Shown here: piece after piece, positions 1 through 64,000 of the stretch
Position numbering within the stretch: the first letter of the stretch is position 1
How the letters are laid out: each line of letters begins with the position of its first letter
Origin: Candidatus Krumholzibacteriia bacterium
GTDB taxonomy: Bacteria; Krumholzibacteriota; Krumholzibacteriia; Krumholzibacteriales; Krumholzibacteriaceae
Length of the DNA: 64,000 nucleotides
Direction: 5' to 3'
Assembly: GCA_963770685.1 (NCBI GenBank)
Contig: CAVYQN010000008.1
Coordinates: 22,447 to 86,446, forward strand
Made by a program: the position numbers and the translations under genes
The notes under the pieces: model-generated
Databases searched by the model: none
Told to the model about the DNA's origin: nothing
What the model saw: the letters and a program-made list of their open reading frames with translations, nothing else

Positions 1-112
1 GACGATAAGTCGGTTGGATGGAGGCGGGGCCGGCGAACGGCGCCCGCGCCGCGGGAGGAAATCCCGCCATAACGAAGCGGATCGGAATCAATAACGGGCC
101 AAGGAGGACAGG

Positions 113-466
113 ATGAATATCCTCGATCAGATTGCGGCAAAGCACAGCAAGGAATCGATTCCCGAATTCTGCGTCGGCGACATGGTTCGCATAGACGTGA
201 AGGTCGTCGAGGGGAAACGGGAAAGGGTTCAGGCGTTCCAGGGAACGGTCATTCAGAAAAGGGGCGCCGGAGTGAGCGCGTCCTTCACGGTCAGGAAGGT
301 CAGCCAGGGCATCGGCGTGGAAAGGATTTTCCCCCTGCATTCGCCCAACCTCGCCGGCATCACGGTGCTGAGGAGGGGCAAGGTCAGAAGGGCCAGGCTG
401 TTCTACCTTCGCGACCTGAAGGGCAAAGCGGCGCGCATCAAGGAAAAGACGGACACGAACAGATGA
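113..466 (+). CDS. rplS: 50S ribosomal protein L19
   Basis: Typical L19 motifs ([43 protein letters not shown]); AGGAGG RBS upstream. Confidence 0.98.
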
Positions 467-1092
467 CGATTCGGCCGTCGCGCGAGACCTTCGAAAGGCT
501 TGTCGGATTCGACCGCGAAAGGATGGGGAGCCGGATCGGCCCCCTGGCCGGCGTGGACGAGGCGGGCAGGGGCGCGCTGGCGGGACCGGTGGTGGCAGCG
601 GCCGTCGTCTGCGAGCCCTGCGAAGAGCTCCTTCGGGTCCGCGACAGCAAGCTTCTCCCCGAATCGGCGCGCGAGCGCCTGCGCGATATCATCGTTGAAC
701 GGTGCGCCGCCTGGTCGGCCGGCGTCGTCGAGCCCGGCGTGATCGACAGGATCAACATCCTGAAAGCGACGATGGAGGCGATGAAGATCGCCGTGGAGGG
801 CCTGAAGGTCCGGCCGTCCCTCGTCATCGTCGACGGGCGGGACCTGCCCGACATACCCTTCCCCGCCGAGGCGGTCACGGGAGGCGACAACAGAAGCTTT
901 TCCGTCGCGGCCGCGTCGATAGTGGCGAAGGTTACACGGGACAGGATAATGAGGGAACAGGAGAAGCTCTACCCCGGGTACGGATTCCTTCGAAACAAGG
1001 GGTACGGCACGAGGGAACACATTCTCGCGATACGGGACAGGGGCTCGACGATCATACACAGGAGGAGTTTCAGGGTCGGATCAGGCGGATGA
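463..1092 (+). CDS. rnhB: Ribonuclease HII
   Basis: [37 protein letters not shown] and NKGYGT motifs; canonical rplS-rnhB order. Confidence 0.97.
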
Positions 1093-1496
1093 CCGTAAGC
1101 CGGATCCGACCGACAAGGGGTGTGGTGGATGTGGACGGGACCATTTCAACCGGTTCCGCCGGCGAGAGGATCGCCGCGGAATACTTAAGGCTCGCCGGGA
1201 ACGTAATACTGGAAAGCAATTATCGGTCGGGGCATCTCGAGGTCGACCTCGTTGCGAGGGACGGCGATTGCCTGCTCTTCGTCGAGGTCAAGACGAGGAG
1301 AAGCTCGAGCTTCGGAGACGCCCTGGAAGCGGTGGGGCGCGGGAAGATCTTCAACATGAGGAAGGCGGCCCGCGAATACCTTTCATCCGGGAAGGCGCCC
1401 CGGGGGTGCGAAGAGATAAGGTTCGATCTGATAGCGATCGACCTCTCGCTTCCGGAGGGGACGATGGTCCTGAGGCACCTCAAGGGCATATCATAG
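1089..1496 (+). CDS. yraN: YraN family (UPF0102) nuclease-like protein
   Basis: GERIAAEYL, NYRSGHLEVDLV, FVEVKTR and RFDLI motifs; ATG overlaps the rnhB stop. Confidence 0.92.
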   Translation: MTVSRIRPTRGVVDVDGTISTGSAGERIAAEYLRLAGNVILESNYRSGHLEVDLVARDGDCLLFVEVKTRRSSSFGDALEAVGRGKIFNMRKAAREYLSSGKAPRGCEEIRFDLIAIDLSLPEGTMVLRHLKGIS

Positions 1497-1574
1497 AAAA
1501 GACTTGATTTGCCCCTGTGTTCGATCTATTTTATCGATACCGGTCAGGTTTGATCAAATAAGGAGGATCAGAGG

Positions 1575-2183
1575 GTGACTCAGAGCAAGAAGTGCCTGTT
1601 CATGGCGTTTGCCGCCATGTTTATTCTTTCCGGATGCGGAGCGGTCAACACGCAGCTCAAGGATATACCGATAGAGCAGATGGACCAGTTGCAGGAGGAT
1701 TACATCGGGAGAACGGCCTGGACGAGGATGCTGGTCGTCGATATCGGCAGTAACGGCATCATAGACCGCGACGTCGAGGTGGAGATCGTCTCCCTCGACC
1801 TGCACTGGAACGGGGCCGTCGGCGTGAGGGGCTCCAACAGGAAGATCATCAGGCACAACCTCGGCATCGAGAGGCCCCTGACGAAGGAAAAATTCGAAGA
1901 TGCCCTCAACAGGGCCTTCTGGTTCAGGGATCCGGATTACCGTTACAGGATGAATCTCAGGGCCTTCGGGAAGAGAACGGCCAAGGCCGTTTACAACCAC
2001 GAGCTGTACAAGAACATGCCGAGCGAAGCGGCCCTCTATTCCTGGGGATTCCCCGACGAGGTCAACAAGAGCGACATCGGCGGAGTGAAACAGGAGCAGT
2101 GGACCTACAAGGATCCGAGACAGGTAAACAAGAAACGCTACATATGGCTCATCGACGACAAGGTCGACAGGTGGGAGGAATAG
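1575..2183 (+). CDS. Hypothetical lipoprotein with a C-terminal GxP...EQWTY (SmpA/OmlA-like) motif
   Basis: AAGGAGG RBS with GTG start; lipobox LSGC; followed by a terminator. Confidence 0.8.
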   Translation: MTQSKKCLFMAFAAMFILSGCGAVNTQLKDIPIEQMDQLQEDYIGRTAWTRMLVVDIGSNGIIDRDVEVEIVSLDLHWNGAVGVRGSNRKIIRHNLGIERPLTKEKFEDALNRAFWFRDPDYRYRMNLRAFGKRTAKAVYNHELYKNMPSEAALYSWGFPDEVNKSDIGGVKQEQWTYKDPRQVNKKRYIWLIDDKVDRWEE

Positions 2184-2217
2184 GGCCCGCCTTCCCGGCC
2201 GCGCAATGAACATTCAA

Positions 2218-2247
2218 GCCTCCGGATCTTTCCGGAGGCTTTTTTTT
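2218..2247 (+). terminator. Rho-independent terminator
   Basis: GCCTCCGGA-tctt-TCCGGAGGC stem followed by a T-tract. Confidence 0.88.
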
Positions 2248-2291
2248 GCCTCAATCAATATTTTCACGGGATGGTATCGGTATAAAACGAC

Positions 2292-2406
2292 AAAAAAGCC
2301 CCCGCTTGAACCGTGGGGGCGAATAACTCTGGAGCCAACTCTACAAAGAGTACAGCCCGCGGTTTTCTTCCAAAATCATTCACCTCACCAATTCAGCAGG
2401 GACTCT
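2292..2406 (-). ncRNA. Candidate rod-shaped small RNA (possibly 6S-like)
   Basis: Long self-complementary rod whose many G-U pairs work only on the minus strand; ends in U6; preceded by a perfect promoter. Confidence 0.7.
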
Positions 2407-2412
2407 GTATTT

Positions 2413-2441
2413 ATTATATCCCGTATGCCGATCGCTGTCAA
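2413..2441 (-). promoter_or_regulatory. Perfect sigma70 consensus promoter
   Basis: TTGACA (2441-2436), 17-nt spacer, TATAAT (2418-2413) on the minus strand. Confidence 0.9.
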
Positions 2442-2551
2442 TGACGGAAAACTCTTTATGATTGTTTCAACCTATATATATCTAAAAAACGGCCTTCGCC
2501 GGCATCCCCGGCGCGTATACTGCCTTACACCGCGCCGGCCGCAACGGTTTG

Positions 2552-3479
2552 TCACTGTTTCGATTGCGAGAGGTAGAGCCCGGCGAGAACTATCGCACTC
2601 CCGGCGAGAAAGAGGCCGGTGACCTCTTCGTGGAAGAAGAGCCACCCGAAGAAGGCGGCGAAGGGCGGGTTGAGATAGATGAACGACGACACCGATGTCG
2701 CGGGCATGTTCTTCAGGGCGATGTTCCATAGCCAGAACCCCACCATCGTCGAGAGGATCGTGAGGTGGCCGAGGGCCAGCCAGTGCGTCAGCCGCATCGA
2801 ATGGAACTTCTGCGTGAAGTCGGCGTCCAGAATAAGTAGGAAGGGCAGGGTCCCGATCAGGGCCGAGAGGCAGGTGAGGAGGAAGGGCCCCCTCGTCCTT
2901 ACGAGGTCCTTGCCGAGGATCGTATAGATCGACCAGCTCAAGGGGGCGAGGGTCGCGATGAGGGCGTACCTTACGTCGGCGTGCGAGGTGTCCGGCAGGT
3001 TGCCCATCCCGACCTTCCCGTATTTGACGACGACGAAAAGGCCGGCGAAGGCCAGTATGATGCCGGCGATCCTCCTGCCCGGGACCTTCTCCTTGAGGAA
3101 GATGACGGCCAGGATCAGGGTCATCAGGGGGGACAGGGTGGTCAGCAGGGCCGCCGCCCCCGGCTTGATCTCGGTCTGCGCAACGTAGAGGAAGTAATTG
3201 TAGCCCGCTATCCCGAAGATCCCCATGCCGATTATCTTGAGGCCCGCGACCCTCAGGATGTCGACCGACTCCCTGCGCCTCGGGCCGCTGGAAAGAAGAA
3301 AGAGGAGGCTGAATACGGCGAAGGGGAGGAATCTCGCCAAGTACCAGCTCCATCGGCGAAAAGACCTCCCGGAGGTGCTTTATCGAGGTGAAGGCGTTCG
3401 ACCAGATGACGAAAAGGAGGACCATCAGGGCGATCATTATGGGCATCGGGATCGTTTTAGTCGGGGAATCACCGGTCAT
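2552..3479 (-). CDS. EamA/DMT family transporter (one frameshift near 3340)
   Basis: N-terminus LFVIWSNAFTSIK continues in another frame as ARF...TLSPLMTLILAVIFLKEK...YLNPPFAAFFGWLFFHE; two EamA repeats. Confidence 0.88.
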
Positions 3480-3605
3480 TACGGGAAACCTTTCGAAGCG
3501 GTAAAGAGCGTCTTGTAATCACAGGGACGTTTGTGCTATAATAAGTCTCAGCAAGTTGTAAAGTACAGCATCTTCTGGTTCACACATCTGAAAGGAGTGA
3601 GGACG

Positions 3606-3932
3606 ATGATCAAGCGATTGATCCTGGTCTTGACTCTGATATCCTTGCTGGCCGCGACAAGCGAAGCGGTCACCATCGGTAAAGGAAGAAGGGGACGCAG
3701 CTATCTGCGGCATTCCCTCCTCGAGTCAAAACTCACAAGCGATAAATTAACGATATACCAGACGCACGGCTACCCCGTGCACCGTCTCCGCGTGAAGGGA
3801 TACGGAAGGGTGCTCGAACACTGGACCTACTACGAGATCGGGAAGGAATTCATCTTCGACGACGACTCCAACCTCGTCGAAACAAAGGATTTCTGGCCCG
3901 AGGACAGGCGGGAGAGATTCAACAGATCCTGA
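3606..3932 (+). CDS. Small secreted hypothetical protein
   Basis: GGAG/GAGG RBS; signal peptide MIKRLILVLTLISLLAATSEA; GYP...EHWTY motif. Confidence 0.75.
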   Translation: MIKRLILVLTLISLLAATSEAVTIGKGRRGRSYLRHSLLESKLTSDKLTIYQTHGYPVHRLRVKGYGRVLEHWTYYEIGKEFIFDDDSNLVETKDFWPEDRRERFNRS

Positions 3933-4066
3933 CGTGAAGGCTCGGGATCGGCTGAAATGACACATGCAGGTTTTGCGGGAGCGTGAAGTGGCAAGACCAC
4001 CTCACCCGGGATATGAGGGCGCGGAGCCACCAAACTGTCGCTCCGCGCTCATATCCCGCAAACCGC

Positions 4067-4118
4067 AAAAAAGGGGTCGGGTTCTGCAAGCAGCCACAGA
4101 ATCTGGCCCATTTTTTTT
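4067..4118 (+). terminator. Terminator-like hairpin, possibly bidirectional
   Basis: A6, then GGGTCGGGTTCTG/CAGAATCTGGCCC stem, then T8. Confidence 0.7.
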
Positions 4119-4316
4119 AGCGGGCCCCGCCGGGGCACGGTCGCCCAGGCCTTCCGCCCCGATTAAGATAAATCATCATTTTGCCGCCATATCTTGACGA
4201 AACAGCTTGAAAATATCCGCTAAAGCAGATATATTAGGCCACATGTTGAACTTGCGCTATTGCCGAAGGAAACTAACGTTTTATCAATCAATTACTTCAG
4301 ACCGAGAGGTGCTTTC

Positions 4317-5637
4317 ATGGGATGCAGGCAGATCACACCGGGCGAGGTCCACAAGACCCTCCAGTGCAACATGCTCGTCGACGGTTTTCCCTTCGTTCTC
4401 GACCTTTGCAACAGCCACGGATGCTGGCTTCACGACGCCGTCACGGGCAGGGAATACCTTGATTTCTTCACATTCTTCGCCTCGAGCGCCCTCGGATACA
4501 ACCATCCGGCCCTGACGAGCGACGAATTCCAGCAGAAGCTCGGGATGGTCGCCGTGAACAACGTGTCGAACTCCGACCTCTACACCGTCGAGATGGCCGA
4601 GTTCGTCCACGCCTTCGCCACCATCGCGGCCCCCGACTACCTTCCGAACCTCTTCTTCATAAGCGGCGGCGCGCTCGCCGTCGAGAACGCCCTGAAGGCC
4701 GCCTTCGACTGGAAGGTCCGCAAGAACTTCGCGAAGGGGTACAAGGAGGAGAAGGGGCACCAGGTGATCCATTTCAGGGAGGCCTTCCACGGCCGCACCG
4801 GGTACACGATGTCCCTGACGAACACCGATCCGACCAAGACCGACTATTATCCGAAATTCAAGTGGCCGAGGATAGACAACCCCAAGGTCACCTTCCCCGT
4901 CGAGGAGCATCTCGGCGAGATCGTCGCGGCGGAGAAGAAGGCCGTCGAGCAGATAATGAAGGCGATCAAGGACAATCCCGACGACATCGCCGCGATCATC
5001 ATTGAGCCGATCCAGGGCGAGGGCGGGGACAACCATTTCCGCAAGGAGTTCTTCCAGGAACTCAGGCGCATCGCCGACGAGAACGAGATCATCCTGATCT
5101 TCGACGAGGTCCAGACCGGCCTCGGGATGACGGGGAAGATGTGGGCGCACCAGAACTACGGCGTCAAGCCGGACATCATCGCCTTCGGCAAGAAGACGCA
5201 GGTGTGCGGGATCGCCGCGAGCAACAGGCTCAACGAGGTCGACAGCGTCTTCAAGGTATCGAGCAGGATCAACTCGACCTGGGGCGGGAACCTCACCGAC
5301 ATGTACAGGGCGAAGCAGGTGCTCGAGGTGATAAAGGCCGAGAACCTCGTGGAGAACGCCGCGAAGATGGGCGAATATCTCCTGAAGAAGCTCGATAGCG
5401 AGCTCGGCAAGAGCTATCCGAAGCGCGTCTCCAACGTTCGCGGGCTCGGCCTCTTCTGCGCCTTCGATTTCGCCGACACGAAATCGCGCAACCAGTTCAT
5501 CGACGACTGCATGAACGCGGGGCTCCTGATCCTGAAATGCGGGACAGAGGACCGTAAGGTTCCGCCCGCCCCTGAACGTTCGCGCCGAAGAGATCGACAA
5601 GGCGATCGCCATCATCGACGGCGTGCTGAAGGGCTGA
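4317..5637 (+). CDS. lat: L-lysine 6-transaminase, class III PLP aminotransferase (frameshift near 5547)
   Basis: SGGALAVENALKAAFDWK, AFHGRTGYTMSLTNTDP, EPIQGEGGD, DEVQTG, FGKKTQVCG, SRINSTWGG; the C-terminus RTVRFRPPLNV...VLKG* is in a shifted frame. Confidence 0.92.
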
Positions 5638-5685
5638 TCCTTCGGGCTTCCCGGGGCGCCCGGCCCGGCTGACACGGATTAAAGC

Positions 5686-5720
5686 AAAACGGCCTTCCCG
5701 TTCCGGGGAGGCCGTTTTTT
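5686..5720. terminator. Bidirectional terminator between convergent genes
   Basis: AAAACGGCCTTCCC-gttcc-GGGGAGGCCGTTTTTT. Confidence 0.85.
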
Positions 5721-5751
5721 ACAGGGGAACCGGAAGGTGGGGTCCTTCGGG

Positions 5752-6036
5752 TTATTTCCTGCCCTTTTTCTTTTTATCAGTCGCTTTGCAGCCCTCGCAG
5801 TTCGAACAAACGACGTCCGCGGTTCCTTTTTCCGCCTTTTCCTTTTCGGCGAAATTCTCGCTGCGGTAATCGGTCGTGTAGAAGCCCGATCCCTTGAGGA
5901 TGTGGCTCACGGCGTGGATGACCCGGAACAGCTTTCCCCTGCATTTCGGGCATACCTTTTTCGGGGAATCGGTGATCTTCTGATCTATCTCGAAATCATG
6001 GCCGCATTTTTCGCACTCGTAATGATAGGTCGGCAT
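5752..6036 (-). CDS. FmdB family zinc-ribbon protein
   Basis: MPTYHYECEKCGHDFE...CPKCRG...KGSGFYTTDY signature. Confidence 0.92.
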   Translation of the reverse strand: MPTYHYECEKCGHDFEIDQKITDSPKKVCPKCRGKLFRVIHAVSHILKGSGFYTTDYRSENFAEKEKAEKGTADVVCSNCEGCKATDKKKKGRK

Positions 6037-6160
6037 AACCCAGTCCTTTTCGCAATCATATCCTGTATGTTCATGTGTGGGGAATTTAATCATCCGGAGC
6101 CGAAAAATCAAGGGAAAGATGGTGAGGAATGAGCGCATGTCGAATTACACGAGGCCGTTA

Positions 6161-6947
6161 TCACGATTTCTTCTCGGCCAGGATGATCAGCCCACCGACG
6201 AAGGGCTCGAGAATCCTGTTCGAGAGTTTCGCGGGGTCGTTGTACGCCCTCGTGGTTGTCACGACGAGGGGCTTGAGGCCGGGGAACCCGCGGAGTTTTC
6301 GCTTCCACCAGAAAAGGGTTTTCCAGTCCTCGTCCTTCCCGTGCCAGCCGATCCCGAAACTCTCCATGGCGCGGTGCTTCGTGAGAAGCCACTTCAAGCC
6401 TCCCGATTTCCCCCTCGTATCGACGAATCGTTTCACGAACATGCTGTGGAATGTCTTGGGGTTGATCAGGTTGCCGACCAGCACGAGAAGCCTTCCGCCG
6501 GGTTTGAGGATCCGTATCTGTTCCAGCATCGCGGCATCGAAGTCCCAGATATGCTCGAAGGTGTCCTGCGAATAGACGGAGTCGAAAGAAGTGTCCGGGA
6601 AGGGCATCGCGCAGCCGTCGCCCATGACGGCTTTGACGTCGAGGCCGTAGAAACCGGCCATGCCCGCGACGAACTCCGGGTCGCCCGGGCAGATGTCGAG
6701 GTCGTAGCAGTTCGACGCCGAGGGCGGCGAGTTCGTATAGGGAAAAGCCGAGCCCCGCGCCGACGTTCAGCACCTTCTGCCCTTTTTTGACGTCCAGCAG
6801 GCGGCACAGCATTTCGAAATCGCGGTGGTAACGGTGTATGTTCTCCCGGCCGGTTTTTATCTTGAGGTCGAACTCGTTGTGGCGTTCGTTTATCCGGAAC
6901 TCCGGGGTCGGCCGGTTGATCACCAGTTTGTCCTTGTCCACATACAT
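6161..6947 (-). CDS. Class I SAM-dependent methyltransferase (frameshift near 6705)
   Basis: VLNVGAGLG motif I in one frame; GDGCAMPFPDTSFD and RILKPGG in the other. Confidence 0.85.
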
Positions 6948-6958
6948 CGGTGATTACC

Positions 6959-8783
6959 TCAGAACGGCCTTTCCCAGAATCGTTTCCACCCGTTCTCGAC
7001 GAGGCGCAGGGTGATCTCTGCGGTCGTCGCCAGTTTGAGCCAGTGTGGCGTCCGCGCATCGCGGACCTCGTCGACCCATTTCCCGTCGAGGTACTCCCGG
7101 ACGCGCGCATCGGGTCCGAGAAGCTCGGCGAAGGTCGGAGTGAGAACGGTTCTGTACCAGAGATCCCAGTTTTCCATACCGGGCTTCCGCTTCCCGCCGA
7201 TCCTCTCGGCGAGCTTGCGTGGGCCCTTGTGGATCAATTGTATCAAACGATACCGCGTTTTGTCACGGCAGGAAAAAGCGTGAATCGGGATGCCGTACAT
7301 CGGCACTCTGCGAAGGCGCGGGTTCGTCTCGATCAGCGCCGACTGGACGAAATATTCCCTGTAGACGTCGTCGTTGATAAAGACCCAGTTCTTCCCCACG
7401 CCGTATTCGATCTCGCAGGCTAGTTGTATCACGTCGGGGTGGAGGTAAGGGGCGCGTAGTGAAGCGCAGTGATCGGCGATAAGGCACTCCCCGTTGTAGT
7501 ACCGAGGCATCCCCTGGTCGATCTTGTATTCGACGTAGTTACGCACCGAGGAGAATCCGCCGAATCTATTTTCGAACCAGTCGAGCGAGCCGTCGACATG
7601 TTCCCTGAAGGGGCCGAACCGCTCTCCGAATACGCCGCGGAAGAACTCGTCGTTTACCGTTCTTTTTCCGGTGCGGAAGGCCTTCGTGATGTCGTGCGAC
7701 AGACCGTTGGGGATCTGTACGTGCCCGCGGAACATCGCGTCGGCTCCAATCCCGCTTATCACCCAGGGATTCGTCGTGCCGCCAGAGGTGATCGCGTGAT
7801 AGGTGTTGGGAAGATAGGTGCGATTGATCCCCTCGAGACCTCCCGACTGGAACACAGTCTCGCGAGAGAGCATGGGGATCCGTTCGACATAGGCGGAGTC
7901 GAAGGGCAGCTCGCGGTGAGGGAAGCCCATCGCCTTCGCCACTCCCGCCGCCAGGGTAAGGTCGATTCGAGCCGGGAAGGCCGTAGGTGTAGGTCGTGAC
8001 CCTCGCGGCATCCTTTTCCGGCATGAGGCCCGAAAGGGTCCTGCAGTCCCATCCGCCCGACAGGGCGTGGGCGACCGGCCCCGGGTAGCCATAGTACTGC
8101 GGGACGACATTCTGGAAGACCTCCACGGCCTTTTCGATTGCCGCCACCCCGGTCAGGGGGTGTTCGGCGAGCTGGAAACGTCGTCCGTATTTATGCTCTT
8201 TAACGGCGCTCGTGGCCGGATTGATCTCGGTTACCGTGGCCGTTGGAGGCCTCACGACCCCCTTGTACATGCCTGTCGGCCCGAGCGGCGTGCTGTAGTA
8301 AAAATGTTCCCATAGCCAGGCAGGGTTGAATTCCGGCGAAGGCCCCGCCACGGCGAAGGCCCCCTGGTGGCTCGCGACGTCGACCCTGCCGGCGGTGATC
8401 CTGTAGAACACGGGGTAGAAGCAGTACATGTCGGAAACGACCCATGCACGGCCCGTGGCCCGGTCGTGTATGACGAGAGCGAAGAAGCCGGGGAGCTCGG
8501 GGAATTGCCCTGGCTTGCCATCGCGAATGGGGGAGATCATCCGATCCCACGGTACGGCACCCTCGGCCACGACATCGCCACCGAGCACGGCAGTGAATCG
8601 GCCGTCGTCGTATGAGCGCTTGATTACGGAGGGGAGGCCGGGGAAAACAAAGACGGCGAGCAGGCCGAGGTCCGTCCCAATCGTTTCGATCCTGTCGGTC
8701 CCGTAGGGGTCGAGGACGCCCGCGACACGTGTCGCCGTGTCGCTTTCGACGGTTTGTCCGAACGATCCATATATTCCGGACAT
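6959..8783 (-). CDS. Asparagine synthase-like amide ligase (frameshift near 7970)
   Basis: Ntn-like N-terminus MSGIYG, GFFALVIHD, SDMYCFYPVFY; PP-loop ALSGGWDCR; ISGIGAD; RAPYLHPDVI. Confidence 0.82.
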
Positions 8784-8909
8784 CCTGGCCTTCCTTTCCA
8801 GTACGGTTACGTAAACCGGTTTTATACTTGAAGAATATTAAAACTTATATAAGTAAGATTATAGCATAGTCTATATGCGCGTGGCAAGACGTGAATTCTG
8901 CGGACGGGG

Positions 8910-8939
8910 TTGACAAGAAACAAGAAGCGGTGATATCAT
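8910..8939 (+). promoter_or_regulatory. Putative sigma70 promoter of the GT2 operon
   Basis: TTGACA, 18-nt spacer, TATCAT with an extended TG, in an AT-rich divergent region. Confidence 0.6.
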
Positions 8940-8990
8940 TTGAACATTGAACTCTAAACGTGCCGATGGAGAGAAAAAGGTAATTAATCG

Positions 8991-9694
8991 ATGAAGATAC
9001 TTGGTGATCATCCCCGCCTTCAACGAAGAAGGCAGCATCGGGCAGCTTGTCGGGGATATAAGGAAAAATATAGAGGGCTCAGATATCCTCGTCGTCAACG
9101 ATTGTTCGACCGACCGGACCGGGATGTGCTCGAATCGCTTGATGGCGTGAAGTACCTTACACTTCCGTTCAACATGGGGATCGGCGGGGCGGTTCTTGCC
9201 GGCTTCAATTATTTCCTCGAAAATGACTACGATTTCCTCGTCCGTATGGACGGGGACGGGCAGCATCCGCCGGATCAGGCCGGTATTCTGATCGACGCTG
9301 TCGTCAACGGCGGGGCCGACGCGGCGATAGGTTCGCGATATCTGGGCCACGAAAAGGAATATTCGTCGCACATGAGAAGAATGGGGATCAATCTTCTCAA
9401 CTCGCTTTCATCGGCGATTCTCAGGAAAAGGTTTACCGACAATACGTCCGGGTTCAGGGCTTACAACAGGAAAGTCCGTCCGAGCATCTCGCTGCGGATT
9501 ATCCCTTCGATTATCCGGAGCCGGAGGAGATATACATTCTGACCAGGAAAGGGTACGACGTGAGGGAGTATCCGGTCAGGATGAAGGCCCGCGAGACGGG
9601 GACGTCCTCGATAAATACCCTCCACACATACTATTTTCTCGTGAGGGTGCTGCTCACTATCTTCGTCAAATACATGATTGGAGGAAAGAAATGA
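8991..9694 (+). CDS. GT2 glycosyltransferase, DPM1-like (several frameshifts)
   Basis: VIIPAFNEE, VVNDCS, NMGIGGAV, MDGDGQHPP, IGSRY, DNTSGFRAYN, DYPEPE and RETGTSSI spread over frames. Confidence 0.85.
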
Positions 9695-9724
9695 ATCCTC
9701 ATATATCTGCTGAGCAGGATACAG

Positions 9725-10063
9725 ATGTTCAGTATCCTCGGCTCCGTGGTCCTGATCGCCCTCCTGGTATACTTTATCCGCCGGCGAAAGCTGCTCGAGG
9801 AATATTCGATCCTGTGGCTGATCATATTTTCGATATTCCTTGTAGTATCGATCTTCGGGGCGTTTCTCGAGAGTTTCTCGAGGTTTCTCGGGGTGTTGTA
9901 TCCTCCGGCGGCGCTGTTCGTTATAATGTTAATCGGAATATTCCTTCTCATGCTTCATTTTTCCATCATCATCTCCGACCTCAAGCGCAAGATAAACAGG
10001 CTGTCCATCACGAACGCCCTTCTCGAAGAGAGAATCAAATCGCTGGAAAAGCGGGGTTCGTGA
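9725..10063 (+). CDS. DUF2304 family membrane protein
   Basis: IRRRKLLEEYSILW, LGVLYPPAALF and ISDLKRKINRL pattern; typical GT2 partner; start may be at 9691 via a frameshift. Confidence 0.85.
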   Translation: MFSILGSVVLIALLVYFIRRRKLLEEYSILWLIIFSIFLVVSIFGAFLESFSRFLGVLYPPAALFVIMLIGIFLLMLHFSIIISDLKRKINRLSITNALLEERIKSLEKRGS

Positions 10064-10096
10064 GTTTTTGTATTCAAACCCGGGACTGGAACTCGA

Positions 10097-11125
10097 ATGG
10101 CTGATAAAAACGCCGGCGCATGGATTCGCACAAACTGGAAAGCCATCGCCGGCATAGCCGTCAGCGCGGCCTTCCTCTATCTGGCGTTGCACGAGGTGGA
10201 TCCCGCCGTCTCTGGCCGAAGGGTTGAAGGAAGCTGACTACCTTTACATGATCCCCGTATTCCTGGTCATGCTTCTCAGCATGTGGTTCAGGGCGATCAG
10301 GTGGCATTACCTCCTTAAGTCGATAAAGAAGATTGGAGTGGGAAACCTTTTTTCCGCCTCGGCGATCGGGCTTATGGCGAACAATCTTCTGCCGGCGAGG
10401 CTCGGCGAGTTCGTGAGGGCGGTCGTGATAGGACGCAAGGAGACATATAAGCAAAAGCTCATCGTTTGCCACGATCGTCGTGGAGAGGGTTCTGGACGGG
10501 CTGACCGTTCTTACCTTTCTCGGGATCGTTCTGATTTTCGACCTCTTCTCGTTTCCGCCGGTAATGAGGGAAGCCGCATGGATAACCGTGATATTCTATC
10601 TTGCCGTTATAATATTTCTCGTGCTTTTCAAGCTCAGAAGAGAGATGGCACTCGCTATCGTCGCTTTATTTGTGAAGCATCTCCCCGGCGGGATCGCAAG
10701 GAAGATAACACGGGCTTCTCGAAGCATTTATCGACGGGCTTAAGGTTCTTGAAAACGGGTGGGATCTCGCCCGCGCGATGGTTCTTTCATTCCTCGTGTG
10801 GGTTCCCAACATAGTCGTAATATGGCTGCTTTTCCTGTCGTTCGATTTCGTGCTTCCATTTTACGCGCCGGTGATTTTGTTCGTGATCCTCACGATAGGC
10901 ATTATGATCCCGTCCGCGCCGGGATTCGTCGGGACGATCCAATACTGCTGCGTCCTCGGACTCGGCTTGTTCGGAGTCGGACAAAGTGAGGCGCTGAGTT
11001 ATTCGATCGTTTATCATCTTGGAGTATTCATACCGATAACCGGTGCGGGATTGGTGTGTCTTCTGATCGAAGGGCTCTCTTTCTCAGAGATGAGACGCCT
11101 GTTCAGGACTGGAATCGAAAGTTGA
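10097..11125 (+). CDS. Lysylphosphatidylglycerol synthase TM-domain (UPF0104) flippase-like protein, copy 1 (several frameshifts)
   Basis: RAIRWHYLL, GLMANNLLPARLGEFVR, VERVLDGL and IPSAPGFVGT motifs. Confidence 0.85.
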
Positions 11126-11356
11126 AATCGGCCTTTCGCCGGTTTTCCACACTCTCCCGGTTATCGCATCGAACGAATCATTCTGAAGGATGGTGGTTGA
11201 CATGGCAGGGAAACATTTTGTACAATAATAAATTATGCAGTTTCGCGATCCACTCCAACGCTGAGCACGATGGAATAATTGGATGCCAATAATCAGGATC
11301 ACGGTTAATGTTGATCTCTCTGCCGCGCATCGCGAAGAGATCGCTTGATGTAAACT

Positions 11357-12045
11357 ATGAATAATACGCTATACATGGATAAGCCGGGCGCCTGGTCAAG
11401 TCATTCGTGGATTGTCGGCCGACTGTCAAGGCTTGCCGAAGGGCGCAAGGTTCTGGATGTCGGCACGGCTACCGGAACCATAGGAAGAATGTGCAAGGGC
11501 AAGGGTTTGATTTTCGATGGGATCGAACCGAATCCGGCATGGGCCGACGCGGCGCGTCCTTACTATAATAAGTTGGAAGTTAAAACCTTGGAAACCTGTT
11601 CCGAGCAGTTTCTGAGTGGACATCATGCGGTCGTCTGCGCCGATGTTCTGGAACATATGAAGGATCCGGAATCGGTATTGAATAAATTGATTGCACTGCA
11701 GGACGATGCGTGTATTCTTTATCATCTCGGTTCCAAACATCGCCAATATCTGGATTCGATTGAATCTGCTTTTCGGACATTTTGATTATACTGATCGCGG
11801 CATCCTCGATCGCACTCATTTGAGGTTCTTCACGCGCAGAACCGCACGGCGGATGATCGAAAACGCGGGGCTGGCGATTACCGCCAGCGGCACCACACCC
11901 ATCCCTCTCGACATGGTGTCACCGTTTTTCGAAAAATCCCCCGCAGGTCACATGCTGCACCGAATGTTGAAAACTGTTCACCGGCATCTTTCCGACCGTT
12001 TTCGGTTATCAGTTTGTCTTTGAAGCAGTCAGGAGCAGATCATGA
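11357..12045 (+). CDS. Class I SAM-dependent methyltransferase, glycan-associated (frameshifts)
   Basis: VLDVGTATG, CADVLEHMKDP, ISVPNIAN, FDYTDRGILDRTHLRFFT, FGYQFV. Confidence 0.85.
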
Positions 12046-12808
12046 TGGATAAGACCCTCGATCGAGAAGAAAATCGTCATTGTTCTTCCCGCCTATAATG
12101 CCGAGAAAACACTCTTGAAAACGCTGGCTGAAATTCCTCCTGAATTTTCAAAGCATGTTATTCTTGTCGACGACGCATCGAAGGACAACACGGTCGCGGT
12201 AGCCAGGAAGGCCGGCCTCACGGTTTTTGTTCATGAAAAGAACAAGGGGTACGGTGGTAATCAGAAAACATGTTATACGAAGGCCTTGGCCATGGGCGCT
12301 GACCTTGTCGTGATGCTTCACCCGGACCATCAGTACGACGCAACCGTTATCCCACACATGGTCACTCCCATTCTCGAAGGTGAATCCAATGCCGTGTTCG
12401 GATCGCGAATGCTCGGCGGCCGCCCGATAGAAGGCGGGATGCCGTCCTGGAAATATGTCGCCAATGTATTCCTGACTGCGTTCGCCAACATTGTCTTCCG
12501 GCATTACCTGACCGAGATTCATTCCGGATTTCGGGCATACTCGCGAGAAGTATCTGGAAACCGTGAGGTTCATGGAGAATAGCGATGATTTTATTTTCGA
12601 CACGGAGATAATTGCTCAAGGGATGATGTGCAATCTGACGTTTCAAGAAGTTCCCATCGTAACCCGCTATTTTCCCGAGGCTTCATCAATAAATTTGCGT
12701 CGCAGTACCATTTATGGATTCGGCATTCTGGGAGTATTGTTCAAATATATGATCCATCGCCGTGGATTGGCGCATTTCCGGCAATTCACTCCGCAGGAGA
12801 GGAAATAA
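12042..12808 (+). CDS. GT2 glycosyltransferase, DPM1-like (frameshifts)
   Basis: IVLPAYNAEKT, LVDDASKD, NKGYGGNQKTCY, MLHPDHQY, HSGFRAYS, FIFDTEII, TRYFPEASSI. Confidence 0.88.
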
Positions 12809-12853
12809 TCCCGATCGACACCGCGTTTGTCGAGATTGTTAAGGAGGTGCCAA

Positions 12854-14594
12854 GTGAACAACGAACCGGCTGGAAATCGAACCGCTACGTCGGGGTCAGG
12901 TTCACGCCGGGACTCGATGTATATTTTCGTCGTTGTTCTCGCTTCGCTCTTTCCCGTACTCGGATTTGGCGCATATTTCAGAAACGAGGATGCACGTATC
13001 CTTGTCTGGTTGAGAGACAACACGAGGATCCTCGACGCGTTCCATTTAGACGTTCGCTATCATCCCATGGCTTTTCGCCCTGTTAACGAAATAATTTATC
13101 GCATAATCTACAACACCAGGGGGCTAGATCCTCTGGCATTCCAACTCGTAAGCGCGGTGTGTTTCGTCGGGGCGGTTGTTCTAATGTACCTTATCGGGAA
13201 GCGCCTTTTCGAAAGCAGGCGCGCCGCATTTCTTTCTATATTATCCTTTTTTGCGTGTTTTTATTTTACACTCCACTTTCTCTACACGCCTATCCAGGGA
13301 TTGCAATTCCCCGTCGAACTCCTTCTGGTTACGGCTCTGGTGTATCTGCTTCTCGGAACCCTCCCGCAAGGACTGTTCGGGTACCGCGTGCTCGCGGCCG
13401 CCGTTCTTGCGATACTGGCTGTGTTCAATCATCCCGTGAGCGCCTTTCTCCTTCCGGTACTGGCAATCGCCCTTGTTCTTATCGGCTGGCGACATGACGT
13501 TACCGGCGGACACGCCGGGCGGCGATCGCCCTTAAGATCGTCACCATGGTATTCTTCGCCGGCCTCTGGCTTCTGATACCGGTGCTGACCTCGCAGGTGA
13601 CGATGGAACCACGCGGGGTCATCGGGTTGATTCCGGAAATGATCAGGCGGTATTACATCTATGGAGGGATCTTCCTTCGCGGGATCAACAAGATACTTGT
13701 ACCGTTCAGCATCTCTTATCTTATCGCCGGGATTCTTATGGCCAGGTTTACGGCGGGTGTCTCTAGTGTTCGTCGGTTGGGGATCGGCATCCTGGTCGCT
13801 TTTGCATTCGTAATTTTGTTTAATATGCTCCCTTTGATCCCGTGCCTTCACGATTTTAAGCGTATTGCTGGTATTTCTCGTTTTTACCGGCTGGAGGCGC
13901 CTGTTTCTGGTTTTATGGTTCTTCGCCGGCATGTTGCCAATTCTAACGAGTCCCGTGGTAACAGGTGTTTACATGAGGCATTCCATAATTGCACTGAGTC
14001 TTGCTTATGGGATTTGGTTACAGCGAGCTGATCGGCGACATCATTCTGGTTTTCGGACATCGGGCGAGGCGTCTCTGCGCCGTGTTTACTCTTGAGCGAT
14101 TGGCCGGGGCAATAACGACTCTTGCCGTGCTCGCCTTGCTGATCGCGGGATTGCACATAGCGCCGGTGCCGGTTATTTCCAGGCAGCTCGGGCAAATCGA
14201 GTATCTGAAAAACCTCGGAAACAACTTCCGCGATACCATCGCGTTTCTATCGACTGAACTGGACAAGGAAGCGACGGTATACTTCTACCGCGGCCCCACG
14301 AGAGACGAGGAAGACCAATATGCTTATAGCAGCACTCACCTGGAACGCTTACAGCCGGCCAAGAGTATCTACTATCCATTTTATTTCGCGATGATGGGTC
14401 GGGAGGATATAACAGTACGATTCACGGACGAGCTTCAACCCGATCTCGCCGGCGCCGTGATAGTGGCAACCAACAACTGGGAGGTGCGGGAAATAGAATC
14501 GACCTTTCATCTCGAGACCTGGCGGGAGTTCCATCGAGGAAAGGCTTCGGCAAAGATCTACCGGGTACGGTCCAACATTCCGCTTTCCCGGTAA
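12854..14594 (+). CDS. Polytopic membrane protein, putative GT-C glycosyltransferase (frameshifts)
   Basis: AAGGAGG RBS with GTG; N-terminal TM, then an ED pair and FRPV motif; many TMs; soluble C-terminal domain; split across consecutive ORFs. Confidence 0.62.
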
Positions 14595-14636
14595 AAAAAC
14601 GATTACGACATTATAGCCCGGCGGACGGAACTATTT

Positions 14637-15629
14637 ATGAACTTGAAGACCCTTGCAGGTCTCGTTGTAAGCGCGATATTCCTCTATTTCGCTTTTCGGG
14701 AAGTCGATTCCGATGTGCTATTTCAGGCGTTGCGGGAAGCTGATTATCGTTATCTGATCCCGGTGGTTATTATCATAATCCTGAGCATGTGGTTCAGGGC
14801 CGTGCGATGGCATTATTTATTGAAGTCGGTCAAAAAGATAGGGCTGTGGAATCTGTTTTCCGCTTTGTCCATCGGCCTTATGGCCAACAATCTTCTTCCT
14901 GCGAGACTGGGTGAATTTGTCAGAGCCGTTGTCATAGGCCGGAAGGAAAACATCAGCAAAAGCTCATCATTTGCAACAATCGTCGTGGAAAGGGTTTTCG
15001 ATGGCTTGACCGTCCTGACCTTCCTTGGAATAATACTGATCCTGGACCTGTTCTCATTTCCACAAGTTCTAAGAGAGGCGGCGTGGCTGACGGTTATATT
15101 CTACTTTGTGGCGATAGTTTTCCTCGTTCTCATAAAATTTCGGAGGGAGACTGCGTTCGGCGTTGTTTCTTTCGCAGTCAGGCCGCTGCCCGGAGCGATT
15201 GGAAGGAAGATAATGGGTCTGCTGGATTCATTTGTCGGCGGATTAATGATTCTTAACAACGGCTGGGATCTTTTTCGCGTCATGATACTTTCATTTCTGG
15301 TTTGGATTTCCAACATTGTCGTAATATGGTTGCTGTTTATATCATTTGATTTTTCACTTCCTTTCTACGCCGCGGTGGTTCTGTTCGTTATTATAGCCAT
15401 AGGCGTAATGATACCGTCAGCTCCAGGTTTTGTCGGAACCATTCAGTACTGTTGTGTGCTGGGGCTCGGGTTTTTCGGGGTGAGTCAGAGCCAGGCTCTC
15501 AGCTACTCGATCATTTATCACATGGGAGTATTTATTCCGATAACGGGCCTGGGGCTGCTGTGTATTCTCCTGGAAGGGCTGTCATTTTCTGATGTCCGGC
15601 GTCTCTTCAGGACCGGAAATGACGGCTAG
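14637..15629 (+). CDS. Lysylphosphatidylglycerol synthase TM-domain (UPF0104) flippase-like protein, copy 2 (intact)
   Basis: Same motifs as copy 1; intact 330-aa ORF. Confidence 0.9.
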   Translation: MNLKTLAGLVVSAIFLYFAFREVDSDVLFQALREADYRYLIPVVIIIILSMWFRAVRWHYLLKSVKKIGLWNLFSALSIGLMANNLLPARLGEFVRAVVIGRKENISKSSSFATIVVERVFDGLTVLTFLGIILILDLFSFPQVLREAAWLTVIFYFVAIVFLVLIKFRRETAFGVVSFAVRPLPGAIGRKIMGLLDSFVGGLMILNNGWDLFRVMILSFLVWISNIVVIWLLFISFDFSLPFYAAVVLFVIIAIGVMIPSAPGFVGTIQYCCVLGLGFFGVSQSQALSYSIIYHMGVFIPITGLGLLCILLEGLSFSDVRRLFRTGNDG

Positions 15630-17078
15630 GGAAGCGGTCTCGGAATTTTTCCTTATGATGTTGCTTGTCGCTATTATCAGCCCGAATAAAAGCCAGATAA
15701 AAAAGATGTATTTATCATTTCTGACGTATTCGATTTTTATCTGGTCGATGCAGAACATCACGAAACAGACGTGAAGCACCTTCATGAAAGCCTCGGAGAA
15801 GGGAGAATTCACCAGGGAGCTTCGTATCCCCGGCAGCGAGGCCCTGCCGAGCCTGTAGAGAATAAATAGAAAGGCCGACAAGCCAAAAATACCGGTTATG
15901 TTGAAATAGAAGAGATAGGCATTGTGTGGCCAATAACCGGTGTTGAGCCCGCCGGAAAAATCCCACCCTGGCCCGTTGCCGATAAAAGGATGCTTCATTC
16001 CCCTTTCAATGGCGCCCTCCCATGGAATGAGTCTGTTGGCCGGGATGATCCCCTTTTCGAAAGTCGAAGCGAACAGCCTGTCGAAAAGCGAACCTGATGT
16101 CGTATAATTCGACACGAAGGTCTCCAATACTACAATCATGAGGGCGAAAGCTCCAATGATGGAAACCAGTCTGATAAAATTGAGATCCTTCCTTGAAAGG
16201 AACATCATATAACCCACGCCGATGAACAGGGAAATGAAGGCTCCCCTCGTGATTGTGGCGAACATCATCATAAGATCCGTGATCAGTAGCGCCATAAGAA
16301 GGAATTTTGTGACAAGTCTTTTCGACCGCAAATAAAGAAAAAAGAATACGAGCACGTTCATCGCGAAAAATTCGGCGACAAGTTCGAAATCGTGAAAAGG
16401 TCCGCCCATTCTTAAATCTTTCATGATGAGTTCCGTCTTATGCGCGGTATAAAGCCAGTTGGGGATTATGACTCTTCCGGGGAAAAGCATCTCTAAGATT
16501 GTAAATGCTATTACAAGCGTGGCCGATATCGCCAGCATCCTGACGGTTTTTTCGAGTTTTTGTTCATCGTCGACAAGGTTGATGATCATGTACATGAAAA
16601 GAATGGCTGAAAAGAAATTGCCCGTGTGGACGATGGCCTGTTGAAATAGAACCGTGGAAAAATCCATGTTATAGAACGAGACAATATATGCGACTACGAG
16701 AAGGAGAGCCGGCATTGTTATCTGCCTGTCGAATCTTAGTGTCGCCGCGCCAGTCGATACTCGAATAAGATATATTATAAAGATAACCAATACAAAGATG
16801 AAGTTGGAGTTGCCGATAGAAATGCCGAAGGGGAAAGGGTGTATGATGATAAGAAACCAGACGGCTCCAAGCGTCGAATAACTCCAGAGTATCGCCGCCA
16901 CGACGAAACCTGCAACCGCCTCGATCACCCGCTTGCTGGGATTGTATATTTGGGTCGCAACGAGCCAACCGACGCCGGCTACAAGGATAGACATCCTGAT
17001 CCAGGCGAACGAAACCCGGGACGTCCTGGGTCGGCCGGCACCGGTTTCGTCAAGAGATGTTTCTGATATCTTCCTCAT
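15582..17078 (-). CDS. O-antigen ligase/polymerase (Wzy_C) family protein
   Basis: Many TMs; TITRGAFI, R-x3-W, HPFIGNGPG and PHNAYL motifs. Confidence 0.88.
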   Translation of the reverse strand: MRKISETSLDETGAGRPRTSRVSFAWIRMSILVAGVGWLVATQIYNPSKRVIEAVAGFVVAAILWSYSTLGAVWFLIIIHPFPFGISIGNSNFIFVLVIFIIYLIRVSTGAATLRFDRQITMPALLLVVAYIVSFYNMDFSTVLFQQAIVHTGNFFSAILFMYMIINLVDDEQKLEKTVRMLAISATLVIAFTILEMLFPGRVIIPNWLYTAHKTELIMKDLRMGGPFHDFELVAEFFAMNVLVFFFLYLRSKRLVTKFLLMALLITDLMMMFATITRGAFISLFIGVGYMMFLSRKDLNFIRLVSIIGAFALMIVVLETFVSNYTTSGSLFDRLFASTFEKGIIPANRLIPWEGAIERGMKHPFIGNGPGWDFSGGLNTGYWPHNAYLFYFNITGIFGLSAFLFILYRLGRASLPGIRSSLVNSPFSEAFMKVLHVCFVMFCIDQIKIEYVRNDKYIFFIWLLFGLIIATSNIIRKNSETASLAVISGPEETPDIRK

Positions 17079-17130
17079 AATATCCCCTCGGTAGCACGAA
17101 CCGTACCCGCGAAGGCAATGGCGAGGCACT

Positions 17131-18304
17131 CTATATCAATATAATCTCTTTCTGGGGATTCGAAAGGAATTCGCCCCCATCCGGACCTGACGACGATTAT
17201 CTCCTCCATGGTGGCTATCCCGAAGCCCGCGATGTTGATTCTCGGTTCGATCGTGTAAACCTGGTTCTCCTCGATTTTGAGGTAGGGAAGCTTGCCGTAC
17301 CTTTCCCACACCGGGCAGAGAAGGCCCGCCCCGTCGTGGGTGGCCTGGCCGACCTGATGCCCCGTGGCGTGGGGGAATTCGGGATACCCCTTGCCGGTGA
17401 TGTAATTCCTCGTTATCGCGTCGACCTCGCGCCCTTCCATGCCGGGCCTTATCTTTTCGGCCGCGAGAGCGATCGAATCGCGGATCGTTTCGAAGGGCCC
17501 CATGACCTCGGGGGGAGCCTCTTTTTCCCCGTCGCGCAGAAAATACCATGTCCTCTGAAGATCGGAGCAGTATTTCTCGCTCCTCGTCCCGAAGTCGATG
17601 TTGAGAACGTGCCCCTTTTCGATCTTCCTGTCGGTGGGTCCGGCGTGGGCCCCCGCCGATTCGGGTCCGGTGAAGACGGACGGGCACTGCTCCCGCTCCC
17701 AGGAGGTCTCGACCCCTTCCCTTTCGACCTCCGCGAGGATGAACGAAGCGACCTCCTTCTCCGTCATCCCCGGCTTCATGAACCCGGTGACGCGGTCGAA
17801 TATCTTCTCGGTGAGATCGACGTTCTTCTTTATCCTGCGTATCTCTTCGGGGCTCTTCCGGCCGCGGAGCTTCGAGATAATCCCCTCGGAGCTGACAAGG
17901 GAGTTCTCGAATCGTGTTCCCTTGAGGTATTTTTCGAGTGTGAGGTACATGCCGTGGGACAGGCCGTCCGACATCTTGTCGCTTTCGGAGAAGTTTATCG
18001 CTATCCTTTCAGGCGAGAACTTCTCCAACTGGTCGAGAAGAACCCTGCCGATCCCCTCCTTGTACCCGATCACCTCATAAGCTCCGACCTCTCTTATCCT
18101 CGCCTCGTCCAGGCTCCCCACGATGGCGACCGCGTGGCCCTTAGCGGGTATCATGAACGCGGACTGCCACGTGCAGTTGGCTCCGAGGATCAGGTTGAGG
18201 GCCGGATCGCCGTTGACCTCCGTTTCGCGCGCGAAGGTCAGCCAGAGGTCGATATTCTCTTCCTTCATGATAGCCGGCGCCTGATCGATCTTCTCTCGTA
18301 TCAT
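17131..18304 (-). CDS. Xaa-Pro aminopeptidase (M24) family protein (C-terminal frameshift)
   Basis: KSPEEI, IDFG, YCSDLQRT, HATGHQVG..HD, TIEPR, MEE; true end GGEFLSNPQKEIILI* in a shifted frame. Confidence 0.9.
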
Positions 18305-20355
18305 TTTTTACTCCCTCGCTGGATGGTGGCTTGCTTAAATCTGAATACACGTGTCTTCTCGTTGCTGAAAACCTGCTCGAACCGGCCGGAATCCGACATG
18401 AATTTGCCGGCGAGCGCTGGACGCTCCCTGAAGTCTTCGTCGATCAGGACGACGTAGATCTCCCGTCCCATCTTCGTGAGATACAATTCCGTTTCAACCG
18501 CCATCGGACGGTCCGAAAAGAGGTCCGCTTTTATCGTCTCCATGGCGTCCAACCTGTCCCCGTCGTATCCGAGCACCCCGACGATTCCCATGTTGGAATT
18601 GAAACTGTGCCTTAGGGCCAATACCGGCGCGAGGTGGTAGAAGTTGTTCTCGATGACGACGGCATCCACGCCTGAGTTGTCGCGCAGCCATTCGAACGCT
18701 TCGCGCTCGGCGGGTTGGAGCGTCACCCTCTTCAGCTCGGTTTTGTCGGCGGGCCTGTCGATGATGAATCCCCTGAAGGTGAGAACCGGCGCCGGAAGAA
18801 AAAGGAAGAGCGCCAGGATCACCAGCGCGCGTTTTTTCGCGCCACCGCTTTTCCTGATCCTTCCCGCGATTTCGACGAAGACTGGAGGGCCGGCCAGAAG
18901 AAAGAGGGGGAATATGAATTTCGATTCGTTGACCGACGGGAGATCGACAAAAATATTGAGAATCAGGAGGCATATTATCATCCCGGCGATGAAAACATAT
19001 TCGGGCGCGGCATGGCGGGAAAAATGTTTTTTGAATGCTCCGCGTATCGGGCTTATCAATATGAGAAATGGCAGTAAAATCGTAAGGAAGTTTTTCAAGC
19101 CGAAATGAAGATGATCCGCGATGAAATTCCCGGACCCGGAGCCTGCGCTCATATCCATCCTGCCAAGGAAAGGGAGTGAGAGCCCGAAGCCGAAAATGAC
19201 TGCCATAGGAATCACGGCCGACAGGCCGGCCCGGATCCCCGCCCTTTTCCTGAACCGGAGGAAAAAAGCGGAGAGAACCGTGGATCCGATCACGGTTCCG
19301 ATCATCGTAACGCCGGTTACTACATGGAAAATCATGGTTCCGAACACCGCGGCCAGGAGAATGAGGGCGCCCCGGATTCCGGCATTTCCCTCGCGCCATG
19401 CCGCCAGAACCAGGGATACGCCGAGGAGAAAAAGACCGAGGGAATAACTGAACACGGTTATCGTGAGAAACTTGTCCGGCAGGTTGACCATCCACGTCCC
19501 GAAGGGCGCGAGTGAATATATCACGTTTGAATTGTGAAATTCGATCTTGCCGAAGGTGCGGATCGCCTCTTCCATGCCCCTGACGTCACCGGTCAGCACT
19601 CTCGTGAGCTCCACGGGCCAGAGAAACCATGAAACGGCTTCGAGACCCGCCATCGCCATAAGGACGGCAAAGGTGATCTTTCGCGCGTTCTTCGTGAAAA
19701 AGGAGGCGTAGCGGGCGAGAAGATACGGAAACGAGAAGGCCGCCATCACGTTGAAGAGCCCCATCGCCGCGAAAAGGGGGAGGTGGGAAAGCCTTATAAG
19801 CGACGCGATGAAGAAATGATAATACCACATGTACTTGATCTGGAAATCGGCGAGCACGGGTTCCATGGGCGGCACGCCGCGGGCGAGGATCTCGCTCGTC
19901 AATGAAGCGTGATACCACGCGTCCGATCGTCTCAGAAGGTCGGGATTGACGGCGAAACAGGCCGCTATCAGCCCGGCGAACGCCGCGCAGACGACGGGGA
20001 TGCTCCAGGGGACGCGAAGCTTCGATCCGGCTTTTTTAAACCGTCCCGCCACGAGTGCGATCCCGAGAAACAGATAAACCAGGAACAGGAAGATCCGCAG
20101 CGACCTCTCCATCGGGAGCCCTAATCCGGCGATCAGAAGGGTGGAGGCCGTCAGCAGGATCGGAGAGAGAAGGGCCGAGAGGACGATATCGTCGAACCAG
20201 TGCCTCTCTTTGTCGCCCAGAAAAAGGAGAAGGACGAATCCGGGAAGGATGAACGCCTGTATCGAACCGGAAATGAGAACGAACCAGCCCGGCAGGTGAA
20301 GTATTAGCGGCAATGAGCTGCCGAGCAGGACAATCAGGAAAATCTTCTTCGCCAT
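18301..20355 (-). CDS. Polytopic membrane protein, putative GT-C glycosyltransferase
   Basis: 684 aa; FILPG, SDAWYH, PPMEP and YMWYYHF loop motifs; C-terminal EAFEWLRDNS...AVVIE domain. Confidence 0.7.
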   Translation of the reverse strand: MAKKIFLIVLLGSSLPLILHLPGWFVLISGSIQAFILPGFVLLLFLGDKERHWFDDIVLSALLSPILLTASTLLIAGLGLPMERSLRIFLFLVYLFLGIALVAGRFKKAGSKLRVPWSIPVVCAAFAGLIAACFAVNPDLLRRSDAWYHASLTSEILARGVPPMEPVLADFQIKYMWYYHFFIASLIRLSHLPLFAAMGLFNVMAAFSFPYLLARYASFFTKNARKITFAVLMAMAGLEAVSWFLWPVELTRVLTGDVRGMEEAIRTFGKIEFHNSNVIYSLAPFGTWMVNLPDKFLTITVFSYSLGLFLLGVSLVLAAWREGNAGIRGALILLAAVFGTMIFHVVTGVTMIGTVIGSTVLSAFFLRFRKRAGIRAGLSAVIPMAVIFGFGLSLPFLGRMDMSAGSGSGNFIADHLHFGLKNFLTILLPFLILISPIRGAFKKHFSRHAAPEYVFIAGMIICLLILNIFVDLPSVNESKFIFPLFLLAGPPVFVEIAGRIRKSGGAKKRALVILALFLFLPAPVLTFRGFIIDRPADKTELKRVTLQPAEREAFEWLRDNSGVDAVVIENNFYHLAPVLALRHSFNSNMGIVGVLGYDGDRLDAMETIKADLFSDRPMAVETELYLTKMGREIYVVLIDEDFRERPALAGKFMSDSGRFEQVFSNEKTRVFRFKQATIQRGSKK

Positions 20356-20501
20356 CTCCCGTTTCCTCCGGTTTTCCCGCGGAAAAGGCCTTGAAAACAG
20401 AAAACTATAGTAAACAGCGGTTCTTTACAATAATATTCTGCCCGCGGGCCGTGGGAAGGCTTCCGGCCGGGCGACGAGCCCGGGAACATTAGAATACGAC
20501 C

Positions 20502-21404
20502 ATGAAAGCTGAATTAATCGAATCGATAAGATCGAATATGAAGGGCTCCGTGGTGCCGGAGGCGCCGATGTCGGCCCACACCACCTATCGGACCGGGGGC
20601 GCCGCAAAGGTTCTTGCCATCCCCGACGATAGCGTGGAACTGGAGAGGGTCTGCCGTTTCGCCGGCCGCGAAAGGATCCCCTTCGTCATAATCGGGGCCG
20701 GTTCCAACGTCATCGCCTCCGACGGGGGAATTGACGGGATCGTCGTCTGCACGAAGGCCGGTACGGCTGCTCTCGATATAGACGAAGACGGGACGGTCAT
20801 CGCCGACTGCGGCATAATGCTGGAGGATCTGATAAGAAGGTGCGCCTCGCGCGGCTTCGGCGGATTGGACGGGGTCGCCGGCATACCGGGGACGGTAGGC
20901 GGGGCGGTCGTCATGAACGCTGGTACCGACGAAGGGAATGTCTCGGACTGGATAGAGTCGGTCGAGGTGATCACGCCTTCCGGCCGCTCTGAAACCCTGG
21001 CGAAGGCTGACCTCGGATTCGGATACCGCAGGAGCCTCTTTTCGGTAGGCGGCTTCGTCGTGCTGCGCGTACGTTTCAAGCTGCCTGAAGGCGACGGCAG
21101 GGCGATACTGGACAATATCGACAGGGTATGGAGGGAGAGGGCGGGGAAATTCCCGCTCGATTATCCGAACGCCGGGTCCGTTTTCAAACGCCCCGAAGGC
21201 GGCTACGCGGGACGCTTGATAGAGAAGGCGGGCTGCAAGGGGATGAGGGTCGGAGGCGCGATGGTCAGCGAGCGGCACGCGAATTTCATCGTCAACGCCG
21301 GGGGGGCGACATCGTCGGACATCACGGCTCTTATAGAAAAGGTAAGGGCGAGGGTGCTCGAGGACAGCGGCATCCGTCTCGAGCTCGAGCAGGTCCTGCT
21401 GTGA
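20502..21404 (+). CDS. murB: UDP-N-acetylmuramate dehydrogenase
   Basis: HTTYRTGG, IGAGSNV, GIPGTVGGAVVMNAG, FGYRRS, NAGSVFKRP, SERHANFIVN, LELE. Confidence 0.97.
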   Translation: MKAELIESIRSNMKGSVVPEAPMSAHTTYRTGGAAKVLAIPDDSVELERVCRFAGRERIPFVIIGAGSNVIASDGGIDGIVVCTKAGTAALDIDEDGTVIADCGIMLEDLIRRCASRGFGGLDGVAGIPGTVGGAVVMNAGTDEGNVSDWIESVEVITPSGRSETLAKADLGFGYRRSLFSVGGFVVLRVRFKLPEGDGRAILDNIDRVWRERAGKFPLDYPNAGSVFKRPEGGYAGRLIEKAGCKGMRVGGAMVSERHANFIVNAGGATSSDITALIEKVRARVLEDSGIRLELEQVLL

Positions 21405-21461
21405 ACGGCCCCGTGAGGCATGCGTCGCCGCGAACCGCTGCATGAATCGGAAAATGAAAAG

Positions 21462-22202
21462 ATGACCGTTTATATCGTGGAAAAATCATCCGTCTTTCCG
21501 GCTCCCGACGCAAGTGGTGTGCACGTCTGGATATCGCGTAATCCCCCGCCCGGTGCTTTCGGTCGGTTCGCCCTTTCGAAAGAGGAGGAGGATCGTTCGT
21601 CGCGATTCATCCGGCCCGGCGACAGGGAGAGGTACATCGGTGCCCGCGTCGTCTTGAAAACCGTACTCGCCGGATATTCGGGGCTTCGCCCGGAGGAGAT
21701 AAGGCTCGGCGCGGGTCCGGGCGGCAAACCGCGTCTGGAAGGCAGCCGCACCGTTTCATTTTCCGACTTCAATATGGCCCACTCGGGTTCGATCATCCTA
21801 GTCGGAGTCGCGTGGGGATGCAGGGTGGGGGTCGATGTGGAGGAGATCGGGGACGATTGCGACATCCCGGCGATAGCCGGGCGCCATCTTCACCCGGTCG
21901 AGGCGGCGATCATCGAAACCCTCGGCGGGGATCTCCGGAAACGCGCCTTCCACGATCTCTGGACACGGAAGGAGGCATACTCCAAGGCGCTGGGAGAGGG
22001 CTTGTCGCTTCCGCCTCGGAGCTATTATTTCAATGAGGATGAAAACGGAGTAACGAAGATATCTGAGGCGGCGGGAAACGCCGACGGACCGCCCACTTGG
22101 CGGATAATCCCACTGGAACCGGCTCCGGGGTATTCCGGCGCCGCGGCCTTCGACGACCCGGGGGCCGTGGTGCGTTGCTTCGAATTCGATCCGCGACCGT
22201 GA
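21462..22202 (+). CDS. Sfp-type 4'-phosphopantetheinyl transferase
   Basis: LSKEE..R..RF, GKP, FNMAHSG, VGVDVE and WTRKEAYSKALGEGL motifs. Confidence 0.93.
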   Translation: MTVYIVEKSSVFPAPDASGVHVWISRNPPPGAFGRFALSKEEEDRSSRFIRPGDRERYIGARVVLKTVLAGYSGLRPEEIRLGAGPGGKPRLEGSRTVSFSDFNMAHSGSIILVGVAWGCRVGVDVEEIGDDCDIPAIAGRHLHPVEAAIIETLGGDLRKRAFHDLWTRKEAYSKALGEGLSLPPRSYYFNEDENGVTKISEAAGNADGPPTWRIIPLEPAPGYSGAAAFDDPGAVVRCFEFDPRP

Positions 22203-23639
22203 TCAGGATCTTCTCAACCGCCTCGTGAATTTAAGAAGTATCAGCCTCGCCTCGTCCAGTCCGGTCCTTGTGATTATGAAGAGGTAAACGGCGAGATAAA
22301 GAACCGAAAAAATGACCGCCTCCAGAATGGGGTTCATGTCGACCAGCATTCCGGCGAAGAGAACCGGAAGAGCGGCCGCGCAGGATGTTGATATGATGAG
22401 GATCTTCCTCCAGTCGACCAGCGTGGCCAGGGACAACCCGTAGATCGACATCACCTTCCACGCGAGATAGAACGTGAAGACGATCGACCCGGCGATGAAG
22501 GCTACGGGGGGTGCGTAAATTCCCATGAACCGGAAGAGGACGGCGATCAGGGCGATATTGACGACGAGATGGATGATGTTTCCGGACACGAAGAATATCG
22601 TCTTGTTTATGGCCCGAAGAGGGCTCGCGAGGTCGAAACACTGGATAAGCATCAGGGTCAGGTAGATTCGGAAGATCGGCACCGCCGAAAGATATTCTTT
22701 CGTGAACAGCGTGACGATGACGGTTTTCGCGAACCAGGAGAAAATAGCGAACAAGGGGAAGACCAGGAAGCAGAGGGCGACCGTGGCCTTTTTCCAGAGG
22801 ACGATCCTGTCGCGTTCGCTCGCCTGGGTCATCTCCGGGAAGAGGACGTCCATTATGCTCGAACGGACGACCTGTATTATCGGGACCTGGTAATTTCCGA
22901 TGCTGTATATCGCCAGCACGTTCGCTCCGAGTGTCGATGAGACCACGACCTTAGCGAGGTCGGTGCTGGTCCGGTCTATCGCCGAGGCCGATCCCATGGG
23001 CACGATGTAGCGGAGCTGCTCCCTGAGGAGCGGCCTGTCGATGCGGGCCGTGAACAGCCCGCGCGACGCCACGAGCACGAAAACGCACTTGACGACCTCA
23101 AGCAGGACGATGGTCCAGATCGCCGCCATGACGCTTCGCGTGATCCACGCCACCACGATGACGGCCGTCATTCTCACGATCGCCCGCGTGGCCGAGAAGT
23201 AGAGGACGTGATCGGTGCGCTTGCGTCCCGAGGCAGTAACTTTCCCAATACTCGAGGTTGAAATGGAAGAATACGAAGAGAATAAGGGGAAAAATGAAAT
23301 CGAAACTCGTCTTCGAAAGGATCAACCCTCTCCCGAAATAGACGGCTGCGGAGCCCAGGATAGCGACGCGATGAAAAGCATAAGGGCGGTCTGTGAGATT
23401 GTCTCGCGCTCCTTTTCCGGATACCTCGCTATGAAATAGATCGGGTTTGTGTGTATCGAGAAGAGCATTATCCCCGAAAGGAGAAAATAATAGAGAACGA
23501 ATTCCCTGTACTGCCCGTAAGAGGTCACGTCGAACAGCCTGACCATGAATATCGGCGAGAGTATCACCACGCCGAAGTTCATGATCCGGCATATCACCAG
23601 GATGAGGGTTCTTTTTGCCATCGAAGCCAAAATCCGCAC
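22203..23639 (-). CDS. Wzx-like oligosaccharide flippase (frameshift near 23230)
   Basis: VRLFDVTSYGQY, LREQLRYIVPMG, LAIYSIG and TLFTKEYLSAVPIFRIY; polytopic MOP-family pattern. Confidence 0.88.
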
Positions 23640-23652
23640 CTCGGTCCCGCAC

Positions 23653-26250
23653 TTATTCGATTATGAGCTTCCCGACGTTCGTGCCGCTGAAGAAATCGTC
23701 GTCCGTCAGTAGGTCGGCCGCCCGGTAATTCGGGTACTGGGTTTTTTGCGACATTCTCACCGATATCGTATATTCGCCGGGCGCGGCATCCGGCGGGACG
23801 GAAATAACGATGCTGTCGGCGACCTCCGTCGCGAGGGGCCACGTGTCGGGAGGAAGAACGCCGCCCAGCGGCTGGCTGTCGATCCTGAAGCGGTACCTGG
23901 TTCCTTTTATTTTCTCCAGGACCTTCCTGTATATCTTTCCGTACCATCGCCAGTAGATGGCCTTCCGCGGGAAATCGGTGTCGAATCTTATATGCGACGC
24001 GTAGCTTCCGAAAGGAACGGGTTCGTTCAACGCCCAGTAGATGACCGCGTCGAATTTCTCGCCCCGCCTGACGACGCTTCTCTTCGTTTCGAACCGCGAT
24101 ATGACGATTCCTTTTTCCCCTGATTCACGCGCCCCCGCGAGTTCCGCGGGCGAAAGCTCCATTCCGATGAAAGGCGGCGGAGGCGCCGCGCTCGAAAACT
24201 CGTGCGCGATTGAACGGTCGAATCTGAACAGGGCCGCGGCATTGTTTTCATACACTTTTTCAAAAACGAACCGGGCGGATTCGAGCATCGACGTGAGCGC
24301 CGAGTATTCGTCTCTCCCCGGCCGCCAGTACATCGTCTGTATCGATTCGGGAAGGCGGCCGTTCACGAGGATGTAATCCGCGCCGTATTTCTCCATGGTG
24401 CGCGCGACCAGCAGAGGCGTGGCAAGGGGCGAGAAGACGCTCCGGCAGTCCCTGAGCCTTTCGATCGCCGTCGAATCGTTCGGCGTCGAGTGCTGGTCGA
24501 AGGGGCAGACGACGAATTGCGCCGTGAAGGCCGGAAGGCTGAAGCTCGTTACCGGATCGGACAGGATGACGCTTCCTTCGGAGATATTTTCATTGATGTA
24601 GTCGTAAAGATCGGAGAGTCCGAGGGCGCTGTGCTCCCGGATTCGTTCCTTTTCGACCGGCGACCGGGAGAAGCCGCGCGTCGAAGATATTGCCGGCAGA
24701 ACGGCCAGCAGGATTATCGCGAGCCAGCCGGCTGCGAGGGTCCCAGGGCCGATATCCTTTCTCGCCCGGCGAAGCCTGTTCCAGAGCGCCGTTACCAGGA
24801 AGGAGCTCACGATGAGGGAAGGCACGACGAACTCCATTCGGATGATAAGGTAGGACAACCTGTGATGAAGGAACGGGAAAATGATGGGAGTGAAAACAAG
24901 TATGTAGTACGCGATCTGCAGCGAAAAAAGAAGTTTCAGGGTGTCGTCCCGTTTCGCGACTCTCCGGAGAAGGGGTATCGCCGCGAGCGCGAGAAGGCCG
25001 ATCAATCCGGCCTCCTGCAGAAAAACGACCGGGTTGAGCACGAACAATTTTTGCGTAATGTACATCACGCCCTGCGTGTGGGTGTGAAGCGGGTTGGCGG
25101 GCGCGTAGTCCCTGAAATAGCGTAGAAGAAGGTACGGGGCGTTGACCAGGGCGATCAATGCGGCCGGGATCAGAATCCGTGACACCGGGACGGAAGCGTT
25201 CTTCACCCGCCTTGTAACCGCCGGAAGGATCAGGAAGACGGTCGCACACATGAAAGCGATGATTACCAGATGCGCTATGTGAGCCCCTGTAGCGGCTATC
25301 GAAGCGGCCGACAAAAACGCCAGCACGCGCCGGCTGCCGGATCGAAGCAGCCCCGGGACGGCCGTGAGCAGGGCGATATAATAGGCGCATCCCATTGTGA
25401 ATCCCGCGCCCATCGAGGCGAGATGGTACCCGCCGAGCCCGCCCCTGTAAGCTAATATGAAAAGGAAGACGGCAACGAGCCCCGTGGCCTGGCTGCCGAA
25501 AAGAGCGAACCCGGCGCAGTAGAGGGCGAGCATCATGGAGAGGGCGCCGATGGAGGACGCGACGGGCCAGATGGGCCAGGCGTCGGCGCGGCCCGTGAGG
25601 GCGTTGACGGAACCGAGAAGGGCGTGCATCATCCCCTTGCGGATGTCATGCGTGAGGATCCCGCCGCCTCGGTAATAGAACCGGTCCGGGAAGGCCTCGT
25701 GCGTTCGCGAAACCGCCGAGAGCCAGGCTATGTGGTCGGGCGAATCCCCCGAGAGAAGGACGGGGTCGCCGCCGGAGAATACGAGAAACAGGACCCCCGC
25801 CATCAGAAGAAGCAGGATGACGATCCCGGCGCGCCTTTCGCGCGTGGCGGCTCCCGGGGCGAAGAGGGCCGGGAACACTTCGATTTCGAAGCCTGAGGAT
25901 TTATCCTTTTCCCCATTGTCCGCCCGGGCAGGCCACAGCGCGAGAATCACGACGGCGGGCGGTATTATGAACCGTATTACGGCAACGTCCAGCCGCGCGA
26001 GCGCTATGACGAACAACACGGCGAAGGAGAGGGCCGTTCCGAATACCAGCGCCGCCAGCACCCGGAGTGAACCTTTGGTCGATGGAAGAATCAGGGAAGA
26101 CAGCAGAAGCCCGGGGACGATTACGATGTAAAGAAAGAAAAAGGAGAAGAGCAATCGATGGAAAGGCACGATCCCGGGGAAAAGGCTCAGGATGACGAAC
26201 AATACCGTCAGCGCGATTGATGACGCAGCAAGCTTCTTTTTTTCGATCAT
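23653..26250 (-). CDS. Large polytopic membrane protein, putative GT-C glycosyltransferase
   Basis: IVPG and GDSPDH loop; many TMs; LYDYINENISEGSVILSDP; YGADYILVN; C-terminal Ig-like PPDAAPGEYTI region. Confidence 0.7.
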   Translation of the reverse strand: MIEKKKLAASSIALTVLFVILSLFPGIVPFHRLLFSFFFLYIVIVPGLLLSSLILPSTKGSLRVLAALVFGTALSFAVLFVIALARLDVAVIRFIIPPAVVILALWPARADNGEKDKSSGFEIEVFPALFAPGAATRERRAGIVILLLLMAGVLFLVFSGGDPVLLSGDSPDHIAWLSAVSRTHEAFPDRFYYRGGGILTHDIRKGMMHALLGSVNALTGRADAWPIWPVASSIGALSMMLALYCAGFALFGSQATGLVAVFLFILAYRGGLGGYHLASMGAGFTMGCAYYIALLTAVPGLLRSGSRRVLAFLSAASIAATGAHIAHLVIIAFMCATVFLILPAVTRRVKNASVPVSRILIPAALIALVNAPYLLLRYFRDYAPANPLHTHTQGVMYITQKLFVLNPVVFLQEAGLIGLLALAAIPLLRRVAKRDDTLKLLFSLQIAYYILVFTPIIFPFLHHRLSYLIIRMEFVVPSLIVSSFLVTALWNRLRRARKDIGPGTLAAGWLAIILLAVLPAISSTRGFSRSPVEKERIREHSALGLSDLYDYINENISEGSVILSDPVTSFSLPAFTAQFVVCPFDQHSTPNDSTAIERLRDCRSVFSPLATPLLVARTMEKYGADYILVNGRLPESIQTMYWRPGRDEYSALTSMLESARFVFEKVYENNAAALFRFDRSIAHEFSSAAPPPPFIGMELSPAELAGARESGEKGIVISRFETKRSVVRRGEKFDAVIYWALNEPVPFGSYASHIRFDTDFPRKAIYWRWYGKIYRKVLEKIKGTRYRFRIDSQPLGGVLPPDTWPLATEVADSIVISVPPDAAPGEYTISVRMSQKTQYPNYRAADLLTDDDFFSGTNVGKLIIE

Positions 26251-26397
26251 TTCATGTGGCCGCTTTCCGTTTCGATTCCCGCCGTTACGTTTCACGCCCG
26301 GTGGCCCGGTTCTTATCGACATTCGACGGCCCAGTATACAGACTGCGTTCCGATATGACAATAAAGAACTGGCTCGGCGGCGCGAGTCTTCCGCTGA

Positions 26398-26426
26398 TTG
26401 ACAAATATTCGAAAATGCAATACAGT
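26398..26426 (+). promoter_or_regulatory. Putative sigma70 promoter of the NRPS
   Basis: TTGACA, 17-nt spacer, TACAGT; AGGAGG RBS precedes the ATG at 26548. Confidence 0.6.
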
Positions 26427-26547
26427 GCGACGGCGTGCGGGGCGTCCGCGGGTCAGCCCGACGGAAAGCGCGAGGATTTGCCACGAAAAAGGAAAGCGCG
26501 CGCCGCCGGCGTTTCGCCGATGGGAATTCAGGAGGTTATCGGCCCGA

Positions 26548-29500
26548 ATGAGTAATGTCATCGATTCCTATCCGCTGTCTCCCCTGCAGGAAGGGATGCT
26601 GTTCAACGCGCTATTCGCGCCCCACTCGGGCGTCGACATCACGCAGATCATCTGCCGGATGCACCACTCCCTGGATGTCGCGGCCTTTGAACGCGCCTGG
26701 CGGGGGGTCGTCGAGCGCCACGCAATCCTCAGGACCGGTTTCAGATGGGAGGGCCTCGAGGAACCGCTTCAGGAGGTGCACGCGGCCGCCGACCTCGAAT
26801 TCGTCGCCGTCGATCTTGGCGGCCTCGGGCCGGCGGAGCAGAATGAGCGTCTCGAGGCGCACCTCGCGGCGGACCGTAAGCGCGGATTCGACATCTCCTC
26901 CCCCCGCTGATACGGGTCGCCGTCTTCCGGCTTTCCGCCGGAGAGAACATTCTGGTATGGCCGCTCCATCACCTCCTTCTCGACGCCTATTCCTGCGCCA
27001 TGATCCTCAAAGAGGCGTTCACGATATACGAAGCTGAGCTGGAGGGAAGGAGCATCGATCTCGGGCCATCGCCGCCTTTCAGAAAATATATCGAGTGGCT
27101 GCAGGGGCAGGACGCGGCGGCTGCCGAGCATTTCTGGCGCGATCTCCTCAAGGGTTACACGGCTCCGATATCGCTTTCGATCGCGCACGATCCGCGGCGG
27201 CTTTCGAAGATCGGCCGTATCTACGGGAAAAGGGAAATATTGCTTCCGCCGCGCGTCAGGGAGGTGCTCAAGCCGTTCGCCAGGCAGAACGGATTCACGC
27301 TCTACACCTGTTTCCAGGCGGCGTGGTCGATCATACTCTCGCGTTACAGCGGTTCGAAGGATGTTCTCTTCGCTTCGGTGAGGGGTTGCCGCGGGGTTCC
27401 GATCGAGAACGCCTCCTCGATTATCGGGATGTTCATAAACACGCTCCCCGTACGGGCGAAGATCGACGAAACGATGCCTCTGGCGGACCTGCTCAAGGGC
27501 CTGCGCGCGCAGCATATAGAGACGCGGGCCTTCGAGCACAGCCCGCTCGCGAAGATTCAGCGATGGAGCGAAGTGCCGCCGGGGATGCCGCTGTTCGAAA
27601 GCCTCATGAACTACGAGAGCCGGCCGTGGGACTCGCTGCTCGCCTCGTTCGGGGGAAATTTCCCGAAGCGCGAATGGGACGTCCGGCATCAGACGAATAT
27701 TCCGATCGGGCTCGACGTCTATGAGGAGCCCGAGACCCGCATCGTCGTCGATTACGACCTCGGCATGTTCGACGCGGGGGCGATGGAGGCGATGCTGGGC
27801 CATTACGGCAGGCTGCTCGGCGCGATGGCGGAGAATCCGGACCGAGCGGTGGGCGACCTTCCGATGCTAACCGAAAGCGAACTGAAAACGATACTGATCG
27901 ACTGGAACAGGACCGGCGCGGAATATCCGCGCGAGGCGACGATACACGGCCTCTTCGAGGTGAAGGTGAAAGAGTCGCCGGAAGCAGTTGCTGTCGTGGC
28001 CGACGGCGGTTCGATTACGTACCGGGAACTGAACGGCAGGGCCAACAGGCTGGCCCATCTGCTGCGGAAACTGGGCGTCGGCCCGGACACGCCCGTGGCC
28101 GTATGCCTCGGACGCGGTATCGATCTTGTCACGGCTCTTCTCGGAGCGCTCAAGTCGGGGGGCACTTATGTCCCCATGGACCCTTCGTATCCGCCGGAAC
28201 GCCTCGCCTTCATGCTGGAGGACACGAACGCTCCCGTGCTTGTCACCGACGAGGCGTTGTCGAAGACGCTTGCCGGGCACAAGGCCCGGGCGATACTGAT
28301 GGACGCGGGATGGGACGAGGTCGCGGCCGAGCCGGACGGTGATCCCGCCGGGGGGGCGGGGCCGGAAAACCTTTGCTACGTCATATACACCTCTGGATCG
28401 ACCGGGCTTCCGAAGGGAGTATGCGTAAGGCACGAGAGCGTTGTGAACCTCTTCGCCGATTTCGACAGGCGAAAGCCGATAGAACCGGGCGCCCGGTGCA
28501 GCCTCTGGACGAGCGTCAGCTTCGACGTCTCGGTCTACGAGATCTTCACGGCCCTTCTTGCCGGGGGGACGTTGCACATCGCCTCCGACGCGATCCGTTT
28601 CGACAGCGCCCTGTTCATCGAATGGCTCGCAGCCAACGGCATATCGAGCGCCTATGTCCCGCCGCTGATGGTGAAGGATCTTCATTCGTGGGCGAAACAG
28701 AATCCGGGCAGGCTCGAACTCGGGCGTCTTCTCGTCGGAGTGGAGCCGATAAACGAAAAACTTCTCGCCGAAATAATGGGAATGGTGCCTGGCCTCGCGA
28801 TCATCAACGGATACGGGCCGACCGAGGCGACGATCTGCGCGACGCTCTACGACGTGAGGCCTGACACGGCGGGCGAGAGAAACACCCCGATAGGGAAACC
28901 GGTTCAGAATTCCCGGGTCCTTCTGCTCGATCCCATGATGCGTCCGGTCCCGGTGGGCATAGCGGGCGAGGTTCTTATCGGAGGGAAGGGGCTCGCGCGC
29001 GATTATCTGAACCGTCCCGAGCTTACGGCGGAGAAATTCGTCCCCGATCCCTTCGGCGACCGGCCGGGCGGGAGGCTCTACAAAACGGGCGATACGGCGA
29101 AATTCCTCTCAGACGGCAACATCGAGTTCATAGGCCGCCGCGACAATCAGGTCAAGATGCGCGGTTTCCGCGTCGAGCTCGGCGAGATCGAGTTCGCCCT
29201 GAGGCGCCACGAATCGGTGAGGGACGCGGTCGTCGTGGCGAAGGAGGACAGGGCGGGGATAAACAGGCTCGTTGCCTACATTGTCCCTGCCGCGGCTGGA
29301 TCGGATGCGGGACAAAACGCGCCGGACGGACGGACGGCTGTCAGCGCGGCCGAGCTCAGGAATTTCCTCAGGGAGAAGCTCCCCGATTACATGGTGCCGA
29401 CCGCTTACGTAACGATGGATTCGTTACCCCTGACCCCGAACGGCAAGCTCGACAAGGCGGCCCTGCCCGAGCCGGAGATAACGAGAGCAGACATCAGCAG

Positions 29501-30566
29501 TTCATATGTTGCCCCGAGAACCGAAATCGAGATGCAGCTATCCCAGATATGGGAAAAGGTGATCGGCATCAATCCCATCGGTGTAAATGACAACTTTTTC
29601 GACCTCGGGGGGCATTCGCTTCTCGCTGTGAGGCTCTTCACCGAGATAGCGCGGGTCTTCGGGACGAACATCCCGCTCGCCGCGATATTCCAGTCCCCGA
29701 CGATCGGGCAGATCGCCGTGATGATCGGGGGAAGCGGTGCGGCGAGGCCGGGAGGATCGCTCGTAACGATTCAACCGACTGGAACGAAACCTCCACTATT
29801 TTTCGTTCACGCGTACGGAGGCGGAGTCTTCTTCTACCGCGAGCTTTCAGACCATCTCGGGACCGACCAGCCCTTCTACGGCCTTCAAGCCGTCGGCATC
29901 GACGGCAAGGAGCGCCCTCAGGGAAGTGTGGAGGAGATGGCGGCCCACTATATAGACGCGATAAAGACCGTGCAGCCGAAGGGCCCGTATTACGTTGGCG
30001 GGAGATGCCTCGGAGCGTACGTCGCCTTCGAGATGGCGAGCCAGCTTTTCAGGCAGGGGGAAAGGATCGCCCTTCTCGCCATCCTCGACAGCTACTGGGC
30101 GCCCCCCGAGGCGGCCGCGAAAAGGCCGGGGGTCGCCGGGCACATGAAGAAACTGGCCACTGGCGGATTCAACGAGCGGGTGAAGTATCTCTCCGAGCAC
30201 GCGGGGAACAGGATGATGAAGACGAAGCTGCGTCTCGCACGTGTCGCCAGCGACATCTCCTTCAGAATGGGACGCCCCGTCCCGCTGTTCATGAAGGATT
30301 TCTATATCAACTATCTCATACCGCACGCCAACATGAAGGCTGAACGGCGTTACGCGCCTCCTGTTTATCCGGGGCTGATAACATTTTTCCAGGCCACAGC
30401 GGAGATCGAGCGCGACCCGAGGTTGTTCTGGGGCAGGCTCACCTCGGAAGGGGTGGAGGTTCACATGGTTCCGGCCACTCACAAGGACATCCTCGTGGAG
30501 CCCAATGTTCACGTTCTCGCGGAAAAGATGGAAAAGGTGCTCGAGAAAGCGCGAAGCGAGGCTTGA
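26548..30566 (+). CDS. Single-module NRPS, C-A-T-TE (frameshift in a C6 run at 26900-26905)
   Basis: C: YPLSPLQEGMLF, HHLLLD, GMFINTLP. A: YTSGSTGLPKG, SFDVS, NGYGPTE, LYKTGD, QVKMRGFRVELGEIE, NGKLD. T: FFDLGGHSLL. TE: LFFVH, PKGPY..GGRCLG, PATH. Confidence 0.95.
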
Positions 30567-30771
30567 AGCCCGGCGGTCCCGGGCAAACGACTACCAACCC
30601 GATCCACCTCCGTTTCTCTCCGTGCCCTTTCCCGCGGCGGCATGAAAGGCGCGTTCCCCCGCCCCCTCCCCAGTAATCGATTGACACCAAGTCCTTTTCC
30701 TGTGCTACTATCGCACCGGAAAACCGCGCCGTTTGTCTATTAACTCTCCACGCCCAGGGCAAGGAGGAAAA

Positions 30772-32748
30772 ATGGAACAGAAAAAAGGCTCCGGCGGGCT
30801 GCCGGCCAACGCGTACAAGGTCCTTCAGCCCGGCGAGCAGTACGTCCCGTACGTGCCGGCGGGCACGATCATACCCGAGATCACGGTCCGTTCGGTCGCG
30901 ATGGGGCTCCTCATGGCCTTCATATTCACCGCGGCGGCGGCCTACCTCGGCCTCAAGATAGGCCAGGTCTTCGAGGCGGCGATCCCCATCGCGATCCTAG
31001 CGGTAGGGCTTGGCGGCATCTTCAAGAGGCGAAGCACGATCCTCGAAAACGTCATCATACAATCGATCGGGTCCACTTCGGGCGCGGTTGTCGCGGGGAT
31101 GATCTTCACCCTCCCGGCGATCATCATCCTCGGGCTCGAACTCAAATTCTACCAGACCTTCATATCGGCCCTTCTCGGCGGTTTTCTCGGGATTCTATTC
31201 CTCGTTCCGCTGAGAAGATATTTCGTCAAGGAGCAGCACGGGCATCTTCCCTTCCCCGAGGGGACGGCGATCAACGAGGTGCTCGTCACAGGCGAGAAGG
31301 GGGGCGACCAGGCGAAGGTCCTGATCGTCGCCGCCCTGATCGGAGGGATATACGATTTCTGCATAGCGACCTTCGGGTTCTGGAGCGAGGTCATCTCGAC
31401 GCGCCTCCTGCCGCCCCTCGCGATGGTGGCGGACAAGGCCAAGCTCGTCGTAAAGGTGAACGCAGGCGCGGCCGTGATGGGGCTCGGATACATCATCGGG
31501 ATGAAATATTCCACCATCATAACCTGCGGGAGCCTCCTTTCCTGGCTCGTTTTCATACCGGCTGTCTGGCTTCTCTCGCCGCACCTCGGATCGTTCCTCG
31601 GGTCGGCGGCCGGGCCTGTATCGCAGATGTCGCCCGAGGAGATATTCACAAATTACGTGCGGCACATAGGGATCGGCGGGATAGCGGTCGCGGGGATCAT
31701 CGGGGTTATCAAGTCTTCGAAGATCATTGTCTCCTCCTTCAGCGTCGGGATCAGGGAAATGTTCGCCGGCAAGGGGGCCGGCGCCGCGAAGACCGAGAGG
31801 ACCGACACCGACCTCAACATGTCGATAGTGATCGGCGCCCTGATCATCACCCTTCTCGTCGTTCTTCTCTTCTTCGGCTTTGCCGTGGTCGATTCGTGGG
31901 GGATCGCCGTGATAGCGCTCATCGTGGTGAGCGTGATCAGTTTCCTCTTCACGACGGTGGCCGCGAGGGCGATTGCGATAGTGGGGATGAACCCGGTCTC
32001 CGGGATGACACTGATGACTTTGATTCTCTCGAGCCTGATTCTCGTCAAGGCGGGCCTCTCGGGCCCGGCGGGGATGGTCTCGGCTCTTATCATAGGCGGG
32101 GTCGTCTGCACGGCTCTTTCGACGGCGGGGTCGTTCATCACCGACCTCAAGGTGGGTTACTGGCTCGGCTCGTCGCCGAACAAACAGGAGGGGTACAAGT
32201 TCCTCGGGATCATCGTCGCCGCGGCGAGCGTGACCGGGGTGATCATGCTTCTCGACAGGGTCTACGGCTTCACCGGGAACACGCCGATGGCCGCGCCGCA
32301 GGCGAACGCCATGGCGGCCGTGATACAGGCTCTCATGTCCGACGCCCAGACTCCATGGGGGCTTTACATAACGGGCGGGGTGATAGCGGTCATACTCGAG
32401 CTTCTGAAGATTTCGCCCCTTTCCTTCGCGCTCGGGATGTACCTTCCGATACAGCTCGTCACGCCGCTTTTCGTCGGCGGGCTCGTGGCGCATTTCGTCG
32501 GGCGCAGCAGCAAAAATGAGGAGATCTCCTCGAAGAGGAAGGACAGGGGCACCCTGATCGCCTCCGGGTTCATCGCCGGCGGCGCGCTGATGGGAGTCGT
32601 AAGCGCCTTAGTCGCCTTCTTCGGATGGAACGAGTTCCTGCACACAGGGTTCGGCGAGACCACGATGGGCGGGGCCCTCAGCGTGATTCTCTTCACGGGG
32701 CTCTGCCTCTACATGTATTTCGACTCGAAGAAGGGGGCGGCGGAATAG
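30772..32748 (+). CDS. OPT family oligopeptide transporter
   Basis: YLGLKIG, AAIPIAIL, ILENVIIQSIGS, LPFPEGTA, NPVSGMT, DLKVGYWLG, APQANAM, ASGFIAG. Confidence 0.95.
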   Translation: MEQKKGSGGLPANAYKVLQPGEQYVPYVPAGTIIPEITVRSVAMGLLMAFIFTAAAAYLGLKIGQVFEAAIPIAILAVGLGGIFKRRSTILENVIIQSIGSTSGAVVAGMIFTLPAIIILGLELKFYQTFISALLGGFLGILFLVPLRRYFVKEQHGHLPFPEGTAINEVLVTGEKGGDQAKVLIVAALIGGIYDFCIATFGFWSEVISTRLLPPLAMVADKAKLVVKVNAGAAVMGLGYIIGMKYSTIITCGSLLSWLVFIPAVWLLSPHLGSFLGSAAGPVSQMSPEEIFTNYVRHIGIGGIAVAGIIGVIKSSKIIVSSFSVGIREMFAGKGAGAAKTERTDTDLNMSIVIGALIITLLVVLLFFGFAVVDSWGIAVIALIVVSVISFLFTTVAARAIAIVGMNPVSGMTLMTLILSSLILVKAGLSGPAGMVSALIIGGVVCTALSTAGSFITDLKVGYWLGSSPNKQEGYKFLGIIVAAASVTGVIMLLDRVYGFTGNTPMAAPQANAMAAVIQALMSDAQTPWGLYITGGVIAVILELLKISPLSFALGMYLPIQLVTPLFVGGLVAHFVGRSSKNEEISSKRKDRGTLIASGFIAGGALMGVVSALVAFFGWNEFLHTGFGETTMGGALSVILFTGLCLYMYFDSKKGAAE

Positions 32749-32791
32749 CCCCGTTCGCGGCGCGGGCCGCGGCGGGCGCTGAAACGCGAAA

Positions 32792-33784
32792 TTGATGGAA
32801 GAAACAAGGGCGCTCCGCGACGATGACCTCGACGAGACGGGGGAATTCATCTTCTCCGTCTCGTGGTCAACCGTACTAGCCGCCGCCGCGGGGCTCAAGC
32901 CGACGACGAGGACGGGGATCTATTTCGCGGCGTCGCGCATCCTCTCCCTGCTTCGAAGCGGGGAGATGGGCGGGATAGCGCACACCTCCGGCGGGGCGAT
33001 CGACGGGCTCATCCTCTGGCAGGAGCTTCCCTGGGATACCGAAGTGACCAAAGCCCGGTGCGCCAGGATAGTGATGGCCGCCGGGCGGGGCCTTCCCGCG
33101 ATGTTAGAGATGTGGAACGCCGAGGCGGCGCGGCGCGGGGTGGAATACACGACGATGAGAATCCCCGAGGGCCATTCGGCGGCGCTCGAAAAAGGGGATC
33201 TTCTCGCCTCGGCGGGTTTCGGGAAGCTCGAGAGGATCATTTACCTTTCGGCCTTCACCGGGATCGATCCGAAGGCGCAGATCAGGCAGGACGCGCCGGT
33301 GAAGCTCAGGAAGGCCGTGAAGGAGGACATAGAGGAAATAGGCGCGATGGCGGCCCGGTCCTACAGTTACGACAGGTTTCACAAGGACTCCTTTTTCAGC
33401 CGCGAGGCCGCCGACGCGGTCCACGTGAAATGGATCAGGGACAGTTTCGCCGGGAGGGCAGACGCGATACTCGTCGCGACCGGCGAAGAGGGGGCGATAG
33501 AAGGGTACTGCACCTGCATGCTTCCCAAGGGGCCCGAATCGTTCTCGGGATGGATCGACATGCTTGCCGTGGATTCGGGCCGGAGGCACCTCGGGATCGG
33601 GGAGGCGCTGATGCGGGGGGCGCTGGCGTACATCCACGACGCCGGGGTGCTGTCTGCGGCCCTCTGCACGCAGGACGACAACAAGCCGGGCCTCAGCCTC
33701 TACCAGAAGACGGGATTCGACCAGTACCTTACGGCGATAACCTGGCGGAAGGAACACCATCCCGATGGCCCGATTTTCCGCTGA
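32792..33784 (+). CDS. GNAT acetyltransferase, WecD/dTDP-fucosamine acetyltransferase-like
   Basis: LPWDT, DRFHKD...HVKWI, IDMLAVD...RHLGIG, TQDDN....LYQKTGF. Confidence 0.82.
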   Translation: MMEETRALRDDDLDETGEFIFSVSWSTVLAAAAGLKPTTRTGIYFAASRILSLLRSGEMGGIAHTSGGAIDGLILWQELPWDTEVTKARCARIVMAAGRGLPAMLEMWNAEAARRGVEYTTMRIPEGHSAALEKGDLLASAGFGKLERIIYLSAFTGIDPKAQIRQDAPVKLRKAVKEDIEEIGAMAARSYSYDRFHKDSFFSREAADAVHVKWIRDSFAGRADAILVATGEEGAIEGYCTCMLPKGPESFSGWIDMLAVDSGRRHLGIGEALMRGALAYIHDAGVLSAALCTQDDNKPGLSLYQKTGFDQYLTAITWRKEHHPDGPIFR

Positions 33785-34586
33785 ATTGATATACAGGATC
33801 GACAGGATCTTCCGGCGGCCCCGCGTCGAGGGGCGAGAGTCCGCGCTCGCCTATTCGGAGTGGGAGTACCGGACCGGCATGGCCCTCGTCGAAAAATATT
33901 CGAAATATTTCGGGCGGATCGAAGGCGCGAGGCTTCTCGACATAGGGTGCGGCCTCGGCGGAAAGACCGTCGTTTACGGCGAAAAGGGCGCCCTGGTGAC
34001 GGGGGTCGACATCGATCCGCAAAATTGCGGGGGCGCCGTCTCGTTCGCCGGCGCGAGGGGGCGCCGGATCGACGTCGTGTGCGGCGACGCGCGGGCCCTT
34101 CCCTTCCGCGACGGCTCGTTCGATTTCGTCGTCGCGAACGATTCCATGGAGCATTTTTCGGATCCCTCAAAGGCGCTCGGGGAGATCGCGCGCGTCACGA
34201 GGAAGGGCGGTTCCATCTTCGTCTTCTTCACTCCCTGGGGCTCCCCGCTCGGTTCGCACCTCTACGACCACATCAGGACCCCGTGGTGCCACCGCGTCTA
34301 CGGCGAGGGGCTGCTTCAGGAGCTGCTCGAGATCTCGCTGAGGGAAAAGGGGGCGGCGGACCCGGCGGCGGGGGCGGCGGAGATGATGAAGGGGTACAGG
34401 GAGGAGAACAACAGGATCGACGTCGCGGGGTACAGGCGGATTCTTAAAGGGATCAGCGGCATCGAGGTGGAATACAAGGAGCTGATCCCGCCGAAGTACC
34501 GTTTCCTCGCTCCCCTCGCGGGGATCCCGCGCCTCGGGGAATATTTCACCGGAACGGTCGTCTCAATTCTGCGTAAAACAGTTTAG
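33765..34586 (+). CDS. Class I SAM-dependent methyltransferase
   Basis: LLDIGCGLGG, GVDID, GDARALPF...FD, DSMEH, PWGSPLGSHL. Confidence 0.9.
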   Translation: MARFSAELIYRIDRIFRRPRVEGRESALAYSEWEYRTGMALVEKYSKYFGRIEGARLLDIGCGLGGKTVVYGEKGALVTGVDIDPQNCGGAVSFAGARGRRIDVVCGDARALPFRDGSFDFVVANDSMEHFSDPSKALGEIARVTRKGGSIFVFFTPWGSPLGSHLYDHIRTPWCHRVYGEGLLQELLEISLREKGAADPAAGAAEMMKGYREENNRIDVAGYRRILKGISGIEVEYKELIPPKYRFLAPLAGIPRLGEYFTGTVVSILRKTV

Positions 34587-34726
34587 TCCCCGGTGCGGAG
34601 CCCCCCGTTTTCCCGGGGCCGGGGGGGGCCCGCCTTCTATTCACCTTGACGCGCCCGGGAAAACTCGTGTAATTTCATGCGGTGTCCATACGATGTACAG
34701 GCGATGAAGAGAGGAACGGGTCGGGA

Positions 34727-35923
34727 ATGATCGATAGAAAAATCCTGCTGATTGCCCCGCTCGCGCTGGCGCTGGGCCTTTCCTGCTGCAGTTCGGATCC
34801 GGAAGGCCCCGTCATGTCGGTATTCGCCGACGGGGGCCCCTACACCCCGCGCGCCGGTGAGACGGTCCGCCATGTCGACACCCTGAGCGCCGTGTCGGTC
34901 TTCAACGTGCCCATCGGTATCGGGGAGAGCAGCTTCCTGAGGCTCGGGGAGACCGAGGGGATCAGGTTCGAATCGATCCTGATGAAATTCGACTTCGATT
35001 CCCTGGAATATTTCTCGGGCAAAACGGTGGATTCGGTTTACATAGTCTTCCCGGTGAGGATAGTGCAGGACGCCGATTTCGAGCTGGAGATCGTCATGAA
35101 CGAGCTTCTCGTGGGTTTCTCAGAGGACGACACGATCACGGCGACGCCGCCATTCTCGGGCGAGGCGATACGGGGCGCGGCCGGTGAGACGGCGAGGAAG
35201 ATCGATTTCGAGACGGCGGCCTTCAGCCTTGACGAATCGATGGGCCAGGGCTGGATCGACCAGGCGGCCGAGCCATGGCCACTCGGGATCGTCGTCAGGT
35301 GGAACTCCGAACCCGATCCGATGGGCATCGTGGAGATGTATTCGCGTAATTACGGTTCGAATCCCCCCGTGATCAATGTCTCCTTCACCGACGGCTCCAA
35401 TACCGTCTTCCCCGCTTCGGAGGATTACAACGTGGCGTCGCATGTGGGGAGCGGCCTCGCCTGCGTCGGCGGCGTCGCGACGAGGATTTATTTCGAGTTC
35501 GATCTTGCCGGCATAGACGAGGACGCGATGGTGAACTATTCCGCGCTCGTCCTTCATACGGACGGAGGAGGGGGGCTCGGGGCGTCGGCGATAGAGCTGG
35601 AGAGCAGTTTCACGACCGACTTCATCTATTACCTCTACGCGCCCGGCACCGGCGACATGCTAGATCCGGAGTTTCTCTCGGGGACCGGGGTGGCCGCCGG
35701 CAGTTTCGTCCCGACCGTTTCCGAAGAGGTGAGGATCCCGCTCGCGGGATTCACACGGGACCTCCTCGCGGGCGCGAGGGAGAACCTGGGGCTCGTGCTC
35801 CAGTCCGACCTGGAAGCGGTCCGTTACCAGAAGGCGCTCTTTTACGGCATCGCGTCGGGCGATTCCCTGAGGCCGTATATCGAGGTAATCTATTCACTGC
35901 CCGCCGATTTTACCGGAGAATAA
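34727..35923 (+). CDS. Hypothetical lipoprotein (DUF4270-like)
   Basis: Lipobox LGLSC; acidic beta-rich protein ending in RPYIEVIYS. Confidence 0.7.
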   Translation: MIDRKILLIAPLALALGLSCCSSDPEGPVMSVFADGGPYTPRAGETVRHVDTLSAVSVFNVPIGIGESSFLRLGETEGIRFESILMKFDFDSLEYFSGKTVDSVYIVFPVRIVQDADFELEIVMNELLVGFSEDDTITATPPFSGEAIRGAAGETARKIDFETAAFSLDESMGQGWIDQAAEPWPLGIVVRWNSEPDPMGIVEMYSRNYGSNPPVINVSFTDGSNTVFPASEDYNVASHVGSGLACVGGVATRIYFEFDLAGIDEDAMVNYSALVLHTDGGGGLGASAIELESSFTTDFIYYLYAPGTGDMLDPEFLSGTGVAAGSFVPTVSEEVRIPLAGFTRDLLAGARENLGLVLQSDLEAVRYQKALFYGIASGDSLRPYIEVIYSLPADFTGE

Positions 35924-37138
35924 ATGAAAACCAAAATAACAGGGATCTCGGCCGTTTTCAGCATCGCCCTTCTCGCCTGCCCGTGGCAGGCGCTCGCGCA
36001 GTCGGTGTTCGGGCTCAACTTCATCGGCGAGCACAACAACGCGGGAGGGGCGCGTTACTCCGCGATCGGGTGGTCGGGGATCGCGGTGCCGGACACGAGC
36101 GGCGCCCTGACGATGAATCCCGCCTCGCTCGCCGGGCTCCGCGCCTTCACCTTTTCCCTCTACGAAGTGACGAGCATGAGCAGGGTCAATACGGTCGACC
36201 GGACCTCCGACCAGACGCGTTATCAGCTCCCGTCGGCCATGGCGGCCTTCCCCGTCTCGAGGGGGCTCGTCCTCGGGATCGGGTACCGGACCCGTTTCTC
36301 GGGAAAGGCAGAGTTCAGCTACCCCGCCGATGTCGATTTCACGCCGGCGCCGGAGGAACTGTATAAGTTTCACAGCTCCCTTTTCTCAGTGCCTTTCACC
36401 GTCGCGTGGGCGCCCCTCGAATGGCTCAGCGTCTCCGCGTCGGCGCAGCTCGAGAAAGGCTCCATAAAGGACGAGATATATTCCTCATTCGACGACATTG
36501 CGTACAAGGACACGCAGTCGATAAGGACGAGGGGCTTCTCCGGGACCTCCTGGTCGGCTTCCGCACTCGTCAGGGCCCATCCGAGGCTCTGGCTCGGGGC
36601 GTCATTCGACGAGGCGGTGGATTATTCCGTGGAGGAGACGATCAAGTACACCCTCGAGCGGCTCGACACCCGCGCCACGTACGATTTCACCCTGCCGGCG
36701 GCCTGGAGCCTGGGCGCGGCCTTCGGTATCAGCGAGAGATGGTGGGCGACGTCGTCCTTCTGGATGCGCGGCGCCCCTGGGACCGAAGGGTTCAGCCAGT
36801 TCGAAGGCTCACTCGGCGACGAGACAGTCGTTTCGTTCGGGGTCGAGAGAAGGGGGAGCGCCGAAGGCCACAGTTGGGGCAGGATGCCGCTGCGCCTCGG
36901 TTATTACGAGGACCGCTGGCACGTCGAGATTCCGGATGGAAGCCGCGTCGTCTCGAGATTTTTCAGCGTCGGCTCCGGTTTCGGCATGCCTGGGGGCCCC
37001 GGAGGCATCGATGTCACGCTCGAATTCGGGAAGATCGGATCGGTATCCGACAATGCGATCGACGAAAAGGTCTTCCGCGTGGGGATCGGCATGAGCCTTT
37101 CCGAGAAGTGGACGAAGAGAAGGGTGGAGAGGCACTGA
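35924..37138 (+). CDS. Outer-membrane beta-barrel protein (FadL/OmpP1-like)
   Basis: Signal peptide; GARYSAIG..GIA, NPASLA, LPAAWSLG, LRLGY; amphipathic strands. Confidence 0.8.
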   Translation: MKTKITGISAVFSIALLACPWQALAQSVFGLNFIGEHNNAGGARYSAIGWSGIAVPDTSGALTMNPASLAGLRAFTFSLYEVTSMSRVNTVDRTSDQTRYQLPSAMAAFPVSRGLVLGIGYRTRFSGKAEFSYPADVDFTPAPEELYKFHSSLFSVPFTVAWAPLEWLSVSASAQLEKGSIKDEIYSSFDDIAYKDTQSIRTRGFSGTSWSASALVRAHPRLWLGASFDEAVDYSVEETIKYTLERLDTRATYDFTLPAAWSLGAAFGISERWWATSSFWMRGAPGTEGFSQFEGSLGDETVVSFGVERRGSAEGHSWGRMPLRLGYYEDRWHVEIPDGSRVVSRFFSVGSGFGMPGGPGGIDVTLEFGKIGSVSDNAIDEKVFRVGIGMSLSEKWTKRRVERH

Positions 37139-37827
37139 TGGTTCGTTTCACCTGCATATCGAGGCGGGCCGCCGCGGCCGCGCTCGCACTGGCGATGATT
37201 GCCGCGGCCGCGAGCGCTCAGGAGAAGGGGCAGAGGGCGCCCACCCTCTCCGAGGAGCTTGGCGGCCTCCCGCCGGCGCCCCGCATAGCGTACCTCAGGC
37301 ACCTTATCGAGGAGGGGCGCGATGACGCCGAGGTCTTTTTCCAGATGGCGATAGCATTCCACGAAAGCTCGGCGCCCGATTCGGCGATAGCCTGGTACAA
37401 GCTGACCGTTAAAAAGGATCCGCAGCATTTCAAGTCGTACGTCAATCTCGGCGTCCTCTACGACGACCTGGGGAAGCCGGCCGAGGCGGAGATTTATTTC
37501 CGTTCGGCCGTGTCGGTGAAACCGGACGACGTTCTCGCCAACTCGCACCTCGCCTTCATACTGTTCCAGCAGAAGGACTACGAAACGGCCTGGAACCACC
37601 TCTCGAAGGCGCTCGAGGCCGGGCCGCGCAACCCGCAGCCGGTTTTCTACCTGGCGATCTTCTTCTTCGAAAGCAGGATGTACAGGGAAGCCCTGGTCGA
37701 ATGGGAGAAGGTCGTCGAGCTCGACCCGGGCGGCTATCTCGCCGCCAGGGCGAGGGAGAATATCGCAATGCTTCAGGGCGCCCTCAATTCCCCCGCGCCC
37801 TCGGGCGACTGGCAGCCTAAAAGATAG
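37138..37827 (+). CDS. Secreted TPR protein
   Basis: Signal peptide; TPR repeats (SYVNLGVLY, EWEKVVELDP). Confidence 0.85.
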   Translation: MVRFTCISRRAAAAALALAMIAAAASAQEKGQRAPTLSEELGGLPPAPRIAYLRHLIEEGRDDAEVFFQMAIAFHESSAPDSAIAWYKLTVKKDPQHFKSYVNLGVLYDDLGKPAEAEIYFRSAVSVKPDDVLANSHLAFILFQQKDYETAWNHLSKALEAGPRNPQPVFYLAIFFFESRMYREALVEWEKVVELDPGGYLAARARENIAMLQGALNSPAPSGDWQPKR

Positions 37828-37941
37828 AATGACGCGCGGCCGCGTCGAGCGCGCCGGCATATTTCACGGCCCACACGAAAAGCCGCCCCTCTTTCAAGGC
37901 CCGCCTGAAGAGCCGTTTCCTCCGCCCCCGGCAACTTGCGC

Positions 37942-37970
37942 TTGACACCCGGAAAGCTCCCTAATAGATT
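37942..37970 (+). promoter_or_regulatory. Putative sigma70 promoter
   Basis: TTGACA, 17-nt spacer, TAGATT. Confidence 0.55.
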
Positions 37971-38031
37971 AAAACCAGGCAAGGAAAGACGAACGGAAGA
38001 TCAACCGGAACGGAAACGAAAGGAAGTAAAG

Positions 38032-39198
38032 ATGAGAAAGGTTTTTTCATCGATCCTGGCTCTCGGTGTTTTACTGTACGTTGGGTGCGGACCGACGTCC
38101 GGTAGCGGCGTCAATACGAACGCCGATCCCGCGGCGTCGGCGGGCGGCGGGAACATGACAAACTCGCAGGGCTTCAATCTCGGCCCGGCCGAGATAGCCT
38201 ACCAGTCGGCCCAGCAGTTTCTCTCGGCCGGCAAGTACGACGAGGCGATTTCCCACCTTCAGGACGCGGTGTCGATAAAACCCGGGTACCTCGAGGCTTG
38301 GTCCCAGCTCGGATCGGCATATTCGAACCGCCAGAGCTACGACAAGGGGATCGAGGCCTATCTCAAGGCGCTCGAGCTTTCCCCCGGCGACGAAGGCCTG
38401 ATAAGCGCCGTCGGTTACAATTACCTTCGCATGGAGAACTGGGACAAGGCCGACGAATATTTCAAGATGCTTCTCGAGAAGGATCCGAATCACTACAACG
38501 GTAACGTCAACCTCGCCTTCATAGCCCAGCGGCGCGACAAGCCCGAAGAGGCGATCGTCTACTACGAGACGGCGCTCCTCACCAACCCGGCGGACGCGAC
38601 GACTATGGGGACCCTCTCGGACCTTTACGATAATCTAGGCAACAAGGACAAGAAATACGACTACCTGCATCGAGCCATAGCGGCGGACTCGACCAACCAC
38701 GAGTTCAAGAAAAAGCTGGCGAAGGCCTATTTCAACGACAAGAAATACGCCGAGGCGGTGCCGCTTTACGAGGAACTCGCGGCGATCTATCCGGAAACGG
38801 CCGATTACCACCAGAGGCTCGGCTACTCATACTCACAGAGCGGGCGCGAGAAGGAAGCTCCGGCCGAGCTCGAGAAGGCGATAACCTTAAACGGCGGCGA
38901 CGCCTTCACATTCGCCATACTTTCGAAGATCTACAACGACAACAACAGCTTCTCGAAGGCGATGGAAGCGGCCCAGGCGGGCCTGAAGCTGAACGGCGGG
39001 CAGGAGGCTATCCTCTACTACCAGTGGGGATGGGCTCTTTCCAAGCTTGATAATTACGAGGAAGCCATGGTAAAATTCCAGAAAGTTGTCGGCCTCAACG
39101 ATCCCAACTGGTCGGCCAACGCGGCCAAGCAGGTGACGAGGCAGGAGCAGCTGATAAAGAGAAGGGAAGCCGAAAAGGAAAAGGCGAAGTACGAGTAA
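38032..39198 (+). CDS. TPR lipoprotein
   Basis: Lipobox YVGC; multiple tandem TPRs. Confidence 0.88.
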   Translation: MRKVFSSILALGVLLYVGCGPTSGSGVNTNADPAASAGGGNMTNSQGFNLGPAEIAYQSAQQFLSAGKYDEAISHLQDAVSIKPGYLEAWSQLGSAYSNRQSYDKGIEAYLKALELSPGDEGLISAVGYNYLRMENWDKADEYFKMLLEKDPNHYNGNVNLAFIAQRRDKPEEAIVYYETALLTNPADATTMGTLSDLYDNLGNKDKKYDYLHRAIAADSTNHEFKKKLAKAYFNDKKYAEAVPLYEELAAIYPETADYHQRLGYSYSQSGREKEAPAELEKAITLNGGDAFTFAILSKIYNDNNSFSKAMEAAQAGLKLNGGQEAILYYQWGWALSKLDNYEEAMVKFQKVVGLNDPNWSANAAKQVTRQEQLIKRREAEKEKAKYE

Positions 39199-39237
39199 CA
39201 TCCGTTCAGCGACAGTAACTGCATCAGTTTTTTCTTC

Positions 39238-39267
39238 GAGCCTCCCCGGCTGCCGGGGAGGCTTTTA
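39238..39267 (+). terminator. Rho-independent terminator
   Basis: GAGCCTCCCCGG-ctg-CCGGGGAGGCTTTT. Confidence 0.75.
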
Positions 39268-39336
39268 ATTTCAGGGCGGGATGAAAGGAGCCGCCCCGGT
39301 GGAAAGGGGTTCTTAAAGTACAAGGGGGGTACTCTT

Positions 39337-39912
39337 ATGATCCTTGGGAATGATACTCCGGCGAGAGGCGGGATCCGCGCGCTGCCGCTAGCGGTCCTGG
39401 TTTCTCTTCTCCTCGCGGCCGGCGCCGCGGCGCAGGACAGCACGGGTGCGCAGGCCGCTTCTCCCGGGGCGACCGAGGAAGCGGCAGGAGGCGGGCCGAG
39501 GGTCGCGATAATCCTCGATGAGGACGCCAGGATCGTGATTGAAACACTTCCGCAGGACGCCCCGAAGGCGGTGGAGCGTTTCCTCGAGCTCGTCGAGGAC
39601 GGGTTTTATGACGGTATCCGTTTTCATCGCGTCGAGGAATTCCTCGTGCAGGCGGGGAAGAAGGACCACGAGTATCCGGGGGTCGAAGGGGAGATGTTCG
39701 ACCAGAAGCTCACGCACGAGCCCGGGATGGTCGGCCTGGCGAGGCTCCCGGACGATTACGATTCCGGCACCACCCAGTTTTACATCGTCAAGGAGCACAA
39801 GCCGAATTTCAACGGGGAGTACACCCTCTTCGGCAGGGTTGTTGAGGGGATGGAACTGGTCGGCGCGATAGAGAAGAACGACAAGATAAAGAGGATGGAG
39901 ATAGTCAGGTGA
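39337..39912 (+). CDS. Cyclophilin-type peptidyl-prolyl isomerase (exported)
   Basis: APKAVERF, GFYDGIRFHRV, GLAR, SGTTQFYI, YTLFGRVVEGME; signal peptide. Confidence 0.92.
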   Translation: MILGNDTPARGGIRALPLAVLVSLLLAAGAAAQDSTGAQAASPGATEEAAGGGPRVAIILDEDARIVIETLPQDAPKAVERFLELVEDGFYDGIRFHRVEEFLVQAGKKDHEYPGVEGEMFDQKLTHEPGMVGLARLPDDYDSGTTQFYIVKEHKPNFNGEYTLFGRVVEGMELVGAIEKNDKIKRMEIVR

Positions 39913-40057
39913 CGCAGGGCGCCTGCTCAACGTAAAGAGGATAGAGGCAGCCGGTCGCCGCGGGCCCCGGCTCCTTTCCAGCCCGTCATTAAGGCTTGAC
40001 CCGCCGGGCGACAAATGACATATATCGTTGAAACCGCCCGACGAAAGGTCATTGCCG

Positions 40058-41249
40058 ATGCATGATAGGGACGAGAAGGTAACGAGGGTATACTTCGACC
40101 ATAACGCCACGACAGGCGCGAGGCCCGAGGTGGTCGAGGCGATGCTCCCGTATTTCAACCGGCGTTTCGGAAACGCCAGCAGCCTCCACCTTTTCGGTCA
40201 GGAGGCGAGGAACGCGGTCGAGAAGGCGCGCTCCCAGGTCGCTTCGCTGATCGGCGCCGGGCCCGACGAGATAATTTTCACATCGGGGGGGACCGAGTCG
40301 GACAACCTCGCGATAAGAGGGGTCGTCGCGGCGAAGAGGATCCCGGCCCAAAGGCCCCACGTCATCACCTCGTCGATCGAGCATCCTGCCGTCATCCGCA
40401 CCTGCCGGGCCCTCGAGAAAGAGGGAGTCGACGTCACATTTCTTCCGGTGAATTCTCTCGGCGCCGTTTCAGCCGGGGAGGTCGGGGCAGCCGTCAGGCC
40501 CGAAACAATCCTGATATCGGTGATGCTCGCCAACAACGAGACCGGCGTTATTCAGCCGTCGGCGGCGATCGCGTCGATCGCGAGGCCGAAGGGAATCACC
40601 TTCCACGTCGATGCCGTGCAGGGGGCGGGAAAGATCCCGGTCGACGCCGCGGCCCTGGGAGCGGACCTGATGTCGATCTCGGCGCACAAATTTTACGGGC
40701 CGAAGGGGATCGGCGCCCTCTACATCAGGAGGGGAACCGGAATCGAGGCGGTCCTCACGGGGGGGCACCAGGAATCGGGGCTGAGGGCCGGCACGGAGAA
40801 CGTGCCTGCGATAGCGGGCTTCGGCGAGGCCTGCAGGATCAGCGCCGAGAGGCTTGGGGCGGAGATGCCGCATATCGCCCGCCTGAGGGACAGGATCGAG
40901 CGCGGTATAGTGTCGGGGATCCCCGACGTGGGGATCAACGGGGCGGGCGCCGAAAGGGTGCCCAACACGTGCAACGTGACCGTCAGGCGCGTGGAGGGGG
41001 AGGCGCTGACCCTCTATCTCAGCGTTCTCGGATTCGCCCTCTCGAGCGGGAGCGCCTGCGCCACCGGCGAGACCGACCCGAGCCACGTCCTCATCGCGAT
41101 GGGGCTCGATCCGGTCGACGCGCAGGGTAGCATCAGGATAAGCCTCGGCGCGGAGAGCACCGACGAAGAGGTGGACGCATTTCTCGAGGCTCTTGCCGCG
41201 CGTCGCGGCGCGACTTCGGGAGATGTCGCCCATCAGGGGAAAATGCTGA
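40058..41249 (+). CDS. iscS: Cysteine desulfurase, IscS/NifS family (frameshift near 41192)
   Basis: YFDHNATT, GNASSLH, FTSGGTESDN, IEHPAV, ANNETG, SAHKFYGPKG, SSGSAC; canonical end RLREMSP...* in a shifted frame. Confidence 0.92.
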
Positions 41250-42415
41250 ACGGCCCCGCCGCGGGACAGGTGCGCCAGTTGAGAAAATCAGACACATCGC
41301 GATTCGGCGTCGAACCGCCTGCAAGGCCGGGGGAGGGTGTCGTCCTCGGCATGAGCGGGGGGGTCGACAGCTCGACGGCGGCCCTTCTCCTTCGGGACGC
41401 GGGGTACTCCGTGGTCGGCGTCACATTCCGGTTTCATTGCCATGGCTGCGGCGGATGCCGCCTCGCGGAGGATCCGCATGTCGCAAGGGCTCGGTCGGTC
41501 TGCCGTTCTCTCGGGATAGAGCACATGGCGGTCGACGCCTCCGAATCCTTCAGCGGGAAGGTCGTCGAAGGCTTCGTCGGCGAGTACCGGCGCGGCAGGA
41601 CCCCAAACCCGTGCGTCATCTGCAACGAGATGGTGAAGTTCCCCTCGCTCGCCTCCGTGGCCGATTCGATCGGGGCGGCGATGATCGCGACGGGGCATTA
41701 CGCCCGCGCCGCGAGGGACGCCTCCGGGAAGGTCTGGCTCGAGAAGGGGGCGGACCCGTCCAAGGACCAGTCATATTTCCTCTACAGGGTGCCCGTGAGC
41801 CTCCTCGAGCGCTGCCTCTTCCCGCTCGGCGGGACCACCAAGCAGGAGGTGAGGAAGATCGCTTCGGCCGCGGGGCTTGCCCCGGGCGGCGGAGGGCTGG
41901 GCGCGGCGGAGCCGGGGGGAGGGGAGAGCCAGGACGTCTGCTTCATCCCGGACGGCGATCTCGCCGGCTTCCTCTCGTCGCGCATCGAGCCTCTTCCCGG
42001 CGAGGTGGTCGACGAGAGCGGGCGTGTGATCGGCTCGCACGAGGGGATCCACCGTTACACCGTCGGGCAGAGGAGGGGGCTCGGGATCTCCGGGGCCGCT
42101 CCCATGTACGTTCGCAGCATCGATACTGCGGCGAACAGGATCGTCCTTGCCGAAAACGAACGGCTCTTCTCGGGATCGGCGGCCTGCTTCCGCCTCAAGA
42201 TGAGGGTCAGGCGCCCCGCGCCTCCCCTGAAAGCGAAGATCCGCTTTCGCCACAATCCCGCCGCGGTCGCGAGCATCGGCGTCGAGGGAGGCGCATGCAA
42301 GGTTATTTTCGCCGAAAGGCAGCGGGCCGTCACGCCGGGGCAGTCTCTCGTCCTCTACGACGGGGCGAGGGTAGTCGGTGGCGGGATCATAACGGGGGGC
42401 GGGATGGACGAATGA
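41243..42415 (+). CDS. mnmA: tRNA 2-thiouridine synthase
   Basis: MSGGVDS, GRTPNPCVICN, ATGHYA, KDQSYFL, ESQDVCF, YTVGQRRGLG, AVTPGQ. Confidence 0.95.
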   Translation: MLNGPAAGQVRQLRKSDTSRFGVEPPARPGEGVVLGMSGGVDSSTAALLLRDAGYSVVGVTFRFHCHGCGGCRLAEDPHVARARSVCRSLGIEHMAVDASESFSGKVVEGFVGEYRRGRTPNPCVICNEMVKFPSLASVADSIGAAMIATGHYARAARDASGKVWLEKGADPSKDQSYFLYRVPVSLLERCLFPLGGTTKQEVRKIASAAGLAPGGGGLGAAEPGGGESQDVCFIPDGDLAGFLSSRIEPLPGEVVDESGRVIGSHEGIHRYTVGQRRGLGISGAAPMYVRSIDTAANRIVLAENERLFSGSAACFRLKMRVRRPAPPLKAKIRFRHNPAAVASIGVEGGACKVIFAERQRAVTPGQSLVLYDGARVVGGGIITGGGMDE

Positions 42416-43374
42416 TCACGGCGGCGGCAAGACTCTTTCTGGCGGCGGCCATGATCCTCGCGGCGCCTCAGGCATGCCGCGCGGCCGGCGCGGAGCCGGA
42501 GCGCGCCGCCGGTGAACCGGGCCGCGTCGCCTTCGACGAGTCGGGGTACATGGTGCGGCAGGCCCAGTGCGGCCCCTTTTACATGCACTACTCGGAGCGC
42601 ACATCGCGCGTCTCCCGCGAAGTTGAAAAGCTGATCTGCGAATCGGCCGGCGATATCGCCGCGGAGATCGGCCTCGAGAAGCCGGGCGCGATCCATGTCT
42701 ACACCGTTCCGGACAGGAACGAATTCAATTCGCTCTCAGGCGGCGCGATCCAGGAGTGGGGGGAGGCGTACAGCGATCTCGGGCGGATGATGATGGGGAT
42801 CGACGCGAGCGCCGTGCTGAGGTCGCCGCGGCCTCTGAAGGTCGTCGTGCGCCACGAGCTCTCGCACCTCTTTTTCTCGCAGAAGGTGAGGGGGGTCCGG
42901 TGCCCGGCCTGGTTCATGGAGGGGCTCGCGATGAGGCAGTCGAGGGAATGGACCCTCGTCGACCAGTGGAACCTCGTCGCTTCGCTCTGGAGCGGGAGGC
43001 TTCCCGACCTCGAGGATCTGGGCGGCGCTTTTCCCCGCTCCACAGCGGAGGCTTCGTCCGCCTATCGCCTCAGCTACGCGGCCGTCGACGAGCTTTTCGG
43101 CGAAAATCCCGGTGATCTCGTCACCCTGATCTCATTCGTTCGCGACACGGGGGATTTCGACCGTGCCTTCCTTCTGACATTCGGCCGCGCGCCGGAGGAA
43201 TTCACCGCGGCCTTCCACATGAAGCTCGAGAAGAGATACCGGACCGCCGGCGCCGTTCTACAATCCTCTCCCTTCTGGATATTCGTCGTACTCCTTTTCC
43301 TTTCGGCGTATGCGCTCAAGAGGATCCGCGGGCGGAGGAAGCTGAAGGAGTGGCGCGAAGAGGGCCTGGATTGA
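42412..43374 (+). CDS. Peptidase MA-like metallohydrolase, exported, with a C-terminal TM
   Basis: HELSH zinc motif plus PAWFMEGLA; signal peptide. Confidence 0.8.
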   Translation: MITAAARLFLAAAMILAAPQACRAAGAEPERAAGEPGRVAFDESGYMVRQAQCGPFYMHYSERTSRVSREVEKLICESAGDIAAEIGLEKPGAIHVYTVPDRNEFNSLSGGAIQEWGEAYSDLGRMMMGIDASAVLRSPRPLKVVVRHELSHLFFSQKVRGVRCPAWFMEGLAMRQSREWTLVDQWNLVASLWSGRLPDLEDLGGAFPRSTAEASSAYRLSYAAVDELFGENPGDLVTLISFVRDTGDFDRAFLLTFGRAPEEFTAAFHMKLEKRYRTAGAVLQSSPFWIFVVLLFLSAYALKRIRGRRKLKEWREEGLD

Positions 43375-43433
43375 CGAAGTGGCGCGAAAAGGGCCTGGAT
43401 TGACGAAGTGGCGAGAGGAGGGCATCGATTGAC
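43347..43433 (+). repeat. Three tandem 29-bp imperfect repeats
   Basis: ggagtggcgcgaagagggcctggattgac / gaagtggcgcgaaaagggcctggattgac / gaagtggcgagaggagggcatcgattgac. Confidence 0.92.
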
Positions 43434-43492
43434 GCGAGGCCGGCGCGCCGCCTCCGGAAAGGCCCGCGGGCAGGTCGTTTTTTGCTATTGTG

Positions 43493-43521
43493 TTGACACG
43501 ACGGGCGCGGCTTTTTATACT
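43493..43521 (+). promoter_or_regulatory. sigma70 promoter of the tRNA-Ser pair
   Basis: TTGACA, 17-nt spacer, TATACT. Confidence 0.8.
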
Positions 43522-43559
43522 GAACGAAACCCTCTTCCCGGAAGGGGGTCGTTTTTTCT

Positions 43560-43646
43560 GGAGGGCTAGTCCTAATTGGTAAGGCAGCGGCCTTGAAAGT
43601 CGCCGGGCGCAAGCCCATGGGGGTTCGAGTCCCTCGCCCTCCGCCA
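43560..43646 (+). tRNA. tRNA-Ser(TGA)
   Basis: GGAGGGC acceptor stem; gcggc-ctTGAaa-gtcgc anticodon arm; long variable arm; GTTCGAG; CCA end. Confidence 0.95.
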
Positions 43647-43663
43647 AAAAAATTTCGTTCGAC

Positions 43664-43757
<94 letters not shown>

Positions 43758-43834
43758 TTATGTCCGGCGCCCTCCGGCCTTCCGATGCCCTCCCGAATAA
43801 TTTCTTGACTCGCGCCCCCGGCATCGCTTTAAAT

Positions 43835-43862
43835 GTGTTACGTATTTGCTGAAAGGTAATAC
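43835..43862 (+). promoter_or_regulatory. NikR operator
   Basis: GTGTTA-N16-TAATAC dyad just upstream of nikR; same spacing as the E. coli GTATGA-N16-TCATAC site. Confidence 0.8.
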
Positions 43863-43876
43863 GAAGGAGGAGCGCG

Positions 43877-44290
43877 ATGCCGGGACTGGTCAGGTTCAGC
43901 GTCTCGATCGACGAGAAGCTTCTGGAGAGGTTTGACAGGCAGGTTCTCGAGAAGGGGTATCCCACGAGGTCGAAGGCGATAGCCGACCTGATCCGCGGGA
44001 ACATCGTCACGGACCAGTGGAAGGGGGGCAGGGAGGTCGCGGCGGCCGTCATCATGGTCTACGACCACCACAGGAGAAATCTCTCGAACAGGCTCACCGC
44101 CATCCAGCACGATTATCACAGCCTCGTCATCTCCTCGCAGCACATACATCTCGATCACGACAACTGCCTCGAGATCGTCGTCGTGAGGGGAAAGCCGGCG
44201 AAGGTCGCCGAGCTGGCGAACAGGCTCAAGGCTACGAAGGGCATCAAGTACTGCTCGCTCGCGGCGGCTTCGACGGGAGAGGATCTTTAG
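43877..44290 (+). CDS. nikR: Nickel-responsive regulator
   Basis: RFSVSID ribbon-helix-helix; RSKAIADLIR, YDHH, QHIHLDHDNCLE. Confidence 0.97.
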   Translation: MPGLVRFSVSIDEKLLERFDRQVLEKGYPTRSKAIADLIRGNIVTDQWKGGREVAAAVIMVYDHHRRNLSNRLTAIQHDYHSLVISSQHIHLDHDNCLEIVVVRGKPAKVAELANRLKATKGIKYCSLAAASTGEDL

Positions 44291-44312
44291 GCTACGGACC
44301 GGGGAGGGAAGT

Positions 44313-45020
44313 ATGGAAAAGATGATTTCGTTCAGGGGGAAGGCGGCGCGTGTCGCCGCGCTGGCGCTTCTTTTCGCGGCGCCTCTTCTATCGTTCGCGC
44401 CGGCGGCCCGATCGCACGAGCACTGGTTCGACCCCGGCGATTTTTACCCGGCGGCCGGTGCGGCGACATCCTTTCGCGTTTGCAGCGGGCACCATTACCC
44501 GGAGAGCGCTTTCGCCGTGAAGGACGAGGTCCTCTGTGGCGTGATCCTTGCGGCGCCGGGGGGTGGGACTTCGAAGGTCCCGACGACGAGGGGGGAGACC
44601 TCGCACGCAGGATCGTTCACGGCGGCGACGGAGGGCGTTCATATCCTGAGCCTCGCGCTAAAGCGGCCCGGGGCGGCCGACACGTCCTTCGAGCTCAAGG
44701 CGATAATCGTGGCGGGCGGCAAAGACGATCCTTCGGTTTATTCCACCGGGAAGGGGCTCGAGATCGTACCTCTTGCGCCTCTCGCGGCGGCAGCGGCCCC
44801 CTGTGAGATCCCGTGCGGGATCCTTCTAGACGGAGAGCGGATCGAAGGGTCTCTGACCCTCTTCGACGGCAGCGGCGGGAGCGTTGCGCTTAAGGCTGAC
44901 AGGGAGAGCCCCGCCATCGCCGCGGTGAGCCGCGCAGGCATGTATCTTATTGTGGCGCAAGCCACCGGGCGCGAATGTTCACTTGTTTTCGAGGTAAGGA
45001 AAGGGGAAGGGAAGGAATGA
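44313..45020 (+). CDS. DUF4198 (NikK-like) periplasmic protein
   Basis: Signal peptide followed by HEHW, SGHHYP and GLEIVPL. Confidence 0.8.
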   Translation: MEKMISFRGKAARVAALALLFAAPLLSFAPAARSHEHWFDPGDFYPAAGAATSFRVCSGHHYPESAFAVKDEVLCGVILAAPGGGTSKVPTTRGETSHAGSFTAATEGVHILSLALKRPGAADTSFELKAIIVAGGKDDPSVYSTGKGLEIVPLAPLAAAAAPCEIPCGILLDGERIEGSLTLFDGSGGSVALKADRESPAIAAVSRAGMYLIVAQATGRECSLVFEVRKGEGKE

Positions 45021-45477
45021 CGGCGAGGAGGATGATCCTGTCCCTGCCGGCGCTGGCGCTCGCCCTCGCCTGGCACGGGAACGCGCTAGCTCACGGAGCG
45101 ACATGCAGGCAGGTGGGGGGCGCGGTCGCCGTGGAATGCCTCTACGACAACGGCAGCCCGATGGCCTTTTGCGACGTCGCCGTTTACGGAGCGGCCTCCG
45201 GAGATTCGGCGATTCTTGCGGGAGCGACCGACGCGGCGGGAAGGTTCGCCTTCGTGCCGGTGGTGGGGGGATCGTGGAGAGTCGTCGTCGATGACGGGAT
45301 GGGGCACGCTGCGCGGGCGGAGATAACGGGAGCCGATCCCGGCGCCGCGGCGGGCGGCGAAAGGGGCGGTTCGCTCCGGGGGGGCCGGGCAGGCTGTACG
45401 GAGGGATCGCGGGTGTCGGCGTCATCTTCGGGATATTCGGGATCTACGCGCTAGCGAGAAGCAGGCGCTCGGGATAA
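45017..45477 (+). CDS. NikL-like nickel transport accessory protein (frameshift at a G-run near 45380)
   Basis: Signal then AHG; YDNGSPM, GATDAAGRFAF, DDGMGH; C-terminal TM GVGVIFGIFG in a shifted frame. Confidence 0.8.
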
Positions 45478-45497
45478 ACACGAAAAGGGGATGACCG

Positions 45498-46133
45498 ATG
45501 CACATATCGGACGGGGTGGCGCCGATTCCGGTCGCCGTCGCGGGTGCTCTCGCCGCGCTGCCCGGAATCGCGGTCGGCCTGAAGGTTTTGAAGGAGGAAA
45601 GGATACCGGCGGCGGCGCTCGTCTCCTCGGTCCTCTTCCTCTCGACCCTTCTTGTGAGGCTGCCGCTCGGCCCCTCTTCGGTCCACCCTCTTCTCGGCGG
45701 ACTCGCGGGGCTCCTTCTCGGATGGTCGGCGATGCCGGCCTTCCTGATATCACTTTTCCTGCAGGCTCTCCTTTTCCAGTTCGGCGGGATAACGACCCTC
45801 GGGATCAACACCTTCGTCATGGGGATGCCCGCAGTGGGCGTGTACCTGCTCTTCAACGGGAGGATCAGGAGGGAGAGGGACCCGCGGAAGGCATTTTGGC
45901 TGGGGGCCGCGGCGGGGATCGCCGCGTACCTCGCCTCATTCATCCTCTGGGCCGGCGCGCTCCTTCTTTGCGGCAGGCAGCTCGCCGCGATCGTCGCGAT
46001 CGCCTTCCTGCCGAACCTCGTTGTCGCCGTGGCGGAGGGGGTCTTCACGGGATTCATCGTCTCGTTTCTCGCGCGCGTCTATCCTTCGATATTCGGCGCA
46101 CCCGCCTTTGAGGCAAAGGGGGAGGGGCTTTGA
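45498..46133 (+). CDS. cbiM: Ni/Co ECF transporter substrate component (NikM/CbiM)
   Basis: MHISDG N-terminus; SSVHP; LQALLFQFGGITTLGIN. Confidence 0.93.
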   Translation: MHISDGVAPIPVAVAGALAALPGIAVGLKVLKEERIPAAALVSSVLFLSTLLVRLPLGPSSVHPLLGGLAGLLLGWSAMPAFLISLFLQALLFQFGGITTLGINTFVMGMPAVGVYLLFNGRIRRERDPRKAFWLGAAAGIAAYLASFILWAGALLLCGRQLAAIVAIAFLPNLVVAVAEGVFTGFIVSFLARVYPSIFGAPAFEAKGEGL

Positions 46134-46897
46134 GCTGCACGACATTCTTCGACGGAGACACCTTCATACACAGGCTCGACCCGAGGCCGAGGATCATCGT
46201 CACCCTCGCCTTCGCCGCGGTCGTCGCCTTTTCCTCGAATTCGGGCGTCCTCTGCGCCGCCCTCGCGGCGGGGCTCGCGCTGGCCCTCCTCGCGAGGATA
46301 CCGGCCGCCGCGCTCCGAAAACGTCTTCTCAGGCTCAACATCTTCACTGTCGTCCTCTTCGTGACCGTTCCCCCGACCTTTCCCGGCAGGACGGCGTTCA
46401 CATTGCTCTCGATTCCCTTCAGCGTAGAGGGGCTCCTGTGGAGCCTTTCGACGGCCATGAAGGCGAACGCGATCGTGCTCGTCTTTGCGGCGCTGATGGG
46501 AACGATAGATCTCTTCACCCTCGGCCACGCCTTCCATCACCTGAAGGTGCCGGCGAAGCTTACGCATCTCTTCCTTTTCACGCTGAGGTATCTCGACGTG
46601 CTTCATCACGAGTACGTCACGCTCCTCAGGGCGATGAAGGCGCGCTCCTTCCGGCCCTCGATGCGGCTTCACACATACAGAAGCTACGCCTGGCTCACCG
46701 GCATGCTGCTCGTGAGAAGCCTCGAGAGGTCGGAGAGGATACTCGAGGCTATGAAGTGCAGGGGATTCAGGGGGGAGTTCCACGTGTTGAAGCATTTCCG
46801 TTTCTCCGCGGCGGACGCGGCCTTCTCGGTCGGCTCGTTCGCGGTTCTGGCGCTTTTTCTCGCGGCCGAGCTTGCCGGAGCGGCCGCGTTGTGGTGA
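46130..46897 (+). CDS. cbiQ: Ni/Co ECF transmembrane component (NikQ/CbiQ)
   Basis: HRLDPR, FTLRYLDVL, AMKARSF, RSERILEAMKCRGF. Confidence 0.93.
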   Translation: MSCTTFFDGDTFIHRLDPRPRIIVTLAFAAVVAFSSNSGVLCAALAAGLALALLARIPAAALRKRLLRLNIFTVVLFVTVPPTFPGRTAFTLLSIPFSVEGLLWSLSTAMKANAIVLVFAALMGTIDLFTLGHAFHHLKVPAKLTHLFLFTLRYLDVLHHEYVTLLRAMKARSFRPSMRLHTYRSYAWLTGMLLVRSLERSERILEAMKCRGFRGEFHVLKHFRFSAADAAFSVGSFAVLALFLAAELAGAAALW

Positions 46898-46992
46898 CGG
46901 CGCGCCCCGCAGGCGAAGGCCGCGGGAGGCGCCGCCCGGAAACGGCGGGGTGACGGCGCGCCGCCGGCGCGCCGCGCGCATGGAGGGATGGC

Positions 46993-47661
46993 TTGGAAGG
47001 AAACGACGTCCTGATCAGGATGAAAGAGGTCGTCTTCGCGTACGACGGAGGGAGGGCAGTTCTGGGCGGCGCGTCTTTCGAGCTGCGCCGGGGCGAGAGG
47101 GTCGGCCTCGTGGGGCACATCGGCACGGGGAAGACGACGATACTGCACCTGATCGTCGGCCTGCTGAGGCCCCGGAGCGGTCTGATAGAGGTCTTCGGCA
47201 GGCCGAGAGGCGAGGAGCGCGATTTCATCGACGTCCGCCTTCGCGCCGGCCTTCTTTTCCAGGACCCAGAGGACCAGCTCTTCTGTCCCACGGTGATCGA
47301 GGATACGGCATTCGGGCCGCTGAACCAGGGGAAAAGCAGGGAGGAGGCGGCGGCCGTCTCGCGCGAGGTCCTCGGGATGCTCGGGCTGGGCGGGTTCGAG
47401 GACCGGATCACGCACCACCTCTCGGGGGGCGAGAAGCGCCTCGTCTCGCTGGCGACGGTGCTCGCGATGAAGCCCGACCTGCTCCTCCTCGACGAGCCGG
47501 TGACGGGGCTCGATCCCGATTCGGCGGAGAGGATAACGGCGATACTCCATACCCTGCCCCAGGCGATGCTGATCGTCTCGCACGATCAGGCCTTCCTCAG
47601 GTCGGTGACGTCGAGGTCGATCCGTGTCGAGGGCGGGAAGCTCCGGGCCTGCAGTTTTTGA
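46993..47661 (+). CDS. cbiO: Ni/Co ECF ATPase (NikO/CbiO)
   Basis: GHIGTGKTT, FQDPEDQLF, FGPLN, LSGGEKR, LLLDEP, SHD. Confidence 0.93.
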   Translation: MEGNDVLIRMKEVVFAYDGGRAVLGGASFELRRGERVGLVGHIGTGKTTILHLIVGLLRPRSGLIEVFGRPRGEERDFIDVRLRAGLLFQDPEDQLFCPTVIEDTAFGPLNQGKSREEAAAVSREVLGMLGLGGFEDRITHHLSGGEKRLVSLATVLAMKPDLLLLDEPVTGLDPDSAERITAILHTLPQAMLIVSHDQAFLRSVTSRSIRVEGGKLRACSF

Positions 47662-47744
47662 TTGACCGGGGCCCCGGGGGAATATATATAGATGAAGCAC
47701 AGCCGCTTCCTGCCGGGAACGGCCCCGATAAAAAGAATATTTAT

Positions 47745-47818
47745 GCGCCCATAGCTCAACTGGATAGAGCGTCTGGCTACGGACCAGAAGGTTGGGGGTT
47801 CAAATCCTCCTGGGCGTA
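47745..47818 (+). tRNA. tRNA-Arg(ACG)
   Basis: GCGCCCA acceptor stem; tctgg-ctACGga-ccaga anticodon arm; GTTCAAATC; CCA not encoded. Confidence 0.96.
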
Positions 47819-48147
47819 TTTTTTCATGCCTCGGTCGGCCTAGGCGAGCCTCCCCCGCGGAACGGAATCCCCCGGTGCGACATCCCTTTCAAATGATCGA
47901 TTCTCATCTCATTAATGGGTGAAAAATGCGCTGGTTCGGGGATGAAAAGAGCCCGGGATTAATTGGCTTGCGCTCATTCCAACGGCAGGGTAAATTATGC
48001 GAGATAGCAGAATCCGCTTGACCGGCCGGGGCCGTCAGGGGTAGAATGCGGCAGGGTTTCCCCCGTCGGGGCGCCCGGTTATCGCTATATTAGTAAAGGA
48101 TTTGCAGTTAGACAAAACACGAACCAACCGCCAGGAAGGAATGATCC

Positions 48148-48702
48148 ATGATAGAGATCAGGACCCATGGCCGGGGAGGCCAGGGATCGGTTATCGCTTC
48201 CGAGATTCTGGCCGACGCATTCTTTCACGAGGGTAAATTTGTTCAGGCATTTCCCGCCTTCGGCGTCGAGCGCCGCGGAGCCCCGGTGATGGCCTTCACC
48301 AGGGTCTCGGACAGCGAGGTGAGGGAACGGTGCCAGATCTACCAGCCCGATCATCTCATAGTCCTCGACAGGGTGCTCATCGAAACGGTGAATATCACCG
48401 AAGGCCTCAAGGACGGCGGCTGGATCATAATCAACACGAACAAGCCGGTGGAGAATTCGAATCTCACCTCGAGGTTCCACGTCGCAATCGTGGACGCCAA
48501 CAGGATCGCCCTCGACCACGGGCTCGGCTCGCGCTCCGCCCCGATCGTCAACACGTCGATCGTAGGCGCCTTCGCCGGGGCGACGAAGCTCGTCGGGATC
48601 GAAGCGGTGAAGAAGGCGATCGATGGATTCGTTCCCCTTAAGAAGGAGCACAACATCCAGGCCGCGGTCGACGCTTATAACGGTGTTCAGATCGTCTCCT
48701 GA
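48148..48702 (+). CDS. porG: 2-oxoacid:acceptor oxidoreductase gamma subunit
   Basis: EIRTHGRGGQG, FPAFGVERRGAPV, PIVNT. Confidence 0.93.
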   Translation: MIEIRTHGRGGQGSVIASEILADAFFHEGKFVQAFPAFGVERRGAPVMAFTRVSDSEVRERCQIYQPDHLIVLDRVLIETVNITEGLKDGGWIIINTNKPVENSNLTSRFHVAIVDANRIALDHGLGSRSAPIVNTSIVGAFAGATKLVGIEAVKKAIDGFVPLKKEHNIQAAVDAYNGVQIVS

Positions 48703-48715
48703 AGCTGGAGGGCAC

Positions 48716-50395
48716 ATGATCAAAAAGGTTGAATTCAAAACTTACAGGGAGATGCCGATTCGGCCGATGACGGTGGGCGACATGTTGTGGAACCTCACCG
48801 GCTCGTGGAGGAACGTCCGGCCCTATTACGATTTCAAGCGTTCCCCGTGCATCGTCGGCTGTCCCACGTCGGAAAACATCCAGCGCTACATCCAGCTTGT
48901 GACCGAGAACAAGTACGAGGAGGCCTGGAGAACGATAATCGACAACAATCCGATGCCGTCCGTCACGGGGCGGGTCTGTTTTCATCCCTGCATGAGCAAC
49001 TGCACCCGCGGCGAGTACGACGAGCCGATCAATATCAACGCGATAGAGCGTTCGCTCGGCGACATGGGCCTCGAGAATCCGGGCTGGATGACGAAGGCGA
49101 AGGCGACGGGTGACAAGAAGGCGGCCGTCGTCGGCAGCGGGCCTGCCGGGTTGTCATGCGCCTTCTACCTCGCTAGGGCCGGTTATCCAGTCACCCTCTT
49201 CGAGATGGACGGGGCGCTGGGCGGGGTCCTCAGATGGGGCATCCCCGAATACAGGCTGCCGAACGGCACGCTCGACAAGGTAATCAAAGCCATAATCGAT
49301 TCGGGGCCCATAACGGTAAAGACGGGCGTCAAGGTCGGCCGTGATGTCGGCCTTGCGGAGCTCGAGAAGGAGTTCGACGCCGTATTTCTCGGGCCAGGCC
49401 TCGCGCGCAGCAGATCGATGGATGTCGGGGGAGAAGAGGGCGCTGGGGTGGAGGCGGGACTTTCGTTCCTCAGGAAGGTCAACGGCGGCGAAAAGGTCGA
49501 TCCGGGCAAAAAGGTGATCGTCATCGGGGGCGGGAACACGGCGATGGATGTCGCAAGGTGCGCCCTTCGTTCGGGCAGCGACGTCACGGTCGTCTACAGG
49601 AGGACCGTCAACGAGATGCCCGCGATCCGCGAGGAGATAGAGGAAGCGGAGAAGGAAGGCGTGAAGTTCGAGTTCCTCGCAGCGCCGAAGGAAATTTTAA
49701 GAAAGAAGGGAAAACTCGCCGGGATCGTCTTCCAGAAGATGGAGCTCGGCCAGCCGGATGAATCGGGGAGGCGCCAGCCCGTTGCGGTGAAGGGCGAGAC
49801 GATTCAGATGGAAGCCGACAGGATTTATTCCGCCATCGGCGAGCAGGCCGATCTCGAAGGGATATCGGAAGCCCTGGAAACGGAGTGGAACCTTGTCAAG
49901 GCCGACGAGGCGACGGGGCAGACCAGCCGCATGAAGGTCTTCGCCGGAGGCGACGCCGTGACGGGCGCCGCGAGCGTCGTGGAGGCTATCGCCGCGGGGC
50001 GGAAGTCGGCGGAGAAGATCATTCGCGCCTTCACCGGACGGGCGGAGAGCGAAGAGGCCGAGCCTGTGACCGTCGGCATCGACGACATCAATACCGATTA
50101 TTTCTCCAAGACAAAGCAGACGAAGATGCCGCGCATCCCGGTCGGCCGCGCCAGGGAGGGTTTCGGCGAGATACACACGGGATATGACGCCGGGCTTCTT
50201 CACAAGGAGGCGGACCGGTGCTTCTCCTGCGGCGTATGCAACTATTGCGACAACTGCTGGGTGTTCTGCCCGGACGTCGCGATCATGCGGCATGAAAACG
50301 AGTATGAGATCAATTACGACTACTGCAAGGGCTGCCTCGTATGCGTTCAGGAATGCCCGCGCAACGCCCTTTCGACGCGGGAGGAGGGAAAATGA
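48716..50395 (+). CDS. GltD-like FAD/NAD(P) oxidoreductase fused to a PorD-like 2x[4Fe-4S] domain
   Basis: TGSWR, PCIVGCP, TGRVCFHPC, GSGPAG, GIPEYRLP, GGGNTAMD, YRR, FAGGD, CNYCDNCWVFCPD, YCKGCLVCVQECP. Confidence 0.9.
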   Translation: MIKKVEFKTYREMPIRPMTVGDMLWNLTGSWRNVRPYYDFKRSPCIVGCPTSENIQRYIQLVTENKYEEAWRTIIDNNPMPSVTGRVCFHPCMSNCTRGEYDEPININAIERSLGDMGLENPGWMTKAKATGDKKAAVVGSGPAGLSCAFYLARAGYPVTLFEMDGALGGVLRWGIPEYRLPNGTLDKVIKAIIDSGPITVKTGVKVGRDVGLAELEKEFDAVFLGPGLARSRSMDVGGEEGAGVEAGLSFLRKVNGGEKVDPGKKVIVIGGGNTAMDVARCALRSGSDVTVVYRRTVNEMPAIREEIEEAEKEGVKFEFLAAPKEILRKKGKLAGIVFQKMELGQPDESGRRQPVAVKGETIQMEADRIYSAIGEQADLEGISEALETEWNLVKADEATGQTSRMKVFAGGDAVTGAASVVEAIAAGRKSAEKIIRAFTGRAESEEAEPVTVGIDDINTDYFSKTKQTKMPRIPVGRAREGFGEIHTGYDAGLLHKEADRCFSCGVCNYCDNCWVFCPDVAIMRHENEYEINYDYCKGCLVCVQECPRNALSTREEGK

Positions 50396-51543
50396 AAAAG
50401 GTCATCATGGGGAACCATGCGGTGAGTTACGGCGTGAGGGCTTCGGAAGCTCAGGTGATCTCCGCCTACCCCATAACTCCGCAGACCCATATCGTTGAGC
50501 TCCTCTCCGAGATGTGCGGAAACGGCGAGATCGACGCGAAATTCATCAAGGTCGAATCGGAGCACAGCGCGATGGCGGCCTGCATCGGGGCCTCCGCGGC
50601 GGGCGTGAGGGCCTTCACGGCCACGTCCTCGCAGGGGCTGCTTCTGATGCACGAGATGCTGCACTGGGCGGTCGGGGCGAGGCTGCCGATCGTGCTCGCG
50701 AACGTCAACAGGGCGGTCGGCCCTCCGTGGAGCATATGGACCGACCAGAACGATTCCCTCTCGCAGAGGGACGTCGGATGGTTTCAGATATATTGCGAGA
50801 GCAACCAGGAGACGCAGGACACCGTTCCGCAGGCATTCAAGATAGCCGAGCAGCTCCAGATGCCCGTGATGCTGGTGCTCGACGCCTTCTTCCTCTCCCA
50901 CACCTACGAGATAGTCGACATAATCGAGAAGGAGCAGGTCCGCAAATTCCTGCCGCCGTACAATCCCGAGATAAAGATCGACACGAAGGACCCGCATTCC
51001 TTCGGGAATCTCGCCGGGCCCGACATGTACATGGAGCTGAGGTACATGATACAGGAGGCGATGGAGAAGGGCCTCGACGTCATAAAGAAGGTCGACGACG
51101 AATTCAGGGAGGTCTTCGGCCGGGGCTACGGCCTGATAGAGCCGTACAGGTGCGACGACGCCGAGATCATTCTCGTTACCTCCGGGACCGTCGCCTCGAC
51201 GACGAGGGCGGTCATCGACGCGATGCGGGGTGAGGGCGTCGCGATCGGAGCGCTGAAGATCAGGGTCTTCCGCCCCTTCCCCTTCGAGGAGATCTTCGCC
51301 GTCCTTTCGAAGGCGAAGAAGATCGCGGTCATCGACAGGAACATTTCCTTCGGCTGTCACGGCATCTTCTTCCAGGAGATCAAGAGCGCCCTTTACGGAA
51401 GGACCGATATACCCGTGCTCGGGTACATAGCGGGGCTGGGGGGAAGGGACGTCACCCCCGGCGTCATACGCGAGATCGCGGAGAACGCGATCAGCAATAA
51501 AAACCCCGAGAGATATATCAACTGGATAGGAGTCAAGAGATGA
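50392..51543 (+). CDS. porA: 2-oxoacid:acceptor oxidoreductase alpha subunit
   Basis: AYPITPQT, VESEHSAM, TATSSQGL, FRPFP, GLGGRD. Confidence 0.94.
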   Translation: MKKVIMGNHAVSYGVRASEAQVISAYPITPQTHIVELLSEMCGNGEIDAKFIKVESEHSAMAACIGASAAGVRAFTATSSQGLLLMHEMLHWAVGARLPIVLANVNRAVGPPWSIWTDQNDSLSQRDVGWFQIYCESNQETQDTVPQAFKIAEQLQMPVMLVLDAFFLSHTYEIVDIIEKEQVRKFLPPYNPEIKIDTKDPHSFGNLAGPDMYMELRYMIQEAMEKGLDVIKKVDDEFREVFGRGYGLIEPYRCDDAEIILVTSGTVASTTRAVIDAMRGEGVAIGALKIRVFRPFPFEEIFAVLSKAKKIAVIDRNISFGCHGIFFQEIKSALYGRTDIPVLGYIAGLGGRDVTPGVIREIAENAISNKNPERYINWIGVKR

Positions 51544-52442
51544 AACCAGCAACGATGCCGACAGAAGAGTTGATGGGCTCCGGCCACCTTGCCTGCCAGG
51601 GATGCGGGGCGACGCAGGCCATGCGGTTCGCCCTCAAGGCTCTCGGGCCGGATACGGCGCTAGTGATACCGGCCTGCTGCTGGGCCGTGATCGACGGGTC
51701 GTTCCCCCATTCCTGCATCGATCTCCCGATCTACCACACGGCCTTCGAAACGGCCGCCGTGGTCGCCTCGGGGCTCAAGGCGGGGCTGGAGATGAGGGGC
51801 GACACGAAGACGACGGTCATGGCCTGGGCTGGGGACGGAGGGACATTCGACATAGGGCTGCAGGCCCTCTCAGGCGCCGCCGAGAGGAACGACGACTTCA
51901 TATACGTCTGTTACGACAACGAGGCCTACATGAACACGGGCATCCAGCGCTCGTCTTCGACGCCTGTGGGGGCGTGGACGACGACGACCCCGGTGACCAA
52001 CTACAAGAGGGAACCGAAGAAGAACATGGTCGACATCATGGCGGCCCATTCGATACCCTATATCGCCACGGCGTCGACCGCCTATCCGCACGATTTCATG
52101 AGGAAGATATCGAAGGCGAACACCTTCCGCGGCACGAAGTACATTCAGATCCTCGCCCCCTGCCCGACCGGCTGGAAGCTCGCGCCGGAGCTCTCGGTGA
52201 AGATGGCGCGCCTCGCGGTGACATCGAAGATATATCCGCTGCTCGAGATCACCGAGAACGGGCAGAAGTTGGAGGTCTGGAAGGACTTCGAGCCAACCCC
52301 GCTCGCCGAGTACATGAAGGCGCAGGGCAGGTTCCGCCATCTCGGCGACGCGGAGATCGCCGGGATCGAAAAAGACGTCGAGGCGAAATGGGAAAGGCTC
52401 CTCGCGAAGGAGAAGATGCTCGCCTCCATCCCCGGCCTTTGA
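51540..52442 (+). CDS. porB: 2-oxoacid:acceptor oxidoreductase beta subunit (TPP-binding)
   Basis: GHLACQGCG, GDGGTFDIG, YDNEAYMNTGIQRS, PCPTGW. Confidence 0.94.
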   Translation: MKPATMPTEELMGSGHLACQGCGATQAMRFALKALGPDTALVIPACCWAVIDGSFPHSCIDLPIYHTAFETAAVVASGLKAGLEMRGDTKTTVMAWAGDGGTFDIGLQALSGAAERNDDFIYVCYDNEAYMNTGIQRSSSTPVGAWTTTTPVTNYKREPKKNMVDIMAAHSIPYIATASTAYPHDFMRKISKANTFRGTKYIQILAPCPTGWKLAPELSVKMARLAVTSKIYPLLEITENGQKLEVWKDFEPTPLAEYMKAQGRFRHLGDAEIAGIEKDVEAKWERLLAKEKMLASIPGL

Positions 52443-52478
52443 TCGCCGGGAGGACGGCCTGGAGCTGCTGAGCCCAAG

Positions 52479-52505
52479 GAAACCCGGAACCGATTCCGGG
52501 TTTTC
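52479..52505 (+). terminator. Putative terminator
   Basis: GAAACCCGGAA-ccga-TTCCGGGTTTT. Confidence 0.6.
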
Positions 52506-52669
52506 GCTTTGCCGGCGCCCCCGGCCGGGGCGCGGCGGCCGCGGTCTCATTTGCGGCGCGATTCGAGGCGTCAAAGGGAGTTGTGTTGACAACCGCCGGC
52601 GTCCGCTGTTATGTTAGGCTGGCGGTCGGACGGATTTAAACGGGGATTGTATCTGAAAGGAAGAGGGCC

Positions 52670-53404
52670 ATGAGGAGACTCGCGGGTCTTGCGGCGGTTC
52701 TTTCGATGGTCGTTTTATCGGGGTGCAAATCGCAGCACCCTTCGGCGATAAAGTTGGACCCTGATTTCGATGCGGGCACGGTGGGGACGATCCTCGTCCT
52801 TCCCGTCATAAGTTCCATCACGAAGGCGGAGGATCCCGCGAGGGAGTCGGAGACCCTCACCGGCAGGATGTTGTGGGAGCAGCTTTCCGGACGGGAGGAT
52901 TATTCGTTCCTCTCCCCAGAGCAGTTCCGGCTCGCCGTCAGCAGGGCGGAACTTGGGACCAGGCTTCACGAGTTCAACGACACCTGGATCCGCAGCCACG
53001 TCATGAATGAGGATTTCCTCGGCGCCCTTCATTCGCTCAACGTCGATATCATACTCGTCCCGCAGGTTTACCTCTGGCACAAGGACGAGGCCGATTACAG
53101 GGAGACGGCGACCGCCTCCGCCACGCAGGTGGGGATCACCCTTAGCATGGTCGATCCGGAGACGGGGAAGATCGTCTGGGAGGCTACAGACGAGAACTAC
53201 AAGGAGGCCGTGAGGACCGAAGGCGAGAGGATCCAGGCCTCCACCGGCGGAACAGGCGGGATCGACGGCATCGACAGGCGGATCTCCGGGAGGACGATGT
53301 CCGGCAAGGACGTCTACGCCGCCCCCCCATTCGATGACGTGGCCCTGCTCGTTTTGCAGTCGCTCGTCGGCGCGATACCGGAAAAGGTGATAAACAGGGA
53401 CTGA
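52670..53404 (+). CDS. Hypothetical lipoprotein
   Basis: Lipobox LSGC; VDPETGKIVW motif of CsgG/LpoB-like folds. Confidence 0.75.
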   Translation: MRRLAGLAAVLSMVVLSGCKSQHPSAIKLDPDFDAGTVGTILVLPVISSITKAEDPARESETLTGRMLWEQLSGREDYSFLSPEQFRLAVSRAELGTRLHEFNDTWIRSHVMNEDFLGALHSLNVDIILVPQVYLWHKDEADYRETATASATQVGITLSMVDPETGKIVWEATDENYKEAVRTEGERIQASTGGTGGIDGIDRRISGRTMSGKDVYAAPPFDDVALLVLQSLVGAIPEKVINRD

Positions 53405-53883
53405 TGGAAGAGATAATGATGCGTCAGGCCCTGGAAGAGGCCGGGAAGGCTCTGGAAGAGGGGGAGGTCCCGGTCGGATGCGTCATAGAGATCGATGGAA
53501 AGGCGATCGGCAGGGGGCACAACGAGGTGGAGGGGAGGGGGCTTTGCACGGCCCATGCCGAGATGATCGCCCTCGCGGCGGCGTCCGGGGCGGTCGGTGA
53601 CTGGCGGCTCGACGGCGCCACGGCATATGTTACGGTGGAACCGTGTTACATGTGCATGGGCGCTTTTTATCTGGCCAGGGTCGAAAAGGTGGTTTTCGGC
53701 GCGAGGCAGCCGAGGAGTGGCGCCTGCGGATCGGCGGGCGACCTTCGCGAGAAGAATCTTTACGGGCACGAGATAGAGGTGAAGGGCGGGGTTCTGGAAG
53801 AAGAATCTGTTTTGCTTCTTCAGAAGTTTTTCGCTAGATTAAGGATTGAAGAAAAAGATCGGAGAGATGCGAGAGCTGGCTGA
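53404..53883 (+). CDS. tadA: tRNA adenosine(34) deaminase
   Basis: GEVPVG, TAHAEM, TVEPCYMCMGA, FF..LR. Confidence 0.95.
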   Translation: MEEIMMRQALEEAGKALEEGEVPVGCVIEIDGKAIGRGHNEVEGRGLCTAHAEMIALAAASGAVGDWRLDGATAYVTVEPCYMCMGAFYLARVEKVVFGARQPRSGACGSAGDLREKNLYGHEIEVKGGVLEEESVLLLQKFFARLRIEEKDRRDARAG

Positions 53884-53951
53884 ATCGGCACGATTGGAAA
53901 TCGTGTGTGGGGGTGACTCCACCGAGGGTTCGAATCCCTCTCTCTCCGCCA
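53861..53951 (+). tRNA. tRNA-Ser(GGA)
   Basis: cacga-ttGGAaa-tcgtg anticodon arm; long variable arm; CCA end; overlaps the tadA 3' end. Confidence 0.96.
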
Positions 53952-53991
53952 TGATAGCGCGGTTGTGAAACGACACGGCAACGAGACCAGC

Positions 53992-54082
53992 GGAGAGATG
54001 CCAGAGCTGGTTGAATGGGACGGTCTCGAAAACCGTTGAGCGGGTAACCGCTCCGAGGGTTCGAATCCCTCTCTCTCCGCCA
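53992..54082 (+). tRNA. tRNA-Ser(CGA)
   Basis: acggt-ctCGAaa-accgt anticodon arm; long variable arm; CCA end. Confidence 0.96.
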
Positions 54083-54192
54083 GATTAAAGGGATTCCGGC
54101 GCGCCGTGACGGGCGCCGGGCGGGAAGAATAGATGCGGCGGCGGTTCGGGGGCGGGTGTTCGCCGGGCCGCCGGTTGACGCGGGAAAAGGGT

Positions 54193-54268
54193 GGGGATGT
54201 AGCTCAGTTGGGAGAGCGCCTCGTTCGCAACGAGGAGGTCGTCGGTTCGAGCCCGATCATCTCCACCA
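54193..54268 (+). tRNA. tRNA-Ala(CGC)
   Basis: G3-U70 identity pair; cctcg-ttCGCaa-cgagg anticodon arm; CCA end. Confidence 0.96.
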
Positions 54269-54279
54269 TTTTACCTCTT

Positions 54280-54554
54280 GAGATCGTGCTAGGCGGGGAA
54301 TTAGCGGTGCCCTGCACCCGCAATCCGCTACAGCGGGGCTGAATCCCCGGTTGAGGGGGGCGCGGTTTTCGAGCGATCGGCTGCAGGAAGTGACGTTGAT
54401 TGCCAGGACCCGCGCAACGGGAACCTGCCAACCCCGTGAGGACCGGAAGGTAGCAGCGGTACGCAGCCATTCCTGTGTGCCGCGGCCAATCCTGACAGGA
54501 GTTAACCCTGCCGCAGGTGCCGAAGACCCCTCTCGAGGCCGGGTGCACGGTCTC
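54280..54554 (+). ncRNA. ffs: Large bacterial SRP RNA (with Alu domain)
   Basis: GAGATCGTGC/GCACGGTCTC closing helix; GGGGAATTAGCGGTGCCCTG Alu motif; helix 8 AGGACCGGAAGGTAGCAGC; directly upstream of dnaX. Confidence 0.95.
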
Positions 54555-54586
54555 GATCTCTTATCGAAAAGCGAAACGGATCTGCG

Positions 54587-56386
54587 ATGACTTATCTGGT
54601 ACTGGCAAGAAAATGGCGGCCCAGGAAATTTTCCGATGTCATCGGGCAGGACCACGTGACGCTCACGCTGAAGAAGGCCGTCGAAAAGGAACGCCTCGCG
54701 CACGCCTACCTTTTTTCCGGGCCGAGGGGGTGTGGTAAAACCTCCACGGCGAGGCTTCTCGCCAAGGTGATCAACTGCGAGAACAGGAAAGGCTCCGAGC
54801 CCTGCGACGTCTGTCCCTCGTGCGTCGCGGTGAACGAAGGCAGCCACCTCGACATGATCGAGATCGACGGCGCCTCCAACCGCGGTATCGACGAGATACG
54901 CGATCTCAGGGAAAAGATAGGGTACACCTCGTCGCAGAGCGCCTCGAAGATATACATCATCGACGAGGTGCACATGCTCACCCCGCAGGCGTTCAACGCC
55001 CTGCTCAAGACACTCGAAGAGCCGCCCTCGCACGTCTACCTGATATTCGCGACGACGGAGCCCCACAAGGTTCCCGCGACGATCCTCTCGAGGTGCCAGC
55101 GGTTCAATTTCAAGCGGCTGGAGCTCGCGGAGCTTTCCGGCCAGCTCGAGAGAATCTGCGCCGACGAGAAGATCGGGTTCGACCCCGAAGCGATCCTGAT
55201 GATCGGCCGCAGGGCCGACGGGAGCATGAGGGACGCTGAGAGCCTCCTCGACCAGTGCATCTCAGCGGCCGAGGGCAGGATCGACCTGGATACGGTGAGA
55301 AGGGTCCTCGGTCTCGTCGATTCACAGACAATCGCTTCGCTACTCGAAGCGATCTCGGCGCGCGATCGCGGGGAGGCCCTCGCGATAGTCGACAGGGTCG
55401 TCTCCTCGGGGATGGATATCGAGGAGTTCTTCCTCGCGTACATCGAGGGGATCAGGAACCTGATGATCCTGAGCGTCGGGACGGGCGGCGCTTCGCCGGG
55501 GCTCGACCTGACGGCGGCTGAGGTCGAAAGGCTGAGGAAGACGGCGTCGGTGTTCAGGACCGAGGATCTGCTGATGCTGTTCAGGAACGCGGCCCGTTTC
55601 CACAGGGAGATGAGGGGATCGGGCCAGCCGAGGTATATTCTCGAGGCGGCCGTGACCGACGCCGCGTCATGGGAGTCGGCGCTGGAGCTGTCCGAACTGA
55701 TAAGAAGGATAGACGGCGACGGCCCGCCGCCGGCGAAAGCGGCGCCGCGCCGCGCCGAATCCGCGCCGACGAGGCCCGCGGCGCCGGCCGTCAAGAGGGC
55801 GCAGCCGGCCGGGATCGAGGATCCGGCCCCGATCGATCATTCCGGGGAAGGCGAAGGGGAGGATTTCGAAGGCTCCGGACCTGACGCCGGCCGCCGGGGC
55901 GCGGGGGGCCCGGCGAAGAAGGACGCGCCCAAGGCACAGGTGGGAGCCGGGAATTCAGGAAGCGGCGAAGCGGCTCTTGCCCCGCTCGGCGGGAGGGAGC
56001 AGTGGGAGAGGTTCCTCGCCCAGGTCAGGGAGTCGAAGCTGACCCTCGGGATATGGCTCATGTCCGCCGAGGTCGTCGGGGTGGAGGATGACCGCCTCAT
56101 CCTCGGCTTCAGCCCGCAGAACCGTTTCGCGTGCGAAATGATCCGCGAGGAGAAGAACCGCCGCTACATAGAGACCCATCTCGAGAGATTCTATGGAAGG
56201 AAATTTATCGTCGAAGCCGGGGAGCCGGCCAATATCGGTGCCGCGGGGGAGGCCTCGGCGGATAAAAAACGGCCTCCCGACGGGGGCGCGAAGGGCAGGG
56301 ACGCCGACGGCGCGAAGATCGCGGCTGACGTTCCGATGGTCGACCGCATAATGAAGGAATTCGACGGCGAGCTTTTCAGGGAATGA
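54587..56386 (+). CDS. dnaX: DNA polymerase III gamma/tau subunit
   Basis: LARKWRP, GPRGCGKTS, EIDGASN, IIDEVHML, FNALLKTLEEPP, SRCQRF. Confidence 0.97.
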   Translation: MTYLVLARKWRPRKFSDVIGQDHVTLTLKKAVEKERLAHAYLFSGPRGCGKTSTARLLAKVINCENRKGSEPCDVCPSCVAVNEGSHLDMIEIDGASNRGIDEIRDLREKIGYTSSQSASKIYIIDEVHMLTPQAFNALLKTLEEPPSHVYLIFATTEPHKVPATILSRCQRFNFKRLELAELSGQLERICADEKIGFDPEAILMIGRRADGSMRDAESLLDQCISAAEGRIDLDTVRRVLGLVDSQTIASLLEAISARDRGEALAIVDRVVSSGMDIEEFFLAYIEGIRNLMILSVGTGGASPGLDLTAAEVERLRKTASVFRTEDLLMLFRNAARFHREMRGSGQPRYILEAAVTDAASWESALELSELIRRIDGDGPPPAKAAPRRAESAPTRPAAPAVKRAQPAGIEDPAPIDHSGEGEGEDFEGSGPDAGRRGAGGPAKKDAPKAQVGAGNSGSGEAALAPLGGREQWERFLAQVRESKLTLGIWLMSAEVVGVEDDRLILGFSPQNRFACEMIREEKNRRYIETHLERFYGRKFIVEAGEPANIGAAGEASADKKRPPDGGAKGRDADGAKIAADVPMVDRIMKEFDGELFRE

Positions 56387-56401
56387 CAGGAGGACCGGTT
56401 G

Positions 56402-56713
56402 ATGAAGGACATAGGCAAACTGCTCAAGCAGGCCCAGCAGATGCAGGCGAAGATGGCGGAAATGCAAGAGCGGCTTGCGGAAAAAACGATCGAGTCTTCC
56501 GCGGGGGGCGGCATGGTCAAGTTGACGATGAATGGCCGGCATGAGGTGATATCGCTGAAGATCGACCCGGAGGTGGTCGATCCAGCGGATGTTGAGATGC
56601 TGGAAGATCTTGTCATCGCAGCAGTTAACGAAGCCAGATCGCGGATCGACGAGATGGTCAAGGCCGAGATGAGCTCCCTCACCGGCGGAATATCGATGCC
56701 GGGCCTGTTCTGA
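56402..56713 (+). CDS. ybaB: YbaB/EbfC nucleoid-associated protein
   Basis: KQAQQMQ, AGGGMV, DVEMLEDLVIAAVNEA. Confidence 0.96.
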   Translation: MKDIGKLLKQAQQMQAKMAEMQERLAEKTIESSAGGGMVKLTMNGRHEVISLKIDPEVVDPADVEMLEDLVIAAVNEARSRIDEMVKAEMSSLTGGISMPGLF

Positions 56714-56806
56714 TACCCGGCCGCGCCGCATACCGGGGACTTGTTTCCTGTATTATCCTGTAATATGCTTATTTAAGGCAAGATTCTTGCTTACGACAAG
56801 GAGAGA

Positions 56807-57409
56807 GTGATGAAATACGGGCTCCCGCTGCTTCAGGCGCTGGTGGAACATTTCAGAAAATTGCCTGGGGTGGGCGAAAAAACGGCTCGAAGGCTGGCGT
56901 TCGCGGTCCTCGACATGGAGGACGGAGAGGTCAGGGATTTTGCCGAAACACTCCTGCAGGTCAAAGAGAAGATCGGATTTTGCAACAGGTGCGGAAACCT
57001 TGCAGAAAGCGACATATGCTCAATCTGCGCCGACAGGTCGAGAACGGAAGGCGTGCTATGCGTCGTTGAGCGGCCGGCCGACATTTACGTTCTTGAAGGA
57101 TCGGGACAATACAGGGGCCGCTACCATGTTCTGCACGGAGTTCTTTCGCCACTTGATGGAATCGGACCGGAAGATCTGAATATAGAGAGTCTCAGGGAGA
57201 GGGTGGCCGGCGAGGGGATCAGGGAGATAATAATAGCGACGAACCCGAGTGTCGAAGGCGACACGACGTCGCTTTATATTTCGAGGATGTTGAAGGACAG
57301 CGATGTGAAGCTGACGAGACCGGCAAGAGGGATACCCCTGGGAAGCTCTCTTGAATTCGTCGACAGGGGCACGATATCCAAAGCCCTCGAGGGAAGAGAA
57401 CCGATATGA
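56807..57409 (+). CDS. recR: Recombination protein RecR
   Basis: LPGVGEKTARRLA, C4 zinc finger, YHVLHG, ATNPSVEGDTT. Confidence 0.97.
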   Translation: MMKYGLPLLQALVEHFRKLPGVGEKTARRLAFAVLDMEDGEVRDFAETLLQVKEKIGFCNRCGNLAESDICSICADRSRTEGVLCVVERPADIYVLEGSGQYRGRYHVLHGVLSPLDGIGPEDLNIESLRERVAGEGIREIIIATNPSVEGDTTSLYISRMLKDSDVKLTRPARGIPLGSSLEFVDRGTISKALEGREPI

Positions 57410-57452
57410 GACCGGCTTTGAACCCTCCGGGCAGGTGAAAGCGAGATCAAAG

Positions 57453-57950
57453 ATGGTCAGAACAAACTGGAAGGTATTCGAAGAGGATTACTGGGCGATC
57501 AGTACCACCCTCCAGGAGCTGCTCAGAAACTCGAACTCCACAAGCGTCATTCTGCTGGACAAGACGGGACAGATGATCGCCAGCGTCGGCGAGGAGCCTC
57601 GATTCGACATGCACAGCTTCGCGTCCCTCTGTGCGGCCGATTTCGAGGCGAACGCCCAGCTCGCCAAGCTTATCGGCGAAAAGGATTTTTCCACGCTTTA
57701 TCACCAGGGGAGCAACGAGAGCATGTACCTCGCCAGGGTGGCGAACGACATCATCCTCGTTGTTCTTTTCGACAAGAAGACGACCCTCGGGCTGGTCAGG
57801 CTGAGAACCAAGAAGGCCGTGGACGGCCTGGGGACGGTCATAAACAGGCTTTACGACAAGCTGGAATACGAAAACGAGGAATACTCGGAATTCGACAAGG
57901 AATTCACCGCCGAGGCCGAACTCGAGATCGACAGTCTGTTCTCGGATTAG
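57453..57950 (+). CDS. mglB: Roadblock/LC7 protein, MglB-like GAP
   Basis: [39 protein letters not shown]. Confidence 0.9.
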
Positions 57951-57961
57951 GGGGATGCAAG

Positions 57962-58540
57962 TTGTCGCTTATAAATTATTCGTCGCGGGAAATCAACGTC
58001 AAGATTGTCTACTACGGGCCCGGGCTTTGCGGAAAGACGACCAACATCCAGTACATCTATGACAAGGTCTCACCGGACACCAAGGGAAAGCTGATCACCC
58101 TCGCAACCGAGATGGACAGGACGCTCTTCTTCGATTTCCTTCCCCTCGAGCTCGGGACGGTCAAGGGCTTCAAGACCCGCTTCCATCTCTATACCGTTCC
58201 GGGGCAGGTCTACTACGACGCGAGCCGCAAGCTCATCCTCAGGGGGGTGGACGGGGTCGTCTTCGTGGCGGATTCGCAGAACAGCAGGTACGACGCCAAT
58301 ATCGAAAGCCTCTACAACCTCCACGAGAACCTCGCGGAGTACGACATGAAGCTCGACGAGCTTCCCTACGCGATACAGTACAACAAGAGGGACCTTCCCG
58401 ACGCCATCGAGGTCCCCGCCCTCGAGGAGGAGCTCAATCCGAAGCATTACCCCGCCTTCGAGGCGGTGGCGGTGAACGGAGCCGGCGTCTTCGACACGCT
58501 CAAATCGGTCGCCAAGAGCGTCCTCCGCAACCTTTCGTAG
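57962..58540 (+). CDS. mglA: MglA small GTPase
   Basis: [47 protein letters not shown]. Confidence 0.96.
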
Positions 58541-58691
58541 ATTCCAGCGGCGGCAACGAGCCCCCGCGCGGCGCTTCGAAGATCGGATTGCGCTCCGGGA
58601 CGAACCGGGCGCTCCGAGGCCGGGCGGGATATTGTTCTTGCCCGACGCCTTCATTCCCGTTATGATCCGCGATAATCGACTGGAGGAGGGA

Positions 58692-59147
58692 ATGAAAAAA
58701 TTCTTCGCAACTCTGCTCGGCTCCTTTTTCTACACGGGATTCTTTCCCATAGCCCCGGCGACATTCGCCAGTTTCGTCTGGCTGCTCGCCTGGCTTTTTC
58801 TCCCCGGAGGGCGCTGGCTCAGCCATCCGGCCGCCCTCGCCGCGGTCGTTCCGCTGGCGATATGGCTTGCGTTCATGATGGAGGATTGGTACGGCACGGA
58901 CGCTTCGAAGATAGTGATAGACGAAGTGGTCGGGATGCAGGTGACGCTGATGATCTTCGAGCCGGCCTGGCGGGCTGGCGTAGCGGGATTTCTTCTTTTC
59001 AGGTTCTTCGATATCGTCAAACCCTTTCCCGTGGGGCGTTCGCAGAGGCTCAGGGGCGGGTTCGGGGTCGTCGTCGACGATATCCTCGCCGGGCTTTATT
59101 CGCTTGCCGCCCTTTACCTGCTGAGCCGGTTCGTCGATCTTGGATGA
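58692..59147 (+). CDS. pgpA: Phosphatidylglycerophosphatase A
   Basis: APATFAS, IVIDEVVG, FRFFDIVKP, GVVVDDILAG. Confidence 0.94.
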   Translation: MKKFFATLLGSFFYTGFFPIAPATFASFVWLLAWLFLPGGRWLSHPAALAAVVPLAIWLAFMMEDWYGTDASKIVIDEVVGMQVTLMIFEPAWRAGVAGFLLFRFFDIVKPFPVGRSQRLRGGFGVVVDDILAGLYSLAALYLLSRFVDLG

Positions 59148-60472
59148 CGCCGGCGGCCGCGGGGGCCGATCCGGCCGCCCGGCAGGCCGCGCCGGCCGGC
59201 TGCGTTGGAAGGGAGTTTCCCGGAGTGAATCTCGAGATCATCACCGTCGGTGACGAGGTCCTCAGGTTCGAGACGCGGGAGGACAACGCGCGCTTCATCT
59301 CGGAATCGCTGATGGCGATCGGCCTGGAGCCTTCGCGCATCACCGTCCTCGCGGACGACCACGGGACGATAGCCTCGGAGCTTTCGCGCGCGATGGGAAG
59401 GAGCGACGGGGTCATCGTGACCGGCGGGCTCGGCCCGACCGTCGACGATATCACGCGCCAGGCCGCCATCGAGGCGCTCGGCGGGGAAACTGAACGCCTC
59501 GGCGGGATCGTGGAGTCGGTGGAGAAAATTTTCGCCCGGCTCGGCAGGAGGATGCCGGAGGCGTACAGGGATCTCGAGAGGGTGCCCGCGGGGGCGCGCG
59601 CGCTTCCGAACGGGGTCGGCATCGCGCCGGGGATTTACGTCGAAAGAGGGGGCAGCGAGCTCTGGCTTCTGCCCGGGGTGCCGGCCGAGATGAGAAATAT
59701 ATTCGAGGGAAGCGTCCTTCCAATGCTCGAAAGGCGCCGCTCGGAGGGGAGGACCGTTATCCGCCTTTTCGGCCTCTCGGAGACGGACGCCGAGAGGATC
59801 ATGCGCGACTCCGTGGGAGAGGGGCGGATGAAGGGGGTGTCGATCATCGCGGGGCCGTCGGGCGTCAATCTCTACCTTCGGCCCGGATCGATCCCGGCGG
59901 ACGCGATGAATGAGTTGCGCAGAAGATTCGGCAGCTTTATATATACGTGCGGCGCGGGGAGCATCGAGGAACAGGTCGTATGCATCGCCGCGAAGGCGGG
60001 GCTGACCATCTCGACGGCCGAATCGGTGACGGGCGGGCTTCTCGCCTCGACGCTCGTTTCGGTGCCCGGCGCGAGCGGCGCGTTCATCGAAGGGTTCGTG
60101 ACCTACGGCAACGGGGCCAAGAGCGAAAGTCTCGGCGTCGATCCCGCGCTCATCGAGCGGGAGGGGGCGGTGAGCGGCGCGGTGTGCCTCGCGATGGCGC
60201 GGGGGGCGAGGGAGCGATCGGGCTCCGACATCGCCGTCTCGACGACCGGGATCGCGGGCCCGGGCGGAGGGAGCGCGGACAAGCCGGTGGGGCTTTGCTA
60301 CGTCGCCCTCGCCGCGGAGAGCGGGGCGTACTGCAGGATGATGCTGTTTTCGGGGGACAGGGGCATGGTGAGGACAAGGGCCGTCTACACGGCGCTCGAC
60401 ACGCTGAGGCTTTTTCTCATCGGCGAGCGGGAAAGGCTGGAGCCGTTCAGGGCGGCGGAGGATGCACAATGA
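59144..60472 (+). CDS. cinA: CinA (molybdopterin-binding-like domain plus NMN deamidase)
   Basis: ITVGDEVL, TGGLGPTVDDIT, LPGVPAEM, AESVTGG, TGIAGPGG, KPVG. Confidence 0.94.
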   Translation: MTPAAAGADPAARQAAPAGCVGREFPGVNLEIITVGDEVLRFETREDNARFISESLMAIGLEPSRITVLADDHGTIASELSRAMGRSDGVIVTGGLGPTVDDITRQAAIEALGGETERLGGIVESVEKIFARLGRRMPEAYRDLERVPAGARALPNGVGIAPGIYVERGGSELWLLPGVPAEMRNIFEGSVLPMLERRRSEGRTVIRLFGLSETDAERIMRDSVGEGRMKGVSIIAGPSGVNLYLRPGSIPADAMNELRRRFGSFIYTCGAGSIEEQVVCIAAKAGLTISTAESVTGGLLASTLVSVPGASGAFIEGFVTYGNGAKSESLGVDPALIEREGAVSGAVCLAMARGARERSGSDIAVSTTGIAGPGGGSADKPVGLCYVALAAESGAYCRMMLFSGDRGMVRTRAVYTALDTLRLFLIGERERLEPFRAAEDAQ

Positions 60473-60494
60473 CGAATGAGGGGGATGAAGGATA

Positions 60495-61553
60495 ATGATA
60501 GCCGCGCTTACGGGGCTCGCGAGATCAGGAATGAGTACGCTCTTCTCGGCGGTAAGCGGGAAGGAGCCGCATCCCGGGAAAGCCGGGCAGGCCGACGAAG
60601 CCGTCGTGATCGTGCCCGACCACCGGTTCGAATGGCTCGTCTCGTATTACAAGCCGAGAAAGGTCGTGAACGCCACGATCAACTGCATCGACCTTCCGGG
60701 CATCGACACGGGGGACGACGCGGGAAGATCGATGGCCGGGAAGATACTTGGCAAGGCGCGATGCGCCGACATGCTGGTCATGGTCGTCCGCGCCTTCGGT
60801 GAAGGCGTCGGCGCGCCCGCCGATCCCGAGAGGGATTTCGCCGCGCTGAGCGCCGAGCTGATGCTCGCCGATCTCGAGATGGTCGAGGGGAGGATAGGGA
60901 AGCTGGAGAAGGAGATCGGGAAGGCGTCGAAATTCGAGCAGCAGAAAAAGGACGAGTTGCATGTCCAGATGAAACTGCGCGAGACCCTGGAGAAGGAGAT
61001 GCCGGCCTCCGCGGCGGGCCTCGCGGAGAGGGAGCTGGAGATCGTCAGGTCGCTCGGGATCCTTACCCTCAAGCCGCTGATGGCCGTGGTCAACGTCGGC
61101 GACGACATGATGGGGCGCGATTACGAGCTTCGCGCGGCGGCGGCTTCCGGGATTCCCGTGATGACGGTCTGCGCCTCCTTCGAGAAGGAGCTGTCGCTTC
61201 TCGATCCGGGCAGCAGGAAGGAATTCATGGAGGAGCTCGGCATCGCGCAGAGCGCGGCGGGAAGCTTCGCGGTCCATTGCTACGAAGCGATGGGGCTTAT
61301 CAGTTTCCTCACCGTCGGGGAGGACGAGGTGCGGGCGTGGCCGATCAGAAAGGGAACCGTGGCGCTCGAGGCGGCGGGAAAGGTTCACAGCGACATCCAG
61401 CGGGGATTCATCAGGGCCGAGACGATGGCCTACGACGAGCTCCGGGAATATGGATCGGAAAAGGCGCTCAAGGCGGCCGGCAGGGTGAGGCTTGAAGGGA
61501 AGGATTACGTCGTGAAGGACGGGGATATCATTTCCTATCGCTTCAACGTCTGA
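60495..61553 (+). CDS. ychF: YchF-like OBG-family ATPase (DUF933) with an atypical P-loop
   Basis: VPDHR, DLPG, TLKP, FLTVGEDEVRAW, AAGKVHSDIQRGFIRAE, LEGKDYVVKDGD...FNV. Confidence 0.85.
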   Translation: MIAALTGLARSGMSTLFSAVSGKEPHPGKAGQADEAVVIVPDHRFEWLVSYYKPRKVVNATINCIDLPGIDTGDDAGRSMAGKILGKARCADMLVMVVRAFGEGVGAPADPERDFAALSAELMLADLEMVEGRIGKLEKEIGKASKFEQQKKDELHVQMKLRETLEKEMPASAAGLAERELEIVRSLGILTLKPLMAVVNVGDDMMGRDYELRAAAASGIPVMTVCASFEKELSLLDPGSRKEFMEELGIAQSAAGSFAVHCYEAMGLISFLTVGEDEVRAWPIRKGTVALEAAGKVHSDIQRGFIRAETMAYDELREYGSEKALKAAGRVRLEGKDYVVKDGDIISYRFNV

Positions 61554-61590
61554 TCCCGGCCGGGGGCCGGCGCGCCGCGGAGGCGGCTTC

Positions 61591-62173
61591 ATGAGACTTT
61601 TTTTCGCGGTGCCGATCGCCGACGACGTGCGAAGAAGGATCCACGCCGCGGCGCCCGGCTCGTGGCCGGCGGATCCTCCCTGGCGCTGGATCCCCTGGGG
61701 CAATTACCACCTTACGATGAAGTTTCTCGGCGAGGTCGACCTTCCGGCCGTCGAGCCGCTCTGCGTGGCCGCAAGGGAGGTCGCGCGCGGCGTGGAACCG
61801 TTCAGGATAAGGTTCGGAAGGTTCGGCGCCCTCCCCGACCCCGGCCGCCCGAGGGTCCTTTTTTACGAGGTGGAGGAGGGGGCCCCGGAGCTTTCGCGCC
61901 TCTCGGAGCTCATCGCCCGCGCCGTCGAACCCCTCGGGTTCCCCGTCGAGAAAAGGCCTTTCCTCGCCCACCTCACCCTCGCCAGGGTGAAGAACCCCTC
62001 CGGGGTCCCGGGATCGCGAAAAGTTGCGTCTCGTTCCGCCCCTGCCCGGCGACACCGTCTCGCCCGTCGATCGCTTCGAGCTCGTGAAAAGCACACTCGA
62101 GCGTTCGGGCGCCGTGTACGACACGATCGAACGGTTCGGCCTCGGGGGCCCGGGCCCCGGCGGCCGCGGTTGA
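61591..62173 (+). CDS. thpR: RNA 2',3'-cyclic phosphodiesterase (frameshift near 62015)
   Basis: MRLFFAV, HLTMKFLG, HLTLAR; C-terminus FELVKSTL..SGAVY in a shifted frame. Confidence 0.9.
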
Positions 62174-62285
62174 ATTTCGTTGAATTATCCTTCACATGAT
62201 GATATAAAGACATATCCGGTTGCGGTGAATGGGGAATGTAAATCAACCGTATCGTGGATACCGGGGGATGAAGTGGAGGCAGAAG

Positions 62286-63356
62286 TTGAAAAAGTCAAAG
62301 GCGAAAGAGGGGAAACCCGCGGAAAAGACCGATGACAAGGCAAGGGCGATCGAGCTGGCGGTGGATCAGATCGAAAAGCAGTTCGGCAAGGGTTCGATAA
62401 TGAGGCTCGGAGAGGAGGGGGCTCTCGCCGAGATCGAGGCGATACCGACGGGAAGCCTCGCTCTCGATATCGCCCTCGGGATAGGGGGCGTTCCGCGAGG
62501 GAGGATCATCGAGATATACGGGCCCGAAGGGTCCGGCAAGACGACGCTGACCTGTTCGATAATCGCGAACGTCCAGAGGATGGGCGGGGTCGCCGCGTTC
62601 ATCGACGCGGAGCACGCCCTCGACATAGGGTACGCGAGAAAGATCGGGGTCGACGTCGACAACGTCCTGATATCGCAGCCCGACACTGGCGAGCAGGCCC
62701 TCGAGATAGCCGAGGTCCTCATAAGGAGCGACGCCATCGACGTCGTCGTCATCGATTCGGTCGCGGCGCTCGTTCCGGCCGCCGAGATAGAGGGGCAGAT
62801 GGGCGATTCCCACGTCGGCCTGCAGGCGAGGCTGATGTCGCAGGCCCTGCGCAAAATCGCCGGCGCCGTGTCGAAATCCAGGACGTGCATGATCTTCACC
62901 AACCAGATAAGGATGAAGATCGGCGTCCTCTTCGGGAATCCGGAGACGACCACCGGCGGGAACGCGCTGAAGTTCTACGCCACGATCCGGATGGATATAA
63001 GGCGGATCGGCCAGGTCAAGGACGGAGAGACGATCAGCGGCAACCTGACCAGGGTCAAGGTCGTCAAGAACAAGGTCGCGGCCCCCTTCAGGCAGGCCGA
63101 GTTCGATATCCTCTACTCCGAGGGGATCAGCTACGAAGGCGACCTCATAGAGCTCGGCGCCGCATCGTCGATAATTTCGAAGATGGGCAGCTGGTATTCC
63201 TTCGGAGAGACCAGGCTCGGGCAGGGCAAGGACAATACCAGGATCTTCCTCAAGGAAAACCGCGATATAAGAAACGAGATCGAGGCCGCCATCAAGGCGC
63301 ATTACGGCATCGGGGCGGCCGTCCTGCCGAAGGAGCCGGCGGGTGCCGGCGAATGA
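62286..63356 (+). CDS. recA: Recombinase RecA
   Basis: [55 protein letters not shown]. Confidence 0.99.
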
Positions 63357-63366
63357 CGGGCGGCCG

Positions 63367-64000
63367 GTGGAGGTCGTCGAGGTCGGAAGGAAGGCGGGCG
63401 GCCTTTTCAGGGTAACGACGTCCGACGGCCGAAGATATCTCGTCGCGGACGATCCGTCGGCCGCGAGGTATCTCGAAAAGGGCGCCGTCCTCCATGGGCC
63501 CGACATCGACGACCTCGAAGGCCCCAGGGCCCGCGCGGCGGGCCTGATCTTTGCGTGCGCCCTTCTTTCCAGGAGGGACCGGACGGAATCCCAGATCAGA
63601 AGCGCCCTCGCAGCCGAGGGGATGGAGGATCCGGAGACCGTCGGGCATATCCTGGGATCGCTTCGGGCGAAAGGGTATGTCGACGACCGGCGGTACGCCG
63701 AGGATACGATCATCACGCGCAAGAGATACCGTCCGACGGGGCCGGGTTTTCTCAGGCGGATGCTGAAGGAAGCGGGAGTTGCGACGGAGGTAGTCGAAGA
63801 CAGCATCGAAAGGCATTATCCCGGAGCCGACGAGGAGCGGATAGCGCGCCGACTCGCCGCGGGGAAGCTGGCCCTGATGAAGGGGGTCGACCGGGAGAAG
63901 GCCGCTAGAAGGATGCACGCCTTCCTCTCGCGCAGAGGTTTTTCGCCCGGCCTGGTGAGCGATATCTGCGCCGGGGTGTTAAGGGGAGATCATACCGGAG
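63367..64000 (+). CDS. recX: Regulatory protein RecX (runs off the window end)
   Basis: Manual translation gives LLSRRDRTESQIR, LRAKGYVDDRRYA, FLSRRGFS; directly follows recA. Confidence 0.88.
   Translation, partial: MEVVEVGRKAGGLFRVTTSDGRRYLVADDPSAARYLEKGAVLHGPDIDDLEGPRARAAGLIFACALLSRRDRTESQIRSALAAEGMEDPETVGHILGSLRAKGYVDDRRYAEDTIITRKRYRPTGPGFLRRMLKEAGVATEVVEDSIERHYPGADEERIARRLAAGKLALMKGVDREKAARRMHAFLSRRGFSPGLVSDICAGVLRGDHTG

Follow-up and report, generated by a model that had tools for sequence, protein, structure and literature searches.

A stand-alone NRPS and an Sfp-type PPTase lie among surface-glycan genes in a 64,000-nucleotide stretch of a Candidatus Krumholzibacteriia genome (GenBank assembly GCA_963770685.1, contig CAVYQN010000008.1, positions 22,447 to 86,446; the whole stretch is called the window, with positions counted from its first letter). 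Does the pair take part in building the glycan, or is it an addition to the locus? We favor (probability roughly 55%) a reading in which the two genes form an accessory module, sporadic in one family, that sits within a conserved cell-envelope neighborhood (Wzy_C-like, M24 peptidase, DUF2298-like, MurB, Wzx, GT-C, OPT, and methyltransferase genes) and would make an N-acyl-amino-acid-type product.

NRPS and PPTase genes

The two genes and their parts were placed as follows (evidence in parentheses).

26548..30566, +, stand-alone NRPS, C-A-T-TE, ~1339 codons (Pfam domains, three-frame translation, orthologs)
26548..27893, +, Condensation domain, HHLLLDAYS motif, DCL/starter clade by score (Pfam, two-frame halves, score comparison, alignment)
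26900..26905, +, C6 homopolymer, one base short, shifting the NRPS frame (frame translation, orthologs, public-run contigs)
27954..29447, +, adenylation domain, AMP-binding plus AMP-binding_C (Pfam)
29538..29717, +, carrier (T) domain, GGHS serine (Pfam, alignment)
29793..30518, +, thioesterase, Cys nucleophile in GGRCLGA, Asp in LDSYW, His in ATHKD (Pfam, TE alignments)
21420..22202, +, Sfp-type PPTase (ACPS plus AASDHPPT_N domains)

The NRPS begins at an ATG (26548) preceded by an AGGAGG ribosome-binding site. Its span of 4019 nt is not a single ORF; the first 120 codons lie in another frame, and one Condensation profile is split in two halves over the two frames (profile search), while the frame from 27000 to 30566 carries Pfam matches to Condensation, AMP-binding, AMP-binding_C, PP-binding, and Thioesterase. 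The C-A-T-TE enzyme called in the initial annotation thus has its full domain set, in a frame broken by one missing base. The Cys-Asp-His triad of the TE is invariant in 20/20 aligned homologs; A-domain pocket residues were taken from the homolog alignment, at positions that we take to be those of the pocket.

The PPTase, also called near the NRPS in that annotation, was found with both of its domains, starting 15 nt past the MurB stop and ending against the Wzx stop. The source genome (71% complete) has no other PPTase outside the AcpS type, and a second PPTase was seen in 0/5 NRPS-less relatives.

Envelope neighborhood

The flanking genes, listed from left to right, are those of a cell-envelope locus, and those marked backbone recur in relatives.

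6959..8783, -, AsnB-like amidotransferase, weak match, split into two overlapping frames (ORFs, domain match; a single frame in G092, L070 12181-13977)
8988..14591, +, low-GC stretch with broken GT2, UPF0104, methyltransferase, GT2, and PMT_2-like pieces (frame-switching pieces)
14637-15629, +, UPF0104/LPG_synthase_TM, backbone (domain match)
15582-17129, -, Wzy_C-like gene, backbone (domain match)
17075-18304, -, M24 peptidase, backbone (domain match)
18301-20355, -, DUF2298-like membrane protein, 684 aa, backbone (domain match)
20502..21404, +, MurB, backbone, directly 5' of the PPTase (domain match; only MurB_C match in the source genome)
22203..23639, -, Wzx-type MOP flippase, backbone (domain and sequence matches; indels and an internal stop in this assembly)
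23653..26484, -, GT-C-fold glycosyltransferase with a C-terminal beta-sandwich domain, backbone (Dpy19 match, predicted structure)
30733..32748, +, OPT-family transporter, backbone (E 2.9e-100; own promoter-like site)
32792-33784, +, GNAT, backbone (sub-threshold WecD similarity)
33765-34586, +, SAM methyltransferase, backbone (domain match)

As first described, only Wzx and a GT-C-like gene separate the PPTase from the NRPS, both on the minus strand. The GT-C protein (943 aa) has a Dpy19 match above the Pfam cut-off, and the top PDB matches of its AlphaFold model (pLDDT 71.7, pTM 0.71) are GT-C enzymes only (DPY19, AglB/STT3/PglB, AftA, ArnT; E down to 4.7e-8). Ortholog alignments begin only near residue 77, so the gene probably starts downstream of 26484. 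On the right, the WecD-like GNAT and the methyltransferase were recovered. The glycan genes reported on the left survive in part: UPF0104, Wzy_C, GT2 pieces, and a weak AsnB-like match are there, but the GT2s and the second UPF0104, like the AsnB-like gene, have disrupted frames. The statement that the window lacks an efflux or transporter gene does not stand, given the OPT-family gene, which begins 167 nt after the NRPS. MurB, the M24 peptidase, the 684-aa membrane protein, and OPT are locus genes that the initial annotation did not list.

Loci with and without the module

NRPS and PPTase are both absent at 12/12 NRPS-less loci, where the backbone keeps the same order (Wzy-M24-MurB-Wzx-GT-C-OPT-MT) and Wzx, GT-C, OPT, GNAT, and MT are all present in sequence; these five genes therefore do not need the NRPS. 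GT-C orthologs occur in 41/42 other family genomes, NRPS-bearing or not. Compared with the same-genus genome G080, the window differs by two clean insertions (blastn breakpoints, junction alignment).

26373..30652, +, ~4.28 kb segment absent from G080, holds the NRPS (blastn breakpoints, junction alignment, promoter scan)
21358..22215, +, ~0.86 kb segment with the PPTase; ~0.1 kb instead in G080 (blastn breakpoints)

The NRPS segment carries its own promoter-like site (26398-26426, promoter scan), and the promoter-like site of OPT is also kept in G080. Both G080 and G107, of the same genus, either lost NRPS and PPTase or never had them. From the clean insertions and the backbone that exists without the module, NRPS plus PPTase is, as far as gene content tells, an accessory cassette of which the glycan genes are independent. 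It would be an optional two-gene add-on in a conserved envelope neighborhood, with a possible link to surface-sugar decoration.

Distribution and a possible role in glycan decoration

NRPS orthologs are 1326-1332 aa long and 61-71% identical, all with C-A-T-TE domains; the next matches, multi-module NRPSs, drop steeply to at most 45% identity. Orthologs or single-module homologs occur in 13/41 other genomes of the family (f1, Candidatus Krumholzibacteriia). In a search of 201 genomes, the matches from other families included no single-module homolog, only multi-module NRPSs or A-domain-only proteins (38% identity or less).

The decoration reading, which extends the initial annotation, holds that an (acyl)aminoacyl unit is built on T, that the TE puts it onto a cytoplasmic polyprenol-linked sugar, that Wzx flips the product, and that GT-C and Wzy_C assemble it into a strain-variable surface glycan or glycolipid. 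We consider this unlikely. The co-location that it predicts is real: among other NRPS-bearing genomes with a 3' flank, the PPTase directly follows the NRPS in 10/11, Wzx is next in line in 10/11, and GT-C is adjacent in most. The order is MurB-NRPS-PPTase-Wzx in relatives and MurB-PPTase-Wzx-GT-C-NRPS in the window, two arrangements that each leave the module next to Wzx and GT-C. All orthologs, however, come from one bacterial family, so this co-location is close to a single evolutionary observation; the pair in G069 is followed by neither Wzx nor GT-C; and the convergent MurB/Wzx slot is a site where insertion disrupts nothing.

The window T-TE falls with genus g5/g10 (support 100/99), but the window OPT with g1 and then g6; given this mismatch, the NRPS appears to have moved between lineages and is still found in this locus, as decoration would predict. 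The module stands beside Wzx though the window NRPS groups with that of another genus, at a different intergenic site, which could reflect selection for co-location with glycan genes. Further afield, 0/80 distant T-TE relatives from metagenomes, most of them ends of multi-module NRPSs, are flanked by Wzx, GT-C, MurB, or OPT homologs.

Within the protein, conservation among distant homologs is highest in the TE (47-55% identity versus 31-33% for C) and A-pocket residues vary, and the module brings along neither a tailoring nor an export gene; both speak for the decoration reading. A TE that moves an aminoacyl group to another molecule's hydroxyl is known in AstC (PMC10510592, in the portion available). 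Against this, the TE here does not specifically resemble TEs that acylate sugars (the Pks13 TE scores only 49 bits, in the midst of many generic TEs), no MBOAT (DltB-type) was found in the 71%-complete source genome, and the backbone is complete where the module is missing. Of the N-acyl amino acid module with glycan transfer proposed at the outset, the acyl chemistry is plausible (C scores with DCL/starter domains, and no partner NRPS was found in the source genome or in near-complete relatives), but the transfer is weakened by the NRPS-less backbone and by orthologs being confined to one family.

Frame breaks

Could the locus instead be decaying in this strain, with the NRPS frameshift, the Wzx indels and stop, the split AsnB-like gene, and the shattered 8.9-14.6 kb all real mutations, so that it no longer works here? 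Many frame breaks do fall within one region. The 8988-14591 stretch (GC 49-51%) holds genes only as a chain of frame-switching pieces, and Wzx carries +2 and +1 indels ~170 nt apart plus an internal stop. The NRPS break is the only one at a homopolymer of 5 or more, and loss is evidently tolerated, since G080 and G107 manage with neither gene. The NRPS break itself, though, is a single base in a C-run, between ...FDISSP and PLIRVAVF..., where orthologs read FDIS(V/S/K)(P/A)PLIRVAV in one frame. Related strains' contigs have one extra base there, which restores the frame, in 3/3 public runs covering the site, and four relatives' contigs keep the NRPS in one frame across it. Outside that break the 3.7-kb NRPS frame stays open, as do the PPTase and the 2.8-kb GT-C gene; Wzx is intact in G080, G107, and G038; and a long-contig relative (L003) has similar scattered frame breaks, which points to assembly noise. 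Decay is accordingly a doubtful reading. For the NRPS frameshift, a consensus error in this assembly is the likeliest explanation, with less than certainty because the other window breaks are not at homopolymers.

Predicted product

The C domain scores highest with McyB (300 bits), BacC (245), PvdL (216), the SrfA-A starter C (205), SrfA-C (204), and TycB (194), and far lower with LCL types (TycC 96, LgrA 70, AB3403 55 bits). By these scores it is of the DCL/starter clade and may be of either subtype, starter or elongation: McyB, which scores best, belongs to the DCL-type elongation domains and is no starter. Since McyB and BacC score above starter C domains, a starter function is only inferred.

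From the domain content, the accessory module would work as follows. The PPTase would convert the T domain to its holo form, the A domain would load one alpha-amino acid, and the N-terminal C domain would acylate its amino group. The acyl donor would come from outside the module, as acyl-CoA, acyl-ACP, or a free carrier with its adenylating enzyme on contig C1. The Cys-Asp-His TE would then free an N-acyl-amino-acid-type product, most likely an N-acylated amino acid, by hydrolysis or by transfer to some nucleophile. The C1 pair (a free carrier and a 521-aa AMP-binding enzyme) is a core pair of the family and is also present in NRPS-less genomes, so nothing ties it to the NRPS. A Cys nucleophile is not uncommon in this TE subfamily, being present in 27/80 environmental relatives.

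It is very improbable that the enzyme serves as the last module of a multi-protein NRPS whose partners, like SrfA-A and SrfA-B for SrfA-C, lie in the 29% of the genome missing from the assembly. Such a role would fit its C domain, which looks like DCL domains with a D-configured peptidyl donor (McyB, BacC, SrfA-C, TycB), and the source genome being only 71% complete, but the near-complete NRPS-bearing G036 (96%), G038 (96%), G096 (98%), and G069 (95%) show only this NRPS plus acyl-CoA-ligase-like matches (28-37% identity). In the 71%-complete source genome itself, neither a second C domain nor MbtH was found. The earlier claim of a sole NRPS without MbtH in the window therefore agrees with that genome as assembled and, for the NRPS, with the near-complete relatives.

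Comparison with known systems

SrfA-C (PDB 2VSQ) and EntF (PDB 5JA1) share the C-A-T-TE layout, with whole-length matches (E 2.9e-186 and 8.2e-122; query, ortholog P0002). For their donor both depend on partner synthetases, or on an aryl carrier, encoded in a dedicated cluster, and their TE nucleophile is a Ser; they differ in that neither a partner nor an MbtH-like protein was found for the NRPS here. SrfA-A C1 (PDB 8F7F) and the first C of PvdL are likewise N-terminal C domains without an upstream module and score 205-216 bits, far above LCL types, a likeness limited by the higher scores of elongation-type McyB and BacC.

DltA/DltC and AlmE/AlmF, the parallel drawn in the initial annotation, each use an adenylating enzyme with a carrier to attach an amino acid to an envelope polymer; they lack C and TE domains and depend on a membrane acyltransferase. 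DltA is among the A-domain matches (E ~1e-62), but here all NRPS domains are fused in one cytoplasmic protein, and the 71%-complete genome yielded no MBOAT.

The TE of AstC (A-PCP-TE, ansatrienin) transfers its carrier-bound aminoacyl group without hydrolysis (PMC10510592, portion available); AstC, likened by description alone, differs in having no C domain and a polyketide macrolactam as acceptor. ObiF1 (obafluorin) is also a single C-A-T-TE module and makes an N-acyl amino acid derivative, but its match to the NRPS begins only at the A domain. The ObiF1 and SulM TEs share the Cys nucleophile and, in the accessible part of PMC11298585, carry their triad Asp elsewhere, in a position that the paper connects with forming a beta-lactone or beta-lactam; the TE here, unlike them, has its Asp after beta6 as in ordinary TEs.

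AB3403 (ABBFA_003403; Acinetobacter baumannii, PDB 4ZXH/4ZXI) is likewise a stand-alone C-A-T-TE enzyme, of ~1320 aa. The two TEs can be aligned from end to end (E 4e-20), Cys matching Cys in the nucleophile motif, and the AB3403 triad Asp also follows strand beta6 (PMC11298585, same part); the C domains, at 55 bits, share only a remote similarity. The AB3403 cluster has its own free-standing adenylation enzyme and carrier (PMC10510592, portion available), whereas the module here consists of NRPS and PPTase only.

The feature under study is a stand-alone, termination-type nonribosomal peptide synthetase (NRPS) with an Sfp-type phosphopantetheinyl transferase (PPTase) predicted to be dedicated to it. 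Long open reading frames (ORFs) of the window, drawn from a 1.54-Mb genome in 8 contigs (71% complete, 2% contaminated), were scanned with Pfam and NCBIfam, giving the following map.

Locus map of the window (coordinates, strand, assignment)
6959-8783 (-), AsnB-like gene, two overlapping frames
8988-14591 (+), low-GC stretch with GT2, UPF0104, methyltransferase, GT2 and PMT_2-like pieces, frame-switching ORFs
14637-15629 (+), UPF0104/LPG_synthase_TM gene, intact (Pfam/NCBIfam)
15582-17129 (-), Wzy_C gene (Pfam/NCBIfam)
17075-18304 (-), M24 peptidase (Pfam/NCBIfam)
18301-20355 (-), 684-aa membrane protein, near DUF2298 clusters in a protein atlas (a lead only)
20502-21404 (+), MurB (Pfam/NCBIfam)
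21420-22202 (+), Sfp-type PPTase (Pfam/NCBIfam)
22203-23639 (-), Wzx (Pfam Polysacc_synt/Polysacc_synt_3)
23653-26484 (-), 943-aa Dpy19-like protein, GT-C (Pfam and predicted structure)
26548-30566 (+), NRPS, two frames (Pfam)
30733-32748 (+), OPT-family transporter (Pfam)
32792-33784 (+), GNAT, likeness to WecD sub-threshold
33765-34586 (+), methyltransferase (Pfam)
34682-35923 (+), DNRLRE-domain protein (Pfam/NCBIfam)
35924-37138 (+), BamG-like barrel, then TPR proteins (Pfam/NCBIfam)

The initial annotation had listed no efflux gene in the window, overlooking the OPT transporter directly 3' of the NRPS. The DNRLRE-domain and BamG-like genes 3' of the methyltransferase keep their order in NRPS-bearing and NRPS-less relatives alike. 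Further downstream, one 795-aa ORF (40028-42415, +) joins a class-V aminotransferase (IscS/NifS-like) domain to the full set of MnmA-type tRNA methyltransferase domains; either a natural fusion or read-through in the assembly could account for it.

Reading frames

The NRPS had been described as one C-A-T-TE enzyme; Pfam bore out all four domains, and the gene proved to lie in two frames. Codons 1 to 120 (MSNVIDSYPLSPLQEGMLF...) occupy a frame of their own, which stops just past a run of six cytosines (26900-26905), and the remaining 1,228 codons lie in a different frame running from 26880. Coverage of the Pfam Condensation profile is divided between them: the first frame matches positions 3-114, the second 117-455. 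The window assembly is one base short in this run, so that the gene is not one uninterrupted frame. Contigs from all three public runs with cover carry one extra base at the site (the closest ~98% identical); a fourth run gave no contig across it. The NRPS is uninterrupted there in contigs of four relatives, the motif FDIS-x-x-PLIRVAV is unbroken at the frameshift point in the orthologues, and full-length orthologues are open.

Other genes of the locus are also broken. Compared with its counterpart in G080, an NRPS-less genome of the same genus, Wzx carries indels of +2 and +1 about 170 nt apart, which leave ~57 codons out of frame with an internal stop; Wzx is an intact 475-aa ORF in G080, in G107 (same genus, NRPS-less) and in the NRPS-bearing relative G038. 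The stretch at 8988-14591 has 49-51% GC (~60% elsewhere), and its genes are broken by 8 or more successive frame switches, all of them outside homopolymers of 5 or longer. This is either a glycan island that was acquired horizontally and has decayed, or a part of the assembly that varies between strains and is poorly resolved. Scattered breaks of a similar kind occur in a long-contig relative (locus L003). Homopolymer error as the source of all breaks was ruled out because, of all of them, only that in the NRPS falls within a run of at least 5; for the same reason the others may reflect either noise in the assembly or genuine decay. In the window, the AsnB-like amidotransferase is in two pieces, and the NRPS-less genome G092 has an intact orthologue (locus L070, 12181-13977) between GT-C and OPT, the slot that the NRPS fills in the window.

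NRPS domains

The C-domain motif HHLLLDAYS keeps both His and the Asp of HHxxxDG and replaces Gly with Ala, as do 16 close orthologues and the distant homologue L045; the distant homologues L043 and L044 keep Gly. Against solved structures, the DCL elongation domains of McyB (300 bits) and BacC (245 bits) outscored the first C domain of PvdL (216 bits) and the starter C domain of SrfA-A (205 bits), followed by SrfA-C (204 bits) and TycB (194 bits); LCL types scored far lower (TycC, 96 bits; LgrA, 70 bits; AB3403, 55 bits). The C domain is accordingly placed, by similarity, in the DCL/starter group and clearly outside LCL. Since neither an upstream module nor a partner was found, the donor is most simply read as an acyl group. 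The N-acyl-amino-acid chemistry proposed in the initial annotation is plausible given this type of C domain and the lack of a partner NRPS, its product being a prediction.

A possible source of the acyl donor, with no tie to the NRPS, is a free carrier with a 521-aa AMP-binding enzyme directly 3' on another contig of the source genome (C1, ~482951-484792; locus L083, 7952-9793), adjoining genes for a metallo-beta-lactamase-fold protein and an NAD synthase. Matches to the AMP-binding enzyme (28-29%) occur in most genomes of the family, and the pair is a core family feature.

The A domain (AMP-binding, E = 1.2e-77, plus AMP-binding_C) conserves FDVS and PNGKLD and retains the Asp and Lys expected with an alpha-amino acid as substrate. 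At what we take to be the pocket positions (GrsA numbering), 13 of 17 close sequences read DVYYLGGICK; the string differs in P0009, P0012, P0014 and P0017, the other four close orthologues, and in the three distant homologues. Comparison with solved A domains returned no match that discriminates between substrates, so this route to the substrate was dropped and DVYYLGGICK was left without an assignment.

The T domain (PP-binding, E = 3e-15) has its GGHS serine in 20/20 homologues. In the TE domain (Thioesterase, E = 1.8e-24), a triad of Cys (GGRCLGAY), Asp (LDSYW, after strand beta6) and His is likewise invariant in 20/20. Among 80 environmental relatives of the TE, the nucleophile is Cys in 27, Ser in 51 and Thr in 2; Cys is not rare within this subfamily. 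Identity to the three distant homologues is 47-55% for TE, 46-52% for T, 39-45% for A and 31-33% for C. As a rule, TE domains rank with the least conserved; here the TE, with its invariant triad, is the best conserved, and the A pocket varies between subgroups (P0002-P0017, L043-L045), which is unusual.

Distribution of the NRPS

A protein search returned a tight set of orthologues (1,326-1,332 aa, 61-71% identical, all C-A-T-TE); beyond it, identity falls to 45% or less and the matches are multi-module NRPSs. All named records with close matches are metagenome-assembled genomes of Candidatus Krumholzibacteriia or Krumholzibacteriota. We surveyed 201 genomes of the phylum. Within the family of the source genome, 13 of 41 other genomes have orthologues (58-73%) or distant single-module homologues (41-47%). 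The matches from the remaining families included no single-module homologue, consisting of multi-module NRPSs or A-domain-only proteins with at most 38% identity. In the window's own genus, the NRPS is absent from the two other genomes (90% complete).

The NRPS stands alone: four near-complete NRPS-bearing relatives (G036, G038, G096 and G069; 95-98% complete) have no further NRPS, only acyl-CoA-ligase-like matches, and neither a second C domain nor MbtH was found in the 71%-complete source genome. The lack of a second NRPS and of MbtH, first noted for the window, thus holds genome-wide to that level of completeness.

The PPTase, also proposed from the first reading, is well founded: its 260-aa ORF scores above cut-off for both ACPS (56.2 bits; cut-off, 25) and AASDHPPT_N (31.6 bits; cut-off, 27). 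The source genome has a separate, short AcpS-type gene on contig C2. The Sfp-type gene is predicted, by co-occurrence, to be dedicated to the NRPS, because it adjoins the NRPS in 10 of the 11 other genomes and is absent from all 12 NRPS-less loci, and because none of five NRPS-less genomes has a second PPTase (short AcpS-type only). As a marker of donor lineage the PPTase was uninformative (30-46% identity even between subgroups of one genus).

Gene neighborhood

The arrangement usual among the other NRPS-bearing genomes is MurB > NRPS > PPTase > < Wzx < GT-C. MurB is directly 5' of the NRPS in nine genomes (in G074, the upstream flank reaches only ~0.7 kb), the PPTase follows the NRPS in 10/11 (exception, G074), and Wzx comes next in 10/11 (exception, G069, with unrelated ORFs there). 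The order MurB > PPTase > < Wzx < GT-C, NRPS > OPT occurs in the window only. Co-location of the NRPS with PPTase and with Wzx (10/11 each), as anticipated in the initial annotation, is therefore real among homologues, and it is confined to one family.

Mutual dependence of the glycan genes and the NRPS did not survive the comparison. Of the 42 other genomes in the family, 41 have a GT-C orthologue, NRPS-bearing or not. Twelve NRPS-less loci all retain MurB and GT-C and all lack the NRPS and PPTase; Wzx was detected in six of them and OPT in seven. Where the flank reaches, their order is M24-(684 aa)-MurB-Wzx-GT-C-OPT-(GNAT)-methyltransferase. G080 aligns with the window in three blocks (77-91% nucleotide identity), and the gaps between them are exactly the PPTase (21357-22216) and the NRPS (26372-30653). 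GT-C and OPT have promoter-like sites that stand back to back; the NRPS segment lies between these and carries one of its own. A metagenome scan with the T-TE alignment found 80 more distant relatives (79 of them 30-43% identical), mostly the last module of multi-module synthetases. Homologues of Wzx, GT-C, MurB and OPT were not found beside any of the 80 (tblastn, flanks up to 10 kb), and an Sfp-type PPTase lay within the fetched flanks of 18. Given the NRPS-less loci and these flanks, the NRPS and PPTase are an accessory two-gene cassette, and Wzx, GT-C, OPT, GNAT and methyltransferase are a backbone independent of it. At many of the metagenome loci (L091-L170), the PPTase directly follows the TE-encoding end of the NRPS.

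The 943-aa backbone protein scores 29.3 bits for Dpy19 (cut-off, 27.2). Its AlphaFold model (15 orthologues; pLDDT, 71.7; pTM, 0.71) returned GT-C proteins as all top Foldseek matches (DPY19, AglB, STT3, PglB, AftA, AftD and ArnT), with E values down to 4.7e-8, probability 1.0 and modest TM-scores (0.3-0.5); the model points to a multi-pass membrane glycosyltransferase of the GT-C fold. Its C-terminal beta-sandwich (residues ~770-943) resembles the carbohydrate-binding domain of Wzt, from an O-antigen ABC transporter (probability, 1.0; TM-score, 0.55 on target).

Cassette movement and the glycan hypothesis

In a T-TE tree, the window NRPS is nested within genera g5 and g10 of the family (support, 100/99), and the homologue of G038 (genus g6) pairs with that of G074, far from it. 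An OPT tree groups the window with G080 and G107 (genus g1; 100/100, 100/99), then G038 (97/93), with g5 on the opposite side. This incongruence with the backbone, in small, single-gene trees, suggests that the NRPS moved between lineages of the family. That the NRPS is nevertheless found in this neighborhood, in another intergenic slot, is the strongest remaining argument for a functional tie to Wzx and GT-C, and on its account we keep the decoration of a surface glycan or glycolipid, as proposed in the initial annotation, at a probability of about 0.2 and not lower.

A more specific version, in which the NRPS and PPTase form a mobile decoration cassette for the glycan or glycolipid of the Wzx/GT-C/Wzy_C backbone, is slightly more doubtful still. 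The conserved Cys-thioesterase would hand an amino acid or acylamino acid to a polyprenol-linked sugar before the Wzx flip, and differences in the A-domain pocket would make the surface chemistry specific to the strain. To our knowledge, use of a full C-A-T-TE module on any envelope polymer has not been described; if true, this would make it the first case of an envelope glycan decorated by a full NRPS module.

Other roles for the neighbors were rejected. The OPT transporter is not the exporter of the module: NRPS-less G080 has it at the same position with 97% identity, it keeps its own promoter-like site, and it is not beside the NRPS in the related genomes G180, G158 and G150. Replacement of a Mur ligase by the NRPS, considered for the MurB found 5' in nine relatives, was discarded because the same contig carries a dcw-type cluster with four Mur ligases; a fifth, FolC-like match lies on C1. 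The window MurB is the housekeeping copy, as it is the sole MurB_C match in the source genome. Wzx is distinct from MurJ, the lipid II flippase, whose profile matches elsewhere in the genome and leaves the Wzx gene unmatched. The Wzx-GT-C block is 77.5% identical to that of G080 (flanks, 85-91%), and its replacement by recombination was set aside because the same genes are the most divergent against G107 too; the divergence is sufficiently explained if membrane proteins evolve faster.

Comparison with known systems

Candidatus Krumholzibacteriia are uncultured. By title or abstract, we found no paper on NRPS chemistry in Krumholzibacteriota, and, by title or abstract, none on a combined NRPS/Wzx/PPTase exopolysaccharide system. 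The main value of this analysis is corrective: neighborhood alone over-suggested a functional link, and comparison with NRPS-less relatives identified the glycan genes as an independent backbone. The cassette is minimal: NRPS and PPTase need no third dedicated gene. It is simple to express and could reveal the small acylated amino acid produced by these bacteria.

Dlt and Alm systems use a free adenylating enzyme, a small carrier and a membrane acyltransferase, with no C or TE domain. The window NRPS is not of this type, as its domains are fused and both C and TE are present; no MBOAT gene was found in the 71%-complete source genome.

The closest system in form is AB3403, whose TE aligns full length with that of the window, Cys on Cys. 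According to PMC11298585, a Cys nucleophile is confined, among solved NRPS TEs, to SulM, ObiF1 and AB3403, and the triad Asp lies after beta6 in AB3403 and elsewhere in the lactone- or lactam-forming SulM and ObiF1. In the window TE the Asp likewise follows beta6, as in AB3403 and unlike in SulM and ObiF1. The donors of AB3403 and EntF come from free carrier and adenylating-enzyme pairs (PMC10510592).
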